This document shows, piece after piece, positions 1 through 64,000 of a stretch of DNA of 64,000 bases. Within the stretch, counting starts at the first letter, position 1; every line of letters begins with the position of its first letter. The notes beneath the pieces were generated by a model. The model saw only the letters and a program-made list of their open reading frames with translations. It was not told where the DNA came from and did no database searches. The position numbers and the translations under genes are program-made. The stretch is taken from the NCBI GenBank assembly GCA_016866335.1, contig VGMT01000010.1:3144-67143 (forward strand), written 5' to 3'. This stretch comes from Bacteroidota bacterium (GTDB taxonomy: Bacteria > Bacteroidota > Bacteroidia > CAIKAF01).

Positions 1-28
1 TGGCAGGGCTTTGAGCCATGCTTTGGTC

Positions 29-352
29 TTAGTTCGCAGCCTCAGACAAACTGGCCGAGTTGTCCATTGAAATGGCCGATTTCTCGAACTTAATGTGGTT
101 TTTATCCACCATTTCTAAGGTAACAGTGGTATCGGTCATGTCTAGGATTTTCCCATGAATTCCCCCTATGGTTACCACCCGGTCGCCCTTTTTCAAGGCT
201 TCACGGAATTTTTTCTGGTCTTTGGACTTTTTCATTTGAGGACGAATCATGAAAAAGTAAAAGACAACCAGAATAAGACCTAGAAAGATAAACTGGGAGA
301 AATCTCCTTGGCCGCCGCCTGAGCCGCCGCCTAACATTAGAAATGGGTTCAT
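29..352 (-). CDS. yajC: preprotein translocase subunit YajC
   Basis: 107-aa ORF with one N-terminal TM helix and the conserved YajC core (IRPQMKK...GDRVVTIGGIHGKI). Part of the conserved Bacteroidetes nusB-DUF1573-yajC arrangement. Confidence 0.85.
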   Translation of the reverse strand: MNPFLMLGGGSGGGQGDFSQFIFLGLILVVFYFFMIRPQMKKSKDQKKFREALKKGDRVVTIGGIHGKILDMTDTTVTLEMVDKNHIKFEKSAISMDNSASLSEAAN

Positions 353-361
353 AGATTTGGA

Positions 362-865
362 TTAATGGTTGTGCCCTTCGTGGCTTTCACCGGGAGCGTG
401 GTTATGACCGGCATGGTCACCGCCTTCTTTGTCGCCGTTTGGATCAATGACTTGTCCAACCACATGAAGAACGGTTACGTTGGGTTCGGTATTGGCAGTT
501 AGGGTAACGGTTTGGGTGATTGGGCCACCTTTTTTATTGGTGCTATCAAACACCACCTTGATTTCACCTTTCTCGCCAGGTTTAATGGGGCCTTCGGGTT
601 TTGATGGAACGGTGCATCCACAAGAACCTTTTGCATCAGCGATCACCAACTGCTCGGAACCCGTATTGGTAAAGGTGAACGTGAATTCAGACTTTTCGCC
701 TTTTTGAAGGGTACCAAAGTCGAAGGTGTCCTTTTCAAATACCATAGTGGTGGTTTTTCCCACCAAATCCGCAGGGATTTCGGTGGAATCCGAATTGCCT
801 TTTCCGCCGCAGCCGGCAATGAGTAAGGAAGAAAAAAGAACCGATGAAAACAGAAAACGTACCAT
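362..865 (-). CDS. DUF1573-family lipoprotein with His-rich C-terminal tail
   Basis: Signal peptide plus lipobox (LIAGCGG). DUF1573-like core (FDFG..QKGEK..FTFTFTNTGSEQLVI...GSCGCTVP...IKPGEKGEIKV). C-terminus HAGHNHAPGESHEGHNH suggests metal binding. Confidence 0.65.
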   Translation of the reverse strand: MVRFLFSSVLFSSLLIAGCGGKGNSDSTEIPADLVGKTTTMVFEKDTFDFGTLQKGEKSEFTFTFTNTGSEQLVIADAKGSCGCTVPSKPEGPIKPGEKGEIKVVFDSTNKKGGPITQTVTLTANTEPNVTVLHVVGQVIDPNGDKEGGDHAGHNHAPGESHEGHNH

Positions 866-895
866 GAGATTAGAATTTATGTTTGTGCAAAGATA

Positions 896-1840
896 TTAAG
901 CATCCAGCAAACCTCGGCCGGTTTTTTTTATTTTTCCTGAAGCTGAAAAATCAGCCACCAGTTTATCTAAAATACCGTTGATAAAGGTTTTGCTTTTGGG
1001 GGTAGAAAAGTGTTTTGAAAGTTCAATGTATTCGTTCAATGTAACCTTAACTGGAATGCTTTGAAATTCAACCAATTCGGTTAAGGCAAGTTTCATGAGC
1101 ATCAAATCCATGATGGCAATACGGTCCAGTTCCCAGTTTTTCGCTTTTTCTTGGATGGCCTCTTGGTATTGGTCGTTATGCAGAATGGCCTTTCTAAACA
1201 AATCAACCATAAAGGCTTTGTCGTCTTTTTCGTCTTTGTAGAGTTTTTCCAACTTCAGTTTTCCCTTTTCGCCCAACGATTTCATTGTTTTCATTAGGGA
1301 GTTGTTGACCACATACAGGTCATCGGACCAGTGAATGTTAATGGATTCATAAATGGATTCGAGTATTTCTTCCTGAAAAACCTCTTCGGTATAAATAGAA
1401 ACCAAAGCCTGATGGTGCTGTTCCATGCTAGGGCTCGTCAAGGCCATGTATTCTAAAAAGGCTGAATTTTTTTTGATTTTTCTCCATAGTTTATGGATTT
1501 CTTCTTGATAGGCAGACCAACTCACCTTGTGGTGGGACAACAATTGCAAAAAATCTGGATTTTCCGACATTGTTTTCAAGTAAGGATTGTCCAAAAAAGC
1601 ATTGCTGTCTTTTAAATCTTCTGGGCTTGGAATATTTTTCTTTTTCCCGTCTTGCTTATCGAGCAAGGCCAAATGCCGAAATTCGGCCATCAGCGACAAC
1701 TGATACAAATACAGGCGGTAAATTTCTTCGGCCGACTCCACCATATACTTTTCGGCGGCGGGCACATTGGTTAATCCCGACTGCAAATAGCCATAGAGTG
1801 CTTGCAAAACCTTAACCCTGATGTGCCTTCTATTCAACAT
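896..1840 (-). CDS. nusB: transcription antitermination factor NusB (long Bacteroidetes form)
   Basis: N-terminus MLNRRHIRVKVLQALYGY is a typical NusB start. The roughly 310-aa length is typical for Bacteroidetes NusB. It sits in the conserved context with yajC. Confidence 0.8.
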   Translation of the reverse strand: MLNRRHIRVKVLQALYGYLQSGLTNVPAAEKYMVESAEEIYRLYLYQLSLMAEFRHLALLDKQDGKKKNIPSPEDLKDSNAFLDNPYLKTMSENPDFLQLLSHHKVSWSAYQEEIHKLWRKIKKNSAFLEYMALTSPSMEQHHQALVSIYTEEVFQEEILESIYESINIHWSDDLYVVNNSLMKTMKSLGEKGKLKLEKLYKDEKDDKAFMVDLFRKAILHNDQYQEAIQEKAKNWELDRIAIMDLMLMKLALTELVEFQSIPVKVTLNEYIELSKHFSTPKSKTFINGILDKLVADFSASGKIKKTGRGLLDA

Positions 1841-1906
1841 ATTGTGTGCAAATTAACCCTAAGAACGAAGAAATGAACGAAAAGAAAAACGGAAAAAGAA
1901 GGGGGC

Positions 1907-3007
1907 TTATCCTCGAGTACGAATACCGGCAATGGCATCGATCCGGCGTTGAGCGAAATTTATGGCAACATTCCCACTAAAGGTATTGTTGTCGCGGGCC
2001 TCCGTCAGAATCGAACCGCAAACATCGTAAATAAACTCTGCCTTTTTCATGGCAGCGTCTTTGGAATAACCTTCCAATTCACCGTTTACATTGATTAATC
2101 CTCCTGAGTTGATTAAGAAATCAGGAGCGTAGACCATGTTCCGATCCAGCATCTGCTGTCCGTGTTTTTTCTCAGATTTCAACTGATTGTTGGCTCCCCC
2201 GGCAACAATATCGCAGCGCAGGGTGGACAAGGTATCGTCGTTTAAGATTCCGCCCAATGCGCAAGGAGCAAAAATATCCATGTTGGTGCTGAAGACCTGA
2301 TCGGCAGCAACCACCTCAACCGAAGGCTGACGTTGTTTGATGGCTTGAATTTTATCTTCAAAAATATCCGAAACCTTAACCTTGGCCCCTTCTTTAATCA
2401 AGTTGTCAATCAAATAGCTGCCTACATGGCCAGCGCCTTGAACCAAGATGGTTTTACCTGAAAGCGAATCGGAGCCATAGGCAAATTTGGCCGAAGCTTT
2501 CATTCCCATGTACACCCCATAAGCTGTAACAGGCGAAGGGTCTCCACTGCCCCCCAAATGTTCAGGCAAACCAGTAACGAATGAAGTTTCTGCGTGGATG
2601 TATTCCATATCGCGGGTTGACATACCCACGTCTTCGGCAGTAATGTACTTGCCGTTTAAGGACTGAACAAATTTGCCAAATCGGCGAAGCAGGGCCTCGT
2701 TTTTCAGCGAGCGGGCATCTCCGACAATAACAGCCTTACCGCCGCCCAGGTTCAACCCTGCAATAGAAGCTTTGAATGTCATTCCACGGCTTAGGCGCAA
2801 AACGTCTTCAACGGCATCTTCGAGCCTTTCGTAGGCCCACATGCGGGTTCCGCCTAGGGCTGGGCCTAAGGTTGTATTGTGAATTCCAATAATGGCTTTC
2901 AACCCTGTATGCTTGTCTTGGCAAAAGACCACTTGCTCATGGTCCATCGCAGACATTTGATTTAAAACATGGGTTGATTGAATTGAGGTTTCGGCAGCAA
3001 GTTCCAT
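1907..3007 (-). CDS. Glu/Leu/Phe/Val dehydrogenase family (leucine dehydrogenase-like)
   Basis: 366 aa. GGGKAVIVGD catalytic-lysine motif and a GAGHVGSYL Rossmann motif. Confidence 0.8.
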   Translation of the reverse strand: MELAAETSIQSTHVLNQMSAMDHEQVVFCQDKHTGLKAIIGIHNTTLGPALGGTRMWAYERLEDAVEDVLRLSRGMTFKASIAGLNLGGGKAVIVGDARSLKNEALLRRFGKFVQSLNGKYITAEDVGMSTRDMEYIHAETSFVTGLPEHLGGSGDPSPVTAYGVYMGMKASAKFAYGSDSLSGKTILVQGAGHVGSYLIDNLIKEGAKVKVSDIFEDKIQAIKQRQPSVEVVAADQVFSTNMDIFAPCALGGILNDDTLSTLRCDIVAGGANNQLKSEKKHGQQMLDRNMVYAPDFLINSGGLINVNGELEGYSKDAAMKKAEFIYDVCGSILTEARDNNTFSGNVAINFAQRRIDAIAGIRTRG

Positions 3008-3104
3008 TTGGGTGATTGATTAATTACCTTTGAGGCGGTTGTCGTTTGCTGCAAATGTAGATTTTTTCATCGGATTCAAAGGACACCCAAGTACATTTCA
3101 CCCT

Positions 3105-4889
3105 ATGAATGCCCTAGCAAGTTTAAATAGTTATTTGTGGAAATACAGAGGAAGGTTGGCACTGGGGCTACTTTTCGTTGTTGGTTCTAACCTTTTTGCT
3201 GTGTTTCCGGCAGGCTTGATCCAGGAGTCCATCGACTTGGTTAGCAGCTATTTAACCGAAATAAAATCAAACCCTACCACCACCAACACCCAGGATTTTT
3301 TTCAGGTTTTGGTTCGTTTATCGTCCTTGATTTTTCTTTTCGCCTTGTTTAAAGGCATTCTACTGTTTATGGTTCGGCAAACCATCATTATTACTTCGCG
3401 TTGGATTGAGTACGACTTAAAAAACAAGGTTTTTGGGCACTACCAAAAAATGGATTTGGGATTTTTTCGGCGGCATGCCACCGGCGACCTCATGAATAGA
3501 TTGTCTGAAGACATAAGCAATGTACGCATGTATTTGGGGCCGGTAATCATGTATGGCCTTAACACCATTGTTCTGTTTGTTTTGGTTTTGGTTATGATGC
3601 TTAAAAAAAGTCCATTTTTAACCCTATTGGTTTTTGTCCCCATGCCCCTGCTCTCGGCTTTGGTTTACTTTGTCAACAAACGAATTTTAATCCAATCCAC
3701 AAAAGTCCAAGAGGCCTTATCTTCCATTAGCTCGTTTGTTCAAGAATTTTTGTCGGGCATACGAATTGTAAAATCCTATGGCAGGCAAGAAGAATTTGAA
3801 GGTAGATTTGAAAATCAAAGCGAGGGGTATCGATCTGAGGCCGTTCGGCTCATGATTATAAATGCTGTTTTTTTCCCACTCATTCTATTGTTGATTGGCA
3901 TAAGCACTATTTTGGCTGTAGGAGTTGGGGGCTGGGAGGTGTACCAACAGCGCATAAGTCCTGGTGTAATTGCCGAATTCATAATCTATGTAAACCTTTT
4001 GACCTGGCCGGTAGCTTCTCTAGGCTGGATTACTTCTATTTGGCAACGTGCAGAGGCCTCGCAACAACGCATCAATGAATTTCTGAACACCCAATCCAGT
4101 TTACAGGATGGCGAACTTCAGGTTGACCCCAATCAATTTGTATTGGAATTTCACCATGTTGATTTCACTTACCCTGAAACAGGGATTCAGGCCTTAAAAT
4201 CGGTTTCCTTTAGGCTTGAATCAGGGCAGGTATTAGGGATTACAGGTAAAACCGGCTCAGGAAAATCAACCATAGCCTTATTAATGATGCGGTTTTATGA
4301 CCCAAGCAATGGGTGTATCCGTTTAAATGGAAAAGACATTAAGGAATATTCGGTCGCCTCTCTACGTTCGGTTTTTTCTTTTGTACCTCAAGATGTTTTT
4401 CTTTTTTCAGATACCATTGAAAACAACATTCGATTTGGAGCTCAATCCACAGACGATCAAACGGAAGAAGCCCTAATCTATGCTTCAACCCAGGCTGGCT
4501 TGCATCAAAACGTGATGGAATTTTCGGAAGGCTACCAAACCCGATTAGGGGAACGGGGAGTAACCTTAAGCGGCGGGCAAAAACAACGCAGCAGCATTGC
4601 CCGAGCCTTATTTAAAAAAGGAAATTGTTTGATTCTTGACGATGCCCTTTCGGCAGTCGATACCAGTACAGAGCGAGAAATTCTTGACAACCTTAAGCAA
4701 TTGAAAGGCCATGCCTCAATGGTTTTAATTTCGCATAGGGTCTCTACCCTACTGCCCGCACAGCTTATTTTGGTGTTGGACCAAGGGGAACGGATTGAGT
4801 TCGGAAGCCCCTCGGAATTGATTCAATTGAAAGGCCTGTATTTTCAATTTGTGGAGCAACAAGGCGCCAGCCGAGTTTTAGAATCCTAA
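3105..4889 (+). CDS. ABC transporter, fused permease/ATP-binding protein (MsbA/exporter type)
   Basis: Six predicted TM segments followed by Walker A (GKTGSGKST), the LSGGQKQR signature and Walker B (ILDDALSAVD). The start is moved from the track's 3030 to the internal Met MNALASL at 3105. Confidence 0.8.
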   Translation: MNALASLNSYLWKYRGRLALGLLFVVGSNLFAVFPAGLIQESIDLVSSYLTEIKSNPTTTNTQDFFQVLVRLSSLIFLFALFKGILLFMVRQTIIITSRWIEYDLKNKVFGHYQKMDLGFFRRHATGDLMNRLSEDISNVRMYLGPVIMYGLNTIVLFVLVLVMMLKKSPFLTLLVFVPMPLLSALVYFVNKRILIQSTKVQEALSSISSFVQEFLSGIRIVKSYGRQEEFEGRFENQSEGYRSEAVRLMIINAVFFPLILLLIGISTILAVGVGGWEVYQQRISPGVIAEFIIYVNLLTWPVASLGWITSIWQRAEASQQRINEFLNTQSSLQDGELQVDPNQFVLEFHHVDFTYPETGIQALKSVSFRLESGQVLGITGKTGSGKSTIALLMMRFYDPSNGCIRLNGKDIKEYSVASLRSVFSFVPQDVFLFSDTIENNIRFGAQSTDDQTEEALIYASTQAGLHQNVMEFSEGYQTRLGERGVTLSGGQKQRSSIARALFKKGNCLILDDALSAVDTSTEREILDNLKQLKGHASMVLISHRVSTLLPAQLILVLDQGERIEFGSPSELIQLKGLYFQFVEQQGASRVLES

Positions 4890-5031
4890 AATGGGTGTGT
4901 GGCAAAGGGTATTTTTAACCTAAAAGTCAAAAATAGAAACCATTGGTAAACCATTAGGTAAGAAAAAGGAACATTTTTGTGGTTTGGGAAATCCTTTTAA
5001 TTATATTTGGTTTGTAAACCAGCCATCGCTT

Positions 5032-5382
5032 ATGGAAGACAATTACCGAAACAACCAGAACGAACGCTTCTCTAAGTCAGTTCGTGCGGGCAAAAGAACC
5101 TATTTTTTCGATGTTAAGGCCACCCGAGATGAGAACCTTTTCATTACCATTACCGAGAGCAAACGCCGGCCAAGGCCCGATGGTTCTTTCTTTTACGAAA
5201 AACACAAATTGTTTTTGTACAAAGAAGATTTAATCAAGTTTTCTGATGGGCTTCAAGAAGCTTTGGATTTTGTTCGTGAAAACAACCCTACCCCAGTTGA
5301 AGAACAAGTCTATACCCCAGGAAGAGATGGCGAAAATCGGGATACCGATTATCCAGATGTCCGATTCGAAGACTTCGAATAA
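5032..5382 (+). CDS. DUF3276-like (PUR-alpha-like) small protein
   Basis: Roughly 115-aa basic protein. FFDVKATRDENLFITITESKRR resembles the Bacteroidetes DUF3276 family. The start is chosen at the internal Met (MEDNYRNN). Confidence 0.45.
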   Translation: MEDNYRNNQNERFSKSVRAGKRTYFFDVKATRDENLFITITESKRRPRPDGSFFYEKHKLFLYKEDLIKFSDGLQEALDFVRENNPTPVEEQVYTPGRDGENRDTDYPDVRFEDFE

Positions 5383-5427
5383 GTTAAGTTCTTAACAAAT
5401 TGTCAACACAGGCCAAAAGCCTGTTGA

Positions 5428-5461
5428 GGGATTCGTAATTTTGACGTAATCCCTTTTTTTT
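5428..5461 (+). terminator. putative rho-independent terminator (GC stem then T8) between DUF3276 gene and dnaE
   Basis: gggattcgtaattttgacgtaatccc hairpin followed by tttttttt, immediately before the dnaE ATG. Confidence 0.4.
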
Positions 5462-8400
5462 ATGTCTTCAGGTCACTCTTTCAACCACCTTCATGTTCAT
5501 ACTCAATTCTCTTTGTTGGATGGAGCAGCCGATATTTCAAAGCTGTACGATAAAGCCATTGCCGATGGAATGAAAGGAATGGCCATCACCGACCATGGCA
5601 ACATGTTTGGGGTGTTTAAATTCGTGGCAGAAGCCTGGAAACGCAAAGATGGACAAGGAAATCCCTTAGTTAAACCCATTATTGGTTGCGAGTTTTACGT
5701 GGTTCAAGACCGACACCGCCAAAGTTTTTCCCGAGAAGAAAAAGACATCCGCTACCACCAGCTGATGCTGGCAAAAAACGAGGAAGGGTATCGAAACCTA
5801 TGCAAACTTACCTCCCTTGGCTACATGGAAGGAATGTATGGAAAATACCCCCGAATCGACAAGGAACTCATTCTACAATACCACAAAGGACTTATTGCCA
5901 CCACCTGTTGCCTAGGTGCCGAAGTGCCCAAGGCCATTATGCAAAAAACCGAGGAAGAAGCCGAAGCTGTTTTTAAATGGTGGCTCGATTTGTTCGGAGA
6001 AGATTACTACATCGAAATTCAACGGCATCACATTCCCGACCAAGAAAAAGTAAATGCGGTTCTACTTAAATGGGCCCAAAAATACCAGGTACCCCTCATT
6101 GCTTCGAACGACTCACATTATGTAAACCAACAAGACAGCAATGCCCACGACATTCTACTTTGCATAAACACCGGCGAAAAGAAAAGCACCCCAACCATCA
6201 AGGAGTTTGGCGACGACGATATGATGTCTAAAGGCAAGCGCTTTGCCTTCTACAACGATCAATTTTTCTTTAAAACCGGGCAAGAAATGGGTCAATTGTT
6301 TAAAGACCTGCCCCAGGCCCTGGAACGAACCCAAGAAATTGTCGACAAGGTTGATACACTTAACCTTGAAAAGCAAATTCTGCTTCCCAATTTCCCCATT
6401 CCCGAGGGGTTTGCAAATCAAGATGCTTACCTGCGCCACATTACCTTTAAGGGAGCAAAAGAACGCTACGGAGAAATCAGCGCCGAAGTGGAAGAACGGT
6501 TAAATTTCGAACTGTTCACCGTTGAGCAAATGGGCTTTGCCGGCTATTTTTTGATAGTATCGGATTTTATTGATGCCGGCCGTAAATTGGGCGTACTGAT
6601 TGGCCCCGGTCGGGGTTCTGCCGCCGGTTCGGCCGTGGCGTATTGCATTGGAATCACCAACATAGACCCCATCAAATACGATTTGCTGTTCGAACGTTTC
6701 CTAAACCCCGAACGCAAAAGCATGCCCGATATCGATACCGATTTTGATGATGCCGGACGCCAAAAGGTGATCGATTATGTGGTAGACAAATACGGGAAAA
6801 ACCAGGTCGCTCACATCATTACCTACGGCTCTATGGCCGCAAAAATGAGCATCAAAGACGTAGCTCGAGTCATGGATCTTCCCATTTCTGATTCGAATGC
6901 CCTCTCTAAATTGGTACCTGAAAAACCAGGCATTTCGTTAAAACGGATTCTTAGAGCACCTGAAGACGGGAAAGATGGCCTTAAAGACAACGAAAAACTC
7001 TCGGAAGACGAACTGAAAGGCGTACGCGAATTAAGAAAGCTGCTTTCTACTCCAGGCCTAAACTCCGATATTCTCAAAGAGGCCGAATTGCTGGAAGGAA
7101 GTGTACGGAATACCGGAATCCATGCCGCAGGGATTATCATTGCTCCTAGCGATTTAAACGACCTGATTCCCGTTGCAACGGCAAAGGACACTGATTTGTT
7201 GGTTACCCAATACGACGGATCAATCATCGAAAATGCAGGAGTCATAAAAATGGACTTCCTTGGACTTAAAACCCTGAGCATTCTAAAGTATGCCATTGAA
7301 TTAATCCAAGAAAACCATCGGGTTACTATCGACCTAGACAGCATTCCCCTTGACGACAGCAAAACCTTTGAGCTGTATCAAAAAGGGGAAACCAACGCCA
7401 CATTCCAATTTGAATCGGTGGGAATGCAGAAATACTTGCGTGAGCTAAAACCCGATAAACTTGAAGATTTAATTGCCATGAATGCCCTGTATCGACCAGG
7501 GCCAATTGAATACATTCCGGAATTTGTGGCCAGAAAACACGGCCGAAAATCCATTGTGTACGACCTTCCTGATATGGAAGAATTCCTGAATGAAACCTAT
7601 GGAATTACTGTTTATCAGGAACAGGTTATGCTTTTGTCGCAAAAACTCGCCGGTTTTACCAAAGGCCAGGCCGACACCCTGCGAAAAGCCATGGGGAAAA
7701 AGCAAAAAGCCGTTCTTGACCAACTTAAAGGCCTTTTCATGGAAGGTTGCGAAAAGAACGGTCACCCTGCAAAAGTTTGTGAAAAGGTTTGGACCGATTG
7801 GGAGGCCTTCGCCAGCTATGCCTTCAACAAATCGCATTCAACCTGCTATGCCTACGTAGCCTACCAAACCGCCTATTTAAAAGCCCATTATCCTGCCGAA
7901 TACATGGCCTCGGTGTTGTCAAACAATTTGAGCAACAGCGACAAATTGATTTTCTTCATGGAAGAATGCCGCAGAATGGGCTTAACCATTCTAGGTCCCA
8001 ACGTGAACGAATCCATCACCAACTTTTCGGTAAATGCCAACGGCGAAATCCGTTTTGGCCTAGGCGCCATAAAAAACGTGGGCGAAGCCGCCATGGAAGG
8101 CATCATTCAAGAACGGAAGACCAATGGCCCCTTCAAAGATGTGTTTGATTTTCTGACCCGTGTAAATTTGGGAGCGGTAAATCGCCGAGTAATCGAGAAC
8201 CTTGCCTTGGGTGGAGCCATGGACAGCATCCCCCCTCTGCACCGTGCCCAGTATTTTGAAGAAGAAAACCCAGGAAGCGGCCCCTTTATTGAACGGCTGG
8301 TGCGCTGGGGAACCTCATACCAAAACCAGGTTAAAAATGCAGCTCCTAGCCTATTCGGAGAAACCAATACCACCGAAATAGCCTTTCCCAATCCTCCCGA

Positions 8401-9058
8401 TTGCAGCCCATGGAATCCGCTTGCCCAACTAAAAAAAGAAAAAGAAATCACCGGTTTTTACCTTTCTGGCCACCCCCTTGATGATTTTAGCTTCGAATTG
8501 AAAAGGTTTTGCAACAGAACCCTGTCTGCACTTGAATCTCTTCAAACTCTTCAAGGACACACAATTACGGTTGGAGGGATTGTAGGCGAAGTGACCCATA
8601 GAACCACTAAAACCGGCAAGCCCTTCGGAATTTTAAACCTAGAAGACCTTACCGGCAACATTGAAATTGCCCTTTTTGGCGACGATTATCTAAAGTTCAA
8701 GCCTTATTTGGAAACAGGATTGTTCGTTTTTGTTCGTGGTTTGATTCAACCCCGATTTCGAGATTCAGACCAGTTGGAATTTAAGGTACAGCACATGGAA
8801 TTGCTGAACGACTTAAGGGCAAAGCGTCTCAAAGAACTGCATTGTTCCATTAAATTGGAAAACGTGAATTCGGAACTTATTTCTTCTTTATCGGCCTTAG
8901 CCAAGGAACACCCTGGAGAAACTCAAATACGCCTTCGTGTTTCGCATTCCGAAGCAGAAATGGTCGTTTTTCTTGAGTCAGCTAAGCTGTCGGTAAATCC
9001 TGAAGATGTGGTTTTCGAAAAGCTGCAGGCCATTCCTGGCCTAAGCCTTAATTTATAG
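5462..9058 (+). CDS. dnaE: DNA polymerase III subunit alpha
   Basis: 1198 aa. N-terminal PHP domain (HLHVHTQFSLLDGA), polymerase core, and OB-fold-like C-terminus. Confidence 0.95.
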   Translation: MSSGHSFNHLHVHTQFSLLDGAADISKLYDKAIADGMKGMAITDHGNMFGVFKFVAEAWKRKDGQGNPLVKPIIGCEFYVVQDRHRQSFSREEKDIRYHQLMLAKNEEGYRNLCKLTSLGYMEGMYGKYPRIDKELILQYHKGLIATTCCLGAEVPKAIMQKTEEEAEAVFKWWLDLFGEDYYIEIQRHHIPDQEKVNAVLLKWAQKYQVPLIASNDSHYVNQQDSNAHDILLCINTGEKKSTPTIKEFGDDDMMSKGKRFAFYNDQFFFKTGQEMGQLFKDLPQALERTQEIVDKVDTLNLEKQILLPNFPIPEGFANQDAYLRHITFKGAKERYGEISAEVEERLNFELFTVEQMGFAGYFLIVSDFIDAGRKLGVLIGPGRGSAAGSAVAYCIGITNIDPIKYDLLFERFLNPERKSMPDIDTDFDDAGRQKVIDYVVDKYGKNQVAHIITYGSMAAKMSIKDVARVMDLPISDSNALSKLVPEKPGISLKRILRAPEDGKDGLKDNEKLSEDELKGVRELRKLLSTPGLNSDILKEAELLEGSVRNTGIHAAGIIIAPSDLNDLIPVATAKDTDLLVTQYDGSIIENAGVIKMDFLGLKTLSILKYAIELIQENHRVTIDLDSIPLDDSKTFELYQKGETNATFQFESVGMQKYLRELKPDKLEDLIAMNALYRPGPIEYIPEFVARKHGRKSIVYDLPDMEEFLNETYGITVYQEQVMLLSQKLAGFTKGQADTLRKAMGKKQKAVLDQLKGLFMEGCEKNGHPAKVCEKVWTDWEAFASYAFNKSHSTCYAYVAYQTAYLKAHYPAEYMASVLSNNLSNSDKLIFFMEECRRMGLTILGPNVNESITNFSVNANGEIRFGLGAIKNVGEAAMEGIIQERKTNGPFKDVFDFLTRVNLGAVNRRVIENLALGGAMDSIPPLHRAQYFEEENPGSGPFIERLVRWGTSYQNQVKNAAPSLFGETNTTEIAFPNPPDCSPWNPLAQLKKEKEITGFYLSGHPLDDFSFELKRFCNRTLSALESLQTLQGHTITVGGIVGEVTHRTTKTGKPFGILNLEDLTGNIEIALFGDDYLKFKPYLETGLFVFVRGLIQPRFRDSDQLEFKVQHMELLNDLRAKRLKELHCSIKLENVNSELISSLSALAKEHPGETQIRLRVSHSEAEMVVFLESAKLSVNPEDVVFEKLQAIPGLSLNL

Positions 9059-9458
9059 CGTAACGCTCGGCCAATTTTTTCAACAAATGCCCTAGGAATT
9101 GTTCCAAAGGCTTGGCCGCCATCATTTGCATAAAAGGGTTCATATCTGCCTGCACCTGCATTCCCACCTCAGTTTCCTGCGTCGAAATTGGGTTTAAATG
9201 CAGTTTTAAATCGACCGCAAAGGGTTTGTTGTCAACGGTTCTTAACGAAACGGCAGAGTTTGAATCGCCCGAAGAACAGCGCTCAAGTCCGATACGTCCC
9301 AGGTTGCCAAGCTTAAAAAAGCAGCGTTCAGAGCTGGCTTCAAACTGACTGACCGATTCAGGCATTAGGCCTTCCAGGTTTTGCAAATCTGAAAAAAAAG
9401 CCAAAACCTGATCGGCCGAGGCAGCCATGCTGCGTGGATGAATTGTTAAATTAACCAT
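9048..9458 (-). CDS. hypothetical protein (possibly SRPBCC-like)
   Basis: 136-aa ORF convergent with dnaE, overlapping its end by 11 bp. No recognisable motif. Confidence 0.4.
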   Translation of the reverse strand: MVNLTIHPRSMAASADQVLAFFSDLQNLEGLMPESVSQFEASSERCFFKLGNLGRIGLERCSSGDSNSAVSLRTVDNKPFAVDLKLHLNPISTQETEVGMQVQADMNPFMQMMAAKPLEQFLGHLLKKLAERYAIN

Positions 9459-10095
9459 TGGGATTCCAATTTTCTGGATTTGAGCGCCAGGCCTGTAAGC
9501 CTTCTATTTCGGTAGATTGTATGCTATTTTCGGCGGTTGCCACCTGAATTAAATCGGCGTAGCTCGAAATGGTTTTCACTTGCACCTGATCTTCAGAAAA
9601 CCGATGTTCAGCCATATCAAAGCCATAGGAAAAAAGGGCGAGCATGTGCTGAACAGAGTGCCCAGCGCTGCGCAAGGCATGAACGGCCTCCAAACTGCTT
9701 TTGCCTGTTGAAATCAAATCTTCAACCACCAAAACGGGACCGGGAGGAATTTGCCCCTCTATTTGACTACCGGTTCCATGACTTTTAGGGGCAGACCTTA
9801 CATAAGCAAAGGGCAGATTTAAGCGTTCGGCCAACAAAACTCCGTGGGCAATTCCCCCCGTAGCTACACCGGCCACCGAATTAAATGGGGCATGAAACGA
9901 AAGAGCCAGTTGCTCCAAATTCAGAGCAATAAAGGCCCGCAGCTCAGGATAAGACAACGTTAAACGGTTGTCGCAATAGATGGGCGATTTCCAACCTGAG
10001 GCCCAAGTGAATGGGGTTTGCGGTTGCAAACGAATTGCCTTAATTTGCAGTAATTTCCGAGCAAAATCCTCGGAAGCAGTAGGAAAGTCGGACAT
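9451..10095 (-). CDS. pyrE: orotate phosphoribosyltransferase
   Basis: 214 aa. FTWASGWKSPIYCDNR and the PRPP-binding loop VLVVEDLISTGKS. Confidence 0.85.
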   Translation of the reverse strand: MSDFPTASEDFARKLLQIKAIRLQPQTPFTWASGWKSPIYCDNRLTLSYPELRAFIALNLEQLALSFHAPFNSVAGVATGGIAHGVLLAERLNLPFAYVRSAPKSHGTGSQIEGQIPPGPVLVVEDLISTGKSSLEAVHALRSAGHSVQHMLALFSYGFDMAEHRFSEDQVQVKTISSYADLIQVATAENSIQSTEIEGLQAWRSNPENWNPNG

Positions 10096-10744
10096 GGCTC
10101 AAAAGTATAAAGTTTTTATCAACGCTTCGCGCTTGATTGCAATGGACAGCGAACTTCTGGAATTCGAACCCCAAGAAGGCTATGAACTGCTGAACTACAG
10201 CTCAAAAAAACAGCTGCAAGACCTGATTGAATCTCTTGAAAACAGCAAGGATTCCCGAGACGTGTGCCTGCACAGTTTAGACCTGCCGAAATTGTGGTTT
10301 GATTTAAAATCTATGTTCTCGGTCATCACTGCCGGCGGAGGCCTTGTAGAAAATCCAGAAGGTTCTTTGCTTTTTATTTACCGGCATAAGAAATGGGACC
10401 TTCCCAAAGGGAAAAAAGAAAAAGGAGAGAGCATAGAAGAATCGGCGATTCGTGAGGTGCAAGAAGAATGTGGACTGCAGCACGTTGTTTTAGGCCGAAA
10501 ATTAACCACCACCTGGCATACGTTTGGAAGTCCTGACAACCGAAAGTTAAAGAAAAGTGTCTGGTTTCACATGTACTCAGCCCAGCAAGAGCTCATTCCC
10601 CAACAGGAAGAGGGCATCAGTAAAATTCGGTGGGTAGAACCCGAGAGAGTGGCTAAAAAACTACAAAAAGCCTATCCCAGCATAACCGAAGTTTTGCAGG
10701 CTTACCATCGAATGCAGACGGTAATATCCACAAAACCCGAATAA
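10094..10744 (+). CDS. NUDIX hydrolase
   Basis: Nudix box GKKEKGESIEESAIREVQEECGL. The start is set to the ATG at 10094, which shares the palindrome CATG with the divergent pyrE start codon. The track ORF begins upstream at 9980 inside pyrE. Confidence 0.75.
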   Translation: MAQKYKVFINASRLIAMDSELLEFEPQEGYELLNYSSKKQLQDLIESLENSKDSRDVCLHSLDLPKLWFDLKSMFSVITAGGGLVENPEGSLLFIYRHKKWDLPKGKKEKGESIEESAIREVQEECGLQHVVLGRKLTTTWHTFGSPDNRKLKKSVWFHMYSAQQELIPQQEEGISKIRWVEPERVAKKLQKAYPSITEVLQAYHRMQTVISTKPE

Positions 10745-10877
10745 CATAGGGCTAACATAGGCCCTCTGTTTCAGGAAAATGCCTCATTTATGGGGGCATA
10801 ATAATCTGAATTACAGTTTGTTGTCAATAAATAATTCAGAAGCCCTAAAATTTGATGAAAAGCAGTATTTTTGCCCC

Positions 10878-10962
10878 GGAGAGATGGCAGAGTGGTCGAT
10901 TGCGGCGGTCTTGAAAACCGTTGAGGGTTAAACCTCCGGGGGTTCGAATCCCTCTCTCTCCG
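10878..10962 (+). tRNA. tRNA-Ser (anticodon TGA)
   Basis: GGAGAGATGGCAGAGTGGTCGA...CTTGAAA anticodon loop...long variable arm...GGTTCGAATCC T-loop. Acceptor stem GGAGAGA/TCTCTCC, discriminator G. Confidence 0.85.
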
Positions 10963-10977
10963 CTGAGTAAAATAGCT

Positions 10978-11018
10978 AAAGCCTTGATAGACAACAGTTT
11001 ATCGAGGCTTTTTCTTTT
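10978..11018 (+). terminator. putative terminator downstream of tRNA-Ser
   Basis: aaagccttgataga...tttatcgaggcttt imperfect hairpin followed by a T-rich run. Confidence 0.3.
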
Positions 11019-11052
11019 GGGGCAAGACAGTTTTTCGTTTTGGGGCAAGAAA

Positions 11053-11649
11053 TTAGTCCATTAAAGCCTTCACTTTTTGTACCGTTCCGAGTGAAACTTG
11101 GCATCGCCCTGCAATATCTCGCAAGCTCTTATTCATCCTCAAGTAACGAACAACCTCTTTATACCTATTCATTACAATCTCCCTACTCTCAGTAGTGCCT
11201 TTTATTCTGCCCTTGTAAACCCCTTTCTTTTTGGCTTCAGCAATACCTTCGAGCTGGCGTTCGCGTAAAGTGGCTCTCTCCATTTCGCTAATGTTGGCAA
11301 GTACACTACCAATGAGCTTGAAGGTTGGATTTTCTTTACCATGTATCAAAGATTCAAGCCCCAAATTGTCAACCCTGAGTGTCACACCTAGCTTGTTCAG
11401 GGAATCAATTGTCTGGAGAACATCAATTGTATTTCTACCCAGACGGTCAATACTACTGACACTTAGGTAATGTATCTGATTCTCCCGAATCTTTTGCATT
11501 AACAGTTGAGCTTGTTCACGGCTTGCAAATGGTGTAGTTCCACTTACTCTGTCAATAAAGACAATTTCATCTGGGTGCTGACGAGCTAATTGTCGTGCTT
11601 CATTTTGGTTTAGTGTACTTGTACGGATATACCTAGCTTTCATACTCAC
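11053..11649 (-). CDS. small serine recombinase (resolvase/DNA invertase family)
   Basis: 198 aa. N-terminal resolvase catalytic domain (ARYIRTSTLNQ with nucleophile Ser, ...SSIDRLGRN...) and a C-terminal HTH (SLRDIAGRCQVSLGTVQKV). Confidence 0.85.
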   Translation of the reverse strand: MSMKARYIRTSTLNQNEARQLARQHPDEIVFIDRVSGTTPFASREQAQLLMQKIRENQIHYLSVSSIDRLGRNTIDVLQTIDSLNKLGVTLRVDNLGLESLIHGKENPTFKLIGSVLANISEMERATLRERQLEGIAEAKKKGVYKGRIKGTTESREIVMNRYKEVVRYLRMNKSLRDIAGRCQVSLGTVQKVKALMD

Positions 11650-11952
11650 ATTGATTTATGATGCAAATTTACAGCAAATAAATTTAATGTGCTATTTTTA
11701 GGGTGGTTATTTTTAGTACACCTATATCATACCCAAACCCCTCAAATATGAGCCGAAGGTTATATTACAGTTTGATTATACCCTAATTTAGTACACTCCA
11801 ATACTGACCGCAAAATTTTCTCCGAGAAATTTTTTATGATACTCGTTTTGCATAGAAAACAGGGTCATTTTTATATTTTGAGGATTTGACATCCCTATTT
11901 ATCCGTTTTCACCAGGGAGGAAGGACGGGATACCCCAAGGAGGTCGGGGGGG

Positions 11953-12915
11953 CTATTTCAGATAACCCTGCTGAATGCTCATCAGCAGATTTACATAACC
12001 ATCAATTATAACAGTTAAGCTGTTTGTTATAAAGTCCTCCAATACCTCCCGTTCTTCACTATCACAACTATTCAACTCCAGAATGCGTTCTTTCACCCGA
12101 ATGGCTAGCACATTACTCATGTCTATGTGGAATGAGGCTTCTCCAACATTGTGAAATGGGATTTTTGTTTCTTGGGCATCGGTTATGCTGTGTTGTACGG
12201 CATAGGTTCCAGCACTGCTCCACTGAACGCTGGGATTGGCACTAGATGAACTGGCTGGATTCCCGTTTTGAAAAAGCCAAGAATGCGTTATGCCTTGCCC
12301 CGTTAAATTAGGCAGGCATTGGGTGCTGTAGTTGGTTCCTGTAGGGTTGGGATTGATGCTAAATGTGCTGTCGGGAGCCTGAACCAAAACCGATAACGAG
12401 CGTATGGGTGAATTCCCACAGCCATTTTGAGCCTGCACAGTTACCGTTCCGCTGTTAACCGTAAAATTCACCACAATTGAGGTGTCGTTGTTGGTCCCTT
12501 GGACCGTTCCTTCAGGGGCTTCCATTCAAGCATAACTGTTGGCCCCTGGAACCGAAGAAATGCTGTACACCTGAGCACTGGAATTTGGGCAGAGCTGAAC
12601 CGGTCCAGTTATGTTTCCCGGCTGGGCCGGTGGTTGACTGCAGTCGCAAACCACGTTACGCCAACTGTTGGGAATGTAAATTTGAAGGCATTTGGTGCTC
12701 GTATTGTAAATCTGAAGCCCCTCCACCGGATTTTGCAGAGCGTTCCGCTGGGCCGTGGTCAATTTGTTCACCAAAAACCCCTTGGCTGTATCGCTAAGCC
12801 GAAGTAAAACGGTCGAGGGAAGTCCGCCAGTGGTGTCACCTATAATTACGCCTTGAGAACGGATGTTGGTCCAGCCTAGCATCAGAACAAAGAGGATAGA
12901 AACTAGAATTTTCAT
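11953..12915 (-). pseudogene. secreted repeat-domain surface protein interrupted by a single in-frame TGA
   Basis: Track ORFs 12526..12915 (signal peptide MKILVSILFVLMLGW...) and 11953..12525 are in the same frame, separated only by TGA at 12526-12528. The repeat motif (...VCxG...YSISSVPGANSYA*) predicts Trp at the stop, i.e. TGG to TGA. Confidence 0.6.
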
Positions 12916-12984
12916 GACTTGGGTTTAGCTGTTGAGTATAACCGAAGGTATGCTTTTGTTTTTGACTTTAAAACAGATGCGTTT

Positions 12985-13145
12985 CTGTCATGAGCGGCCG
13001 CGGTAGGGATTGAACCAGGTAGCACGCAAAGGGGGCGGCGGTTGCCGCCGCGCGGCGAGGAGGCGACCTTGGGAGCCTCCGCAGCCCGCTGGCGGCCCGC
13101 CGGCCACGGCGGACTACCGGTGAAAGCCCGCAACCGCCCAAAAAA
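12985..13145 (+). repeat. high-GC intergenic repeat, copy D (core GGAGGCGACCTTGGGAGCC)
   Basis: ggtagggattgaaccaggtagc...gaggaggcgaccttgggagcctccgca...gaaagcccgcaaccgcccaaaaaaa. It shares these three blocks with the copies at 16625, 27880, 30345, 32742 and 43625. Confidence 0.7.
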
Positions 13146-13156
13146 ACCTTTAAAAA

Positions 13157-16100
13157 TTAACTCCCCGCAGCCACCGAACTGGCCTTTTTAATCCGTTCCT
13201 GCCGCCCTTCGGGGTGAAACAAATCAAAAACAACAATGTAAATGCCCGTGCGCGCCTTGCTGCCATCGTCGGTCAAACCGTTCCAAATGAAATTACCCTG
13301 CTTGGAAAGGTAGGTGTGCGGAAGCAGGTTGCGAATGGTTCGACCCGCCGCGTCGTAAATGGTTATACTGCCCATATACCCCTCTTTATCAAGCATGTAG
13401 CTAATACCCATTTGATCATCAAATCCATCGTTGTTGGGCGAGAAAATGTCGGGCATGAGTTCAAAATCACTGACCGCGCTGCCGTATTCTCCATAATGAG
13501 AATTGCGGTAGCCCGGTGTGCCATAACCCACCGTTTGCGCCGCCGAGGTCCAGTTCATTGGATTTTGAGTGGGCAAAGTATAGGAAATACGCTCCATAGT
13601 AACCCCTTTAAAATCCTTCAACAACGAAAAATGATACTCTTTTTCATTGTATGCCAAAACATCAAGCAACTGCAATGAAATGTTTGAAATGCCCACCACT
13701 CCATCGGAATTGTTGTAGCTGGGCAACGAAGTCATGGTCCAAAAAGCCCTTGGGTCCGGACAAACATATTGCGACTGAATTGAACTTGGATCGGTAGTTA
13801 ACACCAGATACTGACCGGGGAAAAGGGTTAATGGCAAGCCATGGATTGATTTGGGATTGGTTACCGTTTTTGTCAGGGTATCTGCATTTGACAGAAACAA
13901 TGCCGAAAGGTCAACCGCAGCAGTTCCGTTGTGGTAAATCTCTACAAAATCCACTCCTGAATCTTTGGGATTGCTCAACACTTCATTGATCAGAATCCAG
14001 CCTGAATCGGGCTGTTGACCTTGTGCCAAGCGCACTGAATCCAAGCTTATGGGGTTTCCGGCACAATCTTCAACACCCAAAACCTTAATCCAAATTTCTT
14101 GGCCCATGCCAGGCCCGTTGGCCAAGACCAAACGCACGGTACTTAAATCAACACCTTCAAATTGGGCCTCTAATGGAAATCCGGGATTCCCCGGAAGGCT
14201 AAATTGAAAAATGTCTAGGGAATTGGGATTCAAGGCCTCTGAAAAATAAATACGGGCCGTATCGCCCCGGGTTCCGCTTCGAAGAATAAAGGGAATCAGG
14301 GCATCGGGATTTGATCCAGACACTGAATTTGGGCCGCCCGGAGTTCCGCCACGCGGATCAACGCTCGCCGTCCAATTGCTGGAACCGGCACAGGGGTTTG
14401 AAGGATCGCGCATTTCAAGCGACCAGCCTCCGTTGTCTTTTTTTACGTTGTTGCCATACCAAGATTCCAAATAGCTGAGGCTGTGTATCATGCGGCCCCA
14501 AGGATCGTGCAGACTTAGGGTCGTTCCTGCATTGGTCAGGCTCATGCTACCCGCTGCAAAAACGGGTATGCCAGCAAACAGTGGATTGTTGGAATACAAA
14601 CCCACATTCGATTCTCGAATAAGTAGGCCGAATCCATTGGCAGGCAATGTGCCTCCAGCCAAGGTATAGCTGCTGTTCCCAACCTTTAAAACCCAACCGT
14701 TCATAGGGACAGCAAAGGCGTTCGTGTTTTTGAGTTCTATATACTCTGTGGCGGGCAACTGAACGGGGCTGGTTTCCTTGGCCATGATTTCATGGATCAG
14801 GATTTCAAATGGAGCCGGGGTATAGTTTACCAATTCGATGGAATCGGGAACCGTAAGCTGATTTCCAGCACAATCTGAAACCCCCGATAAAGCTCTTAGC
14901 CATAGCGGTTGATTGCTGGGAATGGCTACCGAAAAAACCAACCTAAGCTGGTTGGGCGCAACCTGAATCGTGCTGTTTGGAATTCCTATTCCTGCCGACA
15001 ACTGAAAATCAGAAGGCTGAACCGTTGAAGCATCAATATTTTTGCTCAAGGTCAACAGCACCTGAGTTGCTGTTTCAACCACCGCATTGCTTAGCTCAAA
15101 GGGAATAACCACCGTAGAAAAAACGCTGTTAGGCCTACCCGGCGTACCGCCAATAAGGTCCATTGAAGCTTTCCAGTTGGGTGCATCGGAACAAAACTCG
15201 TTTGGATTCACTCGCTCAATGGAATATCCCCCATCGTCATTTGCAGGGTCGTTGTAATACGCCAAAGAATAGGTCAACTGGTCGATCAATACACCGTTCG
15301 AATCTTTCAATTCAAGGGTTGCCCCTCCGTTGGTTAAGGCCGTCCAAGCAGAAGGATAAAAAATGGGAGTTGAGGCAGGAAAATAACCCTGAGCCGCCGG
15401 GTCGGCAATGACCAAAAACGAATCGGGCAATATGCTGGCTCCGCTAAGCGACCGACTGCTGCTGCCCACCGTTAAGGTAAAACCCTGCAAAGAGAAGGGC
15501 AACGGTGTTCTGTTGTACAGTTCAATGTATTCAAATTCGGGCAAACCAAAACTGGGACTTGGGTCTGGGTACACCTCATTAAACACAATATCGCGTGACG
15601 ACACCTGAACCCAGGCAAAAGGCAGGGTTGTTTGAGCCATGGGATTTCCAGAGGCATCTGAAACCCCTGAAACCGTTATTTGATAGGCCTGATTCGATTG
15701 AATTGGGTTTGATAGGGTCAGGTCGATGGATTGTGCTCCAAACAACTGGGCCGAACTGGGATTTCCAATGCCATTTGAAATGGAATACTGAGTCAGGGCA
15801 TTGATGGAAGAAGGCAGCAAGGATTCGTTAAAGCCCAAGCGGACTTGGGTTGGCGACAAGGCTTGAGCCGAGGTTAAAACGGGTGGGATAACATCAGCAG
15901 GTCCTGAACCCGTAACCACCACATCGTCCAGAAAAATCTTATCGGAACGGGTCGAGCTGTACCTGCACCACCAACCGCTAAAAATAGAGCTAGTAAATTG
16001 AGCATCGGTGGCCGTACCAATGGTTTGAAAAGCGGTTCCACCGGTTGGATCGGCTTTCAGCGTCCAAAATCCAACATTGTCGCGCTCCAAACGCACGCGT

Positions 16101-16549
16101 ATTCGAACCGTGTCCACATTTAAATACGAAACAGGCGACGAAATTAAGGCCGTGCTGCTGCCATTGCTGATCCTGCCAAATCGAAGTTGATCGGTTCCCG
16201 CTCCAATTTCAACATAATACCCGTTAATGGCCGCAGTTAAATCGGCCCCATTCGAACACACATAAAAACGGGCATAATTGCTGGTAGAAGGATTAAAGTT
16301 GAATTGGGCATAAAACTCCCAACTTGCTAAATTTATGGCAATTGAATTGGTAGCCAAATAGCTGGTATTCGATGACCCTGGACTGGGATTCAGCAACTGA
16401 AGTTGCTTAGCTGCATTTACAGTAAACACGTTGGAATTACCAATCCAGGTTGGATTTTGAGTAAAATCACCATCGGTAAAATCATCGCTAAATTGCGCAG
16501 AAAGTGAAACCGAAAAGACCAGACAGCAGGCTAAAAAAATCCGATTCAT
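13157..16549 (-). CDS. large secreted lamin-tail-domain (LTD) protein with T9SS type-B C-terminal sorting domain
   Basis: Signal peptide MNRIFLACCLVFSVSLSAQ. Two LTD-like segments (IVFNEVYPDP...EFEYIELYN and ILIHEIMAKE...EYIELKN). C-terminal DIFSPNNDGFDD...IYIVVFD matches the gliding-motility-associated/type-B CTD. Confidence 0.75.
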   Translation of the reverse strand: MNRIFLACCLVFSVSLSAQFSDDFTDGDFTQNPTWIGNSNVFTVNAAKQLQLLNPSPGSSNTSYLATNSIAINLASWEFYAQFNFNPSTSNYARFYVCSNGADLTAAINGYYVEIGAGTDQLRFGRISNGSSTALISSPVSYLNVDTVRIRVRLERDNVGFWTLKADPTGGTAFQTIGTATDAQFTSSIFSGWWCRYSSTRSDKIFLDDVVVTGSGPADVIPPVLTSAQALSPTQVRLGFNESLLPSSINALTQYSISNGIGNPSSAQLFGAQSIDLTLSNPIQSNQAYQITVSGVSDASGNPMAQTTLPFAWVQVSSRDIVFNEVYPDPSPSFGLPEFEYIELYNRTPLPFSLQGFTLTVGSSSRSLSGASILPDSFLVIADPAAQGYFPASTPIFYPSAWTALTNGGATLELKDSNGVLIDQLTYSLAYYNDPANDDGGYSIERVNPNEFCSDAPNWKASMDLIGGTPGRPNSVFSTVVIPFELSNAVVETATQVLLTLSKNIDASTVQPSDFQLSAGIGIPNSTIQVAPNQLRLVFSVAIPSNQPLWLRALSGVSDCAGNQLTVPDSIELVNYTPAPFEILIHEIMAKETSPVQLPATEYIELKNTNAFAVPMNGWVLKVGNSSYTLAGGTLPANGFGLLIRESNVGLYSNNPLFAGIPVFAAGSMSLTNAGTTLSLHDPWGRMIHSLSYLESWYGNNVKKDNGGWSLEMRDPSNPCAGSSNWTASVDPRGGTPGGPNSVSGSNPDALIPFILRSGTRGDTARIYFSEALNPNSLDIFQFSLPGNPGFPLEAQFEGVDLSTVRLVLANGPGMGQEIWIKVLGVEDCAGNPISLDSVRLAQGQQPDSGWILINEVLSNPKDSGVDFVEIYHNGTAAVDLSALFLSNADTLTKTVTNPKSIHGLPLTLFPGQYLVLTTDPSSIQSQYVCPDPRAFWTMTSLPSYNNSDGVVGISNISLQLLDVLAYNEKEYHFSLLKDFKGVTMERISYTLPTQNPMNWTSAAQTVGYGTPGYRNSHYGEYGSAVSDFELMPDIFSPNNDGFDDQMGISYMLDKEGYMGSITIYDAAGRTIRNLLPHTYLSKQGNFIWNGLTDDGSKARTGIYIVVFDLFHPEGRQERIKKASSVAAGS

Positions 16550-16624
16550 AGCGGAGGGCTTGTGTGCAAATGTACGCAATGGACTTTAGTTCGAGATTAA
16601 AAAAGGGCTCAGGTAAGAAATTGA

Positions 16625-16800
16625 TAAAGGTTGGGGGGAGTTTTGGGGCGCTTTCCGGCTTTCCGCTGTAGCTCGTTTGCCCCGAGCTTTTCAGTGCGGC
16701 CGGGGGCGTGGCTCCCAAATTCGCCCGCCCCCGACCCACCGAAATAAGCCCGCGGCGGCACTCTCTGCCGCTGCAATCCGGGCGCCAAACGGCCTGCTTA
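16625..16800 (-). repeat. high-GC intergenic repeat, copy F (diverged, reverse orientation)
   Basis: ttttggggcgctttccggctttccgc...ggctcccaaattcgcc...ctgcaatccgggcg parallels the reverse-orientation copies at 30345 and 43625. Confidence 0.5.
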
Positions 16801-16888
16801 ATTCGGCCTGTGATGTTTGGTTTGTTTTCCATGTTGTGGAATTTGATACTTTTGATTTGTTCTTGGTAAAAATTAACCTAAGGTTAAC

Positions 16889-17878
16889 ATGAAGATAGCC
16901 GTTGTAGGGGCCACCGGATTGGTTGGCAGGCAAATGATCTCCGTTCTGTCCGAACGAGGTGTGGAATGCTCGGAACTTATTCCCGTGGCTTCCGAACGGT
17001 CGGCCGGAAAATCCCTCTCTTTTCAAGGAAAAAATGTTCCCATCGTATCCTTAGATCAAGCCCTAAGCATGCAGCCCGATTACGCTCTGTTTTCGGCCGG
17101 AAGCAGTATTTCGTTGGAATATGCCGAAAAATTTAGCGGCATAGGCTGTTGCGTCATCGACAATTCATCGGCTTGGCGCATGGACCAAAACGTTCCTTTG
17201 ATTATTCCCGAGGTAAATGGCTATGCGCTCACGGGGCATGAACGCCTTATCGCCAATCCCAATTGCTCAACCATTCAGTTGTTGGTGGCCTTAGCCCCCA
17301 TACACCGCTCCTTCGGCATTCGCCGCATGGTGGTGGTTACCTTTCAATCTGTTTCCGGCGCCGGTAAAAAGGGCTACGACCAATGGATGGGCGAATTAAA
17401 AGGAAACGAAAACAGACCTAAAGCTTTTCCCCACCCCATTCACGGAAACGTTATTCCTCAATGCGACAGTTTTGAATCGGACGATTTTACCAAGGAAGAG
17501 CATAAATTGATTCGGGAAACCAAAAAAATTCTAAACGATTTCTCCATCCTTATCGCTCCCACCTGCACCCGGGTTCCCGTAGCCGTTGGGCACAGCGAAG
17601 CAGTAACCTGCGAATTGTTTCGCCCCTTTGAAATTCAGCAGCTTCTTGAAACCTTCCAAAAAGCGCCAGGAGTAACCGTGTTCGACAACCCTGAAAATGG
17701 AGCCTATCCCATGCCCCTTGACGTGGCTGGAAACGATGAGGTTTTTGTAGGTCGGGTTCGCCGAGACAATACCCAAACGCATGGCTTTCACTGTTGGATT
17801 GTGGGCGACAACCTGCGCAAAGGCGCCGCCACCAACGCAGTTCAAATATTGGAGTTGATGATCAAGAAAAGCAGTTGA
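16889..17878 (+). CDS. asd: aspartate-semialdehyde dehydrogenase
   Basis: MKIAVVGATGLVGRQM NAD(P)-binding start. Active-site region NPNCSTIQLLVAL. Confidence 0.9.
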   Translation: MKIAVVGATGLVGRQMISVLSERGVECSELIPVASERSAGKSLSFQGKNVPIVSLDQALSMQPDYALFSAGSSISLEYAEKFSGIGCCVIDNSSAWRMDQNVPLIIPEVNGYALTGHERLIANPNCSTIQLLVALAPIHRSFGIRRMVVVTFQSVSGAGKKGYDQWMGELKGNENRPKAFPHPIHGNVIPQCDSFESDDFTKEEHKLIRETKKILNDFSILIAPTCTRVPVAVGHSEAVTCELFRPFEIQQLLETFQKAPGVTVFDNPENGAYPMPLDVAGNDEVFVGRVRRDNTQTHGFHCWIVGDNLRKGAATNAVQILELMIKKSS

Positions 17879-18003
17879 TAGCTTTGTGTGGATTCCAACT
17901 CACTTAGGCATTGAAAGCCTGACTCTATACTTTCTAAATCTAAAACGCTCAAAGCGTTTGCATGGAAAAAAGCTCGCGGGCCCCTCAAGAAAAGATTGAA
18001 AAA

Positions 18004-18477
18004 CTATTGAATCGGCGATATAGACAAATCAAATCGGCCTTCTGAAATGGAAATGGAATCTCCATTGGCGTTGAAAACCCGCAATTCAAAATCACCCGCG
18101 ATGTGACCTTGGTCTGTAGAGCTTGGTGCTTTGTAATGCCGCACAATCAAACTGCCAGGGCGGTTGGGAATGGCCCTATAACCAGAGGCTACCGTATTTC
18201 CTAACAATAATGCGTTGTTGGTTGAATCCAAGGCAAAGGTATCTACATCGGCAAATTGGGTCAATCGCATTGAAATGGGTAAAAAATCACGGCTTTCGGC
18301 GTTGATGTACAAAGCGCTGTCGCCACCAATCGCAGCAAAGGCATACGCGTCGCTGCGCCAAAATTGCCCATCAACTACCGCGTTTACCCCACTAAAAGAA
18401 TCTCCGCATGAGCTGAACTGAAAAACCAACATAAAGCCGGCCGAAACGCCCAGTAAAATGCTTACTAACCGATTCAT
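18004..18477 (-). CDS. hypothetical lipoprotein
   Basis: The start is moved to the internal Met (MNRLVSILLGVSAGFMLVFQFSSCG, lipobox). Its ATG overlaps the TGA stop of the upstream acyl-CoA dehydrogenase (ATGA). Confidence 0.45.
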   Translation of the reverse strand: MNRLVSILLGVSAGFMLVFQFSSCGDSFSGVNAVVDGQFWRSDAYAFAAIGGDSALYINAESRDFLPISMRLTQFADVDTFALDSTNNALLLGNTVASGYRAIPNRPGSLIVRHYKAPSSTDQGHIAGDFELRVFNANGDSISISEGRFDLSISPIQ

Positions 18478-19652
18478 ACAAAAGCATTGATGCCGGTAAT
18501 ATCCAGGCCGGTGATCAACAAATGTATATCGTGGGTTCCTTCGTAGGTTACCACCGATTCTAGGTTCATCATGTGCCGCATTATGGGATACTCTCCGGTA
18601 ATTCCCATACCTCCTAAAATTTGCCTTGCATCCCTTGCTACCTCTAAGGCCAAGGCCACGTTGTTCCGCTTGGCCATTGAAATCTGGGCCGGATTCGCCC
18701 GGTTTTCGTTTTTCAAGGTACCCAAGCGCCAAACCAACAGCTGGGCTTTGGTAATTTCAGTAATCATTTCGGCCAATTTTTTCTGCTGCAATTGAAACGA
18801 GGCAATGGGTTTTCCAAATTGAATGCGTTCTCCGGCATACCTTAATGCTGTATCGTAGCAGTCCAAAGCTGCCCCTAAAGCTCCCCATGCTATGCCATAT
18901 CTGGCGCTGTTCAAACAGCTTAAAGGCCCTTTTAATCCTTTCACATTGGGCAGCAAATTTTCTTTGGGCACCCGCACGTTGTCGAACACCAACTCTCCTG
19001 TAGCCGAAGCCCTGAGGGACCATTTTCCATGGGTTTCAGGGGTGCTGAATCCCTGCATACCCCGCTCTACAATCAATCCACGAACCACTCCTGTTTCATC
19101 TTTCGCCCAAACAACCGCTATGTCGCAAAAAGGAGCATTCGATATCCACATTTTTGAACCGTTCAACAAATAATGGTCGCCCATGTCTTTGAAATGGCTT
19201 ACCATGCTGCCCGGATCGGAACCATGGTTGGGTTCGGTCAATCCAAAAGCGCCCATAAATTCACCGGTAGCCAACTTTGGCAGATACTTCTGCCGCTGTT
19301 CTTCGCTGCCAAAGGTGTAAATAGGATACATAACCAAAGAGGACTGCACCGAGGCGGTTGAACGGATTCCTGAATCGCCCCGCTCCAATTCCTGCATAAT
19401 AATACCATAGGATATCTGGTCTAATCCCTGACCACCATATTCTACCGGAATGTAAGGACCAAAAGCGCCCACCTCGGCAAGTCCTTTTAGCAATTGCTTA
19501 GGAAATTCTGCCCGTTGAGCATAATCCTCAATAATGGGTGTTACCTCCTTCTTCACAAAAGCCCGAACCGTTTCCCGAATCAGCTGGTGCTCATCGGTCA
19601 GCAGTTCTTCTACCAAATAATAGTCGTGGTACTGAAAACGGTCTTGGTACAT
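18474..19652 (-). CDS. acyl-CoA dehydrogenase (glutaryl-CoA dehydrogenase-like)
   Basis: 392 aa with the ACAD N-terminal, middle and C-terminal domain signature (GAFGLTEPNHGSDP...IQFGKPIASFQ...GEYPI). Confidence 0.85.
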   Translation of the reverse strand: MYQDRFQYHDYYLVEELLTDEHQLIRETVRAFVKKEVTPIIEDYAQRAEFPKQLLKGLAEVGAFGPYIPVEYGGQGLDQISYGIIMQELERGDSGIRSTASVQSSLVMYPIYTFGSEEQRQKYLPKLATGEFMGAFGLTEPNHGSDPGSMVSHFKDMGDHYLLNGSKMWISNAPFCDIAVVWAKDETGVVRGLIVERGMQGFSTPETHGKWSLRASATGELVFDNVRVPKENLLPNVKGLKGPLSCLNSARYGIAWGALGAALDCYDTALRYAGERIQFGKPIASFQLQQKKLAEMITEITKAQLLVWRLGTLKNENRANPAQISMAKRNNVALALEVARDARQILGGMGITGEYPIMRHMMNLESVVTYEGTHDIHLLITGLDITGINAFV

Positions 19653-19663
19653 GGTTTCTGGGT

Positions 19664-20713
19664 TTAAAGAATAAGCATTGCGTCGCCGTAACTTAAAAAT
19701 CGATATTTCTCTTTAATGGCTTCTTTGTAGGCCTCGTGCATTAAATCTAAACCGGTAAAGGCCGAAACCATCATAAATAAGGTAGATTCAGACCGATGGA
19801 AATTGGTTAGCAACGAATTGGCTACGCTGAAATCGTAAGGAGGAAAAATAAATTTATTGGTCCAGCCCTCGTAGCTCTTCAACAAGCCATCGGTTGAAAC
19901 CGAACTTTCAATGGCACGCAACACGCTGGTATCAACTGCACAAACCCGCCTTTTTGCCAATCTAGACTGATTCACAACCTCCACAGCCGAAGCAGGAATG
20001 ATGCATTCCTCTGAATCCATTTTATGCTTGGTTAGGTCTTCGACCTCGACCGGGCGAAAAGCGCCCAAACCCAAATGCAAAGTCAAATAGGCAAAATTCA
20101 CCCCGTTGATTTCAAGGCGCTTCATCAATTGCTTTGAAAGATGTAGGCCTCCGGTAGGAGCTGCAACAGCACCAACTTTGCTGGCGTAAATGGTTTGATA
20201 CCGCTCACGGTCTTCGGGTTCCACCGGCCGATCAATGTACTTGGGCAAAGGAGTTTCACCTAAATCCAACAGCATGGTCCGGAAGTCCTCGGAGTTTCCA
20301 TCGAACAAAAAGCGTAGGGTTCTTCCGCGTGAGGTGGTGTTGTCAATGACTTCAGCCACCAAGGAATCGTCCTCGCCGAAATACAATTTGTTTCCAATTC
20401 GAATTTTACGGGCTGGATCTACCAAAACATCCCACAACTTGCTTTCAGGATCCAATTCCCGTAGCAAAAACACCTCAATCTGAGCCCCTGTTTTTTCTTT
20501 ATTACCATACAAGCGCGAAGGGAAAACAGCAGTATCGTTCAATATCATGCAATCGCCCTCCGTAAAATACTCGGTCATGTCGCGAACAAGTCTGTGTTCT
20601 ATGCTTCCGGTTTGTCGGTTTACCACCAACATTCTGGCTTCGTCGCGATTGGGAGCAGGATATTGTGCAAAAAGTTCTTCGGGTTCTTTATAACGGAAAT
20701 GAGATAATTTCAT
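19664..20713 (-). CDS. queA: S-adenosylmethionine:tRNA ribosyltransferase-isomerase
   Basis: [31 protein letters not shown] is the characteristic QueA start. Length 349 aa. Confidence 0.9.
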
Positions 20714-20852
20714 GTACCTTTCTTAAGTAGTTAACACAATTAGGGTGCAAAATTAGTAAAAGGTAAGCCAATGCAATAAATTAATTAAGGTATTTCTGCG
20801 GAATTGGGTAATTTTGAGCAATACATATTTTATAAACCAAAATTTAAAGCCC

Positions 20853-21125
20853 ATGGTTCAGTCCACTCAGCGCTTTTTTGCTCTTTTTTTGGGTTCAGGT
20901 TTTTTTTTCAGTTCTTTAATATGGCAGGGTTGCTCAGACAATTGCCCCGACCGAGTCTCGGCCTGCACCGATTCTCCGCCAACAACTGAACTTTGCCTAG
21001 CCTATTTTCAACGCTGGTTTTTTGATGCCTCTACCAACCAATGCCAGCAAATTGGGTACGGCGGTTGTGGGCAATATGGCTTTGCCACCCAAGCTGAATG
21101 CGAGGCTTGTCGGTGCTCAGATTAG
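20853..21125 (+). CDS. small secreted lipoprotein with Kunitz/BPTI-like domain
   Basis: Signal/lipobox (FFFSSLIWQGC), then C-x9-C-x15-C-x7-C-x10-C-x2-C with F.YGGCG..GF.T..EC...C and R.FF......C. This is close to the BPTI Cys spacing of 8/15/7/12/3. Confidence 0.5.
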   Translation: MVQSTQRFFALFLGSGFFFSSLIWQGCSDNCPDRVSACTDSPPTTELCLAYFQRWFFDASTNQCQQIGYGGCGQYGFATQAECEACRCSD

Positions 21126-21177
21126 CTTAATCACGCATGTTGCGTGTATTAATCCTACCTTTGCTGAAAATTAACCG

Positions 21178-23043
21178 ATGGAATCGAGAAAAGAGCCGGG
21201 CCGAAACCGGATACCTGGAGGCAGAAAACCCGCCTCCGCCTCCGGAACAAGCCGCCCGGCAAGAAGCGAAAACGATGGATTTTCTGGAAACGCTGACCGG
21301 GCCTACGCTCGGAAGAAATCCGAAGGCTCGGAGGGCGAACGCCCACGCGGCCGCAGCAGAATGGTGAGTAAAGATTACAGCCCCAGGCCAGAACGAGACT
21401 CCGATTCAAACCGAGAACGTCCCAACCGCAGTGGTGGTTCTTTTTCTCGCGATTCAAAACCAGCGTTTGGCCCAAGAAAAACTGGATTCAACCGATCCGA
21501 TCGTTCCGACGACCGCCCAAGGCGTTCGTTCTCTGACGGCGAACGTCGTTCTGCTGCCGGCCGACCTGCACGCCCCGATTCCGATAACCGCAGCGAAAGA
21601 CCTTCTCGATACAATTCATCGGGCCAGGACAGGCCAGCACCACGACGCTCTTTCGGAGAGCGCAGTTCCGAAGACCGACCGTTTAGACCCAAACCCGGAT
21701 TCAAAAAACCCTTCGGTTCCAGAGATTCCGATGACCGTGGCGACCGCCCAAAACCCGGTTTTAAAAAGCCCTTCGGTTCCAGAGATTCCGATGACCGTGG
21801 CGACCGCCCAAAACCCGGTTTTAAGAAACCTTTTGGTTCCAGAGATTCCGAAGACAGACCCTTTAGACCTAAACCCGGATTTAAAAAGCCCTTCGGTTCT
21901 AGAGATTCCGATGATCGTGGCGATAGGCCAAGACCTTTCGCAAAGCGCGAAGGTTTCTCTTCTGACCGGGGCGAACGACCTAGGCCTTACCCAAAACGCG
22001 ATGCTTCATCGGGCGAACAAACAGAAAGGCCCTTATACACTAAAAAACCCTACGGAGCCAGAACGGCCGAAGGCGGCGAAAAACGGAGCAGCCGCTTTTC
22101 AAGGGATTCCGATGCCCGACCTGCCTTCAGGGATTCCAAACCAAGACCTGCGTTCAATACAGACGAAGCCAGCGGCGAGGAGAGACCAAAACGAACCTAT
22201 ACCAAACGCAGTGGGGAAGACGGAGAAAACCGCCCAGCCCGCAGTCCTAGGTCCGATTATAAAACCAGCAGGCCGGGCAAAACATTTGGCCACAACCGAA
22301 AACCCCGTCTTGCAGAAGGAGAAGAAGATGGCCCAAAAGGCGTTCGCCTGAATAAATACCTGGCCAATGCCGGATTGTGCAGCCGCCGCGAAGCCGACCA
22401 ATTTATTCAAAGCGGTGTGGTTGAAGTAAACGGAGAAATCATCACCGAACTGGGACATAAAATCCAACACGATGACGTGGTACTGTTTGGCGGAAAGCGG
22501 GTCAACGGCGACAAACCAACCTATGTTTTGTTGAACAAACCCAAAGACTACATTACCACCACCCGCGACCCGGAACAACGCAAAACCGTGATGGAACTGG
22601 TAAGTAGCCTAACCCGCAGCCGGGTATTTCCCGTTGGCCGTCTGGATCGAAATACCACCGGTGTTTTGATGTTGACCAACGATGGAGAACTGGCCGACCG
22701 ACTTCTGCACCCCTCTCGGAAAATCAGCAAGGTGTACCACGTTGAAGTAGATAAGCGATTTAAAATCAAGGACCTAAAAGCCCTGAAAACCGGAATTGAA
22801 CTTGAGGACGGAATTATTCAAGTGGACGACGTTAGCTTAGTAGAAGGAGGAACCCCCATGCAAATTGGCATACAAATCCACTCAGGCCGCAACCGAATTG
22901 TTCGCCGAATGATTGAACACCTAGGCTATCAAGTCATTAAACTTGACCGTGTTATGTTTGCCGGCCTAACCAAAAAAGGACTGAAACGCGGTCAAGCCCG
23001 CTTTCTTACAGAAGAAGAAGTGATTATGCTACGCCGACAATAA
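21178..23043 (+). CDS. rluB: 23S rRNA pseudouridine synthase (RluB/RsuA family) with long Arg/Asp/Pro-rich repetitive N-terminal extension
   Basis: C-terminal 250 aa contain an S4 domain (VRLNKYLANAGLCSRREADQFIQSGVVEVNGE) and the pseudouridine synthase core (FPVGRLDRNTTGVLMLTNDGELA). The N-terminal roughly 370 aa are low complexity. The start is uncertain; the alternative is the ATG at 21361. Confidence 0.8.
   Translation: MESRKEPGRNRIPGGRKPASASGTSRPARSENDGFSGNADRAYARKKSEGSEGERPRGRSRMVSKDYSPRPERDSDSNRERPNRSGGSFSRDSKPAFGPRKTGFNRSDRSDDRPRRSFSDGERRSAAGRPARPDSDNRSERPSRYNSSGQDRPAPRRSFGERSSEDRPFRPKPGFKKPFGSRDSDDRGDRPKPGFKKPFGSRDSDDRGDRPKPGFKKPFGSRDSEDRPFRPKPGFKKPFGSRDSDDRGDRPRPFAKREGFSSDRGERPRPYPKRDASSGEQTERPLYTKKPYGARTAEGGEKRSSRFSRDSDARPAFRDSKPRPAFNTDEASGEERPKRTYTKRSGEDGENRPARSPRSDYKTSRPGKTFGHNRKPRLAEGEEDGPKGVRLNKYLANAGLCSRREADQFIQSGVVEVNGEIITELGHKIQHDDVVLFGGKRVNGDKPTYVLLNKPKDYITTTRDPEQRKTVMELVSSLTRSRVFPVGRLDRNTTGVLMLTNDGELADRLLHPSRKISKVYHVEVDKRFKIKDLKALKTGIELEDGIIQVDDVSLVEGGTPMQIGIQIHSGRNRIVRRMIEHLGYQVIKLDRVMFAGLTKKGLKRGQARFLTEEEVIMLRRQ
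21661..21945 (+). repeat. about 4.5 tandem 60-bp direct repeats inside the rluB 5' region
   Basis: Units begin agagattccgatgaccgtggcgaccgcccaaaacccggttttaaaaagcccttcggttcc at 21721, 21781, 21841 and 21901, with a partial unit before. They encode DRPKPGFKKPFGSRDSDDRG x4-5. Confidence 0.85.
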
Positions 23044-23052
23044 CCCATTTAT

Positions 23053-24603
23053 ATGGTACTGCTGGGAAGTCTCATAAAAAGAGGTTTACGCCTTCGAAAA
23101 ACCATAAACAAAGTCCGAAAAGGCCGCTCAGCCAGCCAATGGCAACGCAGCACCCTAGTTAAGTTGCTTAAAAAAGCGAAATCCACCCAATTTGGACAGG
23201 CCTATGATTTTGAGGGCATATTAAAATCCGATTTCCCTAGGAACACCTTTCAGCAAACCGTTCCCATATTCGATTACAGCCGAATGCACCGGGAATGGTG
23301 GAGCAAAAGCCTAAAAGGCGAGCAAGATGTAACCTGGCCTGGCAGCATTAAATACTATGCTTTAAGTTCAGGCACCAGCGGTTCGGCCTCCAAATACATT
23401 CCCGTTACCAGCAGCATGATTAAATCCATGCGGCGCACCTCCGTTCGGCAACTGCTAACCTTGGTCAACTACGAGTTGCCCGAAGACCTTTTCGGCAAAG
23501 GCGTTCTGGTGCTGGGGGGCTCGACCGATCTTGAAAAGGTAGGAAATTATTTTATGGGAGACCTGAGCGGAATCAATCAGGCCAACATGCCTTTTTATAC
23601 CACCCCATTCTACAAACCGGGCAAAACAATTGCCAGGCAGAAAGACTGGAACCTGAAAATCGATGAAATCGTAAAAAAGGCTCCAACCTGGGACATCGGT
23701 ATGATTACCGGCGTTCCTGCTTGGAACCAAATTGTACTGGAGCGCATCACTCAAACCTACCGCCTCAATACCATTCACGACATTTGGCCCAATTTATCGG
23801 TGTTTATTTACGGGGGTGTTGCCTTTGAACCCTACCGAACAGCCTTTGAGCGCCTGCTGGGCAAACCCATTCACTACCTTGAAACCTACTTGGCCAGCGA
23901 AGGGTTTTTGGCCTACCAAAGCCGAAAAGAGGTGAAAGGAATGGAACTGGTTCTGAACAACGGCATTTTCATGGAGTTTATTCCCTTTAACTCGACCAAT
24001 TTTAACGAAGAAGGGGAACTTCGTACTGATGCCCAACGCCCTCTGCTCATTGAAGAAGTTCGTGAAAACGAAGAATACGCTATTTTGATTTCAACCAACG
24101 CCGGAGCCTGGCGCTACCTGATTGGCGACACCATCAAATTCAGCTCGGTCGAACTCCGCGAAATCATCATTACCGGCCGAACCAAGCATTTTTTAAGCCT
24201 GTGCGGAGAACACCTATCGGTCGAAAACATGAGCCGAGCCGTTGAACTTCTTGCTGAACAACGCGGCATTTCATTGCCTGAATTCACCGTAGCTCCTATG
24301 CCCTCGGGGCATTTCTTCGGCCACCATTGGTACATCGGCTGCTCCGATTCCATTCCTTTGGATACAAAATCCCTGTCCACCCAATTGGATTCCATTCTCT
24401 GCATGCTTAACGACGATTACAAGGTGGAACGCCAACATGCCCTTAAAGAAATTCAGCTTACGCTTTTGCCTGTAACATGGTTTTACGAATGGCTTGAAAT
24501 CAGAGGAAAAATGGGAGCCCAAAGCAAATTCCCTAGGGTGCTTCGAGCTGAAAACCTTCAGGCTTGGGGCGAATTCATTTTGCAAAAACAGAGGCTAGGA
24601 TAA
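23053..24603 (+). CDS. GH3 family protein (auxin-responsive GH3/JAR1-like acyl-adenylate-forming enzyme homologue)
   Basis: 516 aa. The N-terminus (FGQAYDFEGILKS...FQQTVPIFDYSRMHREWW...YYALSSGTSGSASKYIPVT) matches bacterial GH3-family proteins common in Bacteroidetes. Confidence 0.75.
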   Translation: MVLLGSLIKRGLRLRKTINKVRKGRSASQWQRSTLVKLLKKAKSTQFGQAYDFEGILKSDFPRNTFQQTVPIFDYSRMHREWWSKSLKGEQDVTWPGSIKYYALSSGTSGSASKYIPVTSSMIKSMRRTSVRQLLTLVNYELPEDLFGKGVLVLGGSTDLEKVGNYFMGDLSGINQANMPFYTTPFYKPGKTIARQKDWNLKIDEIVKKAPTWDIGMITGVPAWNQIVLERITQTYRLNTIHDIWPNLSVFIYGGVAFEPYRTAFERLLGKPIHYLETYLASEGFLAYQSRKEVKGMELVLNNGIFMEFIPFNSTNFNEEGELRTDAQRPLLIEEVRENEEYAILISTNAGAWRYLIGDTIKFSSVELREIIITGRTKHFLSLCGEHLSVENMSRAVELLAEQRGISLPEFTVAPMPSGHFFGHHWYIGCSDSIPLDTKSLSTQLDSILCMLNDDYKVERQHALKEIQLTLLPVTWFYEWLEIRGKMGAQSKFPRVLRAENLQAWGEFILQKQRLG

Positions 24604-24619
24604 GGCATTTTACTTTTCT

Positions 24620-25270
24620 TTGCACATGCCTGATTTTATTTTATCTGGTTTATTAATGGGATTGCTGCTTAGCATAGCAGCCGGGCCAACCATGTTGGCC
24701 TTAATTCAAAGCTCCATCGCCGAAGGGGCTAAGCGCACCCTTTTTATGGAAATGGGCGTTTTAATTAGCGATGCCTTTTTAATTGCAGTTACCTATTTTG
24801 GGCTTGGGCAATTTTTATCGGTGAGTCCTAAACTGGAACCGTTGTACTTAGGATTGGGTGGAGCCTTGATTATTGGTATGGGAGCCTACAAACTGAAAAT
24901 TCGGCACAGCCAACTTAGGCAGGCCCACCGTTGGATGGAAGGCCAAAAAAGTCTTCCCCTAACCCTTCTTTGGAAGGGCTTTATGTACAATTCTGTGAAT
25001 CCTTCGGTTTTGCTGTTTTGGATTGGCAGCGTTACTTTAATTACCGCTCAATTTTCTCAAAATTCGGTCAAAATTGCTGGACATTTTTTAACAACCCTGG
25101 CGGTAATGTTCGGAACCGATGTTCTTAAAATTTATGGCAGCAGCCGACTACGGGCATTAATGACACCGCGCCGCTTGATTCGTCTTTCCCAATTCATGGG
25201 CTGGGCATTGATGCTCTTTGGCGTTTTTCTGCTGATTAAAGCCGGCGTTCGATTATACCAAACCGCATAA
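24620..25270 (+). CDS. LysE/RhtB family amino-acid efflux translocator
   Basis: 216 aa, six TM helices. N-terminal GLLMGLLLSIAAGP pattern of the LysE type. Confidence 0.7.
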   Translation: MHMPDFILSGLLMGLLLSIAAGPTMLALIQSSIAEGAKRTLFMEMGVLISDAFLIAVTYFGLGQFLSVSPKLEPLYLGLGGALIIGMGAYKLKIRHSQLRQAHRWMEGQKSLPLTLLWKGFMYNSVNPSVLLFWIGSVTLITAQFSQNSVKIAGHFLTTLAVMFGTDVLKIYGSSRLRALMTPRRLIRLSQFMGWALMLFGVFLLIKAGVRLYQTA

Positions 25271-25300
25271 GACCTCGTTTACAAAGGAACCAACCAGGCA

Positions 25301-27817
25301 ATGATACCCACACAAACTCCTGCTCCAGCAAAAAAGAAAAGGCGTTGGCTTATTTGGTTGACCTTGGTTCTTTTTGTGGTTTTTATCTTGCCGGTCATCT
25401 TAACCTATGTGTTCAAAGATGAACTTATATCGGCGGTACTCAAATCAATGAACCGCCGCCTAAACACCAAAGTTCAAGTCGAAAAGGTCGATCTAACTTT
25501 CTGGTCCACTTTCCCTTATGTTTCGGTTGAATTGCAACAGGTACGTGTTTTAGAAGCAGGAACACTTGCCCGCCCCGACTCTATGCTGCTTCAATGTGAA
25601 TCCCTTTACCTGCAAGTTAAACCTCTTGACCTTTTTCAAGATAATCCTGTAGTTCGTCGTATTTCAGTGAACCAAGGTAAACTTAATATCCGGTTTGATC
25701 CGGAACGCGGAAATAATTTCAGTATTCTAAAAGAGGAAACCCAGCAAGGGGAATCAAAATCTACCTTCGAAATCGAACAACTACGCCTAAACAACCTTCA
25801 ACTATTTTATTCCAACGGAAAAGAAAATCCCTTTGAATTCAGGTTGACCACCGCTCTATTTAGGGGAGCATTTTCGCAAGAAAGCTATGAACTCCAAACC
25901 GAGCTAAGCGGGCATTTGCCCTTTTTTAGCGAATTAGAACTTAATTTAGAAACCAAGGTGAACATTGACCAAAAGAAGAAAGAACACCTGATTTCTGATT
26001 TCACACTTGGTTTTGGTGAAATGTCGCTGACCGGAAAAGGGCGTCTAAATACGGGCGATGTACCCGAAATCGATGTAGAATTCCAAGGCAGCAACCTAGA
26101 CCTTTCAGAATTAAACAGCGTTTTGGTTAAAGCTACCTCAAACCCCGTATGGAATGAGTACGCCGGTCAAGGCCGGTTAAACCTTCAGGGCCGGTATGCT
26201 GGAAAATGGCTTAAAAAGAAACAGCCAGAACTCAACCTTACCATGGAACTTAAAAACGGCGAGTGGGAATACGCCCCTACTTCAACGGTTTTACAAAACA
26301 TCAACCTGAAAGGAAGCGTTCAGCTAAATTCAAAAAACGAATGGACCATCAAATTGCCTGAATTTTCAGCCAACATTCAAGGCCAAGCCATTCAAGGCGC
26401 TCTAAACTACAGTGAGCCCGAACAAGGCGCCTTAGAATTGCAATTGCAAGGCGAACTTGACCTGCAAACCTGGAAGCCCTTTATAAATCCCGACCCCGAA
26501 CTTCAGCTCAAGGGAAAAGCCAACCTTCAAATAAACTACAAAGGGAAATCTGGCCAATGGAAAAGCGCCGCCAGCGTGGAACACAGCTCTGGTCGTATTG
26601 GCTTGCGCGAAGTTGAAATTACCCACAGCGGTTGGATTCACCCCATTTCAAACCTTTCGGCCAACATCGAAATTGACCAGGCTGGCATCCGCAGTCCAGA
26701 ACTGCAAGCCCAATGGGGCGAAAGCCGGGTGACCGGAAACCTGACATGGATTGGCGGACTGCAATACGCCCTAGGCATGGACAGCAGCCTTCAATTTACC
26801 GGCGATCTGCACATCGGTTACCTAAACCCCGAAACATGGTTGGGGAACAGCAGCGGGAATTCCTCAGCTGAACCCTTTACCTGGCCGCTTAACTGGACCC
26901 ACAACCTAAACCTGCGCATCGACACACTGCACTACAAAACCTTTCGAGCCAACAACCTGAAAGCCAACCTAAGCCTTCAAGCCTCAAACCTATACCTACG
27001 CGGCATTCAATTTAATGCACTGAACGGGGAATGCCTGGGGCAGGGCCAATGGCTCAACAACAAGGGTGTACAGCAGATTTCTGCCTCGTTTTCCTTGGGC
27101 AACGTGAACGTGCAAGAACTGTTCAGGCAGTTCAACAATTTTGGGCAATCCAGCCTGATTTATCAAAACGTGGAAGGCAGCTTGTTTGCCGATGTATCTG
27201 TAAAAAGCAACCTAAAAAAAGACCTAACCCTTGACCTGCCCAGCTTGCTGGTGCAAAGCAGCTTAAACTTGGAAAAAGGCCGTTTAAAGAACTTTGAACC
27301 CCTAAAGCCCTTGGCCGCCTTTATCGACATGAACGAGCTCAACGACATTCGGTTCGCCACGCTCAGCAATCAAATTGAAATTCGCAACGAAACCATTTAC
27401 ATTCCCGAAATGAGCATTCGCTCCAATGCCCTTGACTTAAACCTGTCGGGAACCCATGGATTCGATCAAACCATTGATTACCGCTTTAACCTGCTGATGC
27501 GCGATTTGCTGGCTAATAAATTTAAAATTTTTAAATCGCGCCGGCAAGACGACTACGGCGATATTCAAGAGACCGAAAGCACCGCGCGCATCTACCTGAA
27601 AATGACCGGCACCATGGACCAGGCCAAAATCAGCTACGACATGAAAAACACCTTTCAAAAAATGGGGCAAGACATGAAAAAAGAAGGCCAAACCCTAAAA
27701 GAACTGCTGAAAGAAGATTTTGGAACGCAAAAATCAGGCGATAGTACCAAGGTAGGCCCCGGCAAACGGCCCAACCCCAACCAGGTTGACCAATCCTCTG
27801 ACTTTGAATTTGAATAA
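25301..27817 (+). CDS. AsmA-family outer-membrane assembly protein
   Basis: 838 aa. Single N-terminal TM anchor, then long beta-rich repetitive periplasmic region. Architecture typical of AsmA/DUF748-like proteins. Confidence 0.65.
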   Translation: MIPTQTPAPAKKKRRWLIWLTLVLFVVFILPVILTYVFKDELISAVLKSMNRRLNTKVQVEKVDLTFWSTFPYVSVELQQVRVLEAGTLARPDSMLLQCESLYLQVKPLDLFQDNPVVRRISVNQGKLNIRFDPERGNNFSILKEETQQGESKSTFEIEQLRLNNLQLFYSNGKENPFEFRLTTALFRGAFSQESYELQTELSGHLPFFSELELNLETKVNIDQKKKEHLISDFTLGFGEMSLTGKGRLNTGDVPEIDVEFQGSNLDLSELNSVLVKATSNPVWNEYAGQGRLNLQGRYAGKWLKKKQPELNLTMELKNGEWEYAPTSTVLQNINLKGSVQLNSKNEWTIKLPEFSANIQGQAIQGALNYSEPEQGALELQLQGELDLQTWKPFINPDPELQLKGKANLQINYKGKSGQWKSAASVEHSSGRIGLREVEITHSGWIHPISNLSANIEIDQAGIRSPELQAQWGESRVTGNLTWIGGLQYALGMDSSLQFTGDLHIGYLNPETWLGNSSGNSSAEPFTWPLNWTHNLNLRIDTLHYKTFRANNLKANLSLQASNLYLRGIQFNALNGECLGQGQWLNNKGVQQISASFSLGNVNVQELFRQFNNFGQSSLIYQNVEGSLFADVSVKSNLKKDLTLDLPSLLVQSSLNLEKGRLKNFEPLKPLAAFIDMNELNDIRFATLSNQIEIRNETIYIPEMSIRSNALDLNLSGTHGFDQTIDYRFNLLMRDLLANKFKIFKSRRQDDYGDIQETESTARIYLKMTGTMDQAKISYDMKNTFQKMGQDMKKEGQTLKELLKEDFGTQKSGDSTKVGPGKRPNPNQVDQSSDFEFE

Positions 27818-27879
27818 GGAAACGCAAAATTTTACGTATTTCGGTTCAGGCTCCCAACCCAATTTCCATTCCCACACGG

Positions 27880-28040
27880 CAAACCGCCACGCGTGGCGGC
27901 AGGGATTGAGGCGGCTACCCCGCAAAGCTGCCGAAGCCTGGCCCGCTAGGTGCGGAGGCGACCTTGGGAGCCCCCGCAAACCAGCTGGGCCAGCCTTTCG
28001 GCAACTGTGGAGTAGCGCGGAAAGCCCGGCTACCGCCCCA
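27880..28040 (+). repeat. high-GC intergenic repeat, copy A
   Basis: cgccacgcgtggcggcagggattgaggcgg...gccgaagcctggcccgctaggtgcggaggcgaccttgggagcccccgcaaaccagctgggccagcctttcggcaac...gcggaaagcccggctaccgccccaattaaaaa. About 90% identical to the reverse complement of 43625..43795. Confidence 0.75.
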
Positions 28041-28154
28041 ATTAAAAATCCTCAAAACAATGCATTCAATAGCCCCGACCCCAATCGAAAATCCCTTTTG
28101 AATTTTGCCCTCGTTTGATAAAACCCTCTTTTTTTGGCACTTTTGAGCTCAAAT

Positions 28155-30320
28155 ATGTTGACCATGCACGCTTTCTTTCGCTCCCTAATCGTTTCCCTAT
28201 TCCTGTTTGTCGGTTCAGCCCTGCACCTACTCGCCCACGAAGGCATGTGGCTGCCGCTGTTCCTGCAAAAACTCAACGAACAAGAAATGAAAGACATGGG
28301 GCTGCGCATCAGCATCAACGAAATCTATTCCGTCAACAACGGAAGCTTGAAAGATGCCGTTTTTATTTTTGGCGGAGGCTGCACCTCCGAATTGATTTCG
28401 AGCCAAGGCCTGCTGCTCACCAACCACCACTGCGGGTATTCGGCCATACAATCTCATTCCAGCATGGCCAACAATTACCTGCGCGACGGATTTATGGCCA
28501 AAACCCAAGCCGATGAATTGCCCAGCCAAGGACTAACCGCCACGCGCATTGTGCGGATCGACGAGGTTACTGCGGCCATTCTAAATCAGGCCGTTGACCA
28601 AAACGGCAAGCGCAACGAAACCCAAATCCTTGCCAATATTCAAGCTTTAAAGGAAAAAACCGCCGCCGAAACCGGCTATACCCCTGTGATTAAATCGTTC
28701 TTTTACGGAAACCAATACTTTCTATTTCTAACCGAGGTGTTCACCGATATCCGTATGGTTGCCGCGCCACCCTCCTACATCGGGAAATTCGGCTACGACG
28801 AAGACAATTGGATGTGGCCACGGCACACGGGCGATTTCAGCATTTTCAGAATTTATGCCGGCCCCGACAACAAACCCGCCCCCTACGCTGCCGAAAACAA
28901 ACCCTACATACCCTACCGCCACCTTGAAATTGACCTTAGCGGAGTAAAAGAAGGCGATTTTACCATAGTGTATGGATTTCCGGGGCAAACCCAGGAATAC
29001 CTGCCCAGCGAATCCATTCGCCTGCTAATGGACAGAACAAATCCTGCCCGTATTGAAATCCGAGAAAAAGCCCTTTCGGTCATTAATGCCGCCATGGCAA
29101 AATCTGCCGAAACCCAACTTCAATACGCCGCCAAACAAAGCCGAATCAGCAACTACTGGAAAAAATGGATTGGCGAAAACCGCGGCCTGCAGAAGCTCAA
29201 CGCCGTTCAGCAACGCCAAGCCATGGAAAAAGAATTCCTGAAATTGGGCGGCAATCCCGAAAACCTAAAAGCCCTAAACGCTCTTGAAATCTCTACCGCC
29301 GACGTTCAAATTGCCTACGAAACCTACATAGAATTCCTGCAATCGGGCCCGGAACTGCCCAAATTCATACGCAGTTACCTCAGCGCCCTCGATAACATAG
29401 GCAGCAGCAAAGACAAAGCCGAACTCGATGCCCTAAACCTAAAAACCCGGCAACAAATCGCATCGTTTTACGAAAAAACCGACCTAAAGGTCGATAAAGC
29501 CATTTTCCAAGAAACCTTTCCGGTACTCAAAAAACACCTGCCCAGCTCATACTGGCCTGAATCCCTGAATAACCAGGTGGAAGGCCGCGGTTTGCAGGTT
29601 TTTTTGCAAGGATTGTACGAATCTTCTGTTTTCGCTTCGGCCAAAAAACTGCAGGCGCATTGGGACAAATCGGTGGCGGCCAGCCAAGCCCAGCCCGAAC
29701 CGGCACTGGAATTTGTGCGGGGACTCTATCAATACCTTTTAACGGTGGTGCAACCCGCCTACACCACGGCAAACGCCGAGCGCGGCGCGCTGATGCAAGG
29801 CTACATGGCTCAGGTATTGAAAAGCTTCGAAGGCAAGCGCCGCCTGTATCCCGATGCCAACGGAACCTTAAGGCTTGCCTACGGCAAGGTCGAAGGCTAT
29901 TCCCCACGCAGCGGAGTACGCTACCACTGGCAAACCACCCTTACAGGACTGCTCGAAAAATACCAGAAAGACCATCCGGATTTTCACCTTCCCGACACCT
30001 TTATGCGGGTGGCTCGGCTGCAGGACTTTCAGCCTTACTTTTACGGCAAAGATTTGCCGGTGGCCTTTATCGGCAGCAACCACACCACCGGGGGCAACAG
30101 CGGCAGTCCGGTGTTGAACGAGTACGGGCGTTTGGTCGGCTTAAACTTCGACCGCACTTGGGAAAGCACCATGAGCGACATTATGTTCGATCCCGAACGC
30201 TGCCGCAACGTCGCCTGCGATGTACGCTACATCTGCTGGGTGGTCGACAAAGTCATGGGCGGACCGCATTTAATCGAAGAAATGACCTTAATCGAGCCTT
30301 CTTCCACACGCATGCGCTAA
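28155..30320 (+). CDS. S46 family dipeptidyl-peptidase (DPP7/DPP11-like)
   Basis: Signal peptide then EGMWLP. Catalytic His context GGCTSELISSQGLLLTNHHCGY. Length about 720 aa. The track ORF starts at 28134 and either Met is possible. Confidence 0.85.
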   Translation: MLTMHAFFRSLIVSLFLFVGSALHLLAHEGMWLPLFLQKLNEQEMKDMGLRISINEIYSVNNGSLKDAVFIFGGGCTSELISSQGLLLTNHHCGYSAIQSHSSMANNYLRDGFMAKTQADELPSQGLTATRIVRIDEVTAAILNQAVDQNGKRNETQILANIQALKEKTAAETGYTPVIKSFFYGNQYFLFLTEVFTDIRMVAAPPSYIGKFGYDEDNWMWPRHTGDFSIFRIYAGPDNKPAPYAAENKPYIPYRHLEIDLSGVKEGDFTIVYGFPGQTQEYLPSESIRLLMDRTNPARIEIREKALSVINAAMAKSAETQLQYAAKQSRISNYWKKWIGENRGLQKLNAVQQRQAMEKEFLKLGGNPENLKALNALEISTADVQIAYETYIEFLQSGPELPKFIRSYLSALDNIGSSKDKAELDALNLKTRQQIASFYEKTDLKVDKAIFQETFPVLKKHLPSSYWPESLNNQVEGRGLQVFLQGLYESSVFASAKKLQAHWDKSVAASQAQPEPALEFVRGLYQYLLTVVQPAYTTANAERGALMQGYMAQVLKSFEGKRRLYPDANGTLRLAYGKVEGYSPRSGVRYHWQTTLTGLLEKYQKDHPDFHLPDTFMRVARLQDFQPYFYGKDLPVAFIGSNHTTGGNSGSPVLNEYGRLVGLNFDRTWESTMSDIMFDPERCRNVACDVRYICWVVDKVMGGPHLIEEMTLIEPSSTRMR

Positions 30321-30344
30321 TTGGTGGCAAGCGGTCAGATTTCC

Positions 30345-30525
30345 TCGTTTTTTACCTTTTTTGGGGCGGCTGCGGGCTTTCGCAGGTAGTACGCGGTTGC
30401 CGGGCAACTGCCCAGCGGCCTTGCGCGGGCTCCCAAGGTCGCCTGCGCGGCACGCGGGCAGTAACCCGCCACCCTTGCGGGCTACCTGGCTCAATCCCTG
30501 CCGCGGGTCTCTTCGTTTAAACACC
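30345..30525 (-). repeat. high-GC intergenic repeat, copy C
   Basis: tttttggggcggctgcgggctttcgcagg...gggctcccaaggtcgcctgcgcgg...ggctcaatccctgccgcggg. This is the reverse complement of the copy A/D pattern. Confidence 0.7.
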
Positions 30526-30596
30526 CAGATTAACTTGCTACCATGTCTGTTTTTTTAGCAACTTTGACACGAGAAACCTATTAAAATAATGCTGCC

Positions 30597-30932
30597 ATGA
30601 AAAATTTATGCATCGTTGGATTGCTGTCTTTAAGTTTCGGATTAACCCGTGCCCAAAAGGTGTTTTCGGTTGATTATGAAAACCAAGCCGATGTAAAGGT
30701 GTTTGCCGTCAACTACGAAAACCAAGCCGACCTAAAGGTTTTTAAGGTGAAATATGAAAACCAAGCCGGAAGCAACGACGGTAAATGGTTTTTTACCCAA
30801 TATTCAAACCAGGCAAAAAAGAAGGTGTATTTCGTCAAGTATGAAAACCAAGCCGATTTAAAAATCTATTTTGTTGATTACGAAAATCAAGCCGGTTGGA
30901 GAAATTCAGCGAAAAAACACCTAATGTACTAA
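30597..30932 (+). CDS. secreted repeat protein with six YENQA[DG] units
   Basis: Signal peptide. Repeats [VF]x[VY]ENQADxK[VI][FY] at VDYENQADVKVF, VNYENQADLKVF, VKYENQAGSNDG, TQYSNQAKKKVY, VKYENQADLKIY and VDYENQAGWRNS. Confidence 0.6.
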   Translation: MKNLCIVGLLSLSFGLTRAQKVFSVDYENQADVKVFAVNYENQADLKVFKVKYENQAGSNDGKWFFTQYSNQAKKKVYFVKYENQADLKIYFVDYENQAGWRNSAKKHLMY

Positions 30933-31015
30933 GCTTGGCTTGTTTCTAAATCCCTGCCTAGGTTTGATTTTGGTTTTCCATTCATTCCAATTTGGAATTC
31001 GATGGACGGCAAGAC

Positions 31016-32584
31016 CTAAAATCCCAGAATCACTCTAATTGCTTGGTTCTGGCCTAGCTGTAAAAAATACACTCCCGCAGGCAGGCCTTCCAGGTTTACC
31101 GTTTGGCTTGCTTGCTCTACCCTACCCGATTTCCATTCCCTTCCTAAAGCATCTATCAAACGGTATGTTTGCCCAATAGCCGCTGCCTCTGCATCCAAAA
31201 CAAATCGGTCGGTAGCGGGGTTTGGTGCCACCATTCCCCAAGGTTCCGGCAGCTCGGCCTGCCCCAACCAGCTGTCGGAACATAGGCTTCCGGTTCTGCG
31301 CTCGTCGTACTGAAACATGGCCCATTCGGGACCTTGCCCAGGCCCTAAATCAAAGGCAAAAGCCCTGCCGTAGTTCGACTGAAAGTTGGGGTATTTGGTG
31401 TGTCCTGCAACAATTACGGCGTCCCTGCGGCCATCTCCGTTCAGGTCGCCCACCACCGGAGCCGCGCCCACCTCCATGGTATCGCCATACAAAGCACCCA
31501 GATCCACCACGAACAGCTCTTGCCCTGTGTTGCCCTGCAAACCCACAAAATGCCCGCCGGTAGTTCCAAAAAGTACATCGGGAAGTCCATCGTTGGTTAT
31601 ATCGCTCAAAGCAGCGCCCCGAAAACTGCTGCCATAACCGGGAATGGTGTAAGCCCATTGCTGCTGCCCTAAGGTATTCAAAGCGTACATACGATATCCA
31701 CCGCCAAAAACCAGTTCGCATGACCCATCGCCGTTTAGATCGGCCACCGAAACAGGAGAGCCAACATAGCCTACTGCATCAAAGCTCCATAAAACCGCGC
31801 CTGTACTTCCCTTCAAAGCCCAGAGCCGGCCGCTGTAATCGCCCAGCACCAGGTCAGGAGCGCCATCCGAATCCAAATCGGTAACCGCGGTGCCGTGGTA
31901 CACATAATCGTTCATGGGTGCCGACCAAATGGTTTGCCGAGATACACCATCGAAGGCATACACCCGGCTGCTGTCTGAAAAATTCCAAGTGGCCAAAACA
32001 ATGTCTAATCGCCCATCGGCGTTCAAATCGACCAAGGTGGGAGCGGTTTGCACCCAGGAATTCACATCAACGGCAATTTCCCATTTTACGGCCCCGTTTT
32101 GGGGATTTATGCAGAGCAGGTAACCTCCAAACTGACCGTGCAGCAGTTCCGGCAATCCGTCTCCGTCCACGTCGCCAAGGGTGGGTGGCGAATCGGACCC
32201 GCGGGTAGGTGTAGACCATTTTAATTGTCCGCTGTTGGCATCGAAGCAAAAGGTGGTGGGGTTGCATGAAGAAGCCAAGACCAGGTCCAATTGCCCATCA
32301 CCGTCCACATCGGCCAGCAAGGGAGCGGTATCGTTGCAGCCTTCGGCAAATCCGGCGGCATTGAACGACCAGCGCAAGCTGCCCGAAGAATTTAAGGCAT
32401 ACAGCATGCCGTCGTTTCGGTAGCAGCCAAAAAAAGCCTCGGGCCGTCCGTCTCCGTCCACATCGGCCAAAGCCGTCTGTCCAAAGGCATTGTCTTGGGT
32501 ATCAAAGGTCCAGAGCAAATTGGGGGTTTGGGCAGAAAGACCACTACAGAAAAACAGCGCAAGGCCAACAAAAACAGATTTCAT
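31016..32584 (-). CDS. FG-GAP/VCBS repeat protein with T9SS (type A) C-terminal domain
   Basis: Signal peptide MKSVFVGLALFFCSGLSAQ. Multiple DxDGDGxxD FG-GAP calcium-binding loops. The C-terminal roughly 80 aa (...TYRLIDALGREW...GVYFLQLGQNQAIRVILGF) is typical of the Por/T9SS CTD. Confidence 0.75.
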   Translation of the reverse strand: MKSVFVGLALFFCSGLSAQTPNLLWTFDTQDNAFGQTALADVDGDGRPEAFFGCYRNDGMLYALNSSGSLRWSFNAAGFAEGCNDTAPLLADVDGDGQLDLVLASSCNPTTFCFDANSGQLKWSTPTRGSDSPPTLGDVDGDGLPELLHGQFGGYLLCINPQNGAVKWEIAVDVNSWVQTAPTLVDLNADGRLDIVLATWNFSDSSRVYAFDGVSRQTIWSAPMNDYVYHGTAVTDLDSDGAPDLVLGDYSGRLWALKGSTGAVLWSFDAVGYVGSPVSVADLNGDGSCELVFGGGYRMYALNTLGQQQWAYTIPGYGSSFRGAALSDITNDGLPDVLFGTTGGHFVGLQGNTGQELFVVDLGALYGDTMEVGAAPVVGDLNGDGRRDAVIVAGHTKYPNFQSNYGRAFAFDLGPGQGPEWAMFQYDERRTGSLCSDSWLGQAELPEPWGMVAPNPATDRFVLDAEAAAIGQTYRLIDALGREWKSGRVEQASQTVNLEGLPAGVYFLQLGQNQAIRVILGF

Positions 32585-32741
32585 TTCAAAGGTATTTCGG
32601 GTTTAAAAGTAGGTAAAATGGGGATTGGGGGCTTAGAAATGCACTCTGCGTTCATCCTATAGTGGAGTTCAATGGCAGTTAAACTAGCCGAGCCGTAACT
32701 TTGCACGTTGGGGATATTAACATAGATGTTGTTTGAGTATG

Positions 32742-33007
32742 TTTTTTGGGCTTTTCGGGTCGGTTGGGTTTTGGTATTCGGGGTTGCGGCATTCGCGGTC
32801 GCGAGGGGCTACACCCCTCGCTGGGGTATTAAGCCCCTTCAGGGCTTGGCGCCGCCCGCGCCCGGGATCGAGGCGGCATGAAGGCGGTGGCGGGCGCTTG
32901 CCCCCGGACGAGGAGGCGACCAGGGGGAGCCACCGCAGGCCGATGGGGCAAGCAGCCCGGCAGCAACTGAATACAGCTAAGAGCCCGAATTGGCGCCCAA
33001 AAAATCA
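32742..33007 (+). repeat. high-GC intergenic repeat, copy E (longer composite with inverted ends)
   Basis: Begins gttttttgggcttttcgggtcgg (reverse-type end). Contains the hairpin cgaggggctacacccctcg and the core gaggaggcgaccagggggagccaccgca. Ends gagcccgaattggcgcccaaaaaatc (forward-type end). Confidence 0.6.
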
Positions 33008-33060
33008 GATTTACCTTGAGCAGCCTAACTGTTTTGAACAGCCTTTGTAGCCTGGCCGGC

Positions 33061-35160
33061 CTACGAAATCATGGACCAGGGGCCCTGGCTGCGCTCCCGG
33101 GCCTGCAAATAGCGCAACAGGTTGGCGTGCTGGGGAGCAAGCAAATCCGGATCGCGCTCTACGATGTGCCAAACCGCCTGCCGAGCCTGCTCCAACACGG
33201 GAGCATCTTCCACCAAACTGGCCAGTTTGAACTGCATTTCTCCGCTCTGCCGAGTTCCCTCTAAATCGCCCGGCCCCCTCAACTCCAAATCCTTCTCGGC
33301 AATCTTGAACCCATCGTTCGTGGCCACCATTACTGCCATGCGCTCACGCGCCTCGGTGCTCAACTGCCTCCCCGTTAGCAAAATGCAGTACGATTGATCG
33401 GCCCCCCGCCCTACCCGACCGCGCAGCTGATGCAGCTGACTCAGGCCGAAACGCTCAGCACTTTCAATCACCATGACCGAGGCATTTGGTACATTCACCC
33501 CCACCTCGATCACCGTGGTTGAAACCAAGACTTTGATGTGCCCTTTCACAAATCGAGCCATGGCGTTTTCTTTGTCGGCCGGCTTCATTTGCCCATGCAG
33601 TACATCGGCCGGAATGTCGGGCAGGTGCTGCTTGAACACCTCGAATCCCTCCAACATGTTTTTGTAGTCCAGCTTTTTCGACTCGTCAATCAGGGGGTAC
33701 ACCAGGTAAATTTGCCGGCCCGCCTCTACCTGCTGCCGAATAAACCGGTACACCTCTAGCCGAACCTCCTCGCCTTTGTGTATGGTTATAACGTTCTTTC
33801 GGCCCGGGGGCAGCTCGTCGATCACCGATACGTCCAAATCGCCGTACAAGGTCATGGCCAAGGTGCGCGGAATGGGTGTGGCTGTCATAACCAAAACATG
33901 GGGAGGCGTAGAACGGGCCTTTTCCCAAAGTCGGGCCCGCTGGGCTACTCCAAACCGATGCTGTTCATCGATGATAGCCATGCCCAGGTTATGGAACTGC
34001 ACCTCTTGCTCCAACAAGGCGTGGGTACCCACCAACAGGGCAATTTCGCCCTGCTGCAAGGCCGTGTGCAGCTTTGTACGCTCGGCCTTTTTGGTGCTGC
34101 CGGTAAGCAACCCTACCCGAATGCCCAGGGGCGCCAAAAGCTGAGATATTCCTAAAAAATGCTGCTGGGCCAGAATTTCGGTGGGCGCCAGCAAGGCGGT
34201 TTGATAGCCGTTGTCATGGGCCATAAGGGCGGTGAGCACGGCCACCACAGTTTTTCCGGATCCCACATCGCCTTGAAGTAGGCGGTTCATTTGCCGGCCC
34301 GATTTTACATCGGCCCGAATTTCTTTCAACACCCGCTTTTGTGCCTGGGTTAAGGTAAAGGGCAGGTGCTGTTCGTAAAAGGTATGAAAGGCCGGCCCCA
34401 ACTGGGGCAAGGGAATACCGGGTTGAGCGGTTTGGTTGCGGGCTTTGGTTTGCAGCATCCGAAACTGGGCCATAAACAGCTCTTCGAACTTAAGCCGAAA
34501 GCGGGCCGATTGCAGGGCCTGGTTGTCGGGCGGAAAATGAATCCAACGGAAAGCTTGGTCGCGGCCAATCAAGCCGTAGCGGCTTAGCACGGCCTCGGGC
34601 AGGTTCTCAGGAATGGGAGCCGGTAAGCCATCGATGATTTGCTTGAGCAATTTGCCAATGCCTTTGGGGTCTAAACCGGCTTTGCGCAGTTTGTCGGAGC
34701 TGGGGTACATGGGGCTTAGGCCCGGTTGCAGCTGCTGCCCCGGCTGCATGATTTCGAAGTCGGGATGCGACATGCCCGGTTGGCCTTTGTAAAAAATGGG
34801 CTTTCCGGCAACAATCAAAACCTGTCCGGGCTTCAGTTTTTCGTCCAGCCAGGCCATGTTGCCGAACCAGGTTAGTTCCATGCTGCCGCTTTTGTCGCGC
34901 AAATGCACGGTAAAGCGTGATTTTCCCTGACCGGGCAGCCATTCTTTGTGTTCAATGGCTCCGATGGACTGGACATAAGGCATGGATTCGCTGATAAGTC
35001 CAATGGGTTGAAACCGGGTGCGGTCTAAGTAGCGAAAGGGAAAATGCGTTAAGGCATCGGCAAAGCTGTGCAGGCCCAAATCTTTGGACAAAAGGGCGGC
35101 CTTGTTGGGTCCGCAGCCCTTTAAGTACGCCAACGATGTAGATAAATAATGACCTTGCAC
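33061..35160 (-). CDS. recG: ATP-dependent DNA helicase RecG
   Basis: 699 aa. Wedge domain plus SF2 helicase motifs (GDVGSGKT, DEQHRFG, TATPIPRT), and the RecG-specific C-terminus. Confidence 0.9.
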   Translation of the reverse strand: MQGHYLSTSLAYLKGCGPNKAALLSKDLGLHSFADALTHFPFRYLDRTRFQPIGLISESMPYVQSIGAIEHKEWLPGQGKSRFTVHLRDKSGSMELTWFGNMAWLDEKLKPGQVLIVAGKPIFYKGQPGMSHPDFEIMQPGQQLQPGLSPMYPSSDKLRKAGLDPKGIGKLLKQIIDGLPAPIPENLPEAVLSRYGLIGRDQAFRWIHFPPDNQALQSARFRLKFEELFMAQFRMLQTKARNQTAQPGIPLPQLGPAFHTFYEQHLPFTLTQAQKRVLKEIRADVKSGRQMNRLLQGDVGSGKTVVAVLTALMAHDNGYQTALLAPTEILAQQHFLGISQLLAPLGIRVGLLTGSTKKAERTKLHTALQQGEIALLVGTHALLEQEVQFHNLGMAIIDEQHRFGVAQRARLWEKARSTPPHVLVMTATPIPRTLAMTLYGDLDVSVIDELPPGRKNVITIHKGEEVRLEVYRFIRQQVEAGRQIYLVYPLIDESKKLDYKNMLEGFEVFKQHLPDIPADVLHGQMKPADKENAMARFVKGHIKVLVSTTVIEVGVNVPNASVMVIESAERFGLSQLHQLRGRVGRGADQSYCILLTGRQLSTEARERMAVMVATNDGFKIAEKDLELRGPGDLEGTRQSGEMQFKLASLVEDAPVLEQARQAVWHIVERDPDLLAPQHANLLRYLQARERSQGPWSMIS

Positions 35161-35238
35161 GAATTTGATACTTGGGCTTGATGGCCGGAAAAAATCAATG
35201 TACCTTGCAGCGATGTACTCGGTATTTTTACAAAGTTA

Positions 35239-36078
35239 ATGGTTTCAGCGTTTATTTTCAGGTGGTCAATGGGGCTTGTGGCTCTGCTAAGTTTTGGGGT
35301 TTTATCGGCCCAAGACACCTTAAGAATTTATTTTAGGTCAGATTCGGCGGTACCCCTGAATGCCGGTGTTTTGAAGGAATGGAAGGAAGTAGGCGGCATG
35401 TTTGAATTGCTGGGGCATACCGACCAAAAGGGCTCGGAGGCCTACAACCTTCGGTTATCAAAGCGGCGCATTGCCGCGGTGCGGGCCTTGCTGCAGCCCC
35501 AAGAGCCAAGCTGGCATGAGGGCAAACACATTACCGAAAGGGCATTTGGTGAGTCTCGGCCGGTATCGCAAAACGATTCCTTAAACCGAAGGGTAGAGAT
35601 TGTGGTGAATAGGCCCGTAGTTGCCCCGCCTCAGGTGTTAAAGCCGCCGCGCAAGGGCTGTCAGGCGCATTTTAGCGGAGGCATTTTGGGGAACTACCCT
35701 TTGCCCGATTATGTAGAAGTTATTTTTGATTCAAATGCCCGCGGCAGCGAATGGGTGGGCGAAGGCGAGTATCCAATCAATCGGTTGGCCTTTCCGAACT
35801 CGGTCGAAAACACCTTTGACGGCATAGCGGCCGACAAAGGCACCCGGGTGATCTTGTATGAGAAGGAACATTTTCAAGGGCGGGTATTGGCCGATTTAGA
35901 GGGGCCTTTTGTATTGACAAACGTAATTTGGGCAGAGCTTTCGGCGATGGAGACGCATGCCTTGAGGGCGCATCCGGTGTTGGATAGTTTGATACCCAGG
36001 AGCCGTAGGCGGTATTCGGCGGAGAACATGCATTCCTGGTCGTTTGGGTCGGTGAAGGTAATTTGTTCGGAACGGTAG
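35239..36078 (+). CDS. OmpA-like domain protein with C-terminal beta/gamma-crystallin-like module
   Basis: Signal peptide. OmpA_C-like peptidoglycan-binding motif LLGHTDQKGSEAYNLRLSKRRIAAVRALL. C-terminal VILYEKEHFQGRVLADLEGPFVL resembles a Greek-key beta/gamma-crystallin motif. Confidence 0.6.
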   Translation: MVSAFIFRWSMGLVALLSFGVLSAQDTLRIYFRSDSAVPLNAGVLKEWKEVGGMFELLGHTDQKGSEAYNLRLSKRRIAAVRALLQPQEPSWHEGKHITERAFGESRPVSQNDSLNRRVEIVVNRPVVAPPQVLKPPRKGCQAHFSGGILGNYPLPDYVEVIFDSNARGSEWVGEGEYPINRLAFPNSVENTFDGIAADKGTRVILYEKEHFQGRVLADLEGPFVLTNVIWAELSAMETHALRAHPVLDSLIPRSRRRYSAENMHSWSFGSVKVICSER

Positions 36079-36106
36079 GGGCAGACCTTGCGTCTGCCCC
36101 TACCCG
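36074..36106. repeat. GC palindromic hairpin unit, left copy of inverted-repeat pair flanking the ATPase gene
   Basis: ggtaggggcagaccttgcgtctgcccctacccg. It is the reverse complement of 37794..37826 over about 30 bp. Confidence 0.8.
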
Positions 36107-36115
36107 CGCCTGCCC

Positions 36116-37582
36116 CTACAGGAATTCTTGGCCATCATTTTGATTCCCCATTTTCAAAACCATGTCGCCTATATTATAGCAATACAAGGCGGCGGGAATG
36201 AATGAAACCGCCACCTCATCAACTGTTTTAATTCCTACACGGTCAATTGAGGTAACCAAAGCGCGCTTAAATTGGTTGACTTTGCAAAAATGGATTAGAC
36301 TTTTCAATTCGTGGGGGTTTTCGTAAAAACGATTGCTCCATTTTACCTCGACACCCCATTGGGGTTTGAAATTTTTGCCGTCCAACAACACAAAATCGAC
36401 TTCACCTTCGATTCTACCTTCCTTCCAACGTGCATAGGTTAAATCAAAATAACCTAAGTGCATCCATTGCGACAATACAATGGTTTCGACCATATTCCCC
36501 ATTTCAGGATCTGTTTCACCAATGGGTGAAAATAAAGCTGAACGCAACGATGGATTGGTTAAATAGACTTTGAAACTGCTAATTCGCTGTAGTCGTTTTG
36601 CTGAGGCATCTACCCTGTTTAATACCCTAATTAAGAATGCCGCTTCCAGGTATTCCAGGTATTTTTTAAGAGTGGCCTTTTGTATTCCACTTTCATTGCT
36701 CATTTTTTCGAACGAAAATTCATTGCCCGTGTTGTAAGCAATGTACAAGAAAAACCGGTTTAACTCCTGTACATCTTTTATACCATACAAACTGGGTAAA
36801 TCTCTTAGTAAAACCTTATCGACAATGTCGTTTTTAACATACCTACCCATATCGCTTTGAATTCGTTCATTCAAAACAATTTCAGGAAATCCACCAAAGT
36901 TCAAGTAATGTAAAAACTCCATGTTTAAGGCCTTTACATCGTGGGACAAAAAGAAAGGAATTTTGTTTTCACCGAGGTTAATATTCCCGGGATACATTAA
37001 ATGACCCCTATCTTTTAAATGAATGTACTCCTTAAAAGTAAGCGGTGGCAGCATAAAATCTGTAAACCTTCCTGCTCCACTTTCTGTACTAAACCATTTC
37101 AATGCTGCGGCTGCCGAACCCGAAACGATAAATTTGGTTTCTGGAAAAGAATCAACCAAAACCTTAAGATGCCGTTCCCAGTCTTTTAGGTATTGTATTT
37201 CATCAAAAAAAACGTAGCAACCTTTTATGCTTTCTTGGTTAACAGCTTGTTTGCATAAATTCAAAATATCTTCCAAACTTAAATTCACATAAATGGGATT
37301 GTCAATACCCACGAAAAATATATTTTTAGGATTCACCTTTTCAGACAACAATTGCTGAATGCTATGAAACAACATAACGGTTTTACCCACCCTTCTTGGC
37401 CCCATTAAAACCAACGCTCTTCTCACCTTATTTTCAACTACAAGTGGATAAAACAAGTCAAAATAAAGCCGTTTTGCCATTGAGCTAAATACTTCGGGTA
37501 TTTGCTTATTGACCCACCAAGGATTTTCATACCGCAAACGTTCTTGTATTTTATAAGATGGAATTAGATTCATAGCAGCCAA
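36116..37582 (-). CDS. AAA+ ATPase, DUF4143-type
   Basis: 488 aa. Walker A LMGPRRVGKTV and Walker B VFFDEIQY. The C-terminal region is typical of the widespread AAA plus DUF4143 ATP-binding protein family. Confidence 0.8.
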   Translation of the reverse strand: MAAMNLIPSYKIQERLRYENPWWVNKQIPEVFSSMAKRLYFDLFYPLVVENKVRRALVLMGPRRVGKTVMLFHSIQQLLSEKVNPKNIFFVGIDNPIYVNLSLEDILNLCKQAVNQESIKGCYVFFDEIQYLKDWERHLKVLVDSFPETKFIVSGSAAAALKWFSTESGAGRFTDFMLPPLTFKEYIHLKDRGHLMYPGNINLGENKIPFFLSHDVKALNMEFLHYLNFGGFPEIVLNERIQSDMGRYVKNDIVDKVLLRDLPSLYGIKDVQELNRFFLYIAYNTGNEFSFEKMSNESGIQKATLKKYLEYLEAAFLIRVLNRVDASAKRLQRISSFKVYLTNPSLRSALFSPIGETDPEMGNMVETIVLSQWMHLGYFDLTYARWKEGRIEGEVDFVLLDGKNFKPQWGVEVKWSNRFYENPHELKSLIHFCKVNQFKRALVTSIDRVGIKTVDEVAVSFIPAALYCYNIGDMVLKMGNQNDGQEFL

Positions 37583-37751
37583 TTAATTGTTTATATCTAC
37601 AAATATAGTTATTTTAAGCACATCGCAACATATCTATTTGTACATTTTTTGTATAAATAAGTCATTTTAGCTCTAAAATGTGATTTATTTATACAGAATA
37701 AATCTAGCCCTTGCTCATTTTCGTGGTTGGCAGCCACGAATGCATAAAAAT

Positions 37752-37826
37752 TGGTGGCTAGGTTGGGGCAGACGCGGGTTGGGGCAGACGCAAGGTAGGG
37801 GCAGACGCAAGGTCTGCCCCTACCCG
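37752..37826. repeat. tandem partial plus complete GC hairpin units (right copy of inverted-repeat pair)
   Basis: ggttggggcagacgcgggttggggcagacgcaaggtaggggcagacgcaaggtctgcccctacccg. Three direct gggcagacgc units, the last forming the full palindrome. The whole cluster is bracketed by the 12-bp inverted repeat agccacgaatgc (37733-37744) / gcattcgtggct (37846-37857). Confidence 0.8.
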
Positions 37827-37884
37827 AAATCATAAATAGTCCAGCATTCGTGGCTAAAATATCCGGGCGTTTGCCAACCAAAAA

Positions 37885-39273
37885 ATGCAGACCTTTGCAA
37901 AAAAACGCGTGCATTCTGAGCATACCATAGCCGCACTTTCTACGCCGCTTGGCGGGGGGATTGCCTTAATTCGGGTAAGCGGTCCCCACAGCTGGACGGC
38001 GGTTAGGCAGTTTTTCAGTCCCATGGGGAAGAAACCTTCTCCCTGGAGCCACCGGCTGGCCCTGGTTGGAAATTGGATGGACGGGGAAGAGGTATTGGAC
38101 CAAGTGGTTCTGCTGCCTTTTAAAGGCCCGAACTCCTTTACCGGCGAAGATTTGGTTGAAATCAGTTTTCATGCTTCGCCCTATGTGGTCGAGCGGGCCT
38201 TGCATCAAATGGCCGGACTTGGCATTCGGCCGGCCCAAGCGGGGGAATTTACCCGTAGGGCATTTATGAACGGTAAAATGGACCTGGCTCAGGCCGAAGC
38301 GGTGGCCGATTTGCTCTCGGCCAGCCACAAAGCCGCCGTGCGCTTGGCCATGCAGCACCTCGGCGGAGCCTTTTCAAACCGCATTGCCCAAATGCGGCTA
38401 GGTCTGCTGGATTTTTGCGCTTTGCTTGAACTGGAACTGGATTTCTCGGAAGAAGACGTTGAATTTGCCTCGCGCAGCGACCTGGCAGAACGCATACAGC
38501 AGATTGAACAGCAAATTCAGGCATTGCTGCAGACCTACAGCATGGGCAGGGCCATAAAGCAAGGCATTCCCGTGGCCATTGTGGGCAGGCCAAATGCGGG
38601 CAAAAGCACCTTGCTGAACGCCTTACTGCAAGAGGAACGGGCCTTGGTATCTGACATTCCCGGCACCACCCGCGATACGGTAGAAGACGAGTTGATTTTA
38701 GAGGGCATTCGGTTTCGGTTTATTGACACAGCGGGAATCCGCGACACCCAAGACCCCATTGAAAAACTGGGCATAGAACGCAGTTTCGATGCCCTGCGCC
38801 GCTCGGGAATGGTCTTGCATTTGGGCGATGCTCAAAGCCAATCGCTGGAAGAGTTTGAGCTGGAAGAGGCTGACTGGAGGGAACGGCTAGGGTTGGAAGA
38901 CAAGCCCATTTTTCGGATTTGGAACAAGATGGATGTGCCTGGGGCACAAAAGCCGGCAGCGGGTGGTATAGCGATTTCGGCGCGGAACGGCGATGGTCTG
39001 GAAGAATTAAAGCAAGCCTTGCTTGATAATCTCGCTGAAATGGGCTACGGCAACCAAGACCTGTTGATTAGTCAGGCCCGGCATAAGGGCTTGTTGGAGC
39101 AGGCTGCCCAAGCATTGGAGCGGGTGCGGCAGCACCTGGAAGCGGGCTACAGCGGCGATCTGCTGGCCTTGGATTTGCGGCAGGCCATGCGTCCGCTGGA
39201 GGAACTTACCGGGCAAATTGGCACGGAAGAAGTGCTGGGGCATATCTTTGGGCGATTTTGCATTGGGAAGTAA
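37885..39273 (+). CDS. mnmE: tRNA modification GTPase MnmE (TrmE)
   Basis: N-terminal TIAALSTPLGGGIALIRVSG. G-domain motifs GRPNAGKST and DTAG. The C-terminus ends in CIGK. Confidence 0.9.
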   Translation: MQTFAKKRVHSEHTIAALSTPLGGGIALIRVSGPHSWTAVRQFFSPMGKKPSPWSHRLALVGNWMDGEEVLDQVVLLPFKGPNSFTGEDLVEISFHASPYVVERALHQMAGLGIRPAQAGEFTRRAFMNGKMDLAQAEAVADLLSASHKAAVRLAMQHLGGAFSNRIAQMRLGLLDFCALLELELDFSEEDVEFASRSDLAERIQQIEQQIQALLQTYSMGRAIKQGIPVAIVGRPNAGKSTLLNALLQEERALVSDIPGTTRDTVEDELILEGIRFRFIDTAGIRDTQDPIEKLGIERSFDALRRSGMVLHLGDAQSQSLEEFELEEADWRERLGLEDKPIFRIWNKMDVPGAQKPAAGGIAISARNGDGLEELKQALLDNLAEMGYGNQDLLISQARHKGLLEQAAQALERVRQHLEAGYSGDLLALDLRQAMRPLEELTGQIGTEEVLGHIFGRFCIGK

Positions 39274-39627
39274 AGGCATACCTGCGCAAATGCCTACCCG
39301 CCTGAACTGTGCAGGCAGAATGCGAGCGGTTTACTTGAAGGTAAGCCGAATATCTTAATAGCGATTTGTTAAGCAAATTATGCGCCAAAAACGCTGACAA
39401 TGCACGCTTGGATAGAAGATGACCAATCCCTAGTTTTTGAAGTATGAAACCCAAAGGAATGAACTTATGCCATAGTTATCTTGCCTTTATCGGGCTACCT
39501 AGGAATTTTAGGTGGTTGCCACTTGAGAATAAAATCATTTGAGGCGAAGCCCATAAATCAATAAACAAAATAACGTGTCATAAAAAGGATAAAAAAACGT
39601 ATATTTGTCCTTTATAAGACAAGTTAA

Positions 39628-39948
39628 ATGAAAACAACCCCTGCTATATTGCCTAAAAACATGAAGATTTTAAAAGATCTGGGTGAGCATATACAGTTAG
39701 CTCGCTTGCGCCGAAAATTGAGTGCAGAGCAAATGGCTGAGCGCGCGGGACTAGGCAGAAAAACGATTTATAATATAGAACAAGGCAGCCCAACTGTTGC
39801 CATTGGAAGGTATTTACAGGTGCTCTTTGTATTGGGATTAGAGAAAGATTTAACCCAAGTTGCAGCCGCAGACCCTTTGGGCCGAAAACTGCAAGATGCC
39901 GGAATCATTACCCATAAGCGTGCACCCAAACAAAACAAAAAGTCATGA
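39628..39948 (+). CDS. XRE-family helix-turn-helix transcriptional regulator
   Basis: HTH LSAEQMAERAGLGRKTIYNIEQG. 106 aa; an internal Met at 39661 is an alternative start. Confidence 0.65.
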   Translation: MKTTPAILPKNMKILKDLGEHIQLARLRRKLSAEQMAERAGLGRKTIYNIEQGSPTVAIGRYLQVLFVLGLEKDLTQVAAADPLGRKLQDAGIITHKRAPKQNKKS

Positions 39949-40129
39949 AGGACATGAAATTTGGAATCAGGAATGGCGAGATTGAACAATTGAAGCCTGC
40001 GTTTCGGTTGGTGGTTCATGCCTAGGTGTAAAAAATGAAACAACTACCATTCCTCTGCGGGTATTTCCCTCGGGGCATGTAGCCATTGCAAAAACCTCCG
40101 GAGCTTAAAGGTCCGGATGGGTTCTGCTG

Positions 40130-41424
40130 TTAATTCGGGACGACCAACCGAAAGCCCCAGTCGTTGGTGCGGTAGGAAGGAAAGCCGGCGCCGCGGCCAG
40201 CCGAGCGGCAAGCCGCGCTGTAGGCGCGCCAGCCGCCCCCACGCAGAACCCGATCCGACCCCGATGATGGACCTTCGGGGTTGGTTTGGGCACCGCTGGA
40301 ATAACCTCCATACCAATCGCTGCACCACTCCCAAACATTACCGTGCATATCGTACAAGCCCCAGGCATTGGGAGCATAGGAGCCCGCGGGCTGGGGTTTT
40401 CCAAGGAATGTTCCTTGTGCGCAGGTGGAATAGGGATAATTGCCATCGTAATTCGCCTCGCTGCTGCTTAAGCAGCTTCCCGTATTGAAGGGGCTTGTGG
40501 TTCCTGCCCGGCAAGCGTATTCCCATTCCGCCTCGGTTGGCAGCCGGCAGCCCATCCATTGGGCAAAGGCCGTGGCGTCGTTCCAATCTACATTAATTAC
40601 TGGCCTATTGCCACGCCCCCACCCTTCATCAGATGGCTTTGTTCTTCCCGTAGCATCGCAAAAGGCGTCGTACTGAGCAAAAGTCACCTCCAACTTGCTC
40701 ATTTTAAACCCGCTTAAAGTCACCGAATGCTGGGGGCCTTCGTTGCTTCCCCGGTCGGATTCAAAACTTGGGCTGCCCATCGTAAAGGTTCCGGCGGGGA
40801 TTGAAACCCATTGAATGATTGGGAAGATAGGATCTATTCCAACAGAAAAGTTTTTAGACCCGTAATTGTTTTGGGAATCATAAACAGTTAAACTGTAATT
40901 CCCAGGCAGTAAGTTGAAGATATTTGGTCCTGTACCTCCGTTTGACCAAGCATATGTATATGGCGGCACACCTCCGTTTACTATTGCGGTGGCAGTGCCA
41001 TCAGCGGTGTAAGGTGTACTGGCTACTGTCGAGTTAACCTGAATGGCTAAAATATTCCCACCTGACAAAACTCCAATTTCAAACGACACCGAGTCTATAA
41101 CTCCGATTGCATCTACAACAACAACATTGTAAAAACCAGGCAACAGGTTGAATCTTAACGAATCTGAGCCACCACCATTTGACCATTGATATACATAGGG
41201 TGGACTCCCCCCCCCTTCACCTGAATAATTGCCTGTCCATTTGCTATACCAAGGCCTGAAGCATCAACCTTAGAAACCGATATAGACAAGACGGAATCTG
41301 GATTAAAACAAGTCCAATTTAGTAAGTTAAATAAAAAAACTACGGACAGTAAACCATAATAATTTCGAGAAAACAAACCCGAATTTTGTTTGACTCTTGA
41401 AGGTGAATTATTAAAAATCTTCAT
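40130..41424 (-). pseudogene. SprB-repeat / formylglycine-generating-enzyme (FGE-sulfatase, SUMF1-like) domain surface protein, frameshifted at a G9 homopolymer
   Basis: Track ORFs 41155..41424 (signal peptide, then ...IIQVKGGGVHP*) and 40130..41143 (SprB repeat GGVPPYTYAWSNGG, then FGE domain ...GFRLV). Removing one G from the G9 run (coding strand; C9 on plus at 41207-41215) reads KGGSPPYVYQWSNGGGSDSLRFNLLPGFYNVVVVDAIG, a perfect SprB repeat continuous with the downstream ORF. Confidence 0.7.
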
Positions 41425-41631
41425 AAATTATGCTATCCATCGTTCTACAAAATTAAATCAGAATACAGTTTAAAAGCAAACCCTATTTTTAATTAACTTA
41501 AAGGTACTCTTTTTTGTACTGCCTTTGCATTATTGTTGTACATGCAGGCATTACCGAATTTTTTCTGCTGTGTCAAGACATCAAAAGCCACACGACACCA
41601 CTAAGAATTAGGGTGCTGTGTTTTGAGGTTG

Positions 41632-41705
41632 TGATCCCATCAGGATTCGAACCTGAGACCTACTGCTTAGAAGGCAGTTGCTCTATCCAGCTGAGCTATG
41701 GGACC
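41632..41705 (-). tRNA. tRNA-Arg (anticodon TCT)
   Basis: Reverse complement GGTCCCATAGCTCAGCTGGATAGAGCAACTGCCTTCTAAGCAGTAGGTCTCAGGTTCGAATCCTGATGGGATCA; anticodon loop CTTCTAA. Confidence 0.85.
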
Positions 41706-41746
41706 TCTTTTGGGCAACAAAAAACCCCGTTTTACCGGGGTTCTTG

Positions 41747-41820
41747 TCGGGGTGGCAGGATTCGAACCTACGACCTCCTGCTCCCAAAGCAGGCGCGATA
41801 CCGGGCTACGCTACACCCCG
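41747..41820 (-). tRNA. tRNA-Pro (anticodon TGG)
   Basis: Reverse complement CGGGGTGTAGCGTAGCCCGGTATCGCGCCTGCTTTGGGAGCAGGAGGTCGTAGGTTCGAATCCTGCCACCCCGA; anticodon loop TTTGGGA. Confidence 0.85.
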
Positions 41821-41828
41821 AAGTCCTT

Positions 41829-41917
41829 GGCGGTGAGGGGGGGATTCGAACCCCCGGTACCATTACTGGTACGGCAGTTTAGCAAACTGCTGGTTTCAGC
41901 CACTCACCCACCTCACC
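41829..41917 (-). tRNA. tRNA-Ser (anticodon GCT), CCA encoded
   Basis: Reverse complement GGTGAGGTGGGTGAGTGGCTGAAACCAGCAGTTTGCTAAACTGCCGTACCAGTAATGGTACCGGGGGTTCGAATCCCCCCCTCACCGCCA. Long variable arm; anticodon loop TTGCTAA. Confidence 0.85.
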
Positions 41918-42168
41918 AAGGTGGACTGCAAAAGTAATCATTCAGGCTTTTCATGCAAATATTTTTTTTGATAAGATTTACCACCCTTGGTAGTTCATTA
42001 ATATACCTAATTTTGATTTGTGAACCCGAAGTTGTTTTCCCTGCTAATCATTTTAGGCCTAGGCATGTATACCTGTGGCTACAACCCATCGCCGGTTCAG
42101 GAACCTACACCCATTTAGGTTCAATCTACCTTTTCTTTTTCTTTGAAAAACAGCGCTTGGAGTTCGGC

Positions 42169-42642
42169 ATGGTCTGCAGAAAATCGGCTTCAAGTCGCCA
42201 TGCCTTCCATTCCCTCAAACCTAAATCCCTTTGCAAACCCAACCTCGACAGGCCAAGCCATTCAACGACAACTCCAATTAATGCGGGAATTTTCGCTGCC
42301 CATTTTCAAACCTGGATTAAGGCAGAAACCCTTCGCCCCTTTTTTAAAACTGCCTTAGCCAAAGGACTTAGTCCCTTGATGGCCTTGTTGGTTCATGCCC
42401 TTAGAGCCGCCCTTGGCCTAATTCTTACCTTTTTTGTGCAGCGCCTTCCTTTGCTTTTAAGCGGCACCGTGGTTATTGAGGTTATGTTTGGCATTCCTGG
42501 GTTTGGTCGGCTGGCCTGGCTGGGGGTTTTAGAAAACGATTCCTCGGTGGTGCTGGGCTGCCTGCTCCTGGCGGCGCTGGCCGGCTGGGTTTCTGTGTAC
42601 CTAAATGGGTTGTTAACCAAATACCGCATTTCAATCCAATGA
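42169..42642 (+). pseudogene. ABC peptide-transporter permease (DppB/OppB-like) C-terminal remnant
   Basis: Only the last roughly 110 aa (LVHALRAALGLILTFFVQRLPLLLSGTVVIEVMFGIPGFGRLAWLGVLENDSSVVLGCLLLAALAGWVSVYLNGLLTKY) resemble the conserved EAA-loop/C-terminal region of DppB/OppB permeases. The upstream portion of the 229-aa track ORF has no permease similarity. Confidence 0.4.
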
Positions 42643-43583
42643 ATTGGGCTGTTCAAATGAGCCGTTGTTGGCTTGGCTTGCTCTTGGTTGCCCTTTTAAT
42701 TTCATGGGGGCTTGATTTGCAGCCCGGTCGAATTCCAATGTTGCAAAGTGCCTTGCCCCCAGGTTCGGCTGAAGCGCCGTTGGGCACCGACCACCTGGGC
42801 CGCCACATTGGTTTAGGAATACTCCAAGGCTTTCAATCCATTCTGGTTTTAGCCGTTCCGTCGTTGCTGCTCAGCCTGATTCTTGCCCTGGCATCGGCCT
42901 ACCTACTTTCTTGCGAGCACCGGCCCTATCTTTCGTTTTTTAATCTTGGAATAGGTCTTAGCAGCGGTTTGATTTTGGCACGCTCCCTTCCTTGGTTATC
43001 GGCCTTTCCCCTTTGGTTGCTGCTGCTGTTGTGCGGCCTATTTTTGGCCTCGTTTTTTCTTCCTGCTTGGGGTCCTGGCATTAGCCTGCCTTTTGTGGGC
43101 CTTATTCGTTTGCTTCAACGTATTCTTTTATCTATTCCGGGTATAGTGCTGTTGTTCAGCCTAAATCCCGATTCATACTTGGAATTAATCGTGCTGCTGG
43201 GCGGAACATCTTGGGTGGCTTTAAGCCAGTTTTCAGAGCGAAGTATGCTTGATTTCTTTGGCAGCACCGAATACCAAAGTGCAAAATCCTTGGGCATTCC
43301 TATGCTGCGCATCGTAGGTAGGCATTTGTTTCGTCGGTTGCTTGAAACGCTTCGGCCTCAGTTGGCATGGCTGCTGGCCGGCTTTATAGTTCTTGAGGGC
43401 AGTTTGGGTTTTTTGGGGCTGGGATTGCCGGCACAGCACTGGGGTTGGGGGCAAATGCTTCGCCTGGGCTTAGGGCATACTGAACTGTGGTGGACCTGGC
43501 TATTTGCCAGCCTGTGCATCTTATTTACGGTGGTTTCGTCGTTTGTTTTGATGCACAATGGGCACAGGCCTAGGGTAAATTAA
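42639..43583 (+). CDS. ABC peptide-transporter permease (DppC/OppC-like), possibly degenerate
   Basis: N-terminal PLGTDHLGRHI matches the DppC/OppC signature (LGTDxLGRD). Multiple TM helices, unusually Leu-rich. The start overlaps the upstream remnant's stop. Confidence 0.5.
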   Translation: MNWAVQMSRCWLGLLLVALLISWGLDLQPGRIPMLQSALPPGSAEAPLGTDHLGRHIGLGILQGFQSILVLAVPSLLLSLILALASAYLLSCEHRPYLSFFNLGIGLSSGLILARSLPWLSAFPLWLLLLLCGLFLASFFLPAWGPGISLPFVGLIRLLQRILLSIPGIVLLFSLNPDSYLELIVLLGGTSWVALSQFSERSMLDFFGSTEYQSAKSLGIPMLRIVGRHLFRRLLETLRPQLAWLLAGFIVLEGSLGFLGLGLPAQHWGWGQMLRLGLGHTELWWTWLFASLCILFTVVSSFVLMHNGHRPRVN

Positions 43584-43624
43584 GTCTGATTTGGGTTTTT
43601 AATAAGGAGTTTTTTTAAAGGTAT

Positions 43625-43795
43625 TTGGGCGGGTTTCGGGCTTTCTGGGCTAGTACGCGGTTGCCGAAAGGCTGGCCCAGCTGGTTTGCGGTGGCTCCTA
43701 AGGTCGCCTCCGCACCTAGCGGGCCAGGCTTCGGCACCCTTGCGCGCTAGCCCTGTCAATCCCGCCCGCGGGCGAAGTAATGCCTTATTATCTTA
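43625..43795 (-). repeat. high-GC intergenic repeat, copy B
   Basis: gtatttgggcgggtttcgggctttctgggctagtacgcggttgcc...ggtggctcctaaggtcgcctccgcacctagcgggccaggcttcggcaccc...caatcccgcccgcggg. This is the reverse complement of copy A. Confidence 0.75.
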
Positions 43796-43834
43796 TTTAA
43801 AAAATTCCCTGAACCCTATGCCACTAGGGCAGTT

Positions 43835-44509
43835 TCAATCCAACAGGTCGGGCCTTCGTTGCCGAGTGCGCTCCAAGGCTTGCTCATGCCTCCATCGGGC
43901 AATTTCGGCCTCGTGTCCGCTCAATAAAACGGGGGGAACAGCATGCCCACGCCAAACCTCGGGTCGGGTGTACACCGGTGGAGCCAGCAACCCATCTTGA
44001 AAGGAGTCGGTCAAGGCACTGGTCTCATCGCTTATTGCACCTGGCAGCAATCGAAACAGGGAATCGACCACCACGGCTGCGGCCAATTCTCCACCCGAAA
44101 GCACGTAGTCGCCAATGCTAATTTCCATGGTTATGTACTGATCTCGAATGCGTTGATCAATGCCTTTGTAGTGGCCACATAACAGCAGCAGGCGTTTACT
44201 AAGGCTTAATCTGTTTGCCATGGGTTGGTTAAACCGGTCTCCGTCAGGACTCAAATAAATGACCTGATCGTAGTGGTTTTTTTCCATCAAGGCATCCAAA
44301 CATTGGCCAAGCGGTTCGCAAGCCATGACCATTCCACCGCCGGCACCGTAGGGATAATCGTCAACGCTTCGGTATTTCCCGGTCCCGTAATCCCGAAGCT
44401 GAATAAGGTTCAATTGGGCAAGGCCCTTATCGACCACCCGCTGGGGAATGGAATGCGACAAAGCCGCCGACACAAGTTCTGGAAACAAACTTACAACATC
44501 CACTATCAT
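43835..44509 (-). CDS. trmD: tRNA (guanine37-N1)-methyltransferase
   Basis: 224 aa. [11 protein letters not shown] start. SPOUT knot motifs ([17 protein letters not shown]). Confidence 0.9.
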
Positions 44510-44582
44510 GCCCGAAAAGTACGGATTTATCGCTGCCTCACAAAAGCAATAGCCTTTCCCATTTTCAAGGGGTTTCGTACCT

Positions 44583-47500
44583 TTGAATGTGTTTGCTCAT
44601 TCCTATTTACGTTTCTTTGCCCTTTTTTTGTTGGTAGGGACCCTTGGGCGAAACCCTATTTGGAGTCAATCGGCCGTTCCCTCGCCCAGCAAATTCAGCA
44701 AAGCCCTTCAAAATGCCTTGATTAGGCACCAACCCGAAGACAGTTTGGTTGTTTGGTTTAAATCGGCCAGCCGCCCCAACCCCCCGAACGGAATTCAATC
44801 TTTGGGTTCTGGATTTTATCAATGGAAAGGAACCAAACTGGAATGGGAATGGCTCTCAAATTCCATTCCATTGGAATGGGCCGACCTTGCCCCCAGCAAA
44901 GGTCCGGCGGAAAGCGAACTGGCCAATGGCCATACTGGCCTTTCTTCTTATGCACAAACCGCGGGTGTTCACCGGCTTGGATTGGGAATTCGTTTGGGCT
45001 TAAACGACGACGGGATGGTGGGTGCCCACCCCGATTTTGGTCAAAGGATTAATCAGCAAAATGCCCCTTTTACTGGAGCTTTGGCCGACCATGCCGATCA
45101 ACTTTCGGGAATGCTTGTGGGCTCTGGCATGGTTGAACCTGCAGCCCGTGGCTACCTTCCGGGCGCCAAACTGCATGTTTGGACCTATTCGGTCGATCCC
45201 AGCCAAAATTCTGGTTTTTTTTCTTACCCATCGGCCCTTTATTTTGATTCGGTTGTGGTTCTAAACACCTCGTATGGCGACGGGTGCAACGCTGGCTACA
45301 CGGCACTTTCTGCCTATTTGGACCAGCAACTTGAATTGAGCCCAGAATTGGGATTGGTTTTTTCGGCGGGGAATTCTGGATCGGCAGATTGCGGTTATGG
45401 AGCCGGGGCTGGCTGGGGCAACATCACCGGTGGCCACAAGCTGGCCAAAAACGCGTTGGTGGTAGGCAATCTTCTTAATCTTAACCTAATTTCTCCTACA
45501 AGCAGCCGAGGCCCTTCGACCGATGGCCGAATTAAACCCGATTTGGTAGCTCCTGGTAACCTTCAATACACCACCTCTGGCTTTTCACCCACAGGTTACA
45601 CCCTGCAAAGCGGCAGTTCCCTTTCGGCCACAGCAGCTACCGCCGCATTTGGCTTACTGCAAAACCAACATTTAATTCAACGGGGAACCTTCGCCAACTC
45701 AAGTCTGATTCGAGGCCACTTGCTTAATACAACCCTCGATTTGGGTTTACCGGGCCCCGATTTCACCTATGGTTTTGGCTTAATTCAAACCGATGTTGCC
45801 CTTCATGCCTTACAGCAAAGAAAAGACAGTGTTTTATGGTTGCAACCCAACGATACCGTTTGGATTCCCCTTCACCATTCCAACCCTTCATCTGCTCTAA
45901 AGGTAATGCTGTGCTGGAATGACCCCGCAGGCAGCCCCCTTTCTGCCTCTCCATTGGTAAACGACCTGGACCTGGCCCTTAAAACTCCCTCTGGAAATTG
46001 GATCTTGCCCTTGGTACCAAATCCCTTAGTCGGCTTTTTAAATCAGCCTGCCACCCAGGGGCAAGACCATGTTAATAATGTGGAACAAATCTCCACTTCC
46101 CTTTCTGATACAGGGTTTTTCTGGATTCGCATCAGCTCAACATCCTTGATTGGGGCCGGACAAGAATGTGCCCTAGTTTGGCATAGCCCCGATACCCTTT
46201 CTTCTTTTAAAAGTCCCTGGCTGGGGCAATCGGCCAAGGCTCAAGAAACAGCTACGGTGAGTTTCTTCAATGCAAAAGCCCAATCCAATCTTGAATTCAG
46301 CAGCGACCTTGGTCAAAACTGGCAGGTTTTATCGGCAAACCTTGGCCAGGGAAACCACCGCATTGAACATCCTCTAAACAGTTCATTTTATTCGTTTGGA
46401 GTAATCTACCGATTAACCTACCTAGGGCAAGAACAGATTCAAAGCCCGCGTTTAACCATACTTCCTGTTGCCGACTCGCTCCGAATCGACACGCTGTGTT
46501 CGAATAGGTTGCGCATGAGTTGGAATGCCGACCCCCTGGTTCCCTATTGGCTAATTTATGCCATGTCAGACAGCAATCAAACGGTGGTTGATACAGCAAC
46601 AGGAAACACATGGATTTCTACGAAAGATTGGGGAGGAATTCAGCGCTACTGGGCTGTGGCGGCAATGGATGTTTGGGGCGGGGTAGGCCAAAGGTGCAGG
46701 GCCATCTCGGCAGGCGATAGCCTAATCCATTGCAGCCCGGTCAACGACCTTTCTTTAAACGAAATTGTTTTCCCCTTAGGCAATACGCTTTCAACCTGTT
46801 TTTTTAGTCAAAACCTACCCCTTGTTTGCTCGGTTTCAAATCGGGGCACCCAAAATTCTGGGCCCATGTTGGTGTCAGCTAAAATAAATGGGCAAATCTT
46901 GGTTACCGACACCCTGCTAAACCTGCCCCCAAACACAAGCATAACCCACACCTTTTCTCAGTATCTAAGTCCAATCACGGGTTCTGAAATGTCCATTTTC
47001 ATTTCCTTAAGTTCTTTCCAAGATGAATTACCGTGGAACAACACGTTGAACCAAACGTATTCATTGTATTCTCAAACCGAAAGTTCCATTCCTCACCTGG
47101 AATCGTTTGAAAACAGCATTCCATGTTCAAACCAAACGAACTGCAAGGTTCCACAATGCCAAAACTCAAACCCCTGGACCAACAATCCGTCCAACGATCT
47201 TGATTGGAGAATCCACAGCGGCCCGAGTCCCAGCGCCGGAACAGGCCCCCGAACCGATGCAATGCCTGCCACCCTAAATGGAAACTACCTGTACCTGGAA
47301 TCCAGCCTTTGTTCTCCAAGCACCTCAATGGCCTTTGGCCCTTGTTTTTCAGGCATTCCACAGCCATTAAACCTGTATGCGGCCATGCATGCCTTTGGTC
47401 CAGATGTGGACCACATGGAAATTCTATTGATGGGACCAACGGGTCTTGACACCTTAAAAATGTCAACCCAGGGAAGCCACCTAGGTTGGGAAACCCAAAA

Positions 47501-48353
47501 AGCAAAAATCAATACCCTTCCCGGGGCTAAATATCAACTAATCGTTAAAGGAAAAACCACATCTGGGTTTCGTGGTGATTTAGCCATGGATGCGGTGCTA
47601 TTAGACACGCTTGATTTTGAAGCTATACCTAGCAATTACCCAAAAGTTTGCCAAACCTCCCCTACCCAATTCAAATTTCTTCCAACTGCCTTAGGTTCAG
47701 TCCCCCAATTCATCCTTCGCGATTCCTCATTCAACCCCATTTTACAAACCATAAACGATTCTGTGGCCTACACCTTTGTTCAATCTGGAGCGTATCAATT
47801 TAGCTTTAACCATCCCAGCCTAAATTACATTTGGCACGGAAATATTGAAGTTGAAGATCCATTAAATTTGGATTTTAGCTGGCAAGAATTGGGCAATGGC
47901 TTGGTGCTGTTTTCGCCCAATGCGTCAAACCTGCCTGCGAAATGGACAACGGGCGATGGCCAATTTCATTGGACCACCGATTCGCTGTATCATGCCTACC
48001 AGCAAAACGGCCAGTACCTGGTGCGGCTTTGGGCAGAAAATTCCTGTGGAAAGGATTCTATTGAAAAATGGATTCAGGTGGTTGGGGTTGGATTTTCAGA
48101 CCCTCCAAGCAAGGATTCATGGTTAATTTATCCTAACCCAGCTCAACACTACACCACCCTGCTTTCAGCCCATGCAGAAGAAATTCTGGAAGTACATTTA
48201 AGAGACCTTTCGGGAAGAAGCATCGTGCATTTAAGTCCCAAAAAATCGGCGGTTTCAATCCCTTTACAAGGCATTCCTGCCGGGTATTATTTATTGGATT
48301 GCAAAACAAACGACAGGAATTTGCTGTTTAAATTAATCAAAACAAACCCATGA
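44583..48353 (+). CDS. S8-family subtilase with MAM-like domain and T9SS (type A) C-terminal domain
   Basis: Signal peptide. Ser-region [16 protein letters not shown] (the GTSMAAP equivalent). MAM-like segment ([21 protein letters not shown]...GNYLYLESS). C-terminal roughly 80 aa (...[15 protein letters not shown]...[20 protein letters not shown]) is the Por/T9SS CTD. Confidence 0.65.
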
Positions 48354-48901
48354 ATTTTATATCAGAGCGAGTTGGCTATGAGGCCACAGATGAGGGTCTA
48401 ACCGTTCGTATTAAAGCCAGCAAAGCAAGCGACCTCAAAAAACTAAATTTAATGAAAGCCTGGGTTATTGCCTGGGGTATTTCAGGTGGCCTAATTGGTT
48501 CAGCCCTTTTTTTGAATTATCCTGCAGACCTTAAGCTATACCTTTTGATCTTCTTGGCATTTTGGGCCTATTTCTTGTTTAAAATTACCCGAGCCTATTA
48601 CTTCCGAAAATACGGCATCGAAACCATCTTCTTGAATGGCGATCAACTTATGCTTAGAAAAGACATTCATGGAAAACCTGGCAAACAAGTGTTTTTCAGG
48701 TTAAAAGAAAAAAACGCCTTTCGACACCTCGATAAAAACGACAAGGGGTCCTGGTTTTATGATTCATTTTGGATAGACAGCGGCGGAAATTGCGGATTCG
48801 GAAAACCCGGTTCTGAATACCGCTTTGGCATTCAATTGGAAAAAACAGAAGCCCAACAGTTGGTCAAACTACTCAATAAGCAGATTCAAATTACCCCTTA
48901 G
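48350..48901 (+). CDS. hypothetical membrane protein
   Basis: 183 aa, two TM helices. Its ATG overlaps the TGA of the S8 gene (ATGA). Confidence 0.4.
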   Translation: MNFISERVGYEATDEGLTVRIKASKASDLKKLNLMKAWVIAWGISGGLIGSALFLNYPADLKLYLLIFLAFWAYFLFKITRAYYFRKYGIETIFLNGDQLMLRKDIHGKPGKQVFFRLKEKNAFRHLDKNDKGSWFYDSFWIDSGGNCGFGKPGSEYRFGIQLEKTEAQQLVKLLNKQIQITP

Positions 48902-49667
48902 TCAAAAAATGATGCCCCAGCATCACCGATAAAGCCGTTGCAGCGTTCAATGATTCTGGAGCTGGGCCTACCGAAAAAGAGGGAATGCGCACCGATGTTC
49001 CCATTTCAGCGACTTCGGGGCCAATTCCATTTCCTTCATTTCCTATGACCCAACCCAGCTTATCGCTAGGAATATAAGGTATTTTAGTCATTGGTTTCCC
49101 ATTGATTTCGGCCAGCAGAAGTTTCAACCCAAGGGCCATTATCCAATCTCTTAATTCATTAACCCTCAACCTGTGTAAATTCACAGCGGCGATGCTCCCC
49201 ATGCTGGCTTGCACCACCTTGGGCCCGTAGGGGTCAACCGTTCCCTTCAGAAGAACAACATCTTCAATTCCAAACCAATGGCAACTGCGTAAAATGGTTC
49301 CCATATTTCCCGGATCTTGAATGCCATCTAAAACCACAATAGGCCCTTTTTGGGGCAATGTTCTTGGGTCGGGAATACGAAAAACCCCCACCAAACCTGT
49401 AGGATTTTCTAAAAAAGACAAGCCCGATTCGGGCAATAAATAAACCGGAAAATCGCCCTTGGGTATTTGGTCCAAATGAGCTACCTGTTGTGCATCAACT
49501 CCCAGCCAATCGGGCTTCCATCCAAAAGCCATACAATCTAGAATGCATTTAAACCCTTCGGCAACACACAAACCCGATTCCAGCCTAAACTTTTTATCGG
49601 CCAACCTTCTAAAGGTTGCCTGTTTCGATTTTGATAGCAATTCCACCCCGCAAAGATACGTCCTCAA
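48891..49667 (-). CDS. TrmH/SpoU-family RNA 2'-O-methyltransferase
   Basis: SpoU motifs VVLDGIQDPGNMGTILRSCHWFG and SLNAATALSVML. Confidence 0.75.
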   Translation of the reverse strand: MRTYLCGVELLSKSKQATFRRLADKKFRLESGLCVAEGFKCILDCMAFGWKPDWLGVDAQQVAHLDQIPKGDFPVYLLPESGLSFLENPTGLVGVFRIPDPRTLPQKGPIVVLDGIQDPGNMGTILRSCHWFGIEDVVLLKGTVDPYGPKVVQASMGSIAAVNLHRLRVNELRDWIMALGLKLLLAEINGKPMTKIPYIPSDKLGWVIGNEGNGIGPEVAEMGTSVRIPSFSVGPAPESLNAATALSVMLGHHFLTKG

Positions 49668-49787
49668 AGCCTTATTATGGATATCTATTGAACCCTGTCC
49701 ACCAAACCAACCGAGATTAATTCAGAAACATGTTTAATTTGATGAATAGCCCTGTTTGCCTCGCCCGATTTGAATTACCTTCGCAGT

Positions 49788-52280
49788 ATGAATCGCACTG
49801 GGTTAAAGCCTGTTGCCCTGACCGGAATCGTCGCCTTGCTTCTTATGCTAGGGCTAATGGGTTGCGCTCCAACCCGACGTTTAAAACCATCCGAATTTTT
49901 ACTAAAAAAACAAACCATTAAAGAAATTGGCGAGACCGTCAACAACCATGAAAACATTGAAGATCTTCTTACACCGGTTCCCAATAAAAAGCTGTTTGGA
50001 GTTTGGCGATTTTACCTTCAACTTCATGAACTTCCCAACCCAGAAAAAGTGGCTTCAAAAAGAGCTTTTCTTGATGCCCGCCGAGACTCTTTGAATGGCT
50101 TGATTCGACAAAAAAACCTCGACCGAATAAAAAAAGGGAAAAAGCTCAAACCACTGAAATCAGAAAAACCTACCTTCAATGAATGGTTAATGAAAATTGG
50201 TGAAGCCCCTGTAATGCTTGATTCTTCAAGAATAGAAAGGAATAAAAAACAAGTTCAGCAATTTCTTAAAAACCACGGATACTTTCGAGCCAAAGTCCAA
50301 GATTCAATTGTACTTTACCCTAGGCAAAAAATGGCCGAGGTCGTTTACCTGATTCACAGGGGCCCCGCTTACAACATCAATAAGGTTTTAAAAGACATAG
50401 AAGACCCAACCCTTGAATGGTTAAATGAAAAACACCAATACCTGAGCCGTTTTAACCTAAAACCGGGCGAAGAAATTCGATTTGACTTAGATGCAATGGA
50501 TGCTGAGCGCGAGCGCTTGGCTAGTATTTTTAGGGATGCGGGCTTTTATTTAATGGATAAAAGCGACATTCTATTTTGGGCCGACACCCTTAAGCAGGCC
50601 GGAAAAGTTGAACTTACCCTTACAATAGACAATCCCAACACCCGAATTTCGTACAAAGGCGATTCCATTACCCTGAATCATCATCCTCGATTTATTGTTG
50701 GAGAAATTCGAATTTCTACCCACGAAGGATTGGATAAATCAGGTATGCCCCTAACCGATTCCATTTTAACCAAAGATTTTTCCTTGCATTTTAACAAAAA
50801 ACCCGAGATGCGGCCAAGGCCGCTTGGCAGAAGTTTGTATTTGGATCCCGGAGAACTATACAACCCCCGCGACGAAGAACGAACCCGTTCCGCACTAAAC
50901 GATTTAAAGGTTTTCAGGTATGTACACCTGAGATTTAAACCCAAAATAAGTGGTGACAGAATCGACACCCTAGACGCTGAAATTGAACTGGCCCCCCTTG
51001 CTCATCAAGGAATTTCGACCGACCTACAAGGAACAAACACCGATGGAAACCTTGGGGTTAGCCTTGGAGCCGCATACACCAACCGGAATATTTTCAAAGG
51101 GGCAGAAATTCTTGAATTCAGAATCAATGCTGGTGCCGAAATACAAGTACTGCAAGGCGATAGCCTGGATGTTCAACAAGGTGGCTTACCTTTCAATACC
51201 CTTGAATTAGGCGGGCAATTATCCTTAACCACTCCTCGGTTCTTGGCCCCATTTTCTCTCAGCAAATGGGCAAAACCCAGAACCCGAGCAATGCTGTCAA
51301 TAAACTACCAAAACCGCCCCGATTACGACCGAACCGTTTCTACCTTCCTTTTCGGTTACGAATGGCTGGAACCCCCATCAAAAAAACCATGGGTAAATCG
51401 AAATTACAGCCTTTTTTATCAGGTTAATCTGGCCGAAATCAGCTTGATTAACATCAATAAAACGGCAGCCTTTGAGCAGTTTCTGGAAGAAACGGGCGAC
51501 CTATTTGTAAAAACCAGCTTTCGCCAACATTACATCCAAGCAACTTCGGTAACCGTTTCTTTTTCTAGAAATTCAAGAAGAAAAAATGGTCCTAGATTGT
51601 TTGCCCGTTTTAATGTTCAAGCCGGAGGAAACCTGTTGAGTTTGGGCTATCAACTCTTTGCGCCTCAAACTGCCGATACGTTGGGGCAGTTTTCCATTTT
51701 TGGAATCCGCTTTGCCCAGTATTTCAGATCAGAAATTGACATGAGGTATTTTCTGCCCTTGGCCCCAAAATATCAGCTTGCCTTTCGCGGTTTCATTGGG
51801 TTTGGAAGGGCATTTGGAAACACGCAAGTGCTGCCCTTTGAAAAAAGCTTCTTTGCCGGGGGGGCAAACGACTTAAGAGCATGGTTACCAAGGAGCTTAG
51901 GCCCAGGATCGTACCAGCAGTCCTCTACAGGAAGGGTTGACCAGGTTGGAGAGATTAAGCTGCTGGGCCAAGCAGAATACCGTTTTCCGATTTACAGCTA
52001 CCTTGAAGGAGCCTTGTTTGCCGATTTCGGAAATATCTGGCTCAGCAGGCCCGACCCGAACCGTCCTCAAGGTGAGTTTCTTTGGGACCGATTTTGGCAC
52101 GAATTCGCTTTAGGATCTGGTATTGGACTCCGGCTTAATCTTGGTTTCTTTATTTTCCGCGCCGATTTTGCAATCCCAATGCGCGACCCTACCCAACCCG
52201 CAGACCAACGCTGGGTTATTACCCGCCTTAAACTCCCAGACGACCTCAGAATCAATATTGGAATTGGATACCCTTTCTAA
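49788..52280 (+). CDS. BamA/TamA-family (Omp85, surface antigen D15) outer-membrane protein
   Basis: Lipoprotein-type signal (LLMLGLMGCAP). C-terminal beta-barrel region with the D15 motif (...FADFGNIW...GSGIGLRLNLGFFIFRADFAIP). The track ORF begins at 49770. Confidence 0.65.
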   Translation: MNRTGLKPVALTGIVALLLMLGLMGCAPTRRLKPSEFLLKKQTIKEIGETVNNHENIEDLLTPVPNKKLFGVWRFYLQLHELPNPEKVASKRAFLDARRDSLNGLIRQKNLDRIKKGKKLKPLKSEKPTFNEWLMKIGEAPVMLDSSRIERNKKQVQQFLKNHGYFRAKVQDSIVLYPRQKMAEVVYLIHRGPAYNINKVLKDIEDPTLEWLNEKHQYLSRFNLKPGEEIRFDLDAMDAERERLASIFRDAGFYLMDKSDILFWADTLKQAGKVELTLTIDNPNTRISYKGDSITLNHHPRFIVGEIRISTHEGLDKSGMPLTDSILTKDFSLHFNKKPEMRPRPLGRSLYLDPGELYNPRDEERTRSALNDLKVFRYVHLRFKPKISGDRIDTLDAEIELAPLAHQGISTDLQGTNTDGNLGVSLGAAYTNRNIFKGAEILEFRINAGAEIQVLQGDSLDVQQGGLPFNTLELGGQLSLTTPRFLAPFSLSKWAKPRTRAMLSINYQNRPDYDRTVSTFLFGYEWLEPPSKKPWVNRNYSLFYQVNLAEISLININKTAAFEQFLEETGDLFVKTSFRQHYIQATSVTVSFSRNSRRKNGPRLFARFNVQAGGNLLSLGYQLFAPQTADTLGQFSIFGIRFAQYFRSEIDMRYFLPLAPKYQLAFRGFIGFGRAFGNTQVLPFEKSFFAGGANDLRAWLPRSLGPGSYQQSSTGRVDQVGEIKLLGQAEYRFPIYSYLEGALFADFGNIWLSRPDPNRPQGEFLWDRFWHEFALGSGIGLRLNLGFFIFRADFAIPMRDPTQPADQRWVITRLKLPDDLRINIGIGYPF

Positions 52281-52372
52281 TTCTGCCACCCCACTTTCTT
52301 CGTATTCTATTTTCTTAAAACCCTGCTTTCTGAACCAATTTTTCCATTCAAAATCGAACAAAACTGGAGCTG

Positions 52373-52394
52373 AAATTTAGATTAACCTAAATTT
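52373..52394. promoter_or_regulatory. inverted repeat AAATTTAG-N6-CTAAATTT upstream of metal ABC operon (candidate metalloregulator operator)
   Basis: aaatttagattaacctaaattt lies 28 bp upstream of the znuA-like start. The half-site resembles the palindrome at 56852. Confidence 0.35.
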
Positions 52395-52421
52395 TTCTTT
52401 ACATTTGGGTAAATTCCATTT

Positions 52422-53327
52422 GTGCGCCATTCCCTATTTGTTTATTGCATTGGATTTTGTCTTTTCTTGGATTGCACAACTGCACCTAGCGCCCCAAAAA
52501 CCGCTTTTAAAATAGTAACGACCACCCAAATGCTGGCCGATGCAATTTCCCCGCATTTAAATTCGTCCTGTTCCATTGTTGTCCTTTTTCCCGAAGGCAT
52601 TGAGCCTCATTCTTACCGCCCTGTCCCATCTGACATTAAACTTCTGCAGGAGGCCGATGCCGTGCTGTACAATGGATTGCATTTAGAGGCCAACATGGAA
52701 TCTATGCTTGAACACTTAGGTCGTTCAAAGCCATGCATTAGCTTAGGTTTCTTTATTCCACATCAAGATTTAATTCCACTTGACGAACATTCCTATGACC
52801 CCCACATTTGGTTTGATATTACCTTGTTTGGTTTTGCCGCAATGAAGGCCGCAGACAGTTTAGATAAGGTTCTTTCAAAGCCCGTATTTTTAAGCAACCA
52901 AACGCATCTGGATTCCTTGGTCCAGCTTGACAGCCTTCTCCTTAAGCAATGGCAAAATCTTCCTGAATCTCAAAGGGTATTGTGTTCCGTACACGATGCA
53001 TTTTCCTATTACTGCCGAAAATACAAGCTAAAACAAATTAGCCTTCAAGGGGTATCTACGGCAGCCGAATTTGGGATTTATGAAGTGAACGATATGGTAG
53101 ATTTCATTGTTGAAAATAAAGCTAGGGTGGCTTTTACCGAGGCACATGCCCTTACAAAAGCCATGAAATCAGTTCAAATGGGTTGCGCTAAGCGAGGGCA
53201 CAAATTAACCATAGGAGAACCTCTTTTAACGGATGCTCCAGGTAAAAAAGGAAGCTTAGGGGGAAGCTGGCCGGGAATGGTCATTGAAAATTCGGATAAA
53301 ATTCAAAAAGCGTTTAGCCATGATTGA
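52422..53327 (+). CDS. metal (Zn/Mn) ABC transporter substrate-binding protein, TroA/ZnuA family
   Basis: 301 aa. Signal peptide. Cluster-9 solute-binding-protein architecture. First gene of a four-gene ABC operon. Confidence 0.8.
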   Translation: MRHSLFVYCIGFCLFLDCTTAPSAPKTAFKIVTTTQMLADAISPHLNSSCSIVVLFPEGIEPHSYRPVPSDIKLLQEADAVLYNGLHLEANMESMLEHLGRSKPCISLGFFIPHQDLIPLDEHSYDPHIWFDITLFGFAAMKAADSLDKVLSKPVFLSNQTHLDSLVQLDSLLLKQWQNLPESQRVLCSVHDAFSYYCRKYKLKQISLQGVSTAAEFGIYEVNDMVDFIVENKARVAFTEAHALTKAMKSVQMGCAKRGHKLTIGEPLLTDAPGKKGSLGGSWPGMVIENSDKIQKAFSHD

Positions 53328-54087
53328 AGTTAAGAATTTAAACGCCGGATATGGAAAACGGTCTGCCCTTTGGAACATTGACTTTTCAATTCCCCTGCCT
53401 GCCTTTGTTGGGATTATTGGGCCAAACGGTGGCGGCAAATCAACCCTATTAAAATCGATACTGGGCGAGCTTACTCCCCTTACAGGCTCCATTCGGTTGT
53501 TTGGCAAACCCATCGCTGAAATGAAAAACCGGTTGGCCTATGTTCCACAAATTAATTCGGTGGACTGGAATTTTCCAATTCGGGTAATGGACGTAGTCCT
53601 TATGGGACGTTTTCGCCCAAATTCATGGGGGCCTTTTTATTCAAAATCCGATCGAGAAAAGGCAGAGTTTTATTTGAATGCCGTTGGAATGTTGGCCTTT
53701 TCAAAACAGCAAATTGGAGAACTCTCAGGTGGGCAAAGGCAACGTGTATTTCTAGCTAGGGCTCTTGCCCGCGAAGCCGATGTGTTGTTGCTTGATGAAC
53801 CCCTGGCGGGGGTAGATGCGGGTTCAGGTGAACGCATCCTCTCTCTGCTTTCTGAATACCAAAAACAAGGGCGCAGCATTGTTATGGTTCACCACGATTT
53901 ATTAACTGCTTCGACCCTGTTCGACCATTTGGTACTCCTTCAAACCCGACTTGTCGCTGCTGGGCCAATAAAAGAAGTTTTTACCTTAACTAATCTTCAA
54001 ACTGCGTATGGCACAGATGTTTCAATTTTATCTGAAATGATACACAAGTTAGGTCAAACGCCAGCAAATTTATCTGACCATCCCTGA
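53320..54087 (+). CDS. metal ABC transporter ATP-binding protein (TroB/ZnuC-like)
   Basis: Walker A GPNGGGKST, signature LSGGQRQR, Walker B LLLDEP. The start is set at MIEVKNL, overlapping the upstream stop by 8 bp. Confidence 0.85.
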   Translation: MIEVKNLNAGYGKRSALWNIDFSIPLPAFVGIIGPNGGGKSTLLKSILGELTPLTGSIRLFGKPIAEMKNRLAYVPQINSVDWNFPIRVMDVVLMGRFRPNSWGPFYSKSDREKAEFYLNAVGMLAFSKQQIGELSGGQRQRVFLARALAREADVLLLDEPLAGVDAGSGERILSLLSEYQKQGRSIVMVHHDLLTASTLFDHLVLLQTRLVAAGPIKEVFTLTNLQTAYGTDVSILSEMIHKLGQTPANLSDHP

Positions 54088-54089
54088 GC

Positions 54090-55301
54090 ATGATTTCTGA
54101 ACACCTGGTGTGGATTATTTTAGGGTGTATGCTGGCGGCATATTTGCTGGCCATTACAGGAATTCCTGTTTACCTGCGGCGAGAATCACTTACAGGGGAC
54201 GCTCTTTCGCATGCCATTTTCCCCGGTGTGGTGGTGGCAGTTTTGATTTCGGGTGGCCAGCAGGGCTGGGTAACCTATCTTTCTGGAATCATTGTCGGCA
54301 GCTTTGCCCTATTTTTAATTCAAACTATTCACCAAAAAACCCTTATTCCCAAAGATGGTGCGACAGGAATTGTATTGATTCTTTTTTTTGCAGTAGGCTT
54401 ATTGTTGATGGGCAGGTTGCAAAGGTCAGGCATTCCATTATGGGGCGTTCAGCACGTTTTACTGGGTAAAGCAGCTACCCTTTTGCCCTCGGACGTTTTT
54501 GCGCTGGCTGTGTTGTCTGCCCTAGGTAGTGTTGTGTTTTTCTTGGTCCAAAAATGGATTTGGATAGAAGCTTTTGATTCCAAATTTGCCCTTCATTCAG
54601 GCCTACCTAAAAATACCTACGAACTTTTATTGAGCGCTTGGACTGCCTTGGTTTTAACGGCTACCATTCAAATTTTAGGTGCTGTTCTAAGCGCCGCTAT
54701 GCTCATTACCCCTGCCGCCCTTGGACATTTTTTAAGCAATAACCCCAAAAAATTAACCCTAATTACTTTGGTCAGTGCTTGCATTGCGGCCGTTTTAGCC
54801 GGGTTCATTTCGGCCTCCCTTCCGAGCATGAGTACCGGGGCACTTACCGTCATTATGCTTTTCATGCTGTCCTTTCCTTTCTTCATTTTCCATCCCACAA
54901 AAGGAATTTTAATGAAATGGGTTGCCCGAAAGCAAGAAGCCCGGCGCTGGCAAGATGAAAACACCCTTAAACAACTTTTAAATCAAACCAAAATCCCTTT
55001 GTTTTCAATTAAAAATCCTTCCTTACAACGGCTTGCTAAACACAGCTTTGTGCGGTTAAACCCACAGGGAAAATGGGAACTGAGCCCCAAAGGACTTGAA
55101 GAAGCTGAGCGAATTGTGCGAAAGCACCGGTTATGGGAAACCTTTTTGCATAAGCGCCTGATGTTGCCCGTGGGAAGTGTGCATGAGAATGCCGAGTTGA
55201 TGGAACACCTACTTGACGACGAAGCTGAAGAGCGACTGGCATTGGATTTAAACCACCCAAGTGCAGACCCACACCAATCCCCTATTCCCCCAAGAAAATG
55301 A
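54090..55301 (+). CDS. metal ABC transporter permease (ABC-3 family) fused to a C-terminal DtxR-like repressor domain
   Basis: The N-terminal roughly 280 aa are a TroC/ZnuB-type permease. The C-terminal roughly 120 aa (...VRKHRLWETFLHKRLMLP...LDLNHPSADPHQSPIP) parallel the separate DtxR-family protein at 56141..56806 (VRKHRLWEVFL...FLGFPEVDPHGDPIP). Confidence 0.75.
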   Translation: MISEHLVWIILGCMLAAYLLAITGIPVYLRRESLTGDALSHAIFPGVVVAVLISGGQQGWVTYLSGIIVGSFALFLIQTIHQKTLIPKDGATGIVLILFFAVGLLLMGRLQRSGIPLWGVQHVLLGKAATLLPSDVFALAVLSALGSVVFFLVQKWIWIEAFDSKFALHSGLPKNTYELLLSAWTALVLTATIQILGAVLSAAMLITPAALGHFLSNNPKKLTLITLVSACIAAVLAGFISASLPSMSTGALTVIMLFMLSFPFFIFHPTKGILMKWVARKQEARRWQDENTLKQLLNQTKIPLFSIKNPSLQRLAKHSFVRLNPQGKWELSPKGLEEAERIVRKHRLWETFLHKRLMLPVGSVHENAELMEHLLDDEAEERLALDLNHPSADPHQSPIPPRK

Positions 55302-56164
55302 TGACCTTTCTTATTTTGGCTACCGCGGGTTTGCTAGCGGTTCAAGCAGCCTTGGGTGGCAGTTTTTTGGTGCTGCGAAGGTCGGCAATGCTCACCGACG
55401 CTATGGCTCACTCTTTGCTACCTGGGTTGGTTGTAGGATATTTGTTTTCGGGCTCAAGGTCTGGCCCTGAGGTTATTTTTTTTGCTGCTGTTTCTAGCTT
55501 TCTATCTGCCTACCTTATTGATTTTCTAAACAAGTTTGCGGGAATATGGTTCGAGGCGAGTACGGGTTTTGTTTTCACCTCGCTGTTCTCAATAGGCATT
55601 GTTTTGACCACCGCCTTAGGAGGCAATATTGATTTGGATGCCGATTGCATTTTGTACGGAGAATTGCTGTACGTTCCCTTTCGGTATTCTTCTACCCAAT
55701 CTTGGTACGATTTACTCCCCTTACCCCTTTGGAATCAAATTTGGGTAAGTTTTGCTTGGGCTATCTTCCTATTTTTCAAATGGAAGCAACTGAAAATTTG
55801 GGCCTTTGATGAAGGATTTTGCCGAAATGCAGAAATTCAACACCACTCAATTAGGCGTTCAACCTTAGTATTAACCTCCATGAGCATCGTTGTGGGTTTT
55901 GATGCTTTTGGTGCTGTTTTGGTGGTTGGTTTTTTCATTTTACCTGCGGCAACCGCCTGGTTGATTAGTAAAACCTACAAATCCATGCTGTTGAACTCCA
56001 TCGTGTTTGGGGTGGGTAGCATTGCTCTTGGTTATGTGCTAGCCCTAGCTTTCGATTGGGAACCCGGCCCAAGTATGGTCTGTGTGGCAGGCCTTAATTT
56101 TATGATTGCAGCCCTGCGGTACAGGCAAAAAAAATCGGGGTCAGGATTTCGTCCTACGCACTAA
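55298..56164 (+). CDS. metal ABC transporter permease (ABC-3 family, TroD/ZnuB-like)
   Basis: 288 aa, 8-9 TM helices. Translationally coupled to the upstream permease (overlap). Confidence 0.8.
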   Translation: MMTFLILATAGLLAVQAALGGSFLVLRRSAMLTDAMAHSLLPGLVVGYLFSGSRSGPEVIFFAAVSSFLSAYLIDFLNKFAGIWFEASTGFVFTSLFSIGIVLTTALGGNIDLDADCILYGELLYVPFRYSSTQSWYDLLPLPLWNQIWVSFAWAIFLFFKWKQLKIWAFDEGFCRNAEIQHHSIRRSTLVLTSMSIVVGFDAFGAVLVVGFFILPAATAWLISKTYKSMLLNSIVFGVGSIALGYVLALAFDWEPGPSMVCVAGLNFMIAALRYRQKKSGSGFRPTH

Positions 56165-56806
56165 CAGCATTCTACTTACATGCTGACTAATCATCAGTTC
56201 TGCCCCTTGGTTAATAGAAATAACCACACTTTGATCGTAAGAAAACCGCTTCACCAGTTTAATCGTGGCACCTGGTTTTAAAGAAATGCCATCTAAGTAC
56301 TGTAAAAAATCCGGCTGATGCTCTTTTAGCCCCACCAGTTCGGCCAACTCCCCCGGAACTAGATCGTATAAGGTTTTATTCTTGTGGTGCTTTATGGTTC
56401 CATCTGATTTTGGAATAGGGTCTCCATGCGGATCCACTTCTGGAAATCCTAAAAATTCGTCCAAACGTTGAATGAGTTTTTCATCTACAATATGCTCAAG
56501 TTGTTCAGCTATATCGTGAATTTCATCCCAATTAAAGTTCAATGTTTCAACCAAAAACACCTCCCAAAGCCTGTGTTTTCGAACAACATTGGCGGCTATC
56601 AAATGCCCCTTTCTACTTAGAATCGCCCCTTGATAGGGCTGGTATTTAACCCATTTTTTTTCATGGAGTTTTTTCAACATATCGGTTACCGACGAGGCCT
56701 TGCTGCTCAACTCTTCAGCCAAATCATTCGTTGAAACAGAACGTCCTAGTTCTCCCGACAACTTAAATATGGCTTTCAGGTAATTCTCTTCTGCAGTTGT
56801 TGGCAT
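56141..56806 (-). CDS. DtxR/MntR-family metal-dependent transcriptional repressor with C-terminal FeoA/SH3-like domain
   Basis: N-terminal HTH (EENYLKAIFKLS...VSTNDLAEELS). Metal-binding/dimerisation domain. C-terminal FeoA-like segment (LVPGELAELVGLK...GATIKLVKR). Confidence 0.85.
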   Translation of the reverse strand: MPTTAEENYLKAIFKLSGELGRSVSTNDLAEELSSKASSVTDMLKKLHEKKWVKYQPYQGAILSRKGHLIAANVVRKHRLWEVFLVETLNFNWDEIHDIAEQLEHIVDEKLIQRLDEFLGFPEVDPHGDPIPKSDGTIKHHKNKTLYDLVPGELAELVGLKEHQPDFLQYLDGISLKPGATIKLVKRFSYDQSVVISINQGAELMISQHVSRMLLVRRTKS

Positions 56807-56851
56807 TTAAATAACCTTAAGGGTATAGGATAAAAGTAAAAGTTTTTAGTC

Positions 56852-56865
56852 ATTTGAGCTCAAAT
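56852..56865. promoter_or_regulatory. perfect 14-bp palindrome ATTTGAGCTCAAAT between divergent dtxR-like and bshA genes
   Basis: Exact palindrome in the 71-bp divergent intergenic region. Candidate autoregulatory operator. Confidence 0.35.
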
Positions 56866-56877
56866 TGGAGAAGTAGA

Positions 56878-58014
56878 ATGCGCATAGGTATCGTTTTATA
56901 CCCCACATTTGGGGGCAGCGGTGTTGTAGCCACCGAATTGGGTAAGGCTTTGGCCCGAAATGGACATGAAGTTCATTTCATTTCATACAGCCAACCTGTT
57001 CGTATGGACGCCTTTCAACAGGGAGTTTTTTTTCATGAGGTAATGGTGCCCGACTATCCGTTGTTCGATTTTGATCCCTATGAGGTTGCACTAACCTCTG
57101 CCCTGGTGCGCACGGCCCTGCAAGAAAAACTTGACCTAATTCATGTTCATTACGCCATTCCCCACGCCCCTGCTGCATTTATGGCAAGGGAAATTCTAAA
57201 AACAAAAGGCCGCTTCGTACCCTTTATTACCACCTTGCATGGCACCGATATTACCTTAGTAGGCAAAGACAAATCCTATGAGCCGGTAATCAGCTTTGCC
57301 ATCAACCTATCCGATGCCGTAACCGCTGTTTCTGCCTATTTAAAAGAAGAAACGTTAAAGCACTTCAGCATTACGAAAAACATTGAGGTTATTTACAATT
57401 TCATTGACCCCATTGCCATCGCCGAAGAGAAAAAAGAATGCTCCAAGGCTACCACCGCCCCAAATGGAGAAAAGGTAATCATGCACATTTCCAATTTCAG
57501 AAAGGTCAAAAGAGTTCAAGATGTGGTTCAGGCATTTCGAATTATTGCCAGCAAAATTCCCTCGAAGTTAATTATGGTTGGAGATGGGCCTGAGCGAAAT
57601 ATGGCTGAAAATTTAGCGGTGGACCTTGGTATTCGGGAACAATGCATGTTTATTGGTAAGGTTAAAAACTCACTCAGCATTTTACCCTGTGCCGACGTTT
57701 TCTTTTTGCCCTCGGCAAGTGAAAGTTTTGGGCTTTCCGCCTTAGAGGCTATGGCTTGCGGTATTCCTGTAATTGGCTCAAATGCAGGTGGATTACCTGA
57801 AGTCCAAATCCATGGAAAAACAGGATTTTTAAGCGAAGTTGGCGACTACCAAGACATGGCAAAAAATACACTTAAGATTCTTTCTTCCCCTTCCCAATAC
57901 CAGGAATTTTCAAAACATTGCATTGAACAGGCCGATTTGTTTCGCTTGGATTTGATTTTACCGCAGTATGAAAATTTGTACAATCGGGTTTTTAAGGAAT
58001 TTACCTCATTTTAA
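56878..58014 (+). CDS. bshA: N-acetyl-alpha-D-glucosaminyl L-malate synthase (GT4 glycosyltransferase, BshA)
   Basis: MRIGIVLYPTFGGSGVVATELGKALARNGHEVHFI closely parallels the BshA N-terminus. GT4 C-terminal E-x7-E region. The start is set at the internal Met. Confidence 0.75.
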   Translation: MRIGIVLYPTFGGSGVVATELGKALARNGHEVHFISYSQPVRMDAFQQGVFFHEVMVPDYPLFDFDPYEVALTSALVRTALQEKLDLIHVHYAIPHAPAAFMAREILKTKGRFVPFITTLHGTDITLVGKDKSYEPVISFAINLSDAVTAVSAYLKEETLKHFSITKNIEVIYNFIDPIAIAEEKKECSKATTAPNGEKVIMHISNFRKVKRVQDVVQAFRIIASKIPSKLIMVGDGPERNMAENLAVDLGIREQCMFIGKVKNSLSILPCADVFFLPSASESFGLSALEAMACGIPVIGSNAGGLPEVQIHGKTGFLSEVGDYQDMAKNTLKILSSPSQYQEFSKHCIEQADLFRLDLILPQYENLYNRVFKEFTSF

Positions 58015-58584
58015 TTTCCCCGAATCAATCATCCTACAAATCTCATCTATCAGCAAATCTTCGTTGTTTCCGTTTGGATTAAACTCGGCTTTTAAATCAT
58101 AATCAAACATGCTTGCAACACCCTGCCAAAAAAGAGCTTGAACCCCTCCTTTCATTTCCTGCAACAATTCATACGAAGTAAATTCTGTTTGCCTGTCGAG
58201 CAACTTTAACAAAATGCGCCCATCAGCAAACGACAACCGCTTTAATTGCTGAAAGTGTTTTTCGCGCAATTCGGCCTCAAATTGTTGAATGAGTTCTTTT
58301 CTTTCGCGTCGTTTTCCTGTTGCATCCACTCGAGCATAGGTCTTCATCCGCTCTCCTGCAAGCTTTGCCAATGGATACGTACGCTTCACCCGTTCCACCA
58401 AACGGTTGTACCGGCGTTGAAGCCCTTTATTTTTAAATGCTCTTAATTCTAAAACGCTGAATTCAGGCAGTACAATTACCCGCGATATGGAATCTGTCAA
58501 CGTATCCGGTGGCAGTTGCCCACGAACTTGGCTGGCCAATACAATAAAAAAACAAGAAAAACCCTTTAAAATTAAGGAGTTCAT
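58006..58584 (-). CDS. hypothetical secreted protein (DUF4294-like)
   Basis: Signal peptide MNSLILKGFSCFFIVLASQVRG, then a charged helical region. The name assignment is from memory only. Confidence 0.4.
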   Translation of the reverse strand: MNSLILKGFSCFFIVLASQVRGQLPPDTLTDSISRVIVLPEFSVLELRAFKNKGLQRRYNRLVERVKRTYPLAKLAGERMKTYARVDATGKRRERKELIQQFEAELREKHFQQLKRLSFADGRILLKLLDRQTEFTSYELLQEMKGGVQALFWQGVASMFDYDLKAEFNPNGNNEDLLIDEICRMIDSGKLK

Positions 58585-58614
58585 ATTCCCATTAACGAAA
58601 AAAGTGGCCAAAGA

Positions 58615-59100
58615 TTATCTATTGCCAGAATGTTTCTGTGGGCCGTTGGGAACAAACGAAAAACCCTTTAAATAACAAAACAAATCGGCTTGATTTTGAC
58701 CCGTTTTTACCATTACCATACTGTCAATACTTCCATTTCCAGCCCCTGAAACATCCCAAAACACCACTCGGGCAACGTCCTTATTGATAAAAAGAGCAGG
58801 TTGAATAAAAACATTTTGAGCAGAATAGCCCAAATCAGAATTGAAAAAAACCTTGAAATCACCACCGCTCTGCGAAGGTGAAATGGTGGCTGTATAGGAA
58901 ACACTATCGGCCCGCACAAAGGTCCAAGTGCCTACAAACTTAGCTTTCATTTCATCTTCACGACAAGACCCATCGTTCATTTCGGCCGTTGGTGAATAAT
59001 AATCCGAACGGGGATCTGTACACCCTTGCTCTTCCCCGCAACTACCTAAAAAATGAGAACCAATTAAACCAAGAAAAAAAAGAATCAAACGGTTTCCCAT
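58615..59100 (-). CDS. hypothetical lipoprotein (paralogue of next gene)
   Basis: Signal peptide plus lipobox LGSCGEEQGCTDPRSDYYSPTAEMNDGSC, shared with 59104..59691. Confidence 0.45.
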   Translation of the reverse strand: MGNRLILFFLGLIGSHFLGSCGEEQGCTDPRSDYYSPTAEMNDGSCREDEMKAKFVGTWTFVRADSVSYTATISPSQSGGDFKVFFNSDLGYSAQNVFIQPALFINKDVARVVFWDVSGAGNGSIDSMVMVKTGQNQADLFCYLKGFSFVPNGPQKHSGNR

Positions 59101-59103
59101 CGT

Positions 59104-59691
59104 TTACTCTTGCTTTATCCTAAGACCAAGCAACTCACAATCCCTTTTTACCATATCCGCAGGATTGGATTCGGCTGAATCTATCATTTTGTATTGCAAT
59201 TCAAGTCGGTCTGCTGAAATAAAGCCTTGACCGGTGTACCAAATGCTGCTCAACGTATCCATCTGTTGAGCGGGAATCGTAAAGGTGTACTTAGAAACCT
59301 CGGCCACCAATTTCCCTTCGCCCAAAGTCAATACCCCTAATGTCCCAGCCGGGTCAACGTAATGATTAATCTTAAACTCATATTGAAACTTGTCTCCCTC
59401 CACAAACTGAACATAACTCTGGGTTATTGCTCCATCGGCGCAAGATTCGGTCACGATGTAGGTGGCAAGAAATTTCCGTACTGTTTCAATAGGTTGACAT
59501 GAGCCGTTGTCTTGGTTAACTGTTGAATCGTAATTATCGCTTCGCTCATCGGTACATCCCTCCGTTGTGCAAGACGAAAATGAACCCGATAACAACAAGG
59601 CAAGACCAAGAATAGGCAATGAATTAATAGATAATTTCATGGTATTGGGAGATATATACTGCAAAAAAACGAAAAAATACCACCATTTCAA
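59104..59691 (-). CDS. hypothetical lipoprotein (paralogue of previous gene)
   Basis: Lipobox SFSSCTTEGCTDERSDNYDSTVNQDNGSC, the same N-terminal module as 58615..59100. Tandem duplication. Confidence 0.45.
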   Translation of the reverse strand: MKWWYFFVFLQYISPNTMKLSINSLPILGLALLLSGSFSSCTTEGCTDERSDNYDSTVNQDNGSCQPIETVRKFLATYIVTESCADGAITQSYVQFVEGDKFQYEFKINHYVDPAGTLGVLTLGEGKLVAEVSKYTFTIPAQQMDTLSSIWYTGQGFISADRLELQYKMIDSAESNPADMVKRDCELLGLRIKQE

Positions 59692-59809
59692 ATTCTTTTC
59701 ATTTCAAAATGGAAATCCATACCTTGATTTCAGCATTTAGTCCAAATTTGAAAAACATTAAATAGGAGAATCCAAGTGCTCTGATTATGTTTGCATCAAA
59801 GTTGTAAGC

Positions 59810-61789
59810 ATGAAATTTGAGCGCCAAGGCATCAGCGATGCAGAACTTAGAGCTCTGTACAGAGAATTGGTTTACCCCAGACTTATTGAAGAGAAAATGT
59901 TGGTTTTACTTAGACAAGGTAAAATCAGTAAGTGGTTTTCGGGGATAGGGCAAGAGGCCATTTCGGTGGGTGCTGCCATGGCACTTCAACCAGAGGAATA
60001 CCTTTTGCCTATGCACCGCAATTTAGGCATGTTTACTGCACGGGGAGTTCCTTTCCGTCGCTTATTTTCTCAATGGCAAGGCAAAGAAAATGGGTTCACA
60101 AAAGGCCGAGACCGGTCTTTTCATTTTGGCAGCAACCCGTTCCATATCGTTGGAATGATTTCCCATTTAGGTCCTCAGTTGGGCGTGGCAGATGGGATAG
60201 CCCTCGCCAGTGTTCTTGATCGGGATAAAAAAGTAACCTTAGTGGTTACCGGAGACGGAGGCACCTCGGAAGGTGATTTTCATGAAGCCCTAAATGTGGC
60301 ATCTGTTTGGGATCTGCCTGTTCTATTTTGCATTGAATCCAATGGATATGGCCTTTCTACCCCTTCGTCTGAACAATACCGCTGCGCTCAACTATCTGAC
60401 CGGGCGCAGGGTTATGGAATGAAATCGGTTCGTATTGATGGTAATAATATTCTAGAGGTTTATTCAACCCTGCGGTCCCTGGCTGAAGAACTGCGCAAGG
60501 ATCCTAAACCCGTATTGGTTGAATGCCTAACATTTAGAATGCGTGGGCACGAGGAAGCCAGTGGAACCAAGTATGTTCCGCAAGATTTGTTTGATTTCTG
60601 GAAAGAAAAAGACCCAATTGAACAGTATGGAAATTGGCTTAACCAGCAAAAAATCATGCCTTTAAAAGAACAAGAAGATATTAGACTTGAATTAAAGGAA
60701 TCCATTGATGCTGATGTTTTAGCTGTATTTGAAGAACCAGAACTTTCTGCCGATCGAGCATTGAGTTTACAAGACGTATACGCCCCTTTTGAATTCCATT
60801 CCTACGAACCCCTAGGTTCTGAAACGAAAGCCATGCGGATGATTGACGCAGTGCGTAGCGCCCTAGAACTGGCCTTAGAAAAGCATAAGAATCTTATTTT
60901 AATGGGGCAAGACATTGGAGCATACGGCGGCGTTTTTAAAGCAACCGAAGGTTTAATCGATTCAGCCAGTCCTGAACGTGTAAGAAATACCCCCCTTTGT
61001 GAATCTGCCATTGTAAGCGCCGCATTGGGCCTTTCTATTAAAGGAAAGAAAGCCATGGTTGAAATGCAATTTGCAGATTTTGTCAGTTCAGGGTTTACTG
61101 CTGTGGTAAATAACCTAGCTAAATCTCATTGGCGCTGGGGCCAAAATGCAGATGTGGTTGTTCGAATGCCCACCGGCGCCGGAGTGGCTGCCGGTCCATT
61201 TCACAGCCAATCCAACGAAGCTTGGTTTTTCCATACCCCAGGTTTAAAAATTTATTACCCATCAAATGCCTACGACGCCAAAGGGCTCTTGTTAACGGCC
61301 TTTGAAGACCCAAACCCTGTTATGTTTTTTGAACACAAAGCTCTTTACAGGGCTCAAGAAGAACAGGTCCCCTCAGGATATTACACCATACCGGAAGGAA
61401 ATGCAAAAGTTTGCTCTCATGGCGATAAAATTAGCATTATCAGTTATGGTATGGGCGTGGTGAAAGCCCTAGATTGCATTCCTAATTTCCCTGAAAACAC
61501 CCTTGAAATTATTGACCTACGAACCTTGGTTCCACTGGATTACAATACAGTTTTCAATAGCGTGAAAAAAACAGGAAGGGCTTTGGTTTTACACGAGGCC
61601 ACAGATTTAGGAGGTATCGGAGCCGATTTGGCCGCCAAAATCCAAGAGTCTTGCTTTAAATGGCTTGACGCCCCCGTTAAACGACTCTCGGCCGATGATA
61701 CTCCCGTTCCCTTTGCTCCAAACCTTGAACATTCCTTTTTACCTTGGCATCGGCTTCAAAATACCATTCAGGAACTTTTGAGCTGGTAA
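59810..61789 (+). CDS. 2-oxoacid (pyruvate/branched-chain) dehydrogenase E1 component, fused alpha/beta subunits
   Basis: 659 aa. The N-terminal half has the TPP-binding alpha motif (GDGGTSEGDFHEALN). The C-terminal half is a transketolase-like beta subunit (MQFADFV...). The fused form is typical of Bacteroidetes. Confidence 0.85.
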   Translation: MKFERQGISDAELRALYRELVYPRLIEEKMLVLLRQGKISKWFSGIGQEAISVGAAMALQPEEYLLPMHRNLGMFTARGVPFRRLFSQWQGKENGFTKGRDRSFHFGSNPFHIVGMISHLGPQLGVADGIALASVLDRDKKVTLVVTGDGGTSEGDFHEALNVASVWDLPVLFCIESNGYGLSTPSSEQYRCAQLSDRAQGYGMKSVRIDGNNILEVYSTLRSLAEELRKDPKPVLVECLTFRMRGHEEASGTKYVPQDLFDFWKEKDPIEQYGNWLNQQKIMPLKEQEDIRLELKESIDADVLAVFEEPELSADRALSLQDVYAPFEFHSYEPLGSETKAMRMIDAVRSALELALEKHKNLILMGQDIGAYGGVFKATEGLIDSASPERVRNTPLCESAIVSAALGLSIKGKKAMVEMQFADFVSSGFTAVVNNLAKSHWRWGQNADVVVRMPTGAGVAAGPFHSQSNEAWFFHTPGLKIYYPSNAYDAKGLLLTAFEDPNPVMFFEHKALYRAQEEQVPSGYYTIPEGNAKVCSHGDKISIISYGMGVVKALDCIPNFPENTLEIIDLRTLVPLDYNTVFNSVKKTGRALVLHEATDLGGIGADLAAKIQESCFKWLDAPVKRLSADDTPVPFAPNLEHSFLPWHRLQNTIQELLSW

Positions 61790-61795
61790 TTAAAG

Positions 61796-62827
61796 TTGTA
61801 CCTTTGCCTCATGAAGCCTTTTCGTTTTTATTTTCTACCCTTCCTAATCGGTTTTGTGGCTCTTTCATGCAACGACAATGAGGTAGACTTAACTTCAGAC
61901 TTTAAAGACATTCCTGTTGTTTATGCTCTTCTCGATGCCAGCGAAGACTCCAACTGGGTTCGTGTCAATAAAGCTTTTTTAGGCGACGGAAATGCCCTTG
62001 TTTTTGCCCAAATTGCAGACTCCCTGAATTATCCTAACCTTCAGGTGGCCTTATTGAAAATAAATAAATCTTCCAATACCGTGGTTGATTCTCTGCCTTT
62101 GGTTAAAACAATCAATGCCATTCCAAAAGACAGTGGACTTTTTGCCAGCAATTCCAATGTTTTATATCTAACAACCAGCCCTATTGACAAAAATTACCTT
62201 TATAAATTGGTTCTTTTTAATCCCGACAATCAAAAGCGAACCGAAGCTACAACCAGCATTGCTGGTTCTACCATTTTCAATTATCCCAATTCTCCTTTGG
62301 TCGCCTTAAATTGGGAACCCAACACAAACAATAAGGTGGTTACTTTTCAGTGGACCTGCAACTCATCGTCCAACATTCAAGCTTATCAGTTCGAACTCAC
62401 GTTCATATACGATGAATTTCTGCAGTCAAATCCCAACACAAGGGTGCGAAAGTCCTTTACTAATCGGTATGCTATAATACCCAACACCGATTGCCAACAA
62501 AATCTTATTCGTCTTCCCATTACCAAACAAGAATTTTACAGCAGTATTGCCAACAACTTACCCCTAGACCAAACCAAAGGAAGAGAATTTATTCAAATTG
62601 ACATTTCGGTTTATGGGGCTGCCAAAGAATTTTACGATTTTCTGGTCATCAATAAGCCAAGCACCAGTGTGGTACCCCGCGCCACGGATTACACGAACAT
62701 TCCTGGGGGTAAAGGTATTTTTTCATCGCGTTCGCAGCTGCACATGACTGGGCTTAAATTGAATTCCATTACCATTGATTCGCTAAGAGGGGGGCAATAT
62801 ACCTCCGAATTGAATTTTGTTAATTAA
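61796..62827 (+). CDS. hypothetical lipoprotein
   Basis: Signal peptide plus lipobox (FVALSCNDNE). 343 aa, beta-rich. No known motif recognised. Confidence 0.45.
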   Translation: MYLCLMKPFRFYFLPFLIGFVALSCNDNEVDLTSDFKDIPVVYALLDASEDSNWVRVNKAFLGDGNALVFAQIADSLNYPNLQVALLKINKSSNTVVDSLPLVKTINAIPKDSGLFASNSNVLYLTTSPIDKNYLYKLVLFNPDNQKRTEATTSIAGSTIFNYPNSPLVALNWEPNTNNKVVTFQWTCNSSSNIQAYQFELTFIYDEFLQSNPNTRVRKSFTNRYAIIPNTDCQQNLIRLPITKQEFYSSIANNLPLDQTKGREFIQIDISVYGAAKEFYDFLVINKPSTSVVPRATDYTNIPGGKGIFSSRSQLHMTGLKLNSITIDSLRGGQYTSELNFVN

Positions 62828-62919
62828 TGCCGCTGTGTAAAAAATTGAACCGCAGCCTTTCGTTTTATGGGCAAATACCTTTGCTTATCATCAAGGTGAA
62901 ATGGTGCAATAAAAACCAT

Positions 62920-63507
62920 TTACTCAGAAAACCACTCCACTTTTGTCATCCAAAATTGGCGACGGCCTTCCGGCCATTCGCCCTCAGGATAACCCGGGTA
63001 CAATACACCTAAAACTCGATCTGGTAGGGCAATTCCCATTTCTTCTGCAAATTGAGGATCGTAAACGGCTGAACCGCTCGACCAAAATAAAGACATCCCG
63101 TAACTGGTAGCAATTAAACTCATGTTTTGAACAGCACAACCTACGGCCAACACCTCTTCAATCTCAGGTATCTTTTCTGAGGCCTGCCGCTTCATATACA
63201 CCACTATTCCAGCCGACGCACATAAATATCGATTTCTGATTCTATCGTATTTGGACTGTAAAAAAGATTCTTCTTTGGCGGTTCTAAGATATGCTTCGGC
63301 CAATTTAACTTGCAAAAATTCCAATCCAGATTCGGTATAAACCTTAAACCTCCATGGTTCGGTTTGGCCATGAGTTGGAGCCCAATTTGCCCCTTCAATG
63401 AGTGCTTCAATTTGGTCGCGATGAACCTTTCTAGGCTTAAACTGCTCTGGGCGAACACTTCGTCGCTCTCGGATTACGTTTTGAACATCGGTTAAATTAA
63501 ACTTCAT
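62920..63507 (-). CDS. nitroreductase-family protein
   Basis: 195 aa. RRSVRPEQF near the N-terminus and the FMN-binding core are typical of NfnB/NfsA-like nitroreductases. Confidence 0.8.
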   Translation of the reverse strand: MKFNLTDVQNVIRERRSVRPEQFKPRKVHRDQIEALIEGANWAPTHGQTEPWRFKVYTESGLEFLQVKLAEAYLRTAKEESFLQSKYDRIRNRYLCASAGIVVYMKRQASEKIPEIEEVLAVGCAVQNMSLIATSYGMSLFWSSGSAVYDPQFAEEMGIALPDRVLGVLYPGYPEGEWPEGRRQFWMTKVEWFSE

Positions 63508-64000
63508 GGTTTGTTGGTATTTTTAAAAACATCGTTCAACCAAGATTGCAACTCTGCCCTATTGCTTACCAATGCACGTTTTCGAGCTGCATCGTACGAT
63601 AAATCGGCTCCTTTTAAACGATCCAATTGACTGCTAAATACCGTTTTATTGTCAGAAGTCCGAATGGCATTCAATTGCAAATCGGCATAGCTTATAAAAA
63701 TCCCTCCTTGAGCTTGCCCCTTCGAAGAGGTACTTTCAACGGTTAAAATCAAATCTGGGGCGGTGCTGTTGGATTCCGCCAAAGGGTATCCCTGATCCTG
63801 AAGCCATGTTTTAATGGTGGTTTCTAAAGCAGGATACGAAGATGAGAATTCAGGATTCGTTTCACGAACGTTCAACCGTATGATTGGCTTAAAGAACGCC
63901 ACAGAAACACCGACCGAACGAGTAAATGAACGAAACATAGATTTTACATAACCTGGCATCAATGAATCGGGAAACCAAGAAGCGGGCTCAATTAAAACGG
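63504..64000 (-). CDS. hypothetical protein, 5'-partial (reading frame stays open to the window edge)
   Basis: The frame has no stop upstream of the track's TTG/ATG start through position 64000, so the true start is probably outside the window. Confidence 0.35.
   Translation of the reverse strand, partial: VLIEPASWFPDSLMPGYVKSMFRSFTRSVGVSVAFFKPIIRLNVRETNPEFSSSYPALETTIKTWLQDQGYPLAESNSTAPDLILTVESTSSKGQAQGGIFISYADLQLNAIRTSDNKTVFSSQLDRLKGADLSYDAARKRALVSNRAELQSWLNDVFKNTNKP

Follow-up and report, generated by a model that had tools for sequence, protein, structure and literature searches.

The 64-kb window (the whole stretch of DNA that was analysed) contains six copies of a GC-rich intergenic repeat of about 148 nt, each of which can fold, when single-stranded, into one irregular rod of approximately 43 pairs. 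Only a few related Bacteroidota lineages carry the family, and in the organism of the window, an uncultured freshwater Flavobacteriales-like bacterium, there is about one copy in every 8 kb. The preferred but tentative reading, given a probability of roughly 0.45, is that of a palindromic, non-autonomous DNA element, REPIN/ERIC-like, whose folded single strand is what is recognised, the copies forming a lineage-specific family that works like REPIN, ERIC and REP elements and is a member of none of them. Palindromic repeats between genes have been studied well in Proteobacteria; descriptions from Bacteroidota are scarce, and those from uncultured freshwater lineages scarcer still.

Copies in the window and the folded rod

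A covariance model, run on the window with filters off, finds exactly six full-length copies (146-149 nt, 78-149 bits; Table 1), and the next-best matches are the antisense strands of the same six copies, at no more than 20 bits. Four further copies lie within 10 kb outside the ends of the window, and 10 copies were counted across 76 kb of contiguous sequence from this one organism; the hundreds per genome proposed in the first-pass annotation are an extrapolation. The GC content of the copies is 68-74%, versus 46.7% for the window; all six are intergenic and flanked by genes with Pfam support, and the open reading frames over them are artefacts, as stated in the first-pass annotation, which had described a multi-copy, GC-rich intergenic family at coordinates that agree with the refined ones to about 10-100 bp. 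The possibility raised there that no further copies would be found is answered by the four nearby and by dozens in relatives. What had been taken for a composite copy at 32742-33007 is the single copy c32k after unrelated GC-rich hairpins. The hairpin stretch is also conserved in locus L032.

The 19-nt apical core, GGAGGCGACCTTGGGAGCC, has four matches in the window at up to one mismatch, where none is expected. It is not invariant, as had been thought: it is exact in two copies, has one mismatch in two more and four in c16k, and carries a 1-nt insertion in c32k. Copy c16k, of the divergent subtype B, reads GGCGCCCGGATTGCAG...GGAAAGCCGGAAAGCGCC, and orthologues in other genomes carry the core variant GCGACGCGAGGAGC.

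Table 1. Repeat copies, their apical cores and an adjoining hairpin stretch in the window
Feature	Position	Strand	Description	Model matches (bits)
c13k	12997..13142	+	copy	122.8, 122.9
c13k core	13059..13077	+	GGAGGCGACCTTGGGAGCC, exact	
c16k	16643..16788	-	copy, divergent subtype B	78.4, 62.7
c16k core	16710..16728	-	GCGGGCGAATTTGGGAGCC, 4 mismatches to consensus	
c27k	27893..28041	+	copy	148.3, 146
c27k core	27954..27972	+	exact	
c30k	30361..30507	-	copy	145.1, 137.3
c30k core	30428..30446	-	1 mismatch	
GC-rich hairpins	32742..32854		abutting c32k, outside the family	no model match
c32k	32855..33001	+	copy, subtype B	93.5, 83.5
c32k core	32912..32931	+	GGAGGCGACCAGGGGGAGCC, 1-nt insertion and altered loop	
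c43k	43624..43772	-	copy	149.4, 141.9
c43k core	43693..43711	-	TTAGG variant, 1 mismatch	

The tail of c13k is 15 bp from the stop codon of a 1140-aa T9SS gene (13157..16579, minus strand) and its head 82 bp from the start of another gene (12915..12526, minus strand). Copy c16k lies between the T9SS gene and asd, which are divergent; c27k follows the stop codon of an AsmA-like gene by 76 bp and precedes the promoter region of an S46 peptidase gene (28134..30320, plus strand); c30k has its tail 41 bp from the S46 peptidase stop codon and its head 90 bp from the start of a DUF6150 gene; the tail of c32k is 60 bp from the RecG stop codon; and c43k is in the convergent intergenic region between a gene of 314 aa (42639..43583, plus strand) and trmD (43835..44509, minus strand).

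Folding gives a rod for each of the six copies, with energies of -75 to -88 kcal/mol and z scores of -2.9 to -6.6 (c13k, -87.9 kcal/mol, z = -3.9; c43k, -85 kcal/mol, z = -6.6), and both strands fold stably. In an alignment of 43 copies from other genomes, compensatory changes occur at 37 of the 43 pairs and 91.7% of cells are paired, versus 37-52% in slid controls; none of 500 shuffles reaches the covariation result. The helices vary freely yet stay complementary. Even the outermost helix compensates (columns 7/180: GC 28, CG 5, UA 2; columns 10/170: GC 34, CG 5), and no helix extends past the ends of the rod. The proposal of a structured family is borne out; the hairpin spans the whole 148 nt rather than merely the arms around the core.

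Two conserved purine-rich modules of non-Watson-Crick pairs lie on the same strand in every copy: a basal module, GGGAUUGA opposite GAAAGCCC, pairing as A.G, U-A, U-A, G.A, A.G, and a tip module, GGC-GA-(small hairpin)-(G)A-GCC. Both basal arms are conserved, yet neither is an inverted copy of the other (GGGATTGA versus GAAAGCCC). Conservation at the apex is among the highest in the rod, and an A-rich tail follows the rod. The best-conserved sequence is found at unpaired or non-Watson-Crick positions, which fits an early suggestion of a recognition site. Purine-purine mismatches outnumber pyrimidine-pyrimidine ones by 69 to 19, and because this excess holds in every context class, polarity is a property of the element itself.

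Inheritance, exchange and orientation

Many copies are found in three related MAGs; none was found in approximately 1 Mb from 77 other Bacteroidota loci, and plasmids, phages and viral contigs gave no matches. Orthologous copies are 81-98% identical, versus 74-91% for coding sequence, with unalignable flanks and with compensatory changes, and orthologous sites are occupied even where the genes of the genomes compared share no more than 74-80% identity. The orthologue of c13k (L037:1298) is 94% identical where coding sequence is 74% identical; those of c16k (L037:4928 and L051:2803) show four compensatory double changes; c30k has one orthologue at 96% identity (L032:1035) and another at 81% (L166:12180), the latter with five compensatory changes between unalignable flanks; and that of c32k (L032:3543) is 98% identical. 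Conservation in place that is stronger than that of the neighbouring genes suggests a host function and not mere parasitism, and the copies would be mostly inherited vertically, with long residence at the same sites.

The orthologues of c27k (L166:9765 and L113:2193) have the same outer stem but a different inner part of about 80 nt. Since the inner part of c27k matches c43k while its outer stem is orthologous, gene conversion is indicated, and copies appear to exchange internal segments. The likeness of c27k and c43k reported earlier is confined to a near-identical inner stretch of about 100 nt, the outer stems being different. Selection, together with gene conversion between copies, may keep them competent to form the hairpin. 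L032 shares copy c32k with the window; by synteny, L166 lacks it in the orthologous region, which is rearranged there, and this difference suggests gain or loss of sites between related genomes. A clean empty site was not recovered, and the only polymorphic site has a different repeat in the window.

Neighbouring copies are inverted in 16 of 17 independent pairs (P = 1.4e-4) regardless of gene arrangement, the single exception being a pair 15 kb apart, and the orientation of a copy is independent of the direction of flanking genes. Head-to-head doublets occur in L035 (82 bp apart) and L193 (48 bp apart) and a tail-to-tail doublet in L197 (32 bp apart), with no head-to-tail doublet among those found. 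New copies, which would be rare and leave no target-site duplication, may arise or survive inverted with respect to the nearest copy, producing such doublets and local alternation. Near-strict inversion of neighbours is a simple rule that can be tested on a whole genome.

Folded DNA or RNA

The form that matters in the preferred reading would be the folded single strand, likelier DNA exposed in replication or repair than RNA, with the two tandem-G.A modules as a putative recognition surface for a trans-acting protein. Action at the DNA level is suggested by orientation, by the types of intergenic region occupied, by the balance of G-U and A-C, by the lack of promoter and terminator signals, and by the unrelated genes nearby. 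The intergenic-region types are occupied near random and all four context classes occur, with 14 copies antisense and 12 sense in co-oriented regions, 9 of 40 classified copies in divergent regions and 5 of 40 in convergent regions. G-U pairs (35) do not outnumber A-C mismatches (50), and their ratio is the same whichever direction the neighbouring gene runs. Genes downstream are functionally unrelated (LepA, DnaX, pyruvate kinase, peptidases, cytochrome c and others), and the fixed position or orientation and coherent downstream gene set of a riboswitch or cis-acting leader are absent. Copies that adjoin gene 3' ends do so 3-30 bp from the stop codon, perhaps because copies are tolerated only where promoters are unharmed.

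Several observations weigh against this reading. No mobilising gene was found: the HuH...Y motifs of Y1 HUH proteins, scanned with patterns taken from PMC6006769, match no open reading frame in 2.07 Mb of fetched loci, a sample in which a single-copy gene would probably be missed. The lack of a clean empty site counts against it too, as does the absence of what defines a REP: 20-40 bp of length and a GTAG or CGTC foot that is left unpaired. Tandem sheared G.A modules, like GCAA motifs, are typical of RNA, and the four older window copies (c13k, c16k, c30k and c32k) fold better as RNA in the sense than in the antisense strand.

These last features favour the main rival, a very large family of structured non-coding RNAs whose sense strand would be transcribed from its own promoter, or within the transcript of a neighbour and then processed, the rod with its two tandem-G.A modules binding or sponging an RNA-binding protein. 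Strong covariation, conserved unpaired or non-canonical positions that are purine-rich on one strand only, and orthologous-site conservation exceeding that of coding sequence also agree with it. TTTG/TGAGG is weakly enriched immediately 5' of copies (10 near-matches versus 4.8 expected), where a Bacteroidetes -7 box would sit, but there is no consistent promoter: a perfect TAnnTTTG box precedes none of the copies and most are without any box. Heads that lie only 12-33 bp from a stop codon, as many do, leave no room for a promoter, and many tails are 3-15 bp from a convergent stop codon. Nor is there a U-tract terminator; the sense strand has an A-tract after the rod and the antisense strand a T-tract before it, and none of the copies appears in an intrinsic-terminator scan. 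G-U is not favoured over A-C, and the density, doublets and alternation are unlike the arrangement of RNA genes. Nothing in Rfam 15 matches: in the window and eight loci only tRNAs pass the gathering threshold, and the best sub-threshold matches (E = 0.09-0.11) are to unrelated families. The small-RNA family entertained in the first-pass annotation is therefore weakened, by the missing promoter and terminator, by the absence of a G-U excess and by the density of copies, and is considered unlikely, if still a serious contender.

Copies might instead act in cis as RNA hairpins of flanking transcripts, as orientation-independent terminators, 3'-end stabilisers or RNase III targets; such roles have been proposed for REP, ERIC and Correia elements. 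Copies a few bp from stop codons, the stable folding of both strands, and canonical intrinsic terminators that are no commoner than in shuffled sequence (40 kb of the window) would all suit this explanation. It is nevertheless improbable, as divergent regions, which contain no 3' end, hold nearly a quarter of the classified copies, convergent regions are not enriched, copies in sense and in antisense orientation to the upstream gene show one and the same conserved strand asymmetry, the ratio of G-U to A-C does not flip with orientation, and only a minority of genes carry a copy.

A bolder proposal is that copies are host-selected polar hairpin signals about every 8 kb, with neighbours of opposite polarity, which a dedicated protein would recognise in folded single-stranded form via the two tandem-G.A modules. 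They would then be a signal of a kind not described before, for the organisation of bacterial chromosomes or for single-strand processing, or equivalently an RNP-forming RNA class with hundreds of genes; this too is improbable. Related to it and less probable again are host-maintained polar chromosomal sites, which would need neighbours of opposite polarity and which a host protein would use in replication, repair or chromosome organisation. The inversion of neighbours whatever the gene arrangement, the fairly regular spacing in intergenic regions only, the in-place conservation with compensatory changes and the independence from transcription speak for such sites, which have neither a known protein partner nor a bacterial precedent; a family in so narrow a lineage cannot serve a general function, and the presence of c32k in the window and L032 but not in L166 suggests gain or loss.

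Classical MITEs, deletion derivatives of insertion sequences with terminal inverted repeats and target-site duplications, would explain copies that are small, uniform in size, palindromic, intergenic and multi-copy, and a subfamily at least 90% identical at non-orthologous sites, but this reading of the first-pass annotation is very unlikely and already largely refuted: the longest shared flank word is at its null value (5.37 versus 5.37 +/- 0.16, duplications of 2-3 bp being below reach), the outermost helix covaries instead of being conserved as a terminal inverted repeat, with no helix beyond the ends, no neighbouring transposase or related insertion sequence is present in the window or loci, and plasmids, phages and viral contigs are without matches.

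Comparison with known elements

Enterobacteriaceae and Vibrio have ERIC/IRU elements, which form imperfect palindromes over about 127-150 bp and are intergenic in either orientation, with positions partly conserved between species; no transposase is known for them. Compared by description, they resemble the rods in form only (size, imperfect palindrome, intergenic location, partly conserved positions) and belong to another phylum; neither a conserved pair of tandem-G.A modules nor alternation between neighbours is a known feature of ERIC. Integron attC sites (57-141 bp), in which structure prevails over sequence and a folded single strand is recognised with unpaired bases setting polarity, share with the rods a conserved structure, unpaired polarity-setting bases and a place a few bp past stop codons. 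However, attC sites lie in one orientation per cassette array by intI, with RYYYAAC/GTTRRRY ends, whereas the rods alternate and adjoin core genes (asd, recG, trmD, atpG, lpd) with no adjacent integrase. Correia/NEMIS elements of Neisseria are hairpin-forming intergenic repeats of similar size (about 100-155 bp, hundreds of copies), but end in conserved inverted repeats of 26 bp and come with a TA duplication; the rods are without conserved terminal inverted repeats, and no TA duplication was found.

REPINs (PMC3116915) are imperfect hairpins of about 70-110 nt in single-stranded DNA or RNA, with common compensatory changes, random through extragenic space in hundreds of copies, and inherited vertically with long persistence and no target-site duplication. 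The rods are alike in being long extragenic hairpins with compensatory arm changes, vertical, long-lived and without target-site duplication. They differ in that REPIN ends are two identical short REP palindromes around a variable spacer, whereas the basal arms of the rod are conserved but unlike (GGGATTGA versus the reverse complement, GGGCTTTC), the apex too is conserved, a GTAG foot is missing, the rod measures 148 nt, and no RAYT has been linked to it.

REPs are GC-rich, lineage-specific intergenic palindromes (PMC3733652; PMC6006769) that form head-to-head or tail-to-tail dimers and alternate in orientation within clusters (PMC3733652), and the rods resemble them in each of these respects; a REP/BIME-like nature is the best supported of the readings offered at first. 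In contrast to REPs of 20-40 bp with an unpaired tetranucleotide foot, the rod has 146-149 nt and about 43 pairs. Its foot is GCGGCAGGG, with no unpaired GT[AG]G or CGTC tetranucleotide, and its sole GTAG is internal, paired with CTAC, and covaries (columns 26/156: GC 19, CG 14; columns 30/153: GC 30, CG 9). Bacteroidetes REPs are associated with TnpA(REP) subclasses 2.4 and 2.6, the listed examples of 2.6 being about 24 nt (PMC6006769).

The length, very clear covariation, two conserved non-canonical modules and long same-site retention of the rods are unusual and hard to square with a purely parasitic element, and make the family a concrete case in which to decide among replicators, domesticated signals and RNAs as the nature of such repeats. 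Inclusion of the covariance model in RNA or repeat libraries would reduce false calls of Arg/Ala/Pro-rich open reading frames in MAG annotation.

Separate short GTAG...CTAC hairpins of canonical appearance occur in the same window and genome, and fit REPs much better than the rods do.

Copies of the element and their distribution

A covariance model built from the six claimed copies and run over the window with every filter off gave six matches, all of them full-length and scoring 78-149 bits, followed by the antisense strands of the same six copies at no more than 20 bits and otherwise only by noise; the strand calls are secure because the antisense strands score so low. The six high-GC intergenic copies of the first-pass annotation are thus borne out as exactly six, with 68-74% GC versus 46.7% for the window, all of them intergenic and flanked by genes with clear Pfam assignments (T9SS LTD/CHU_C protein, asd, AsmA-like, S46 peptidase, DUF6150, T9SS FG-GAP protein, recG and trmD). 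The core, which had been called invariant, varies: this apical 19-mer, found four times in the window at one mismatch or fewer where chance would give none, is exact in two of the six copies, with one mismatch in two more, four in c16k and a 1-nt insertion in c32k. A supposed composite at 32742-33007 is a single copy preceded by unrelated GC-rich hairpins, and the near-identity reported for c27k and c43k holds across the inner ~100 nt and fails outside it.

Copies of the element in the window, named by approximate position in kb
Copy	Position	Strand	Located by
c13k	12997-13142	+	Covariance model
c16k	16643-16788	-	Covariance model
c27k	27893-28041	+	Covariance model
c30k	30361-30507	-	Covariance model
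c32k	32855-33001	+	Covariance model
c43k	43624-43772	-	Covariance model

The GC-rich stretch directly 5' of c32k (32742-32854) contains two small hairpins (GCGAGGGGCTACACCCCTCGC and AAGCCCCTTCAGGGCTT), is kept in L032 (a MAG locus, 91% identical) and lies outside the 148-nt family. About 1.3 kb from c13k, a serine recombinase/resolvase gene (PF00239, 11053-11649(-)) adjoins a tRNA gene (10878-10962(+)), and the two may lie at the edge of an integrated element; no link between this recombinase gene and the repeats was found.

With up to 10 kb more sequence on each side of the window, four copies were added, giving 10 in 76 kb, or about one per 8 kb, and many element loci occur in three MAGs (casp15-mb.160, LaPlata_bin-1703 and ErkenSummer_bin-6618), in agreement with the earlier expectation of further copies beyond the window. 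The MAG loci come from an exact 16-mer scan of a species-representative genome collection, which gave 112 loci, most of them arising by chance in phyla of high GC; model support for the element among them is confined to Bacteroidota, including single, diverged copies in MAGs labelled Sphingobacteriaceae, Flavobacteriaceae, Flavobacterium and Cryomorphaceae and, in Flavobacteriales M30B58, a variant that differs at the base of the rod. A variant base (GGCGCCGGCCCCCGGGGAGGCAGGGTAGCCC...GGACTACCCGCCGGAGCGGGAAAAGGCCGCC, with inner rod and core unchanged) is seen at L082 3260-3480(-) and L112 100-260(+), on contigs almost identical across it; L082, labelled Competibacteraceae, is probably a mis-binned Bacteroidota contig, since its GC is ~47%. 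Among 80 metagenome loci gathered via the S46 peptidase, the element is present in three, all close relatives (81-96% amino-acid identity), and absent from ~1 Mb of the 77 other Bacteroidota contigs. The organism of the window itself is found at 99.8-100% identity in JGI samples Ga0194119-Ga0194133. A structured small-RNA family had been entertained in the first-pass annotation, and Rfam, searched at gathering thresholds and, for two variants, at permissive E-values, returned no family, giving only chance sub-threshold matches. Phages, plasmids and viral contigs gave no match to the element, and a literature search by core sequence and keywords found no description of the family.

Conservation and folding

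The window is syntenic with L032 at 91% nucleotide identity, with L166 at 77-80%, and with L037 and L051 at 74-78% (all loci fetched from other genomes or MAGs), and c13k, c16k, c27k and c30k occupy the same sites in the syntenic genomes. The elements are more conserved than the surrounding genes, with orthologue identities of 94% versus 74% for coding sequence in the case of c13k, and of 96-98% versus 91% in the cases of c30k and c32k. Between c30k and L166, identity of the element is 81%; five double changes are compensatory and one pair is broken, and the flanking intergenic DNA is beyond alignment. c27k shares its outer stem with its orthologues in L166 and L113, and over the inner ~80 nt its own version has given way to that of c43k, which also occurs at several non-orthologous sites of the ErkenSummer MAG; judged by sequence comparison, copies exchange sequence. 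Some sites seem to have been gained or lost as well: c32k is missing from a rearranged region of L166, and the window site corresponding to the L166 copy at 21295-21441 carries a different GC-rich repeat, leaving it unusable for exact insertion boundaries; no clean empty site was recovered. All syntenic blocks between related genomes are collinear, with no inversions bounded by copies.

Every copy folds as one irregular rod of ~43 base pairs. The RNA folding energies of the window copies are -75 to -88 kcal/mol (z = -2.9 to -6.6), and the antisense strands fold too, less well than the sense strands in four older copies. Across 43 copies from other genomes, standard pairs occupy 91.7% of pair cells and two-sided changes affect 37 of the 43 pairs, values equalled in none of 500 shuffles; sliding the partner strand by 1-3 columns lowers pairing to 37-52%. 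The helices are free to vary, and the constant parts are a basal module (GGGAUUGA opposite GAAAGCCC, giving A.G, U-A, U-A, G.A, A.G), an apical module (GGC-GA-[CC-UUR-GG]-A-GCC), several GCAA bulges, and an A-rich tail that comes after ...CCGCCC. Constant non-canonical positions are purine-rich on one strand, and the mismatches in paired columns are more often purine-purine (69) than pyrimidine-pyrimidine (19). Copies found independently of the core pattern reveal that the loop is changeable to CTTTAG, ATTTGG or GCGAG, with the GCGA...GGAGC flanks retained where it is altered.

Orientation and placement of the copies

Neighbouring copies alternate in orientation. The ten copies of the window organism read -, +, +, -, +, -, +, -, +, -, and in other genomes a further eight independent pairs of neighbours are inverted in every case, making 16 of 17 pairs overall (P = 1.4e-4); the sole exception is the second most widely spaced, at 15 kb. 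The close doublets seen are head-to-head in L035 (82 bp apart) and L193 (48 bp), with 5' ends of the sense strands facing, and tail-to-tail in L197 (32 bp); none is head-to-tail. Tails face inward around a T9SS gene, an S46 peptidase gene and an lpd-like gene, and heads-in arrangements occur alongside; the rule thus relates copy to copy and not copy to gene, because orientation relative to genes is random.

Among the 40 of 52 copies that have a gene on both sides, 14 have the head at a gene's 5' side and the tail at a 3' side, 12 the reverse, nine are divergent and five convergent, which occupies all four contexts and is near random placement among intergenic regions. Stop codons are often close, at 12-33 bp for many heads and, on convergent genes, at 3-15 bp for many tails. 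A weak motif, T(T)TGAGG, precedes many copies by 2-4 nt at their 5' end and may belong to the element itself or reflect a favoured context for insertion, and TACCTTT(A/G), resembling the Bacteroidetes -7 box, turns up repeatedly at distances of a few to tens of nt past the A-rich tail; these flank motifs accompany ~40% of copies (for example, L027 5185-5200, L037 5074-5090 and L035 1752-1832). The ~60 nt that separate c13k from a divergent PKD-domain gene (TTACCGAAGGTATGCTTTTGTTTTTGACTTTAAAACA) show 100% identity between window 12916-12996 and L037 1215-1297, from genomes whose coding sequence is 74% identical, and have a TAccTTCG box on the opposite strand; by its sequence, this spacer is probably a conserved Bacteroidetes-type promoter.

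Nature of the family and a second repeat

The family is real and well defined and belongs among intergenic palindromic repeats; its structural signal is unusually strong, and its copies alternate in orientation. It may be a non-autonomous palindromic DNA element (probability about 0.45), the folded single strand of which would be read in trans through two tandem-G.A modules; this reading is preferred because the combination of features matches REPIN/ERIC/REP-type elements more closely than the alternatives. Like such elements, the family has long hairpins bearing compensatory changes, a high number of copies placed at random between genes, inverted doublets and no duplications, and it persists vertically, evolves in concert and is restricted by lineage. 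The element is outside REP and REPIN themselves, because it fails on size and has neither their unpaired GTAG foot nor their twin-seed architecture.

The main rival, a very large family of structured RNAs, is unlikely: its non-canonical modules are RNA-like and its conservation in place is strong, but the genomic arrangement of copies, the lack of expression signals and the G-U statistics speak against it. G-U pairs (35) do not outnumber A-C mismatches (50), in contrast to the excess in typical structured RNAs. There are 10 matches to the TAnnTTTG-like Bacteroidetes -7 box that end 2-12 nt upstream, where 4.8 are expected, and none is perfect, an excess too weak for a promoter of the element's own to be claimed; with this weak excess and stop codons so near many heads, an independent RNA gene is not convincing.

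Hairpins acting in cis on mRNA are an improbable explanation. A terminator role was rejected because an A-tract, not a U-tract, follows the rod and 22% of copies are in divergent intergenic regions; a leader, riboswitch or regulon, because all four contexts occur and downstream genes are unrelated; and a hairpin selected in the flanking mRNA, because the ratio of G-U to A-C is unaffected by how a copy is oriented to the gene upstream (15/23 sense, 13/19 antisense). Terminator-like sites (hairpin then T-run) in window 12000-52000 number 31 and 29, versus 31.4 and 30.9 in shuffled sequence, and none coincides with a copy; since they do not exceed the shuffled counts and none is at an obvious gene end, the organism seems to use canonical terminators little.

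More improbable still is a chromosomal signal of the host. A polar function requiring both polarities locally is one candidate cause of the alternation; others are the purging of direct repeats separated by a few kb and, as has been proposed for REPs (PMC3733652), an enzyme that might produce dimers of the head-to-head and tail-to-tail kinds.

A classical MITE, also suggested at first, is very improbable, as there is no target-site duplication (longest shared flank word 5.37 on average, null 5.37, a measure that would miss duplications of 2-3 bp), no extra outer helix between the flanks (-5.6 versus -5.5 kcal/mol in the null) and no transposase near copies, and the terminal helix covaries instead of being conserved. 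Y1 HUH transposase motifs are absent from the 2.07 Mb of DNA fetched, a sample in which a single-copy gene would probably be missed, and the genes enclosed by inverted pairs encode lipoamide-dehydrogenase-like, S46 peptidase and T9SS proteins, not a transposase.

A second, unrelated repeat occurs at window 36079-36109 and 37763-37826 and at L032 6763-6785. It is a short hairpin of high GC (GGTAGGGGCAGAC-(CTTGC/GCAAG)-GTCTGCCCCTACC) whose ends are marked by GTAG on one side and CTAC on the other; one copy is within a 38-bp convergent intergenic region, and another is the end of a run of three GGGGCAGACGC units. 'Double-foot' REPs, which these hairpins resemble, are reported for TnpA(REP) subclass 2.4 in Cyanobacteria and Bacteroidetes (PMC6006769), and the short hairpins fit the Bacteroidetes REPs of that study far better than the 148-nt element does. 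Because of this resemblance, the genome of the window may also have a canonical REP/RAYT system.

Follow-up and report, generated by a model that had tools for sequence, protein, structure and literature searches.

A low-GC gene for a DUF4143 ATPase, located between an OmpA-like gene and mnmE in a Bacteroidota contig, is enclosed by two hairpins that are exact reverse complements of each other. A first-pass annotation had read this arrangement as a cassette, either a mobilised passenger gene with REP- or TIR-like ends or an invertible segment, raising the question whether the hairpins move or switch the gene or arrived there independently of it. We analysed the locus within a stretch of 64,000 nucleotides (64 kb, the window) and in comparison with related loci. 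The following features are involved:

35239-36078, plus strand: OmpA-like gene (open reading frame list; Pfam OmpA, 9.8e-8)
36074-36104, no strand assigned: left double-foot REP hairpin, GGTAGGGGCAGAC / loop CTTGC (36087-36091) / GTCTGCCCCTACC
36106-36119, minus strand: extra REP 3' half-unit GCGCCTGCCCCTAC, reading GTAGGGGCAGGCGC on the minus strand
36116-37573, minus strand: AAA_14 and DUF4143 ATPase gene, 485 amino acids from the ATG at 37573 (Pfam AAA_14, 4.7e-30; DUF4143, 1.2e-25)
37574-37760, minus strand: AT-rich ATPase promoter region and native spacer (upstream homology to the relative L143 reaches 37652)
37761-37793, plus strand: pair of REP half-units GGTTGGGGCAGACGC in tandem, at 37761-37775 and 37777-37791, inward of the right hairpin
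37794-37824, no strand assigned: right double-foot REP hairpin, GGTAGGGGCAGAC / loop GCAAG (37807-37811) / GTCTGCCCCTACC
37885-39273, plus strand: mnmE (trmE), the right-hand neighbour, conserved in all related loci (Pfam MnmE_helical, 2.9e-54; TrmE_N, 1.4e-34)

Repeat analysis of the window confirmed the perfect inverted pair round the ATPase gene, with arms of 31 nt that are 100% complementary and a spacer of 1,689 nt between the two hairpins. Each hairpin is self-complementary and the two differ in loop orientation, as had been described; the stem, however, comprises 13 bp and not 9 bp, and it carries a 5-nt loop. Folded as single-stranded DNA, the hairpins reach -16 to -20 kcal/mol (z about -6). 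Extra half-units make the ends longer than the 33-bp unit proposed before: on the left, one 3' half-unit is added to the hairpin, and on the right the hairpin is preceded by two half-units. Together with the half-units, the imperfect inverted repeat spans about 46 nt (35 nt at 91% in the repeat analysis). The inner half-units are headed by GTTG and not by GT[AG]G. On the left side, the REP and its half-unit occupy the entire spacer between the convergent OmpA-like and ATPase genes. The hairpin does not start 1 bp after the OmpA-like stop codon but contains it, the TAG at 36076-36078 being that of the GTAG foot, and the ATPase stop codon, said to lie 10 bp beyond the hairpin, is the TAG of the further half-unit (36116-36118). 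The low GC content is likewise not limited to the 5' region of the ATPase gene; the whole gene has 34-40% GC, compared to 52-58% in the flanks.

By their sequence, the hairpins are double-foot REPs (5' GTAG, 3' CTAC) cognate to the Y1 (HUH) transposases of TnpA_REP subclass 2.4, in line with the REP-like ends suggested earlier; the definition of a double-foot REP was taken from PMC6006769. The foot GGTAG-GGGCAGAC is present on both strands of both copies, its 3' mirror, of the C[TC]AC type, reads ...GTCTGCCCC-TACC, and the stem base is GGGG/CCCC, giving at least three G-C pairs. The pattern GGGGCAGAC-N3-8-GTCTGCCCCWAC was detected at 120 loci or more in at least 15 phyla, where about three matches are estimated by chance on uniform composition. 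The 139 hairpins among the matches listed are strongly polar, with a GTA foot and a C...T loop or the complement; 68 are in F and 49 in R orientation, and 20 are double-foot. Short F-R doublets among these matches, found in Acidobacteriota, have spacers of 22-37 nt and feet pointing outward. At about ten loci among the matches listed, the hairpin is located in frame inside open reading frames of RAYT-like Y1 transposases, which match Pfam Y1_Tnp and NCBIfam REP_Tyr_transpos (4e-16) and carry the motifs NH[IFV]H, WQ and YIxNNP of subclass 2.4. Such reading frames with the same stem and foot are present in L026, L117, L046, L106 and others, all of them genomes other than the source of the window.

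REPs within tnpA_REP genes and double-foot REPs were described for subclass 2.4 by Quentin, Siguier, Chandler and Fichant (2018, PMC6006769), who found the subclass in Cyanobacteria, Bacteroidetes and scattered other phyla. The hairpins studied here resemble this subclass, and the GTAG-tagged REP super-family, in both feet and the stem base, in the identical stem GGGGCAGAC inside Y1 transposase genes, in their occurrence in Bacteroidetes and many other phyla, in a foot that provides TAG stops and in copies of opposite orientation. They differ in their low copy number in the window (one locus in 64 kb, with no tnpA_REP gene), in the 5-nt loop CTTGC as opposed to the common 6-nt CYRYGT, in the extra tandem half-units with GTTG heads and in the distance of 1.7 kb between the copies, with a gene in between. 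GTAG termini of REPs are a known source of TAG stops (Di Nocera et al., 2013, PMC3733652), and the left REP cluster supplies those of both convergent genes, as is the case in 10 other loci among the matches listed; at this locus, a REP has overwritten the stops of a convergent gene pair. Between divergent genes, where the right hairpin is located, a REP is atypically placed.

Within the window, GGGGCAGAC occurs seven times (0.52 expected), and six of these occurrences fall on the hairpin-ATPase locus, where all REP sequences, two full copies and three half-units, are found. No further GC-rich hairpins of REP type were detected elsewhere in the 64 kb, and tblastn detected no RAYT gene in the window. 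Repetitiveness of the element in its source genome and a cognate transposase there are thus unproven from the window, which offers one locus and no RAYT. An Rfam scan of positions 35000-39000 returned matches with E-values at chance level only, and a literature search with the hairpin sequence string gave primer coincidences only.

The related loci allowed the relative age of gene and hairpins to be estimated. L143, with about 80% identity, contains the ATPase gene in the same RecG-OmpA-ATPase-MnmE synteny with a hairpin on neither side, and the P0002 lineage (13 contigs) likewise has the ATPase in this synteny and no hairpins. Loci L077, L141 and L142 (91-94% identity) carry the left REP with loop CTTGC at the orthologous site and no ATPase gene; the right hairpin is missing from these three and from L143. 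Judged by the shared synteny of the 80% relative, which has the ATPase without hairpins, the ATPase is the older resident of the locus. Conservation in the ATPase family is high, with 75% nucleotide identity still found in Pedobacter; the 82.7% identity of the ATPase to its L143 counterpart is thus no proof of vertical descent on its own, and the synteny carries most of the weight. Homologues with about 80% amino-acid identity are present at other loci of other Bacteroidota, without hairpins. In L143, a locus free of REPs, the OmpA-like gene ends with ...ICSEGE* and a different stop codon, and the C-terminus of the ATPase is five codons shorter in the window than in the L143 orthologue.

The upstream region of the ATPase gene appears to be native. 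Homology to other Bacteroidota extends upstream to 37607-37652, a putative Bacteroidetes-type TAnnTTTG box (TATATTTG, 37600-37607, minus strand) is located in the promoter region, and an AT-rich inverted repeat (37647-37664 and 37681-37698) is present further upstream. The motif GGCAGCCACGAATGCA (37729-37744) is common to the window and L077 in 16 of 16 positions. From this motif on, L077 reads GGCAGCCACGAATGCA-11 nt-GGCTA-TATTATCC and the window GGCAGCCACGAATGCA-11 nt-GGCTA-(96 nt)-AAATATCC, which outlines a further feature:

37754-37856, plus strand: possible 96-nt insertion (37761-37856) with the right REP cluster, bordered by the 7-nt direct repeat GTGGCTA (37754-37760 and 37850-37856)

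The right REP cluster may have been brought in by this insertion, as suggested by the single comparison to L077. We also considered whether the 245-bp spacer of L077 derives from the 3' end of the ATPase gene; local alignments scored like those of shuffled sequences, except for 14-16-nt GCCACGAATGC motifs, and no consistent model was obtained in which a simple inversion via these motifs links the spacers of L077 and the window.

The comparison of related loci for an empty site, proposed with the first reading, yielded a clear result. Sister strain L140, with 98-99% identity to the window, lacks exactly the hairpin-to-hairpin segment and keeps a single hairpin, whose loop is GCAAG, that of the right copy:

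36087-37806, no strand assigned: segment missing in L140, 1,720 bp (36074-37793 is equivalent, with a crossover anywhere in the shared 13-nt 5' arm)

L140 corresponds to the window up to 36086 joined to the window from 37807 on, with 8 SNPs in 627 nt, all of them more than about 40 nt away from the hairpin. An assembly artefact was rejected, as L140 has SNPs of its own and the filled allele does not contain the k-mer joining the OmpA 3' end, the 5' arm and the GCAAG loop. The polymorphism is most readily explained by a deletion in L140, not by an insertion in the window, because the ATPase synteny exists in the outgroup, because the loop next to the OmpA-like gene, GCAAG in L140, is CTTGC in the window and the outgroups alike, and because L140 lacks the native GGCAGCCACGAATGCA that the window has in common with L077.

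We consider it likely that REPs settled round an older ATPase gene and that L140 represents ordinary repeat-mediated gene loss, not a new cassette or switch. According to this account, the low-GC ATPase gene would have had the OmpA-like gene and mnmE as its neighbours already in the ancestor shared with the 80% relative. A REP would then have colonised the short convergent spacer, giving both genes their TAG stops and probably serving as the 3'-end hairpin of both mRNAs. Later, a second REP cluster, probably a local copy of the left REP, would have entered the divergent spacer between the ATPase gene and mnmE in the opposite orientation, in the lineage of the window and L140 only. As perfect palindromes, the two REPs form a direct repeat (13-nt arms) as well as an inverted one, and a crossover or replication slip between the 5' arms may have deleted the 1,720 bp in L140, comprising the ATPase gene, its promoter and all inner half-units, and left a single hairpin with the loop of the right copy. 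The REPs mark the precise loss of the ATPase and are probably its cause. A length of 13 nt is short for RecA-dependent recombination, and for this reason the mechanism of the deletion is a guess. Further points go against the account: two low-copy REPs are unlikely to reach adjacent spacers by chance, a 7-nt direct repeat like that round the right cluster is not expected from an HUH transposase, and the heads of the inner half-units are GTTG.

Enzymatic mobility offers a different explanation, in which the REPs bound a giant REPIN, a RAYT or TnpA_REP protein recognises the outward GTAG feet and excises or inserts the 1.7-kb unit, and L140 is an unoccupied target or an excision footprint. The feet do point outward, as in the short doublets of Acidobacteriota, the hairpins belong to a family with a cognate Y1 transposase, and the filled and empty alleles differ by exactly one hairpin-to-hairpin unit. 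HUH enzymes, such as those of IS200/IS605, seal donor sites precisely, as this explanation would have it. However, the annotation had itself named relatives with the ATPase at the same locus and no flanking hairpins as the observation that would speak against a cassette, and L143 and the P0002 lineage are such relatives. The left REP is older than the right one, being the only one in L077, L141 and L142; a second copy of the unit was found nowhere, ATPase homologues elsewhere are free of REPs, and a phmmer comparison detected no DUF4143 ATPase adjoining the hairpin at other loci among the matches listed. The absence of a RAYT gene from the 64 kb and a spacer far beyond the known range of REPINs also disfavour mobility. 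What stands of the cassette is a discrete hairpin-to-hairpin segment, while the hairpins as a vehicle of the ATPase do not, and we regard a REP-bounded mobile cassette as unlikely. Quite improbable, too, is the specific version in which the outward double-foot pair is a working substrate of a subclass 2.4 TnpA_REP and the L140 allele its enzymatic excision footprint (a macro-REPIN). If it were true, REP pairs could mobilise or expel cargo the size of a gene, in this case a candidate defence ATPase, and REP/RAYT systems would take part in accessory gene turnover. Known mobile elements resemble the locus in part. REPINs (Bertels and Rainey, 2011, PMC3116915) and BIME clusters also comprise two inverted REPs with outward feet, but the REPIN spacers measure tens of nucleotides and REPINs replicate as a whole, whereas here 1,689 nt with an older resident gene separate the REPs and the unit was found at this locus only. 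IS200/IS605 elements share hairpin ends of the type recognised by Y1 HUH enzymes and the lack of a target duplication round the whole unit, the outer flanks here being GAAC and CGAA; in contrast, both of their ends have the hairpin on the same strand and they encode TnpA, whereas the hairpins studied here are inverted and enclose an ATPase. A TIR transposon or MITE does not fit a locus with no flank duplication, an ATPase as cargo, an empty site that keeps a full hairpin and an ATPase that is older.

A phase-variable switch would require that the 31-nt inverted repeats recombine and flip the ATPase gene and its promoter relative to the neighbours. The perfect repeat does enclose the gene with its own promoter, and Logan contigs (k=31) break exactly at the hairpins; such breaks are, however, the expected outcome of a 31-nt inverted repeat at k=31. 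More than 20 assembled contigs that cross a junction, taken from JGI and ENA and from at least 12 samples, all have the segment in one orientation, with no inversion isomer among them. The called neighbours, covering about 10 kb towards mnmE and about 4 kb towards recG, include no recombinase or invertase gene, and there is no obvious regulatory gain, because the ATPase gene carries its own promoter. The invertible segment proposed earlier is therefore extremely improbable. The hairpins could also be plain host structures, with the left copy a bidirectional terminator, the right copy an unrelated operator or insulator and the likeness to REPs a coincidence. The left copy lies between convergent stop codons, where such a terminator is expected, and both hairpins are stable on folding. 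Nevertheless, stem and foot are identical to those of a cross-phylum family embedded in RAYT genes, and both genes are intact in L143, which has no hairpins. Neither hairpin is followed by the T/U run of a Rho-independent terminator (tails TACCCGCGCC and CCGAAATC), and the intrinsic terminator scan called neither of them. For the right copy, located between divergent genes, this agrees with the annotation, which had seen no terminator there; judging from the conserved promoter blocks, this copy would lie outside both transcription units. We consider plain host hairpins very unlikely. An integron attC site was rejected since the hairpin is too short and the copies have the wrong relative orientation, and a CRISPR repeat or iteron since there is no regularly spaced array and the half-units are plainly REP arms.

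Loss of a gene between REPs has a precedent in Neisseria meningitidis, where recombination between REP clusters deleted porA (van der Ende et al., 1999, PMC96602, as presented in PMC3352162). The loss in L140 parallels this case: as far as the case is presented there, a REP-flanked accessory or surface gene was lost in some strains with breakpoints in the REPs. The repeats differ from that account, as those in the window are single 31-nt palindromes with 13 nt of direct homology and the product is an intact hairpin with a swapped loop. The filled and empty alleles, at 98-99% identity, constitute a natural before-and-after pair, and they indicate that two perfectly palindromic REPs can eliminate the gene they enclose, collapsing into one double-foot REP. 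Such a collapse was proposed by Quentin et al. (PMC6006769) as the origin of double-foot REPs. The hairpins are a known kind of selfish repeat, and no new mobility mechanism is revealed; the main value for a genome scan is that the cassette reading of the hairpin-ATPase locus can be closed.

The ATPase gene is an accessory gene and a candidate defence gene, with a PADLOC match to PDC-S01 (1e-59). Its exact protein, starting at the ATG at 37573, is encoded in 11 contigs, and a look-up of the exact protein with the TTG start gave no match. A decayed related REP is located 3' of the mnmE stop codon. The REP family occurs here in a freshwater Bacteroidota lineage, the relatives of which are labelled Saprospiraceae or Flavobacteriales in their source records.

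The inverted hairpin pair that the first-pass annotation had placed around the ATPase gene is real. An inverted-repeat search (I2) returned 31-nt arms at 36074-36104 and 37794-37824 that are 100% complementary, and each arm is itself a hairpin (I7, I8) in which a 13-bp stem, GGTAGGGGCAGAC/GTCTGCCCCTACC, closes a loop of 5 nt, CTTGC in the left copy and GCAAG in the right. Folded as single-stranded DNA, the hairpins have energies of about -17 to -20 kcal/mol, with a z of about -6. The window contains seven copies of the 9-mer GGGGCAGAC, where 0.52 would be expected, six of the seven at the hairpin locus, and two separate palindrome scans of the 64 kb detected no further GC-rich hairpin of this type. 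Both ends exceed the ~30-33 bp first described, since additional copies of the hairpin's 3' half on the inner side of both ends extend the terminal inverted repeat, imperfectly, to ~46 nt (I1: 35 nt, 91%).

Half-units and the enclosed gene
36106-36119: extra half-unit at the left end, GCGCCTGCCCCTAC, one copy
37761-37775 and 37777-37791: extra half-units at the right end, GGTTGGGGCAGACGC, two copies
36116-37573, minus strand: AAA_14 + DUF4143 ATPase gene (Pfam), 485 aa from ATG

REP feet have captured the stop codons of both convergent genes. The OmpA-like stop TAG (36076-36078) lies within the GTAG foot of the left hairpin, and the ATPase gene, on the minus strand, stops at the TAG of the left extra half-unit (36116-36118); both genes therefore end in the repeat, and the whole 37-nt spacer is repeat sequence. 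The left REP (repetitive extragenic palindrome) has no T-tract, was not called by the terminator scan and probably serves both mRNAs as their 3'-end hairpin. The right REP belongs to neither transcription unit and has the look of a purely selfish element. Around the right REP cluster there is a perfect 12-nt inverted repeat (37732-37743/37844-37855); its motif, (TTA/GGC)AGCCACGAATGC(A), recurs in the OmpA-mnmE spacer of the clade, with direct copies in the related contig L077 (6863-6877, 6950-6965).

The pattern GGGGCAGAC-N3-8-GTCTGCCCCWAC was scanned across 185,579 species genomes and matched at least 120 loci, with about 3 chance matches estimated under uniform base composition. According to record titles, the matches listed include Acidobacteriota, Chloroflexota, Cyanobacteria, Firmicutes, Verrucomicrobia, Planctomycetes, Armatimonadota, Desulfobacterota, Patescibacteria and others, as well as Bacteroidota, among them Saprospiraceae and Flavobacteriales MAGs; the family is high-copy in Acidobacteriota, because many of the loci listed come from each of several genomes. 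The 139 hairpins in these matches show a strong polarity, GTA preceding stems with a C..T loop (typically CTGCGT, CTGTGT or CTATGT) and TAC following those with the complement loop (68 forward, 49 reverse, 20 with both feet). Within the same set, 28 of 133 oriented hairpins follow a co-oriented ORF by no more than 40 nt, and the foot TAG is the ORF's stop in 10 of those 28. At about ten of the loci listed, an ORF of the form ...MPNHIHGII...VGADLRVCP...QWFKTMTTNEYIR...WQRNYYEHIIR...YIxNNP contains the hairpin in frame; these ORFs match Pfam Y1_Tnp, with the NCBIfam REP-associated tyrosine transposase (RAYT) as best match (4e-16). TnpA_REP subclass 2.4 is defined by the motifs NH[IFV]H, WQ and YIxNNP and is plentiful among Cyanobacteria and Bacteroidetes and scattered over phyla; in-frame REPs inserted within the tnpA_REP gene and "double-foot" REPs (5' GT[AG]G + 3' C[TC]AC) have been reported (Quentin et al., 2018, PMC6006769). 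Judging from sequence, the window hairpins are double-foot REPs of the family associated with this already described system, with which they share GTAG/CTAC feet, and the left REP is like the GTAG REPs whose termini often provide the TAG stop of flanking ORFs (Di Nocera et al., 2013, PMC3733652). No Rfam family matched the hairpin. Tight doublets of the same hairpin, one forward and one reverse, feet outward, with 22-37 nt spacers in a REPIN-like layout, occur in Acidobacteriota (L020, L030, L066, L069, L075, L112, L116, L128).

A genome scan, together with one metagenome scan that used the OmpA-like protein, supplied five related loci (L143, L077, L141, L142 and L140).

Alleles of the locus in related contigs (nucleotide identity to the window)
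L143 and the P0002 lineage of 13 contigs (outgroup): about 80%; ATPase present, RecG-OmpA-ATPase-MnmE synteny; no hairpin on either side
L077, L141, L142 (closer relatives): 91-94%; ATPase absent; left REP only
L140 (sister strain): 98-99%; ATPase absent; one hairpin, loop GCAAG

Between the outgroup and window ATPase genes, nucleotide identity is 82.7% and amino-acid identity 83%, homology reaches 80 nt into the AT-rich region upstream, and in the outgroup the GGGGCAGAC hairpin is absent from both sides of the gene. The OmpA-like and ATPase C-termini are slightly longer there, each with its own stop codon. Comparison with related genomes, to which the first-pass annotation had looked for a decision, thus finds the ATPase at the same locus without flanking hairpins, and the gene is therefore older at the locus than the hairpins. 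In the intermediates L077, L141 and L142 the left REP is kept after the OmpA-like stop, with the loop CTTGC as in the window, and beyond it come a tandem array of the 9-mer GTCTGCCCC, variable in length, and a ~245-bp spacer; the right REP is absent from all three. Including the hairpin's own 3' arm, GTCTGCCCC is present in 5 copies in L077 (6777-6821), 10 in L141 (5351-5431) and 1 in L142 (3666-3673). The window has amplified another unit, of 16-17 nt; extra 3' half-arms also lie beside REPs in other phyla (L038, L053, L087, L098, L121). Together these cases suggest a recurrent slippage process linked to the hairpin.

L140 equals the window minus exactly 1,720 bp, a precise hairpin-to-hairpin deletion (36087-37806, or any register in the common 13-nt arm), and its lone hairpin is the junction between the OmpA-like stop and the right-hand flank of the window. 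The two differ by 8 SNPs in 627 nt, none of them within about 40 nt of the hairpin. The filled allele cannot have given rise to L140 as a de Bruijn graph artefact: it has no copy of the L140 junction k-mer (OmpA 3' end + arm + GCAAG), and L140 carries SNPs of its own. Three independent lines mark L140 as a deletion derivative and not an ancestral target: the ATPase occurs in the same synteny in the outgroup; the loop next to the OmpA-like gene reads CTTGC in outgroups and window, GCAAG in L140; and the native spacer motif GGCAGCCACGAATGCA (37729-37744), which matches at 16/16 positions between window and L077, is missing from L140. One alignment, with L077, suggests that the right REP cluster may have entered the native spacer as a ~96-nt insertion, bounded by GTGGCTA repeats (37754-37760 and 37850-37856). 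Once the L143 lineage had split off, a REP would have colonised the convergent OmpA-like/ATPase spacer, and the window/L140 lineage would have gained a second, inverted copy of local origin. A pair of perfect palindromes is simultaneously an inverted and a direct repeat, and the interval would have been deleted between the 13-nt 5' arms by crossover, single-strand annealing or replication slip, possibly aided by hairpin extrusion. A precedent is porA of Neisseria, a gene deleted by recombination between REP clusters (van der Ende, 1999, as cited in PMC3352162).

Enzymatic excision or insertion of the whole REP-ATPase-REP unit by a RAYT, as a macro-REPIN, is unlikely and has no positive support: the unit was found nowhere else, the left REP is older than the right, the ATPase is older than both, and no RAYT gene is present in the 64-kb window. 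The first-pass annotation had also considered an invertible segment, in which the ATPase interval flips between the hairpins. This is likewise unsupported, as more than 20 contigs carry a single orientation and no recombinase was found nearby. Logan contig ends do fall exactly in the hairpins (L009, L010, L017-L019, L161-L163), but contig breaks at k=31 are expected from a 31-nt inverted repeat, and they are therefore a technical effect and not evidence of rearrangement. A purely regulatory origin of the hairpins is contradicted by the identity of their sequence across phyla and by their absence from L143. What survives of the proposed cassette are its REP ends and a discrete interval that can be deleted, as in L140; the hairpins as vehicle of the gene do not, given the outgroup. 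Nor is the segment a switch, and the locus is another example of known REP biology, of modest interest.

One further REP and a possible second one lie nearby. An older REP of the same super-family directly follows the mnmE stop (window ~39270-39300, L143 8665-8692, L140 ~5632-5660). In L143 it is intact, with a half-arm in addition (ATAG GGGCATAC CTACGT GTATGCCC), whereas the window copy has decayed (AGGCATAC CTGCGC AAATGCCT); it shows apparent REP turnover at gene 3' ends in the clade. Another GC hairpin, GCGAGGGG ctaca CCCCTCGC, at 32801-32821, ~240 nt past the recG stop (L140 816-840), is preceded by GTA in L140, giving a GTAG foot, and may be a different REP variant.

PDC-S01, a candidate defence family of PADLOC, matches the ATPase at 1e-59, and DUF4143 is assigned to the PD-(D/E)XK superfamily (PMC3424549). 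GC content is 34-40% over the entire gene versus 52-58% in the flanks. OmpA-like, mnmE, recG and HTH genes lie around it. The identical protein was found in 11 contigs (JGI Ga0194xxx samples, ENA, Logan), with the same arrangement in 11/11. Relatives number in the thousands, many at 78-83% amino-acid identity, in Saprospiraceae, Flavobacteriales, Sphingobacteriales (Pedobacter yonginense), Brumimicrobium and Bacteroidales. The gene occupies different loci in Pedobacter, Brumimicrobium and another Saprospiraceae lineage, with low GC everywhere and no REP bracketing it. In the homologue contigs L147, L148 and L150 (2930-4449), compared with window 36116-37652, it is always solitary, low in GC and at a different locus, and nucleotide homology covers only the CDS plus 30-80 nt of promoter. 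Conversely, a DUF4143 ATPase adjoins the hairpin at 0 of the at least 120 REP loci listed. By this distribution, REPs and ATPase are independent entities that meet only at the window locus, and the ATPase looks like a frequently transferred single gene without a visible vehicle.

Upstream of the ATPase promoter lies an AT-rich 18-nt inverted repeat (37647-37664/37681-37698, 89% complementary), a possible operator; similar ...TATAAATAA... blocks precede ATPase homologues in other genomes. More low-GC patches occur near the locus (30600-31050, 39300-40000 and 41100-41700; 31-42% versus about 55%), one of them the HTH/hipB gene, and suggest that accessory genes gather in a small hot spot around mnmE. 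A hipA polymorphism lies 2 kb away (window 39950-40025 versus L140 6360-7637): in L140 the HTH (HipB-like) gene is followed by an intact gene for a HipA toxin of 425 aa (Pfam HipA_C, 1.6e-52), whereas a ~1.25-kb deletion has left the window with the ~25 last hipA codons. The strains thus differ reciprocally, the window being ATPase+/hipA- and L140 ATPase-/hipA+.

Follow-up and report, generated by a model that had tools for sequence, protein, structure and literature searches.

The interrupted locus described here is probably a recently inactivated gene for a surface lipoprotein of the type varied by diversity-generating retroelements (DGRs), with SprB repeats as spacers. It lies in the window, i.e. 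the whole 64-kb stretch of DNA analysed. The locus would encode a diversified ligand-binding surface lipoprotein, not a formylglycine-generating enzyme (FGE), with its C-terminal ~40 codons being a variable region of the kind that a DGR writes. In the Lake Tanganyika lineage, a run of seven Gs (G7) in the codons for Lys-Gly-Gly-Ser, where the first SprB motif begins, would have become G9, the gain of two Gs being most simply ascribed to replication slippage. Ribosomes passing the G9 would be out of frame and meet a stop 16 codons on, and the signal peptide would be uncoupled from the remaining protein, so that the exported product would not be made. A retroelement to do the rewriting is not nearby. 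The allele, in a gene otherwise intact, may be a pseudogene of recent origin or an OFF state that has lasted long, a young dead gene being most likely. The features are as follows.

40130..41424, minus strand: whole interrupted gene (lipoprotein signal, two SprB units, predicted FGE-subtype C-type-lectin domain, C-terminal variable region), from frames, Pfam and in-frame orthologues
41308..41424, minus strand: probable lipoprotein (SPII) signal peptide, from inspection of the sequence by eye
41155..41424, minus strand: upstream ORF of the G9 allele, ATG start, 89 aa (last 16 codons out of frame) plus stop
41207..41215, minus strand: G9 homopolymer (C9 on the plus strand), from sequence, frames and relatives
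41054..41289, minus strand: SprB repeat unit 1, with the frameshift falling in its GG-x-PPY-x-Y-x-W motif
40820..41053, minus strand: SprB repeat unit 2 (NGGVPPYTYAWSNGG; GGA GGT, without a homopolymer)
40142..40813, minus strand: FGE-sulfatase (PF03781) domain, predicted FGE-subtype C-type-lectin fold, from Pfam, NCBIfam and PDB matches
40135..40262, minus strand: predicted DGR-type variable region (~40 last codons), homologous to the template repeat at L009:4862-4995
40066..40133, minus strand: conserved 3′ element, starting at the TAA stop (40130-40132) and otherwise non-coding

The run is exactly nine long (C9 at 41207-41215 of the plus strand, G9 on the coding minus strand), is the longest G/C homopolymer of the window and, as the sequence-only reading had stated, lies between an N-terminal and a downstream ORF. 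It splits one gene into ORFs of 89 and 337 codons. Since the tract, at codons 70-73, sets the reading frame, each length was translated: G7 and G10 keep the frame, which G8, G9 and G11 lose. With G7 the reading is KGGSPPYVYQW, earlier attributed to eight Gs, and the repaired product has 430 aa; with G10 it is KGGGSPPYVYQW, in a product of 431 aa. G8, which had been put forward as the frame-restoring length, instead leads into the third frame (...KGGESTLCISM...) and then to a stop. Relative to the G7 of in-frame relatives the lesion is a gain of two Gs, or relative to a hypothetical G10 a loss of one, and not the single insertion originally envisaged. The tail of the upstream ORF also differs from the ...GGGVHP ending given before: its 16 out-of-frame codons end ...KGGGVHPMYINGQMVVAQIR, followed by the stop. 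In GenBank this ORF (41155..41424) is hypothetical protein MBM3170936.1 (FJZ75_04905). The downstream frame is open to the stop at 40130-40132 without further lesion, and full-length in-frame orthologues (P0001, P0002, P0005, P0007) support a single-gene layout, in keeping with the initial view that a poly-G frameshift has broken one gene for a signal peptide, SprB repeats and an FGE-fold domain.

The signal region has basic residues, a hydrophobic stretch, YYGLLSVVFLFNLL, and then NWTC, with Cys39; the motif NW[STNGC]C-F-[ND]-P-D is kept in orthologues, and an SPII signal with lipidation at Cys39 is probable. A profile search of the repaired protein, one of the checks proposed at the outset, matched both PF13573 and PF03781. 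The former is matched in two stretches (E=2.3e-10, 40.4 bits against a gathering score of 28), and the two SprB repeats probably act as a stalk. The Flavobacterium gliding adhesin SprB has PF13573 repeats with the same GG-x-PPY-x-Y-x-W-SNGG motif; here, in contrast, there are only one to three repeats, forming a short N-terminal spacer, and a T9SS C-terminal sorting domain is missing because the C-terminus is the variable region.

A frameshift in a homopolymer, a classic site of error, in a record that is a metagenome-assembled genome (MAG) invites the suspicion that the gene is really intact, with a tract of G7 or G10, as the sequence-only reading allowed of an assembly error. That is scarcely credible here. 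The exact 89-aa frameshift product is present on at least 15 contigs, and the ten that were retrieved (nine from JGI and one, separate, from ENA with a k141_ name in the MEGAHIT naming style) all have G9. Their identity is 99.9-100% over the covered parts of the 1381-bp locus, with nine being 100% identical there and L013 having one mismatch. Eight of the nine JGI sample IDs appear in a list of Lake Tanganyika samples, each of which was assembled individually with metaSPAdes from Illumina HiSeq 2500 2x150 reads. Because the exact product recurs in independent assemblies, assembly error is effectively excluded. The departure from relatives is moreover by two bases, where the usual error is by one in either direction, and the other checked genes of the window are unbroken: a search for suspicious overlapping ORFs, as expected of an indel-prone assembly, gave only candidates that are complete genes. 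The G9 allele is real, and the assemblies from the population show no other state. Exact look-ups of the G6, G7, G8, G10, G11 and G12 products among ~15 billion proteins gave none for this haplotype, and a protein-cluster search gave no full-length cluster of more than 90% identity. These tract lengths come from consensus assemblies, which hide minority lengths.

At the same site, close in-frame relatives have G7 (AAG GGG GGG AGT) or G8 followed by AT, with strain L007 being both in frame and syntenic (RecG, OmpA-like, MnmE, HTH, target). JGI metagenome contigs scanned for the pattern of the tract flanks yielded just two loci, both G7. Further away the run is lost. The distant orthologue L010 has GGA GGG GAA instead, the codons for Gly-Gly in other SprB repeats form no long homopolymer, and conservation of the tract is limited to near-identical relatives; the proposed comparison of orthologue tract lengths thus finds a homopolymer in close relatives and not in L010. 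Comparison of the window allele with relatives gives dN/dS of 0.28-0.52, as against 0.18-0.49 among intact relatives. The suggestion that inactivation is fresh agrees with these values, no higher than among intact relatives, and with the intact downstream frame. The same two features, intact frame and unrelaxed dN/dS, suit a reversible OFF state equally with a young pseudogene.

Slipped-strand phase variation, in which G9 is OFF and slippage to G10 (or G7) turns the gene ON in a subpopulation, was part of the original proposal. The tract is located 5′ in the coding sequence of a surface protein, close relatives differ in state (G7, G8 plus AT, G9), the 337-codon downstream frame lacks any other lesion, dN/dS is not raised and one +1 slip would restore the frame. 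Tracts of G8-G13 are hypermutable in Campylobacter, Neisseria and Haemophilus systems, and in the poly-G contingency loci of these genera, as here, a G homopolymer in 5′ coding sequence sets the frame of a surface protein. The differences from such loci are considerable. Within the lineage the assemblies reveal no length polymorphism: G9 is the tract in all ten retrieved contigs and in all of the at least 15 with the 89-aa product, and the other lengths of the haplotype are missing from the 15 billion proteins. Relatives that are ON have G7 only, which is short for a dedicated switch, and the tract is not kept in the wider family, being without counterpart in L010 and in all other SprB repeats. 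Nor is the window enriched in G/C runs. Its single G9/C9 run compares with a mean of 1.8 in dinucleotide-preserving shuffles, 75 of 100 of which have at least one, so that one such run in 64 kb is no excess over chance. In addition, G9 is two steps from G7, via or past another OFF state, a path of the sort that relaxed selection would permit. With positive evidence lacking and the haplotype assembled with G9 only, phase variation is an unlikely explanation. A more elaborate version, a two-layer system in which a receptor diversified by a remote DGR is also switched ON and OFF by poly-G slippage, is quite improbable; equally so is its assignment of states, with G7 ON, G8/G9 OFF, G10 ON and the Tanganyika population now OFF. 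Phage or grazers are examples of a pressure on the receptor that could favor an OFF phase in such a system.

Recoding could be thought to rescue some expression from the G9 allele, either by the polymerase adding a G or by ribosomes slipping -1 on G_GGG_GGA, to yield a low level of full-length protein reading KGGGSPPY.... The shift needed is in the -1 direction, the same as one added base, the run offers an X_XXY_YYZ-like heptamer and the downstream frame is intact. Transcriptional slippage on A/T runs becomes efficient at nine nucleotides (PMC1088944), the length of the present tract, but that literature concerns runs of A and T, not of G. The relatives are in frame, hence this is not a conserved programmed event, and the RNA after the tract lacks stable structure (fold z-score -0.63). 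Any product would be adventitious, and recoding is very unlikely to account for the locus.

What the inactivated gene would encode is a separate question from the state of its tract. The name that NCBI gives to the ORF is SUMF1/EgtB/PvdO family nonheme iron enzyme; the sequence-only reading was of two SprB repeats with a complete FGE-sulfatase domain and enzyme function. The domains were borne out by Pfam, PF03781 being matched with E=6.8e-60 over profile positions 4-254 of 255; the function was not, the catalytic cysteines being missing. Cys336 of human FGE is opposite a gap in the alignment, the counterpart of Cys341 is a Ser inside a hypervariable stretch, and the pair is also missing from orthologues. 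For a surface-displayed formylglycine-generating or iron-dependent oxidase on an SprB scaffold there is thus the naming, the strong Pfam match and the PDB matches to human and bacterial FGEs at ~1e-37. Against it, in addition to the cysteines, variation in the family is greatest in the very segment where the active site would be, a sulfatase gene was not found among the listed neighbors, and TvpA of Treponema denticola, with the same fold and system (PDB 2Y3C, matched at E=1.1e-24), lacks FGE activity (PMC5758913). Membership of the named enzyme families was considered and rejected, NCBIfam equivalog scores being far below the cut-offs (PvdO 103 against 500, EgtB 101 against 360, GldK 88 against 350, GldJ 28 against 458). 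The enzyme reading is therefore highly improbable, and the domain is, as judged from profile and structure-database matches, of the FGE-subtype C-type-lectin fold. An AlphaFold2 model from a 46-sequence alignment, with pLDDT 47, was of too low a quality to bear the fold out.

One of the major classes of DGR target is the FGE-type C-type-lectin domain, and HRDC is a known DGR accessory gene (PMC5758913, PMC6328139). Two related loci, L009 and L030, have an HRDC-type DGR architecture, the order in L009 being target, HRDC, RVT_1 and template repeat. When the variable region of the window is set against the L009 template, which is that of another organism and not the cognate template of the window gene, differences occur at 24 of 32 adenine sites and at 6 of 96 others (Fisher p=6.5e-14), i.e. 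24 of the 30 differences sit on template adenines. For the two variable regions of L009 itself, all 15 differences from its template are at adenines. Either a somewhat different template of its own or drift of an orphaned target would explain the six non-adenine differences. Alignment columns in which the 46 homologues show 10-15 residue types all correspond to adenine-containing template codons, chiefly AAC and AAT. The 68-nt 3′ element, which starts at the stop, matches the flank of both L009 targets at 61 of 68 positions and comes after all variable regions examined in the family; the L009 template carries it inverted. It contains a short TCCGGA hairpin, not significant as a DNA hairpin (z=0.05), and is a candidate homing or target-recognition element. 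Taken together, the template-adenine pattern, the fold and the 3′ element mark the predicted product as a DGR-type variable (target) protein.

The machinery itself was sought in several ways. There is no YxDD reverse transcriptase motif in window ORFs of at least 100 aa, low-stringency blastn of 40100-40900 against the window gave no template repeat, the fetched flanks gave none either, and there are no RVT_1 matches in the 10 kb past either window end (the contig being extended via edge proteins). With neither reverse transcriptase nor template within ~84 kb, the gene can at most be called a putative member of an active DGR system in this genome; remote targets, more than 100 kb away, have been documented (PMC5758913). 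The search for reverse-transcriptase homologues of the L009 enzyme gave no Tanganyika copy. Of the multi-source candidates the best was P0125, which was set aside, being from other samples and having a template unrelated at the DNA level. When GTDB genomes were scanned for the pattern of the variable-region scaffold, one Lake Erken Flavobacteriales MAG proved to have three variable regions; a template was not found there. The Tanganyika contigs that reach the variable region carry an identical copy, with no ongoing diversification visible at the consensus level.

The closest known parallel is the TvpA system. TvpA is likewise of the FGE-subtype C-type-lectin fold, its adenine-templated variable region is again C-terminal, the HRDC-type DGR of L009 and L030 is of the ‘Treponema type’ (PMC5758913), and the Treponema DGR also has remote targets (PMC5758913). 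It differs in that here the domain comes after a lipoprotein signal and SprB repeats, one to three in number, the host is a freshwater member of the Bacteroidota, the copy is frameshifted and the cognate reverse transcriptase and template are not within ~84 kb. LdtA of Legionella pneumophila is likewise a surface lipoprotein that exposes a diversified C-terminal C-type-lectin domain (PMC5758913), though its class is DUF1566-type, not FGE-subtype, and for the present protein surface exposure is inferred. Human SUMF1 and bacterial FGEs share the Pfam domain and the fold (best PDB E-values ~1e-37), but in function the present protein is not one of them, the catalytic cysteines being missing, the active-site segment hypervariable and no sulfatase partner nearby.

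The main value of the analysis is corrective: a DGR-type hypervariable binding protein is missed both by the database name and by reading the gene as a surface FGE enzyme. A search of independent assemblies for the exact truncated product also serves as a read-free test of homopolymer frameshifts in MAGs. The architecture, thought unusual when the sequence alone was considered, is not unique: SprB+FGE lipoproteins are a small family in freshwater Bacteroidota. If the tract does switch, two mechanisms of hypervariation would be coupled on one gene, and a literature search for such coupling of DGR diversification and tract switching did not find it described. With the preferred reading, of a recently inactivated receptor gene, attention is drawn to a natural population where a diversified surface receptor gene has been disabled and where many samples from a single lake yield the broken form alone at assembly. 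Selection against display of the receptor would fit such a pattern, as would an orphan target in decay.

The upstream reading frame of the gene starts at an ATG at 41424 on the minus strand and reads MKIFNN...IIQVK before meeting a run of nine Gs. In this G9 allele the frame past the tract is GGGVHPMYINGQMVVAQIR, with a stop at 41155-41157 closing an ORF of 89 codons (not the ending in VHP ascribed to it by a sequence-only reading), and a second frame is uninterrupted from the tract to a TAA at 40130-40132.

41207-41215, minus strand (C9 on the plus strand): G9 tract, read from the sequence
40130-41143, minus strand: downstream ORF, 337 aa, TTG start, from the mechanical ORF list

GenBank annotates the downstream ORF likewise (P0004, ‘SUMF1/EgtB/PvdO family nonheme iron enzyme’). 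The homopolymer and split gene of the sequence-only reading are borne out, but its proposal that eight Gs restore the frame is not: when the gene is rebuilt in silico with every tract length, G8 and G11 lead to the third frame with a stop ~45 codons on, and it is G7 (...VKGGSPPYVYQWSNGG...) and G10 (...VKGGGSPPYVYQW...) that are in frame. The presence of such a run is statistically unremarkable, with 1 G9/C9 run observed in 64 kb against 1.8 expected.

A search covering 5.8 billion protein clusters yields in-frame orthologues of 429 aa with 88% identity (P0002), 509 aa with 72% identity (P0005), 508 aa with three SprB repeats (P0001) and 338 aa with one (P0007). The comparison of orthologue tracts that had been suggested finds a homopolymer at the same position in close relatives, being AAG GGG GGG AGT (G7; KGGS) in three related loci (L001, L002, L007) and AAG GGG GGG GAT (G8 then AT; KGGD) in three others (L003, L004, L005). 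L007 is syntenic with the window (RecG, OmpA-like, MnmE, HTH, target). Since the closest in-frame relatives are G7, the window allele is +2 G, and not the single G insertion first supposed. Only this close clade has the homopolymer; the orthologue at 72% identity (locus L010) has GGA GGG GAA there. The remaining SprB repeats encode Gly-Gly as GGA GGT or GGA GGG, and of the window's glycine codons GGG is used least (16%).

The exact 89-aa frameshift product is present, on at least 15 contigs, in a protein collection from NCBI, JGI, ENA and Logan. All ten contigs retrieved (one from ENA, its k141_ name being in the MEGAHIT style, and nine from JGI, each from a different sample) have G9. Over the covered part of the 1381-bp locus nine match the window at 100% identity, the other (L013) has one mismatch in 1125 bp, and the variable region dealt with below is unchanged in every one extending that far. 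Eight of the nine JGI sample IDs appear in the list of a Lake Tanganyika study that used HiSeq 2500 (2x150) per sample and metaSPAdes assembly sample by sample. Other suspect overlapping ORF pairs in the window proved to be complete genes. Given the repetition of G9 across separately assembled samples and the unbroken ORFs elsewhere, the alternative that the tract is an artefact of assembly or platform, which the sequence-only reading had left standing, is very unlikely indeed. What is seen is one gene with a G7-to-G9 difference and a premature stop, in an allele that is population-wide.

A profile search of the repaired protein, also proposed earlier, matches two SprB repeats (PF13573) and a full FGE-sulfatase domain (PF03781, E=6.8e-60). 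Its N-terminus has basic residues, a hydrophobic stretch of 14 residues and NWTC, within an NW-x-C-F-(N/D)-P-D motif kept in all orthologues, and is probably a lipoprotein signal with Cys39 as the putative lipidation site. Near-identical orthologues differ in their SprB repeats: L001 and L007 have a single one, the window and L003 have two, and L002 and L010 have three, a sign that the units often recombine unequally. GC content is ~42% in the SprB part and ~54% in the FGE domain (window 40130-41424, L001, L007, L002 and L010 compared), consistent with a domain common, at ~80% identity, to many unrelated architectures, among them kinase, trypsin and PEGA fusions.

When the orthologue 3′ ends are aligned, differences are almost only in NNC codons within invariant scaffolding, the signature of a diversity-generating retroelement (DGR). 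A 710-aa protein with an FGE domain 82% identical (P0033) is located in L009, a related locus. Directly after its gene come an HRDC gene, a reverse transcriptase gene (RVT_1) and a copy of the gene's 3′ end spanning 134 bp (GGSWNNNGRNCRSANRNNNEPSNRNNNIGFR). As the two L009 variable regions differ from this copy at 15 and 15 positions, all template adenines, the copy is a bona fide template repeat. The corresponding stretch of the window was compared with it:

40135-40262, minus strand: variable region, 128 bp

Against this heterologous template, 24/32 adenine sites and 6/96 other sites differ (p=6.5e-14). Among 46 homologues, every column with 10-15 residue types falls on a template codon that contains adenine (chiefly AAC and AAT), with near invariance in most of the columns in between. 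Solved-structure matches include human FGE (~1e-37) and TvpA, a DGR variable protein of Treponema (2Y3C; 1.1e-24). The FGE-type enzyme of the sequence-only reading fares poorly, the catalytic cysteines being lost: Cys336 of human FGE falls in an alignment gap, and Cys341 corresponds to a serine within the hypervariable stretch. Membership of PvdO, EgtB or GldK/J was rejected, NCBIfam scores being far below cut-offs. According to published surveys (PMC5758913, PMC6328139), FGE-type C-type-lectin domains are ~19% of DGR targets and bear many different N-terminal fusions, TvpA is without FGE activity, HRDC-type cassettes are the ‘Treponema’ DGR architecture, and targets may sit >100 kb from the reverse transcriptase. 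Judged from its variability, absent cysteines, low family scores and these surveys, the FGE domain is no enzyme but a ligand-binding module that is diversified.

Four of the ten Tanganyika contigs (L013, L015, L019, L020) end inside the FGE domain at window ~40330-40610, just upstream of the variable region. Assembly breaks of this kind are to be expected where the genome or community has several copies of the domain, or where the reads show micro-heterogeneity in the variable region.

Was any other tract length of the Tanganyika haplotype ever assembled? At consensus level, exact look-ups in the protein collection gave no match for the full-length G7 and G10 proteins of the window haplotype or for its truncated G6, G8, G11 and G12 products, and the 5.8-billion-cluster search yielded no full-length cluster with >90% identity, so G9 is the sole state at that level. 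We conclude that the gene is OFF in the Lake Tanganyika population. The downstream 337 codons are without further lesion, and dN/dS (variable region excluded) is 0.28-0.52 for the window allele versus relatives and 0.18-0.49 among intact relatives. An intact frame and dN/dS in the intact range imply that the frameshift is young relative to the sampled divergences, or that the gene is intermittently used. Reversible switching of the tract may occur, as may low-level read-through of G9, but positive support is lacking for both. Past the tract the RNA has no structure of a kind to promote −1 frameshifting (z=-0.63), and the transcriptional slippage documented is for A/T runs of about nine, G runs not being covered (PMC1088944). 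Of the phase-variable or freshly inactivated gene first envisaged, the OFF state and otherwise intact frame stand and the switching is without positive support. The frameshift itself is nothing out of the ordinary, presumably a slippage mutation in a homopolymer. That DGR diversification and a poly-G ON/OFF switch are combined in the same gene is improbable; the literature searched for both mechanisms yielded one paper, with a single mention of a DGR.

Replication slippage would be the mutational mechanism of the G7 to G9 change. The intact protein would presumably be exported as a lipoprotein and displayed at the surface, the SprB repeats (between one and three units in orthologues that are nearly identical) perhaps serving as a spacer of variable length and the variable face probably binding ligand; function would be lost by uncoupling of the signal peptide from the protein body. 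The nearest known counterparts are TvpA, which shares the fold subtype and the type of cassette, and LdtA of Legionella, which shares the logic of display as a lipoprotein. An SprB-repeat spacer with a DGR target domain is not seen in the available portion of a DGR survey (PMC5758913); SprB-type N-terminal fusions are expected in the FGE-type target class.

The surroundings of the gene include:

39628-39948, plus strand: HipB-like HTH gene (HTH_31), adjoining the target
36116-37582, minus strand: AAA_14/DUF4143 gene, in the window and not in L007
41631-41917, minus strand: tRNA Ser-Pro-Arg cluster, just upstream of the target gene
41953-42642, plus strand: 229-aa ORF, matching BPD_transp_1 profile positions 82-170/184 only

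In L007 a hipA toxin gene lies between the HTH gene and the target; it is absent in the window, where a 180-bp gap is left, and a HipA_C gene is beside the target also in L001 and in locus L011. The 229-aa ORF, whose N-terminal half looks non-genic, appears to be a 5′-truncated ABC permease gene abutting the tRNA cluster, which hints at past rearrangement or insertion there. About 5 kb past the window's low-coordinate end, a Tanganyika contig (L026:5424-7659) encodes a pair of PTL_trimer proteins. One of them has a domain of the Lcl_C type (PF07603), a fold that is another C-type-lectin-like class serving as DGR target.

Downstream of the variable region lies a conserved element:

40066-40133, minus strand: conserved 3′ element, ~68 nt (TTAACAGCGGGAACCATCCGGACCTTTAAGCTCCGGAGG...), starting at the stop codon, otherwise non-coding
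L009:3256-3330 and L009:4984-5021: its L009 counterparts

It follows every variable region examined (those of the window, L007, L001-3, both L009 targets and three genes in a Flavobacteriales MAG from Lake Erken); the window copy is identical to that of L009 at 61/68 positions. In L009 the reverse complement of the element's first ~32 nt comes after the template repeat. An IMH/IMH*-like pair that is inverted and not direct may have a bearing on how this HRDC-type DGR family primes or homes. In L002-L005, and not in the window, 78-bp duplicates of the variable region 3′ end plus conserved element (L002:1822-1899, L003:3666-3743, L004:1871-1948, L005:1988-2065) lie ~155 bp downstream of the stop, flanking a ~230-bp insert with a GGGAATTCCCGC/GCGGGAATT hairpin; duplicate and insert may be the scar of 3′-end replacement or a small mobile insert. 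The Lake Erken MAG, CAILUT01 (contig loci L021, L022, L023), has three or more, and probably four, distinct lipoprotein genes with an FGE domain, spread over two contigs, with individually diversified variable regions and a common 3′ element. It is a multi-target system, in which the pattern used captured no template repeat.

Neither reverse transcriptase nor template repeat was found within the 64-kb window or in 10 kb beyond either end, and a search for a Tanganyika reverse transcriptase via homologues of the L009 enzyme gave only unrelated DGRs of the same architecture. The six differences from the L009 template at sites other than adenine leave two readings: a cognate template of slightly different sequence, or orphan drift of the window variable region. 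Between the window, L007 and L001 the variable regions resemble one another and therefore have not been rewritten since the strains diverged. If the window gene is a decaying orphan target, its frameshift is unsurprising.
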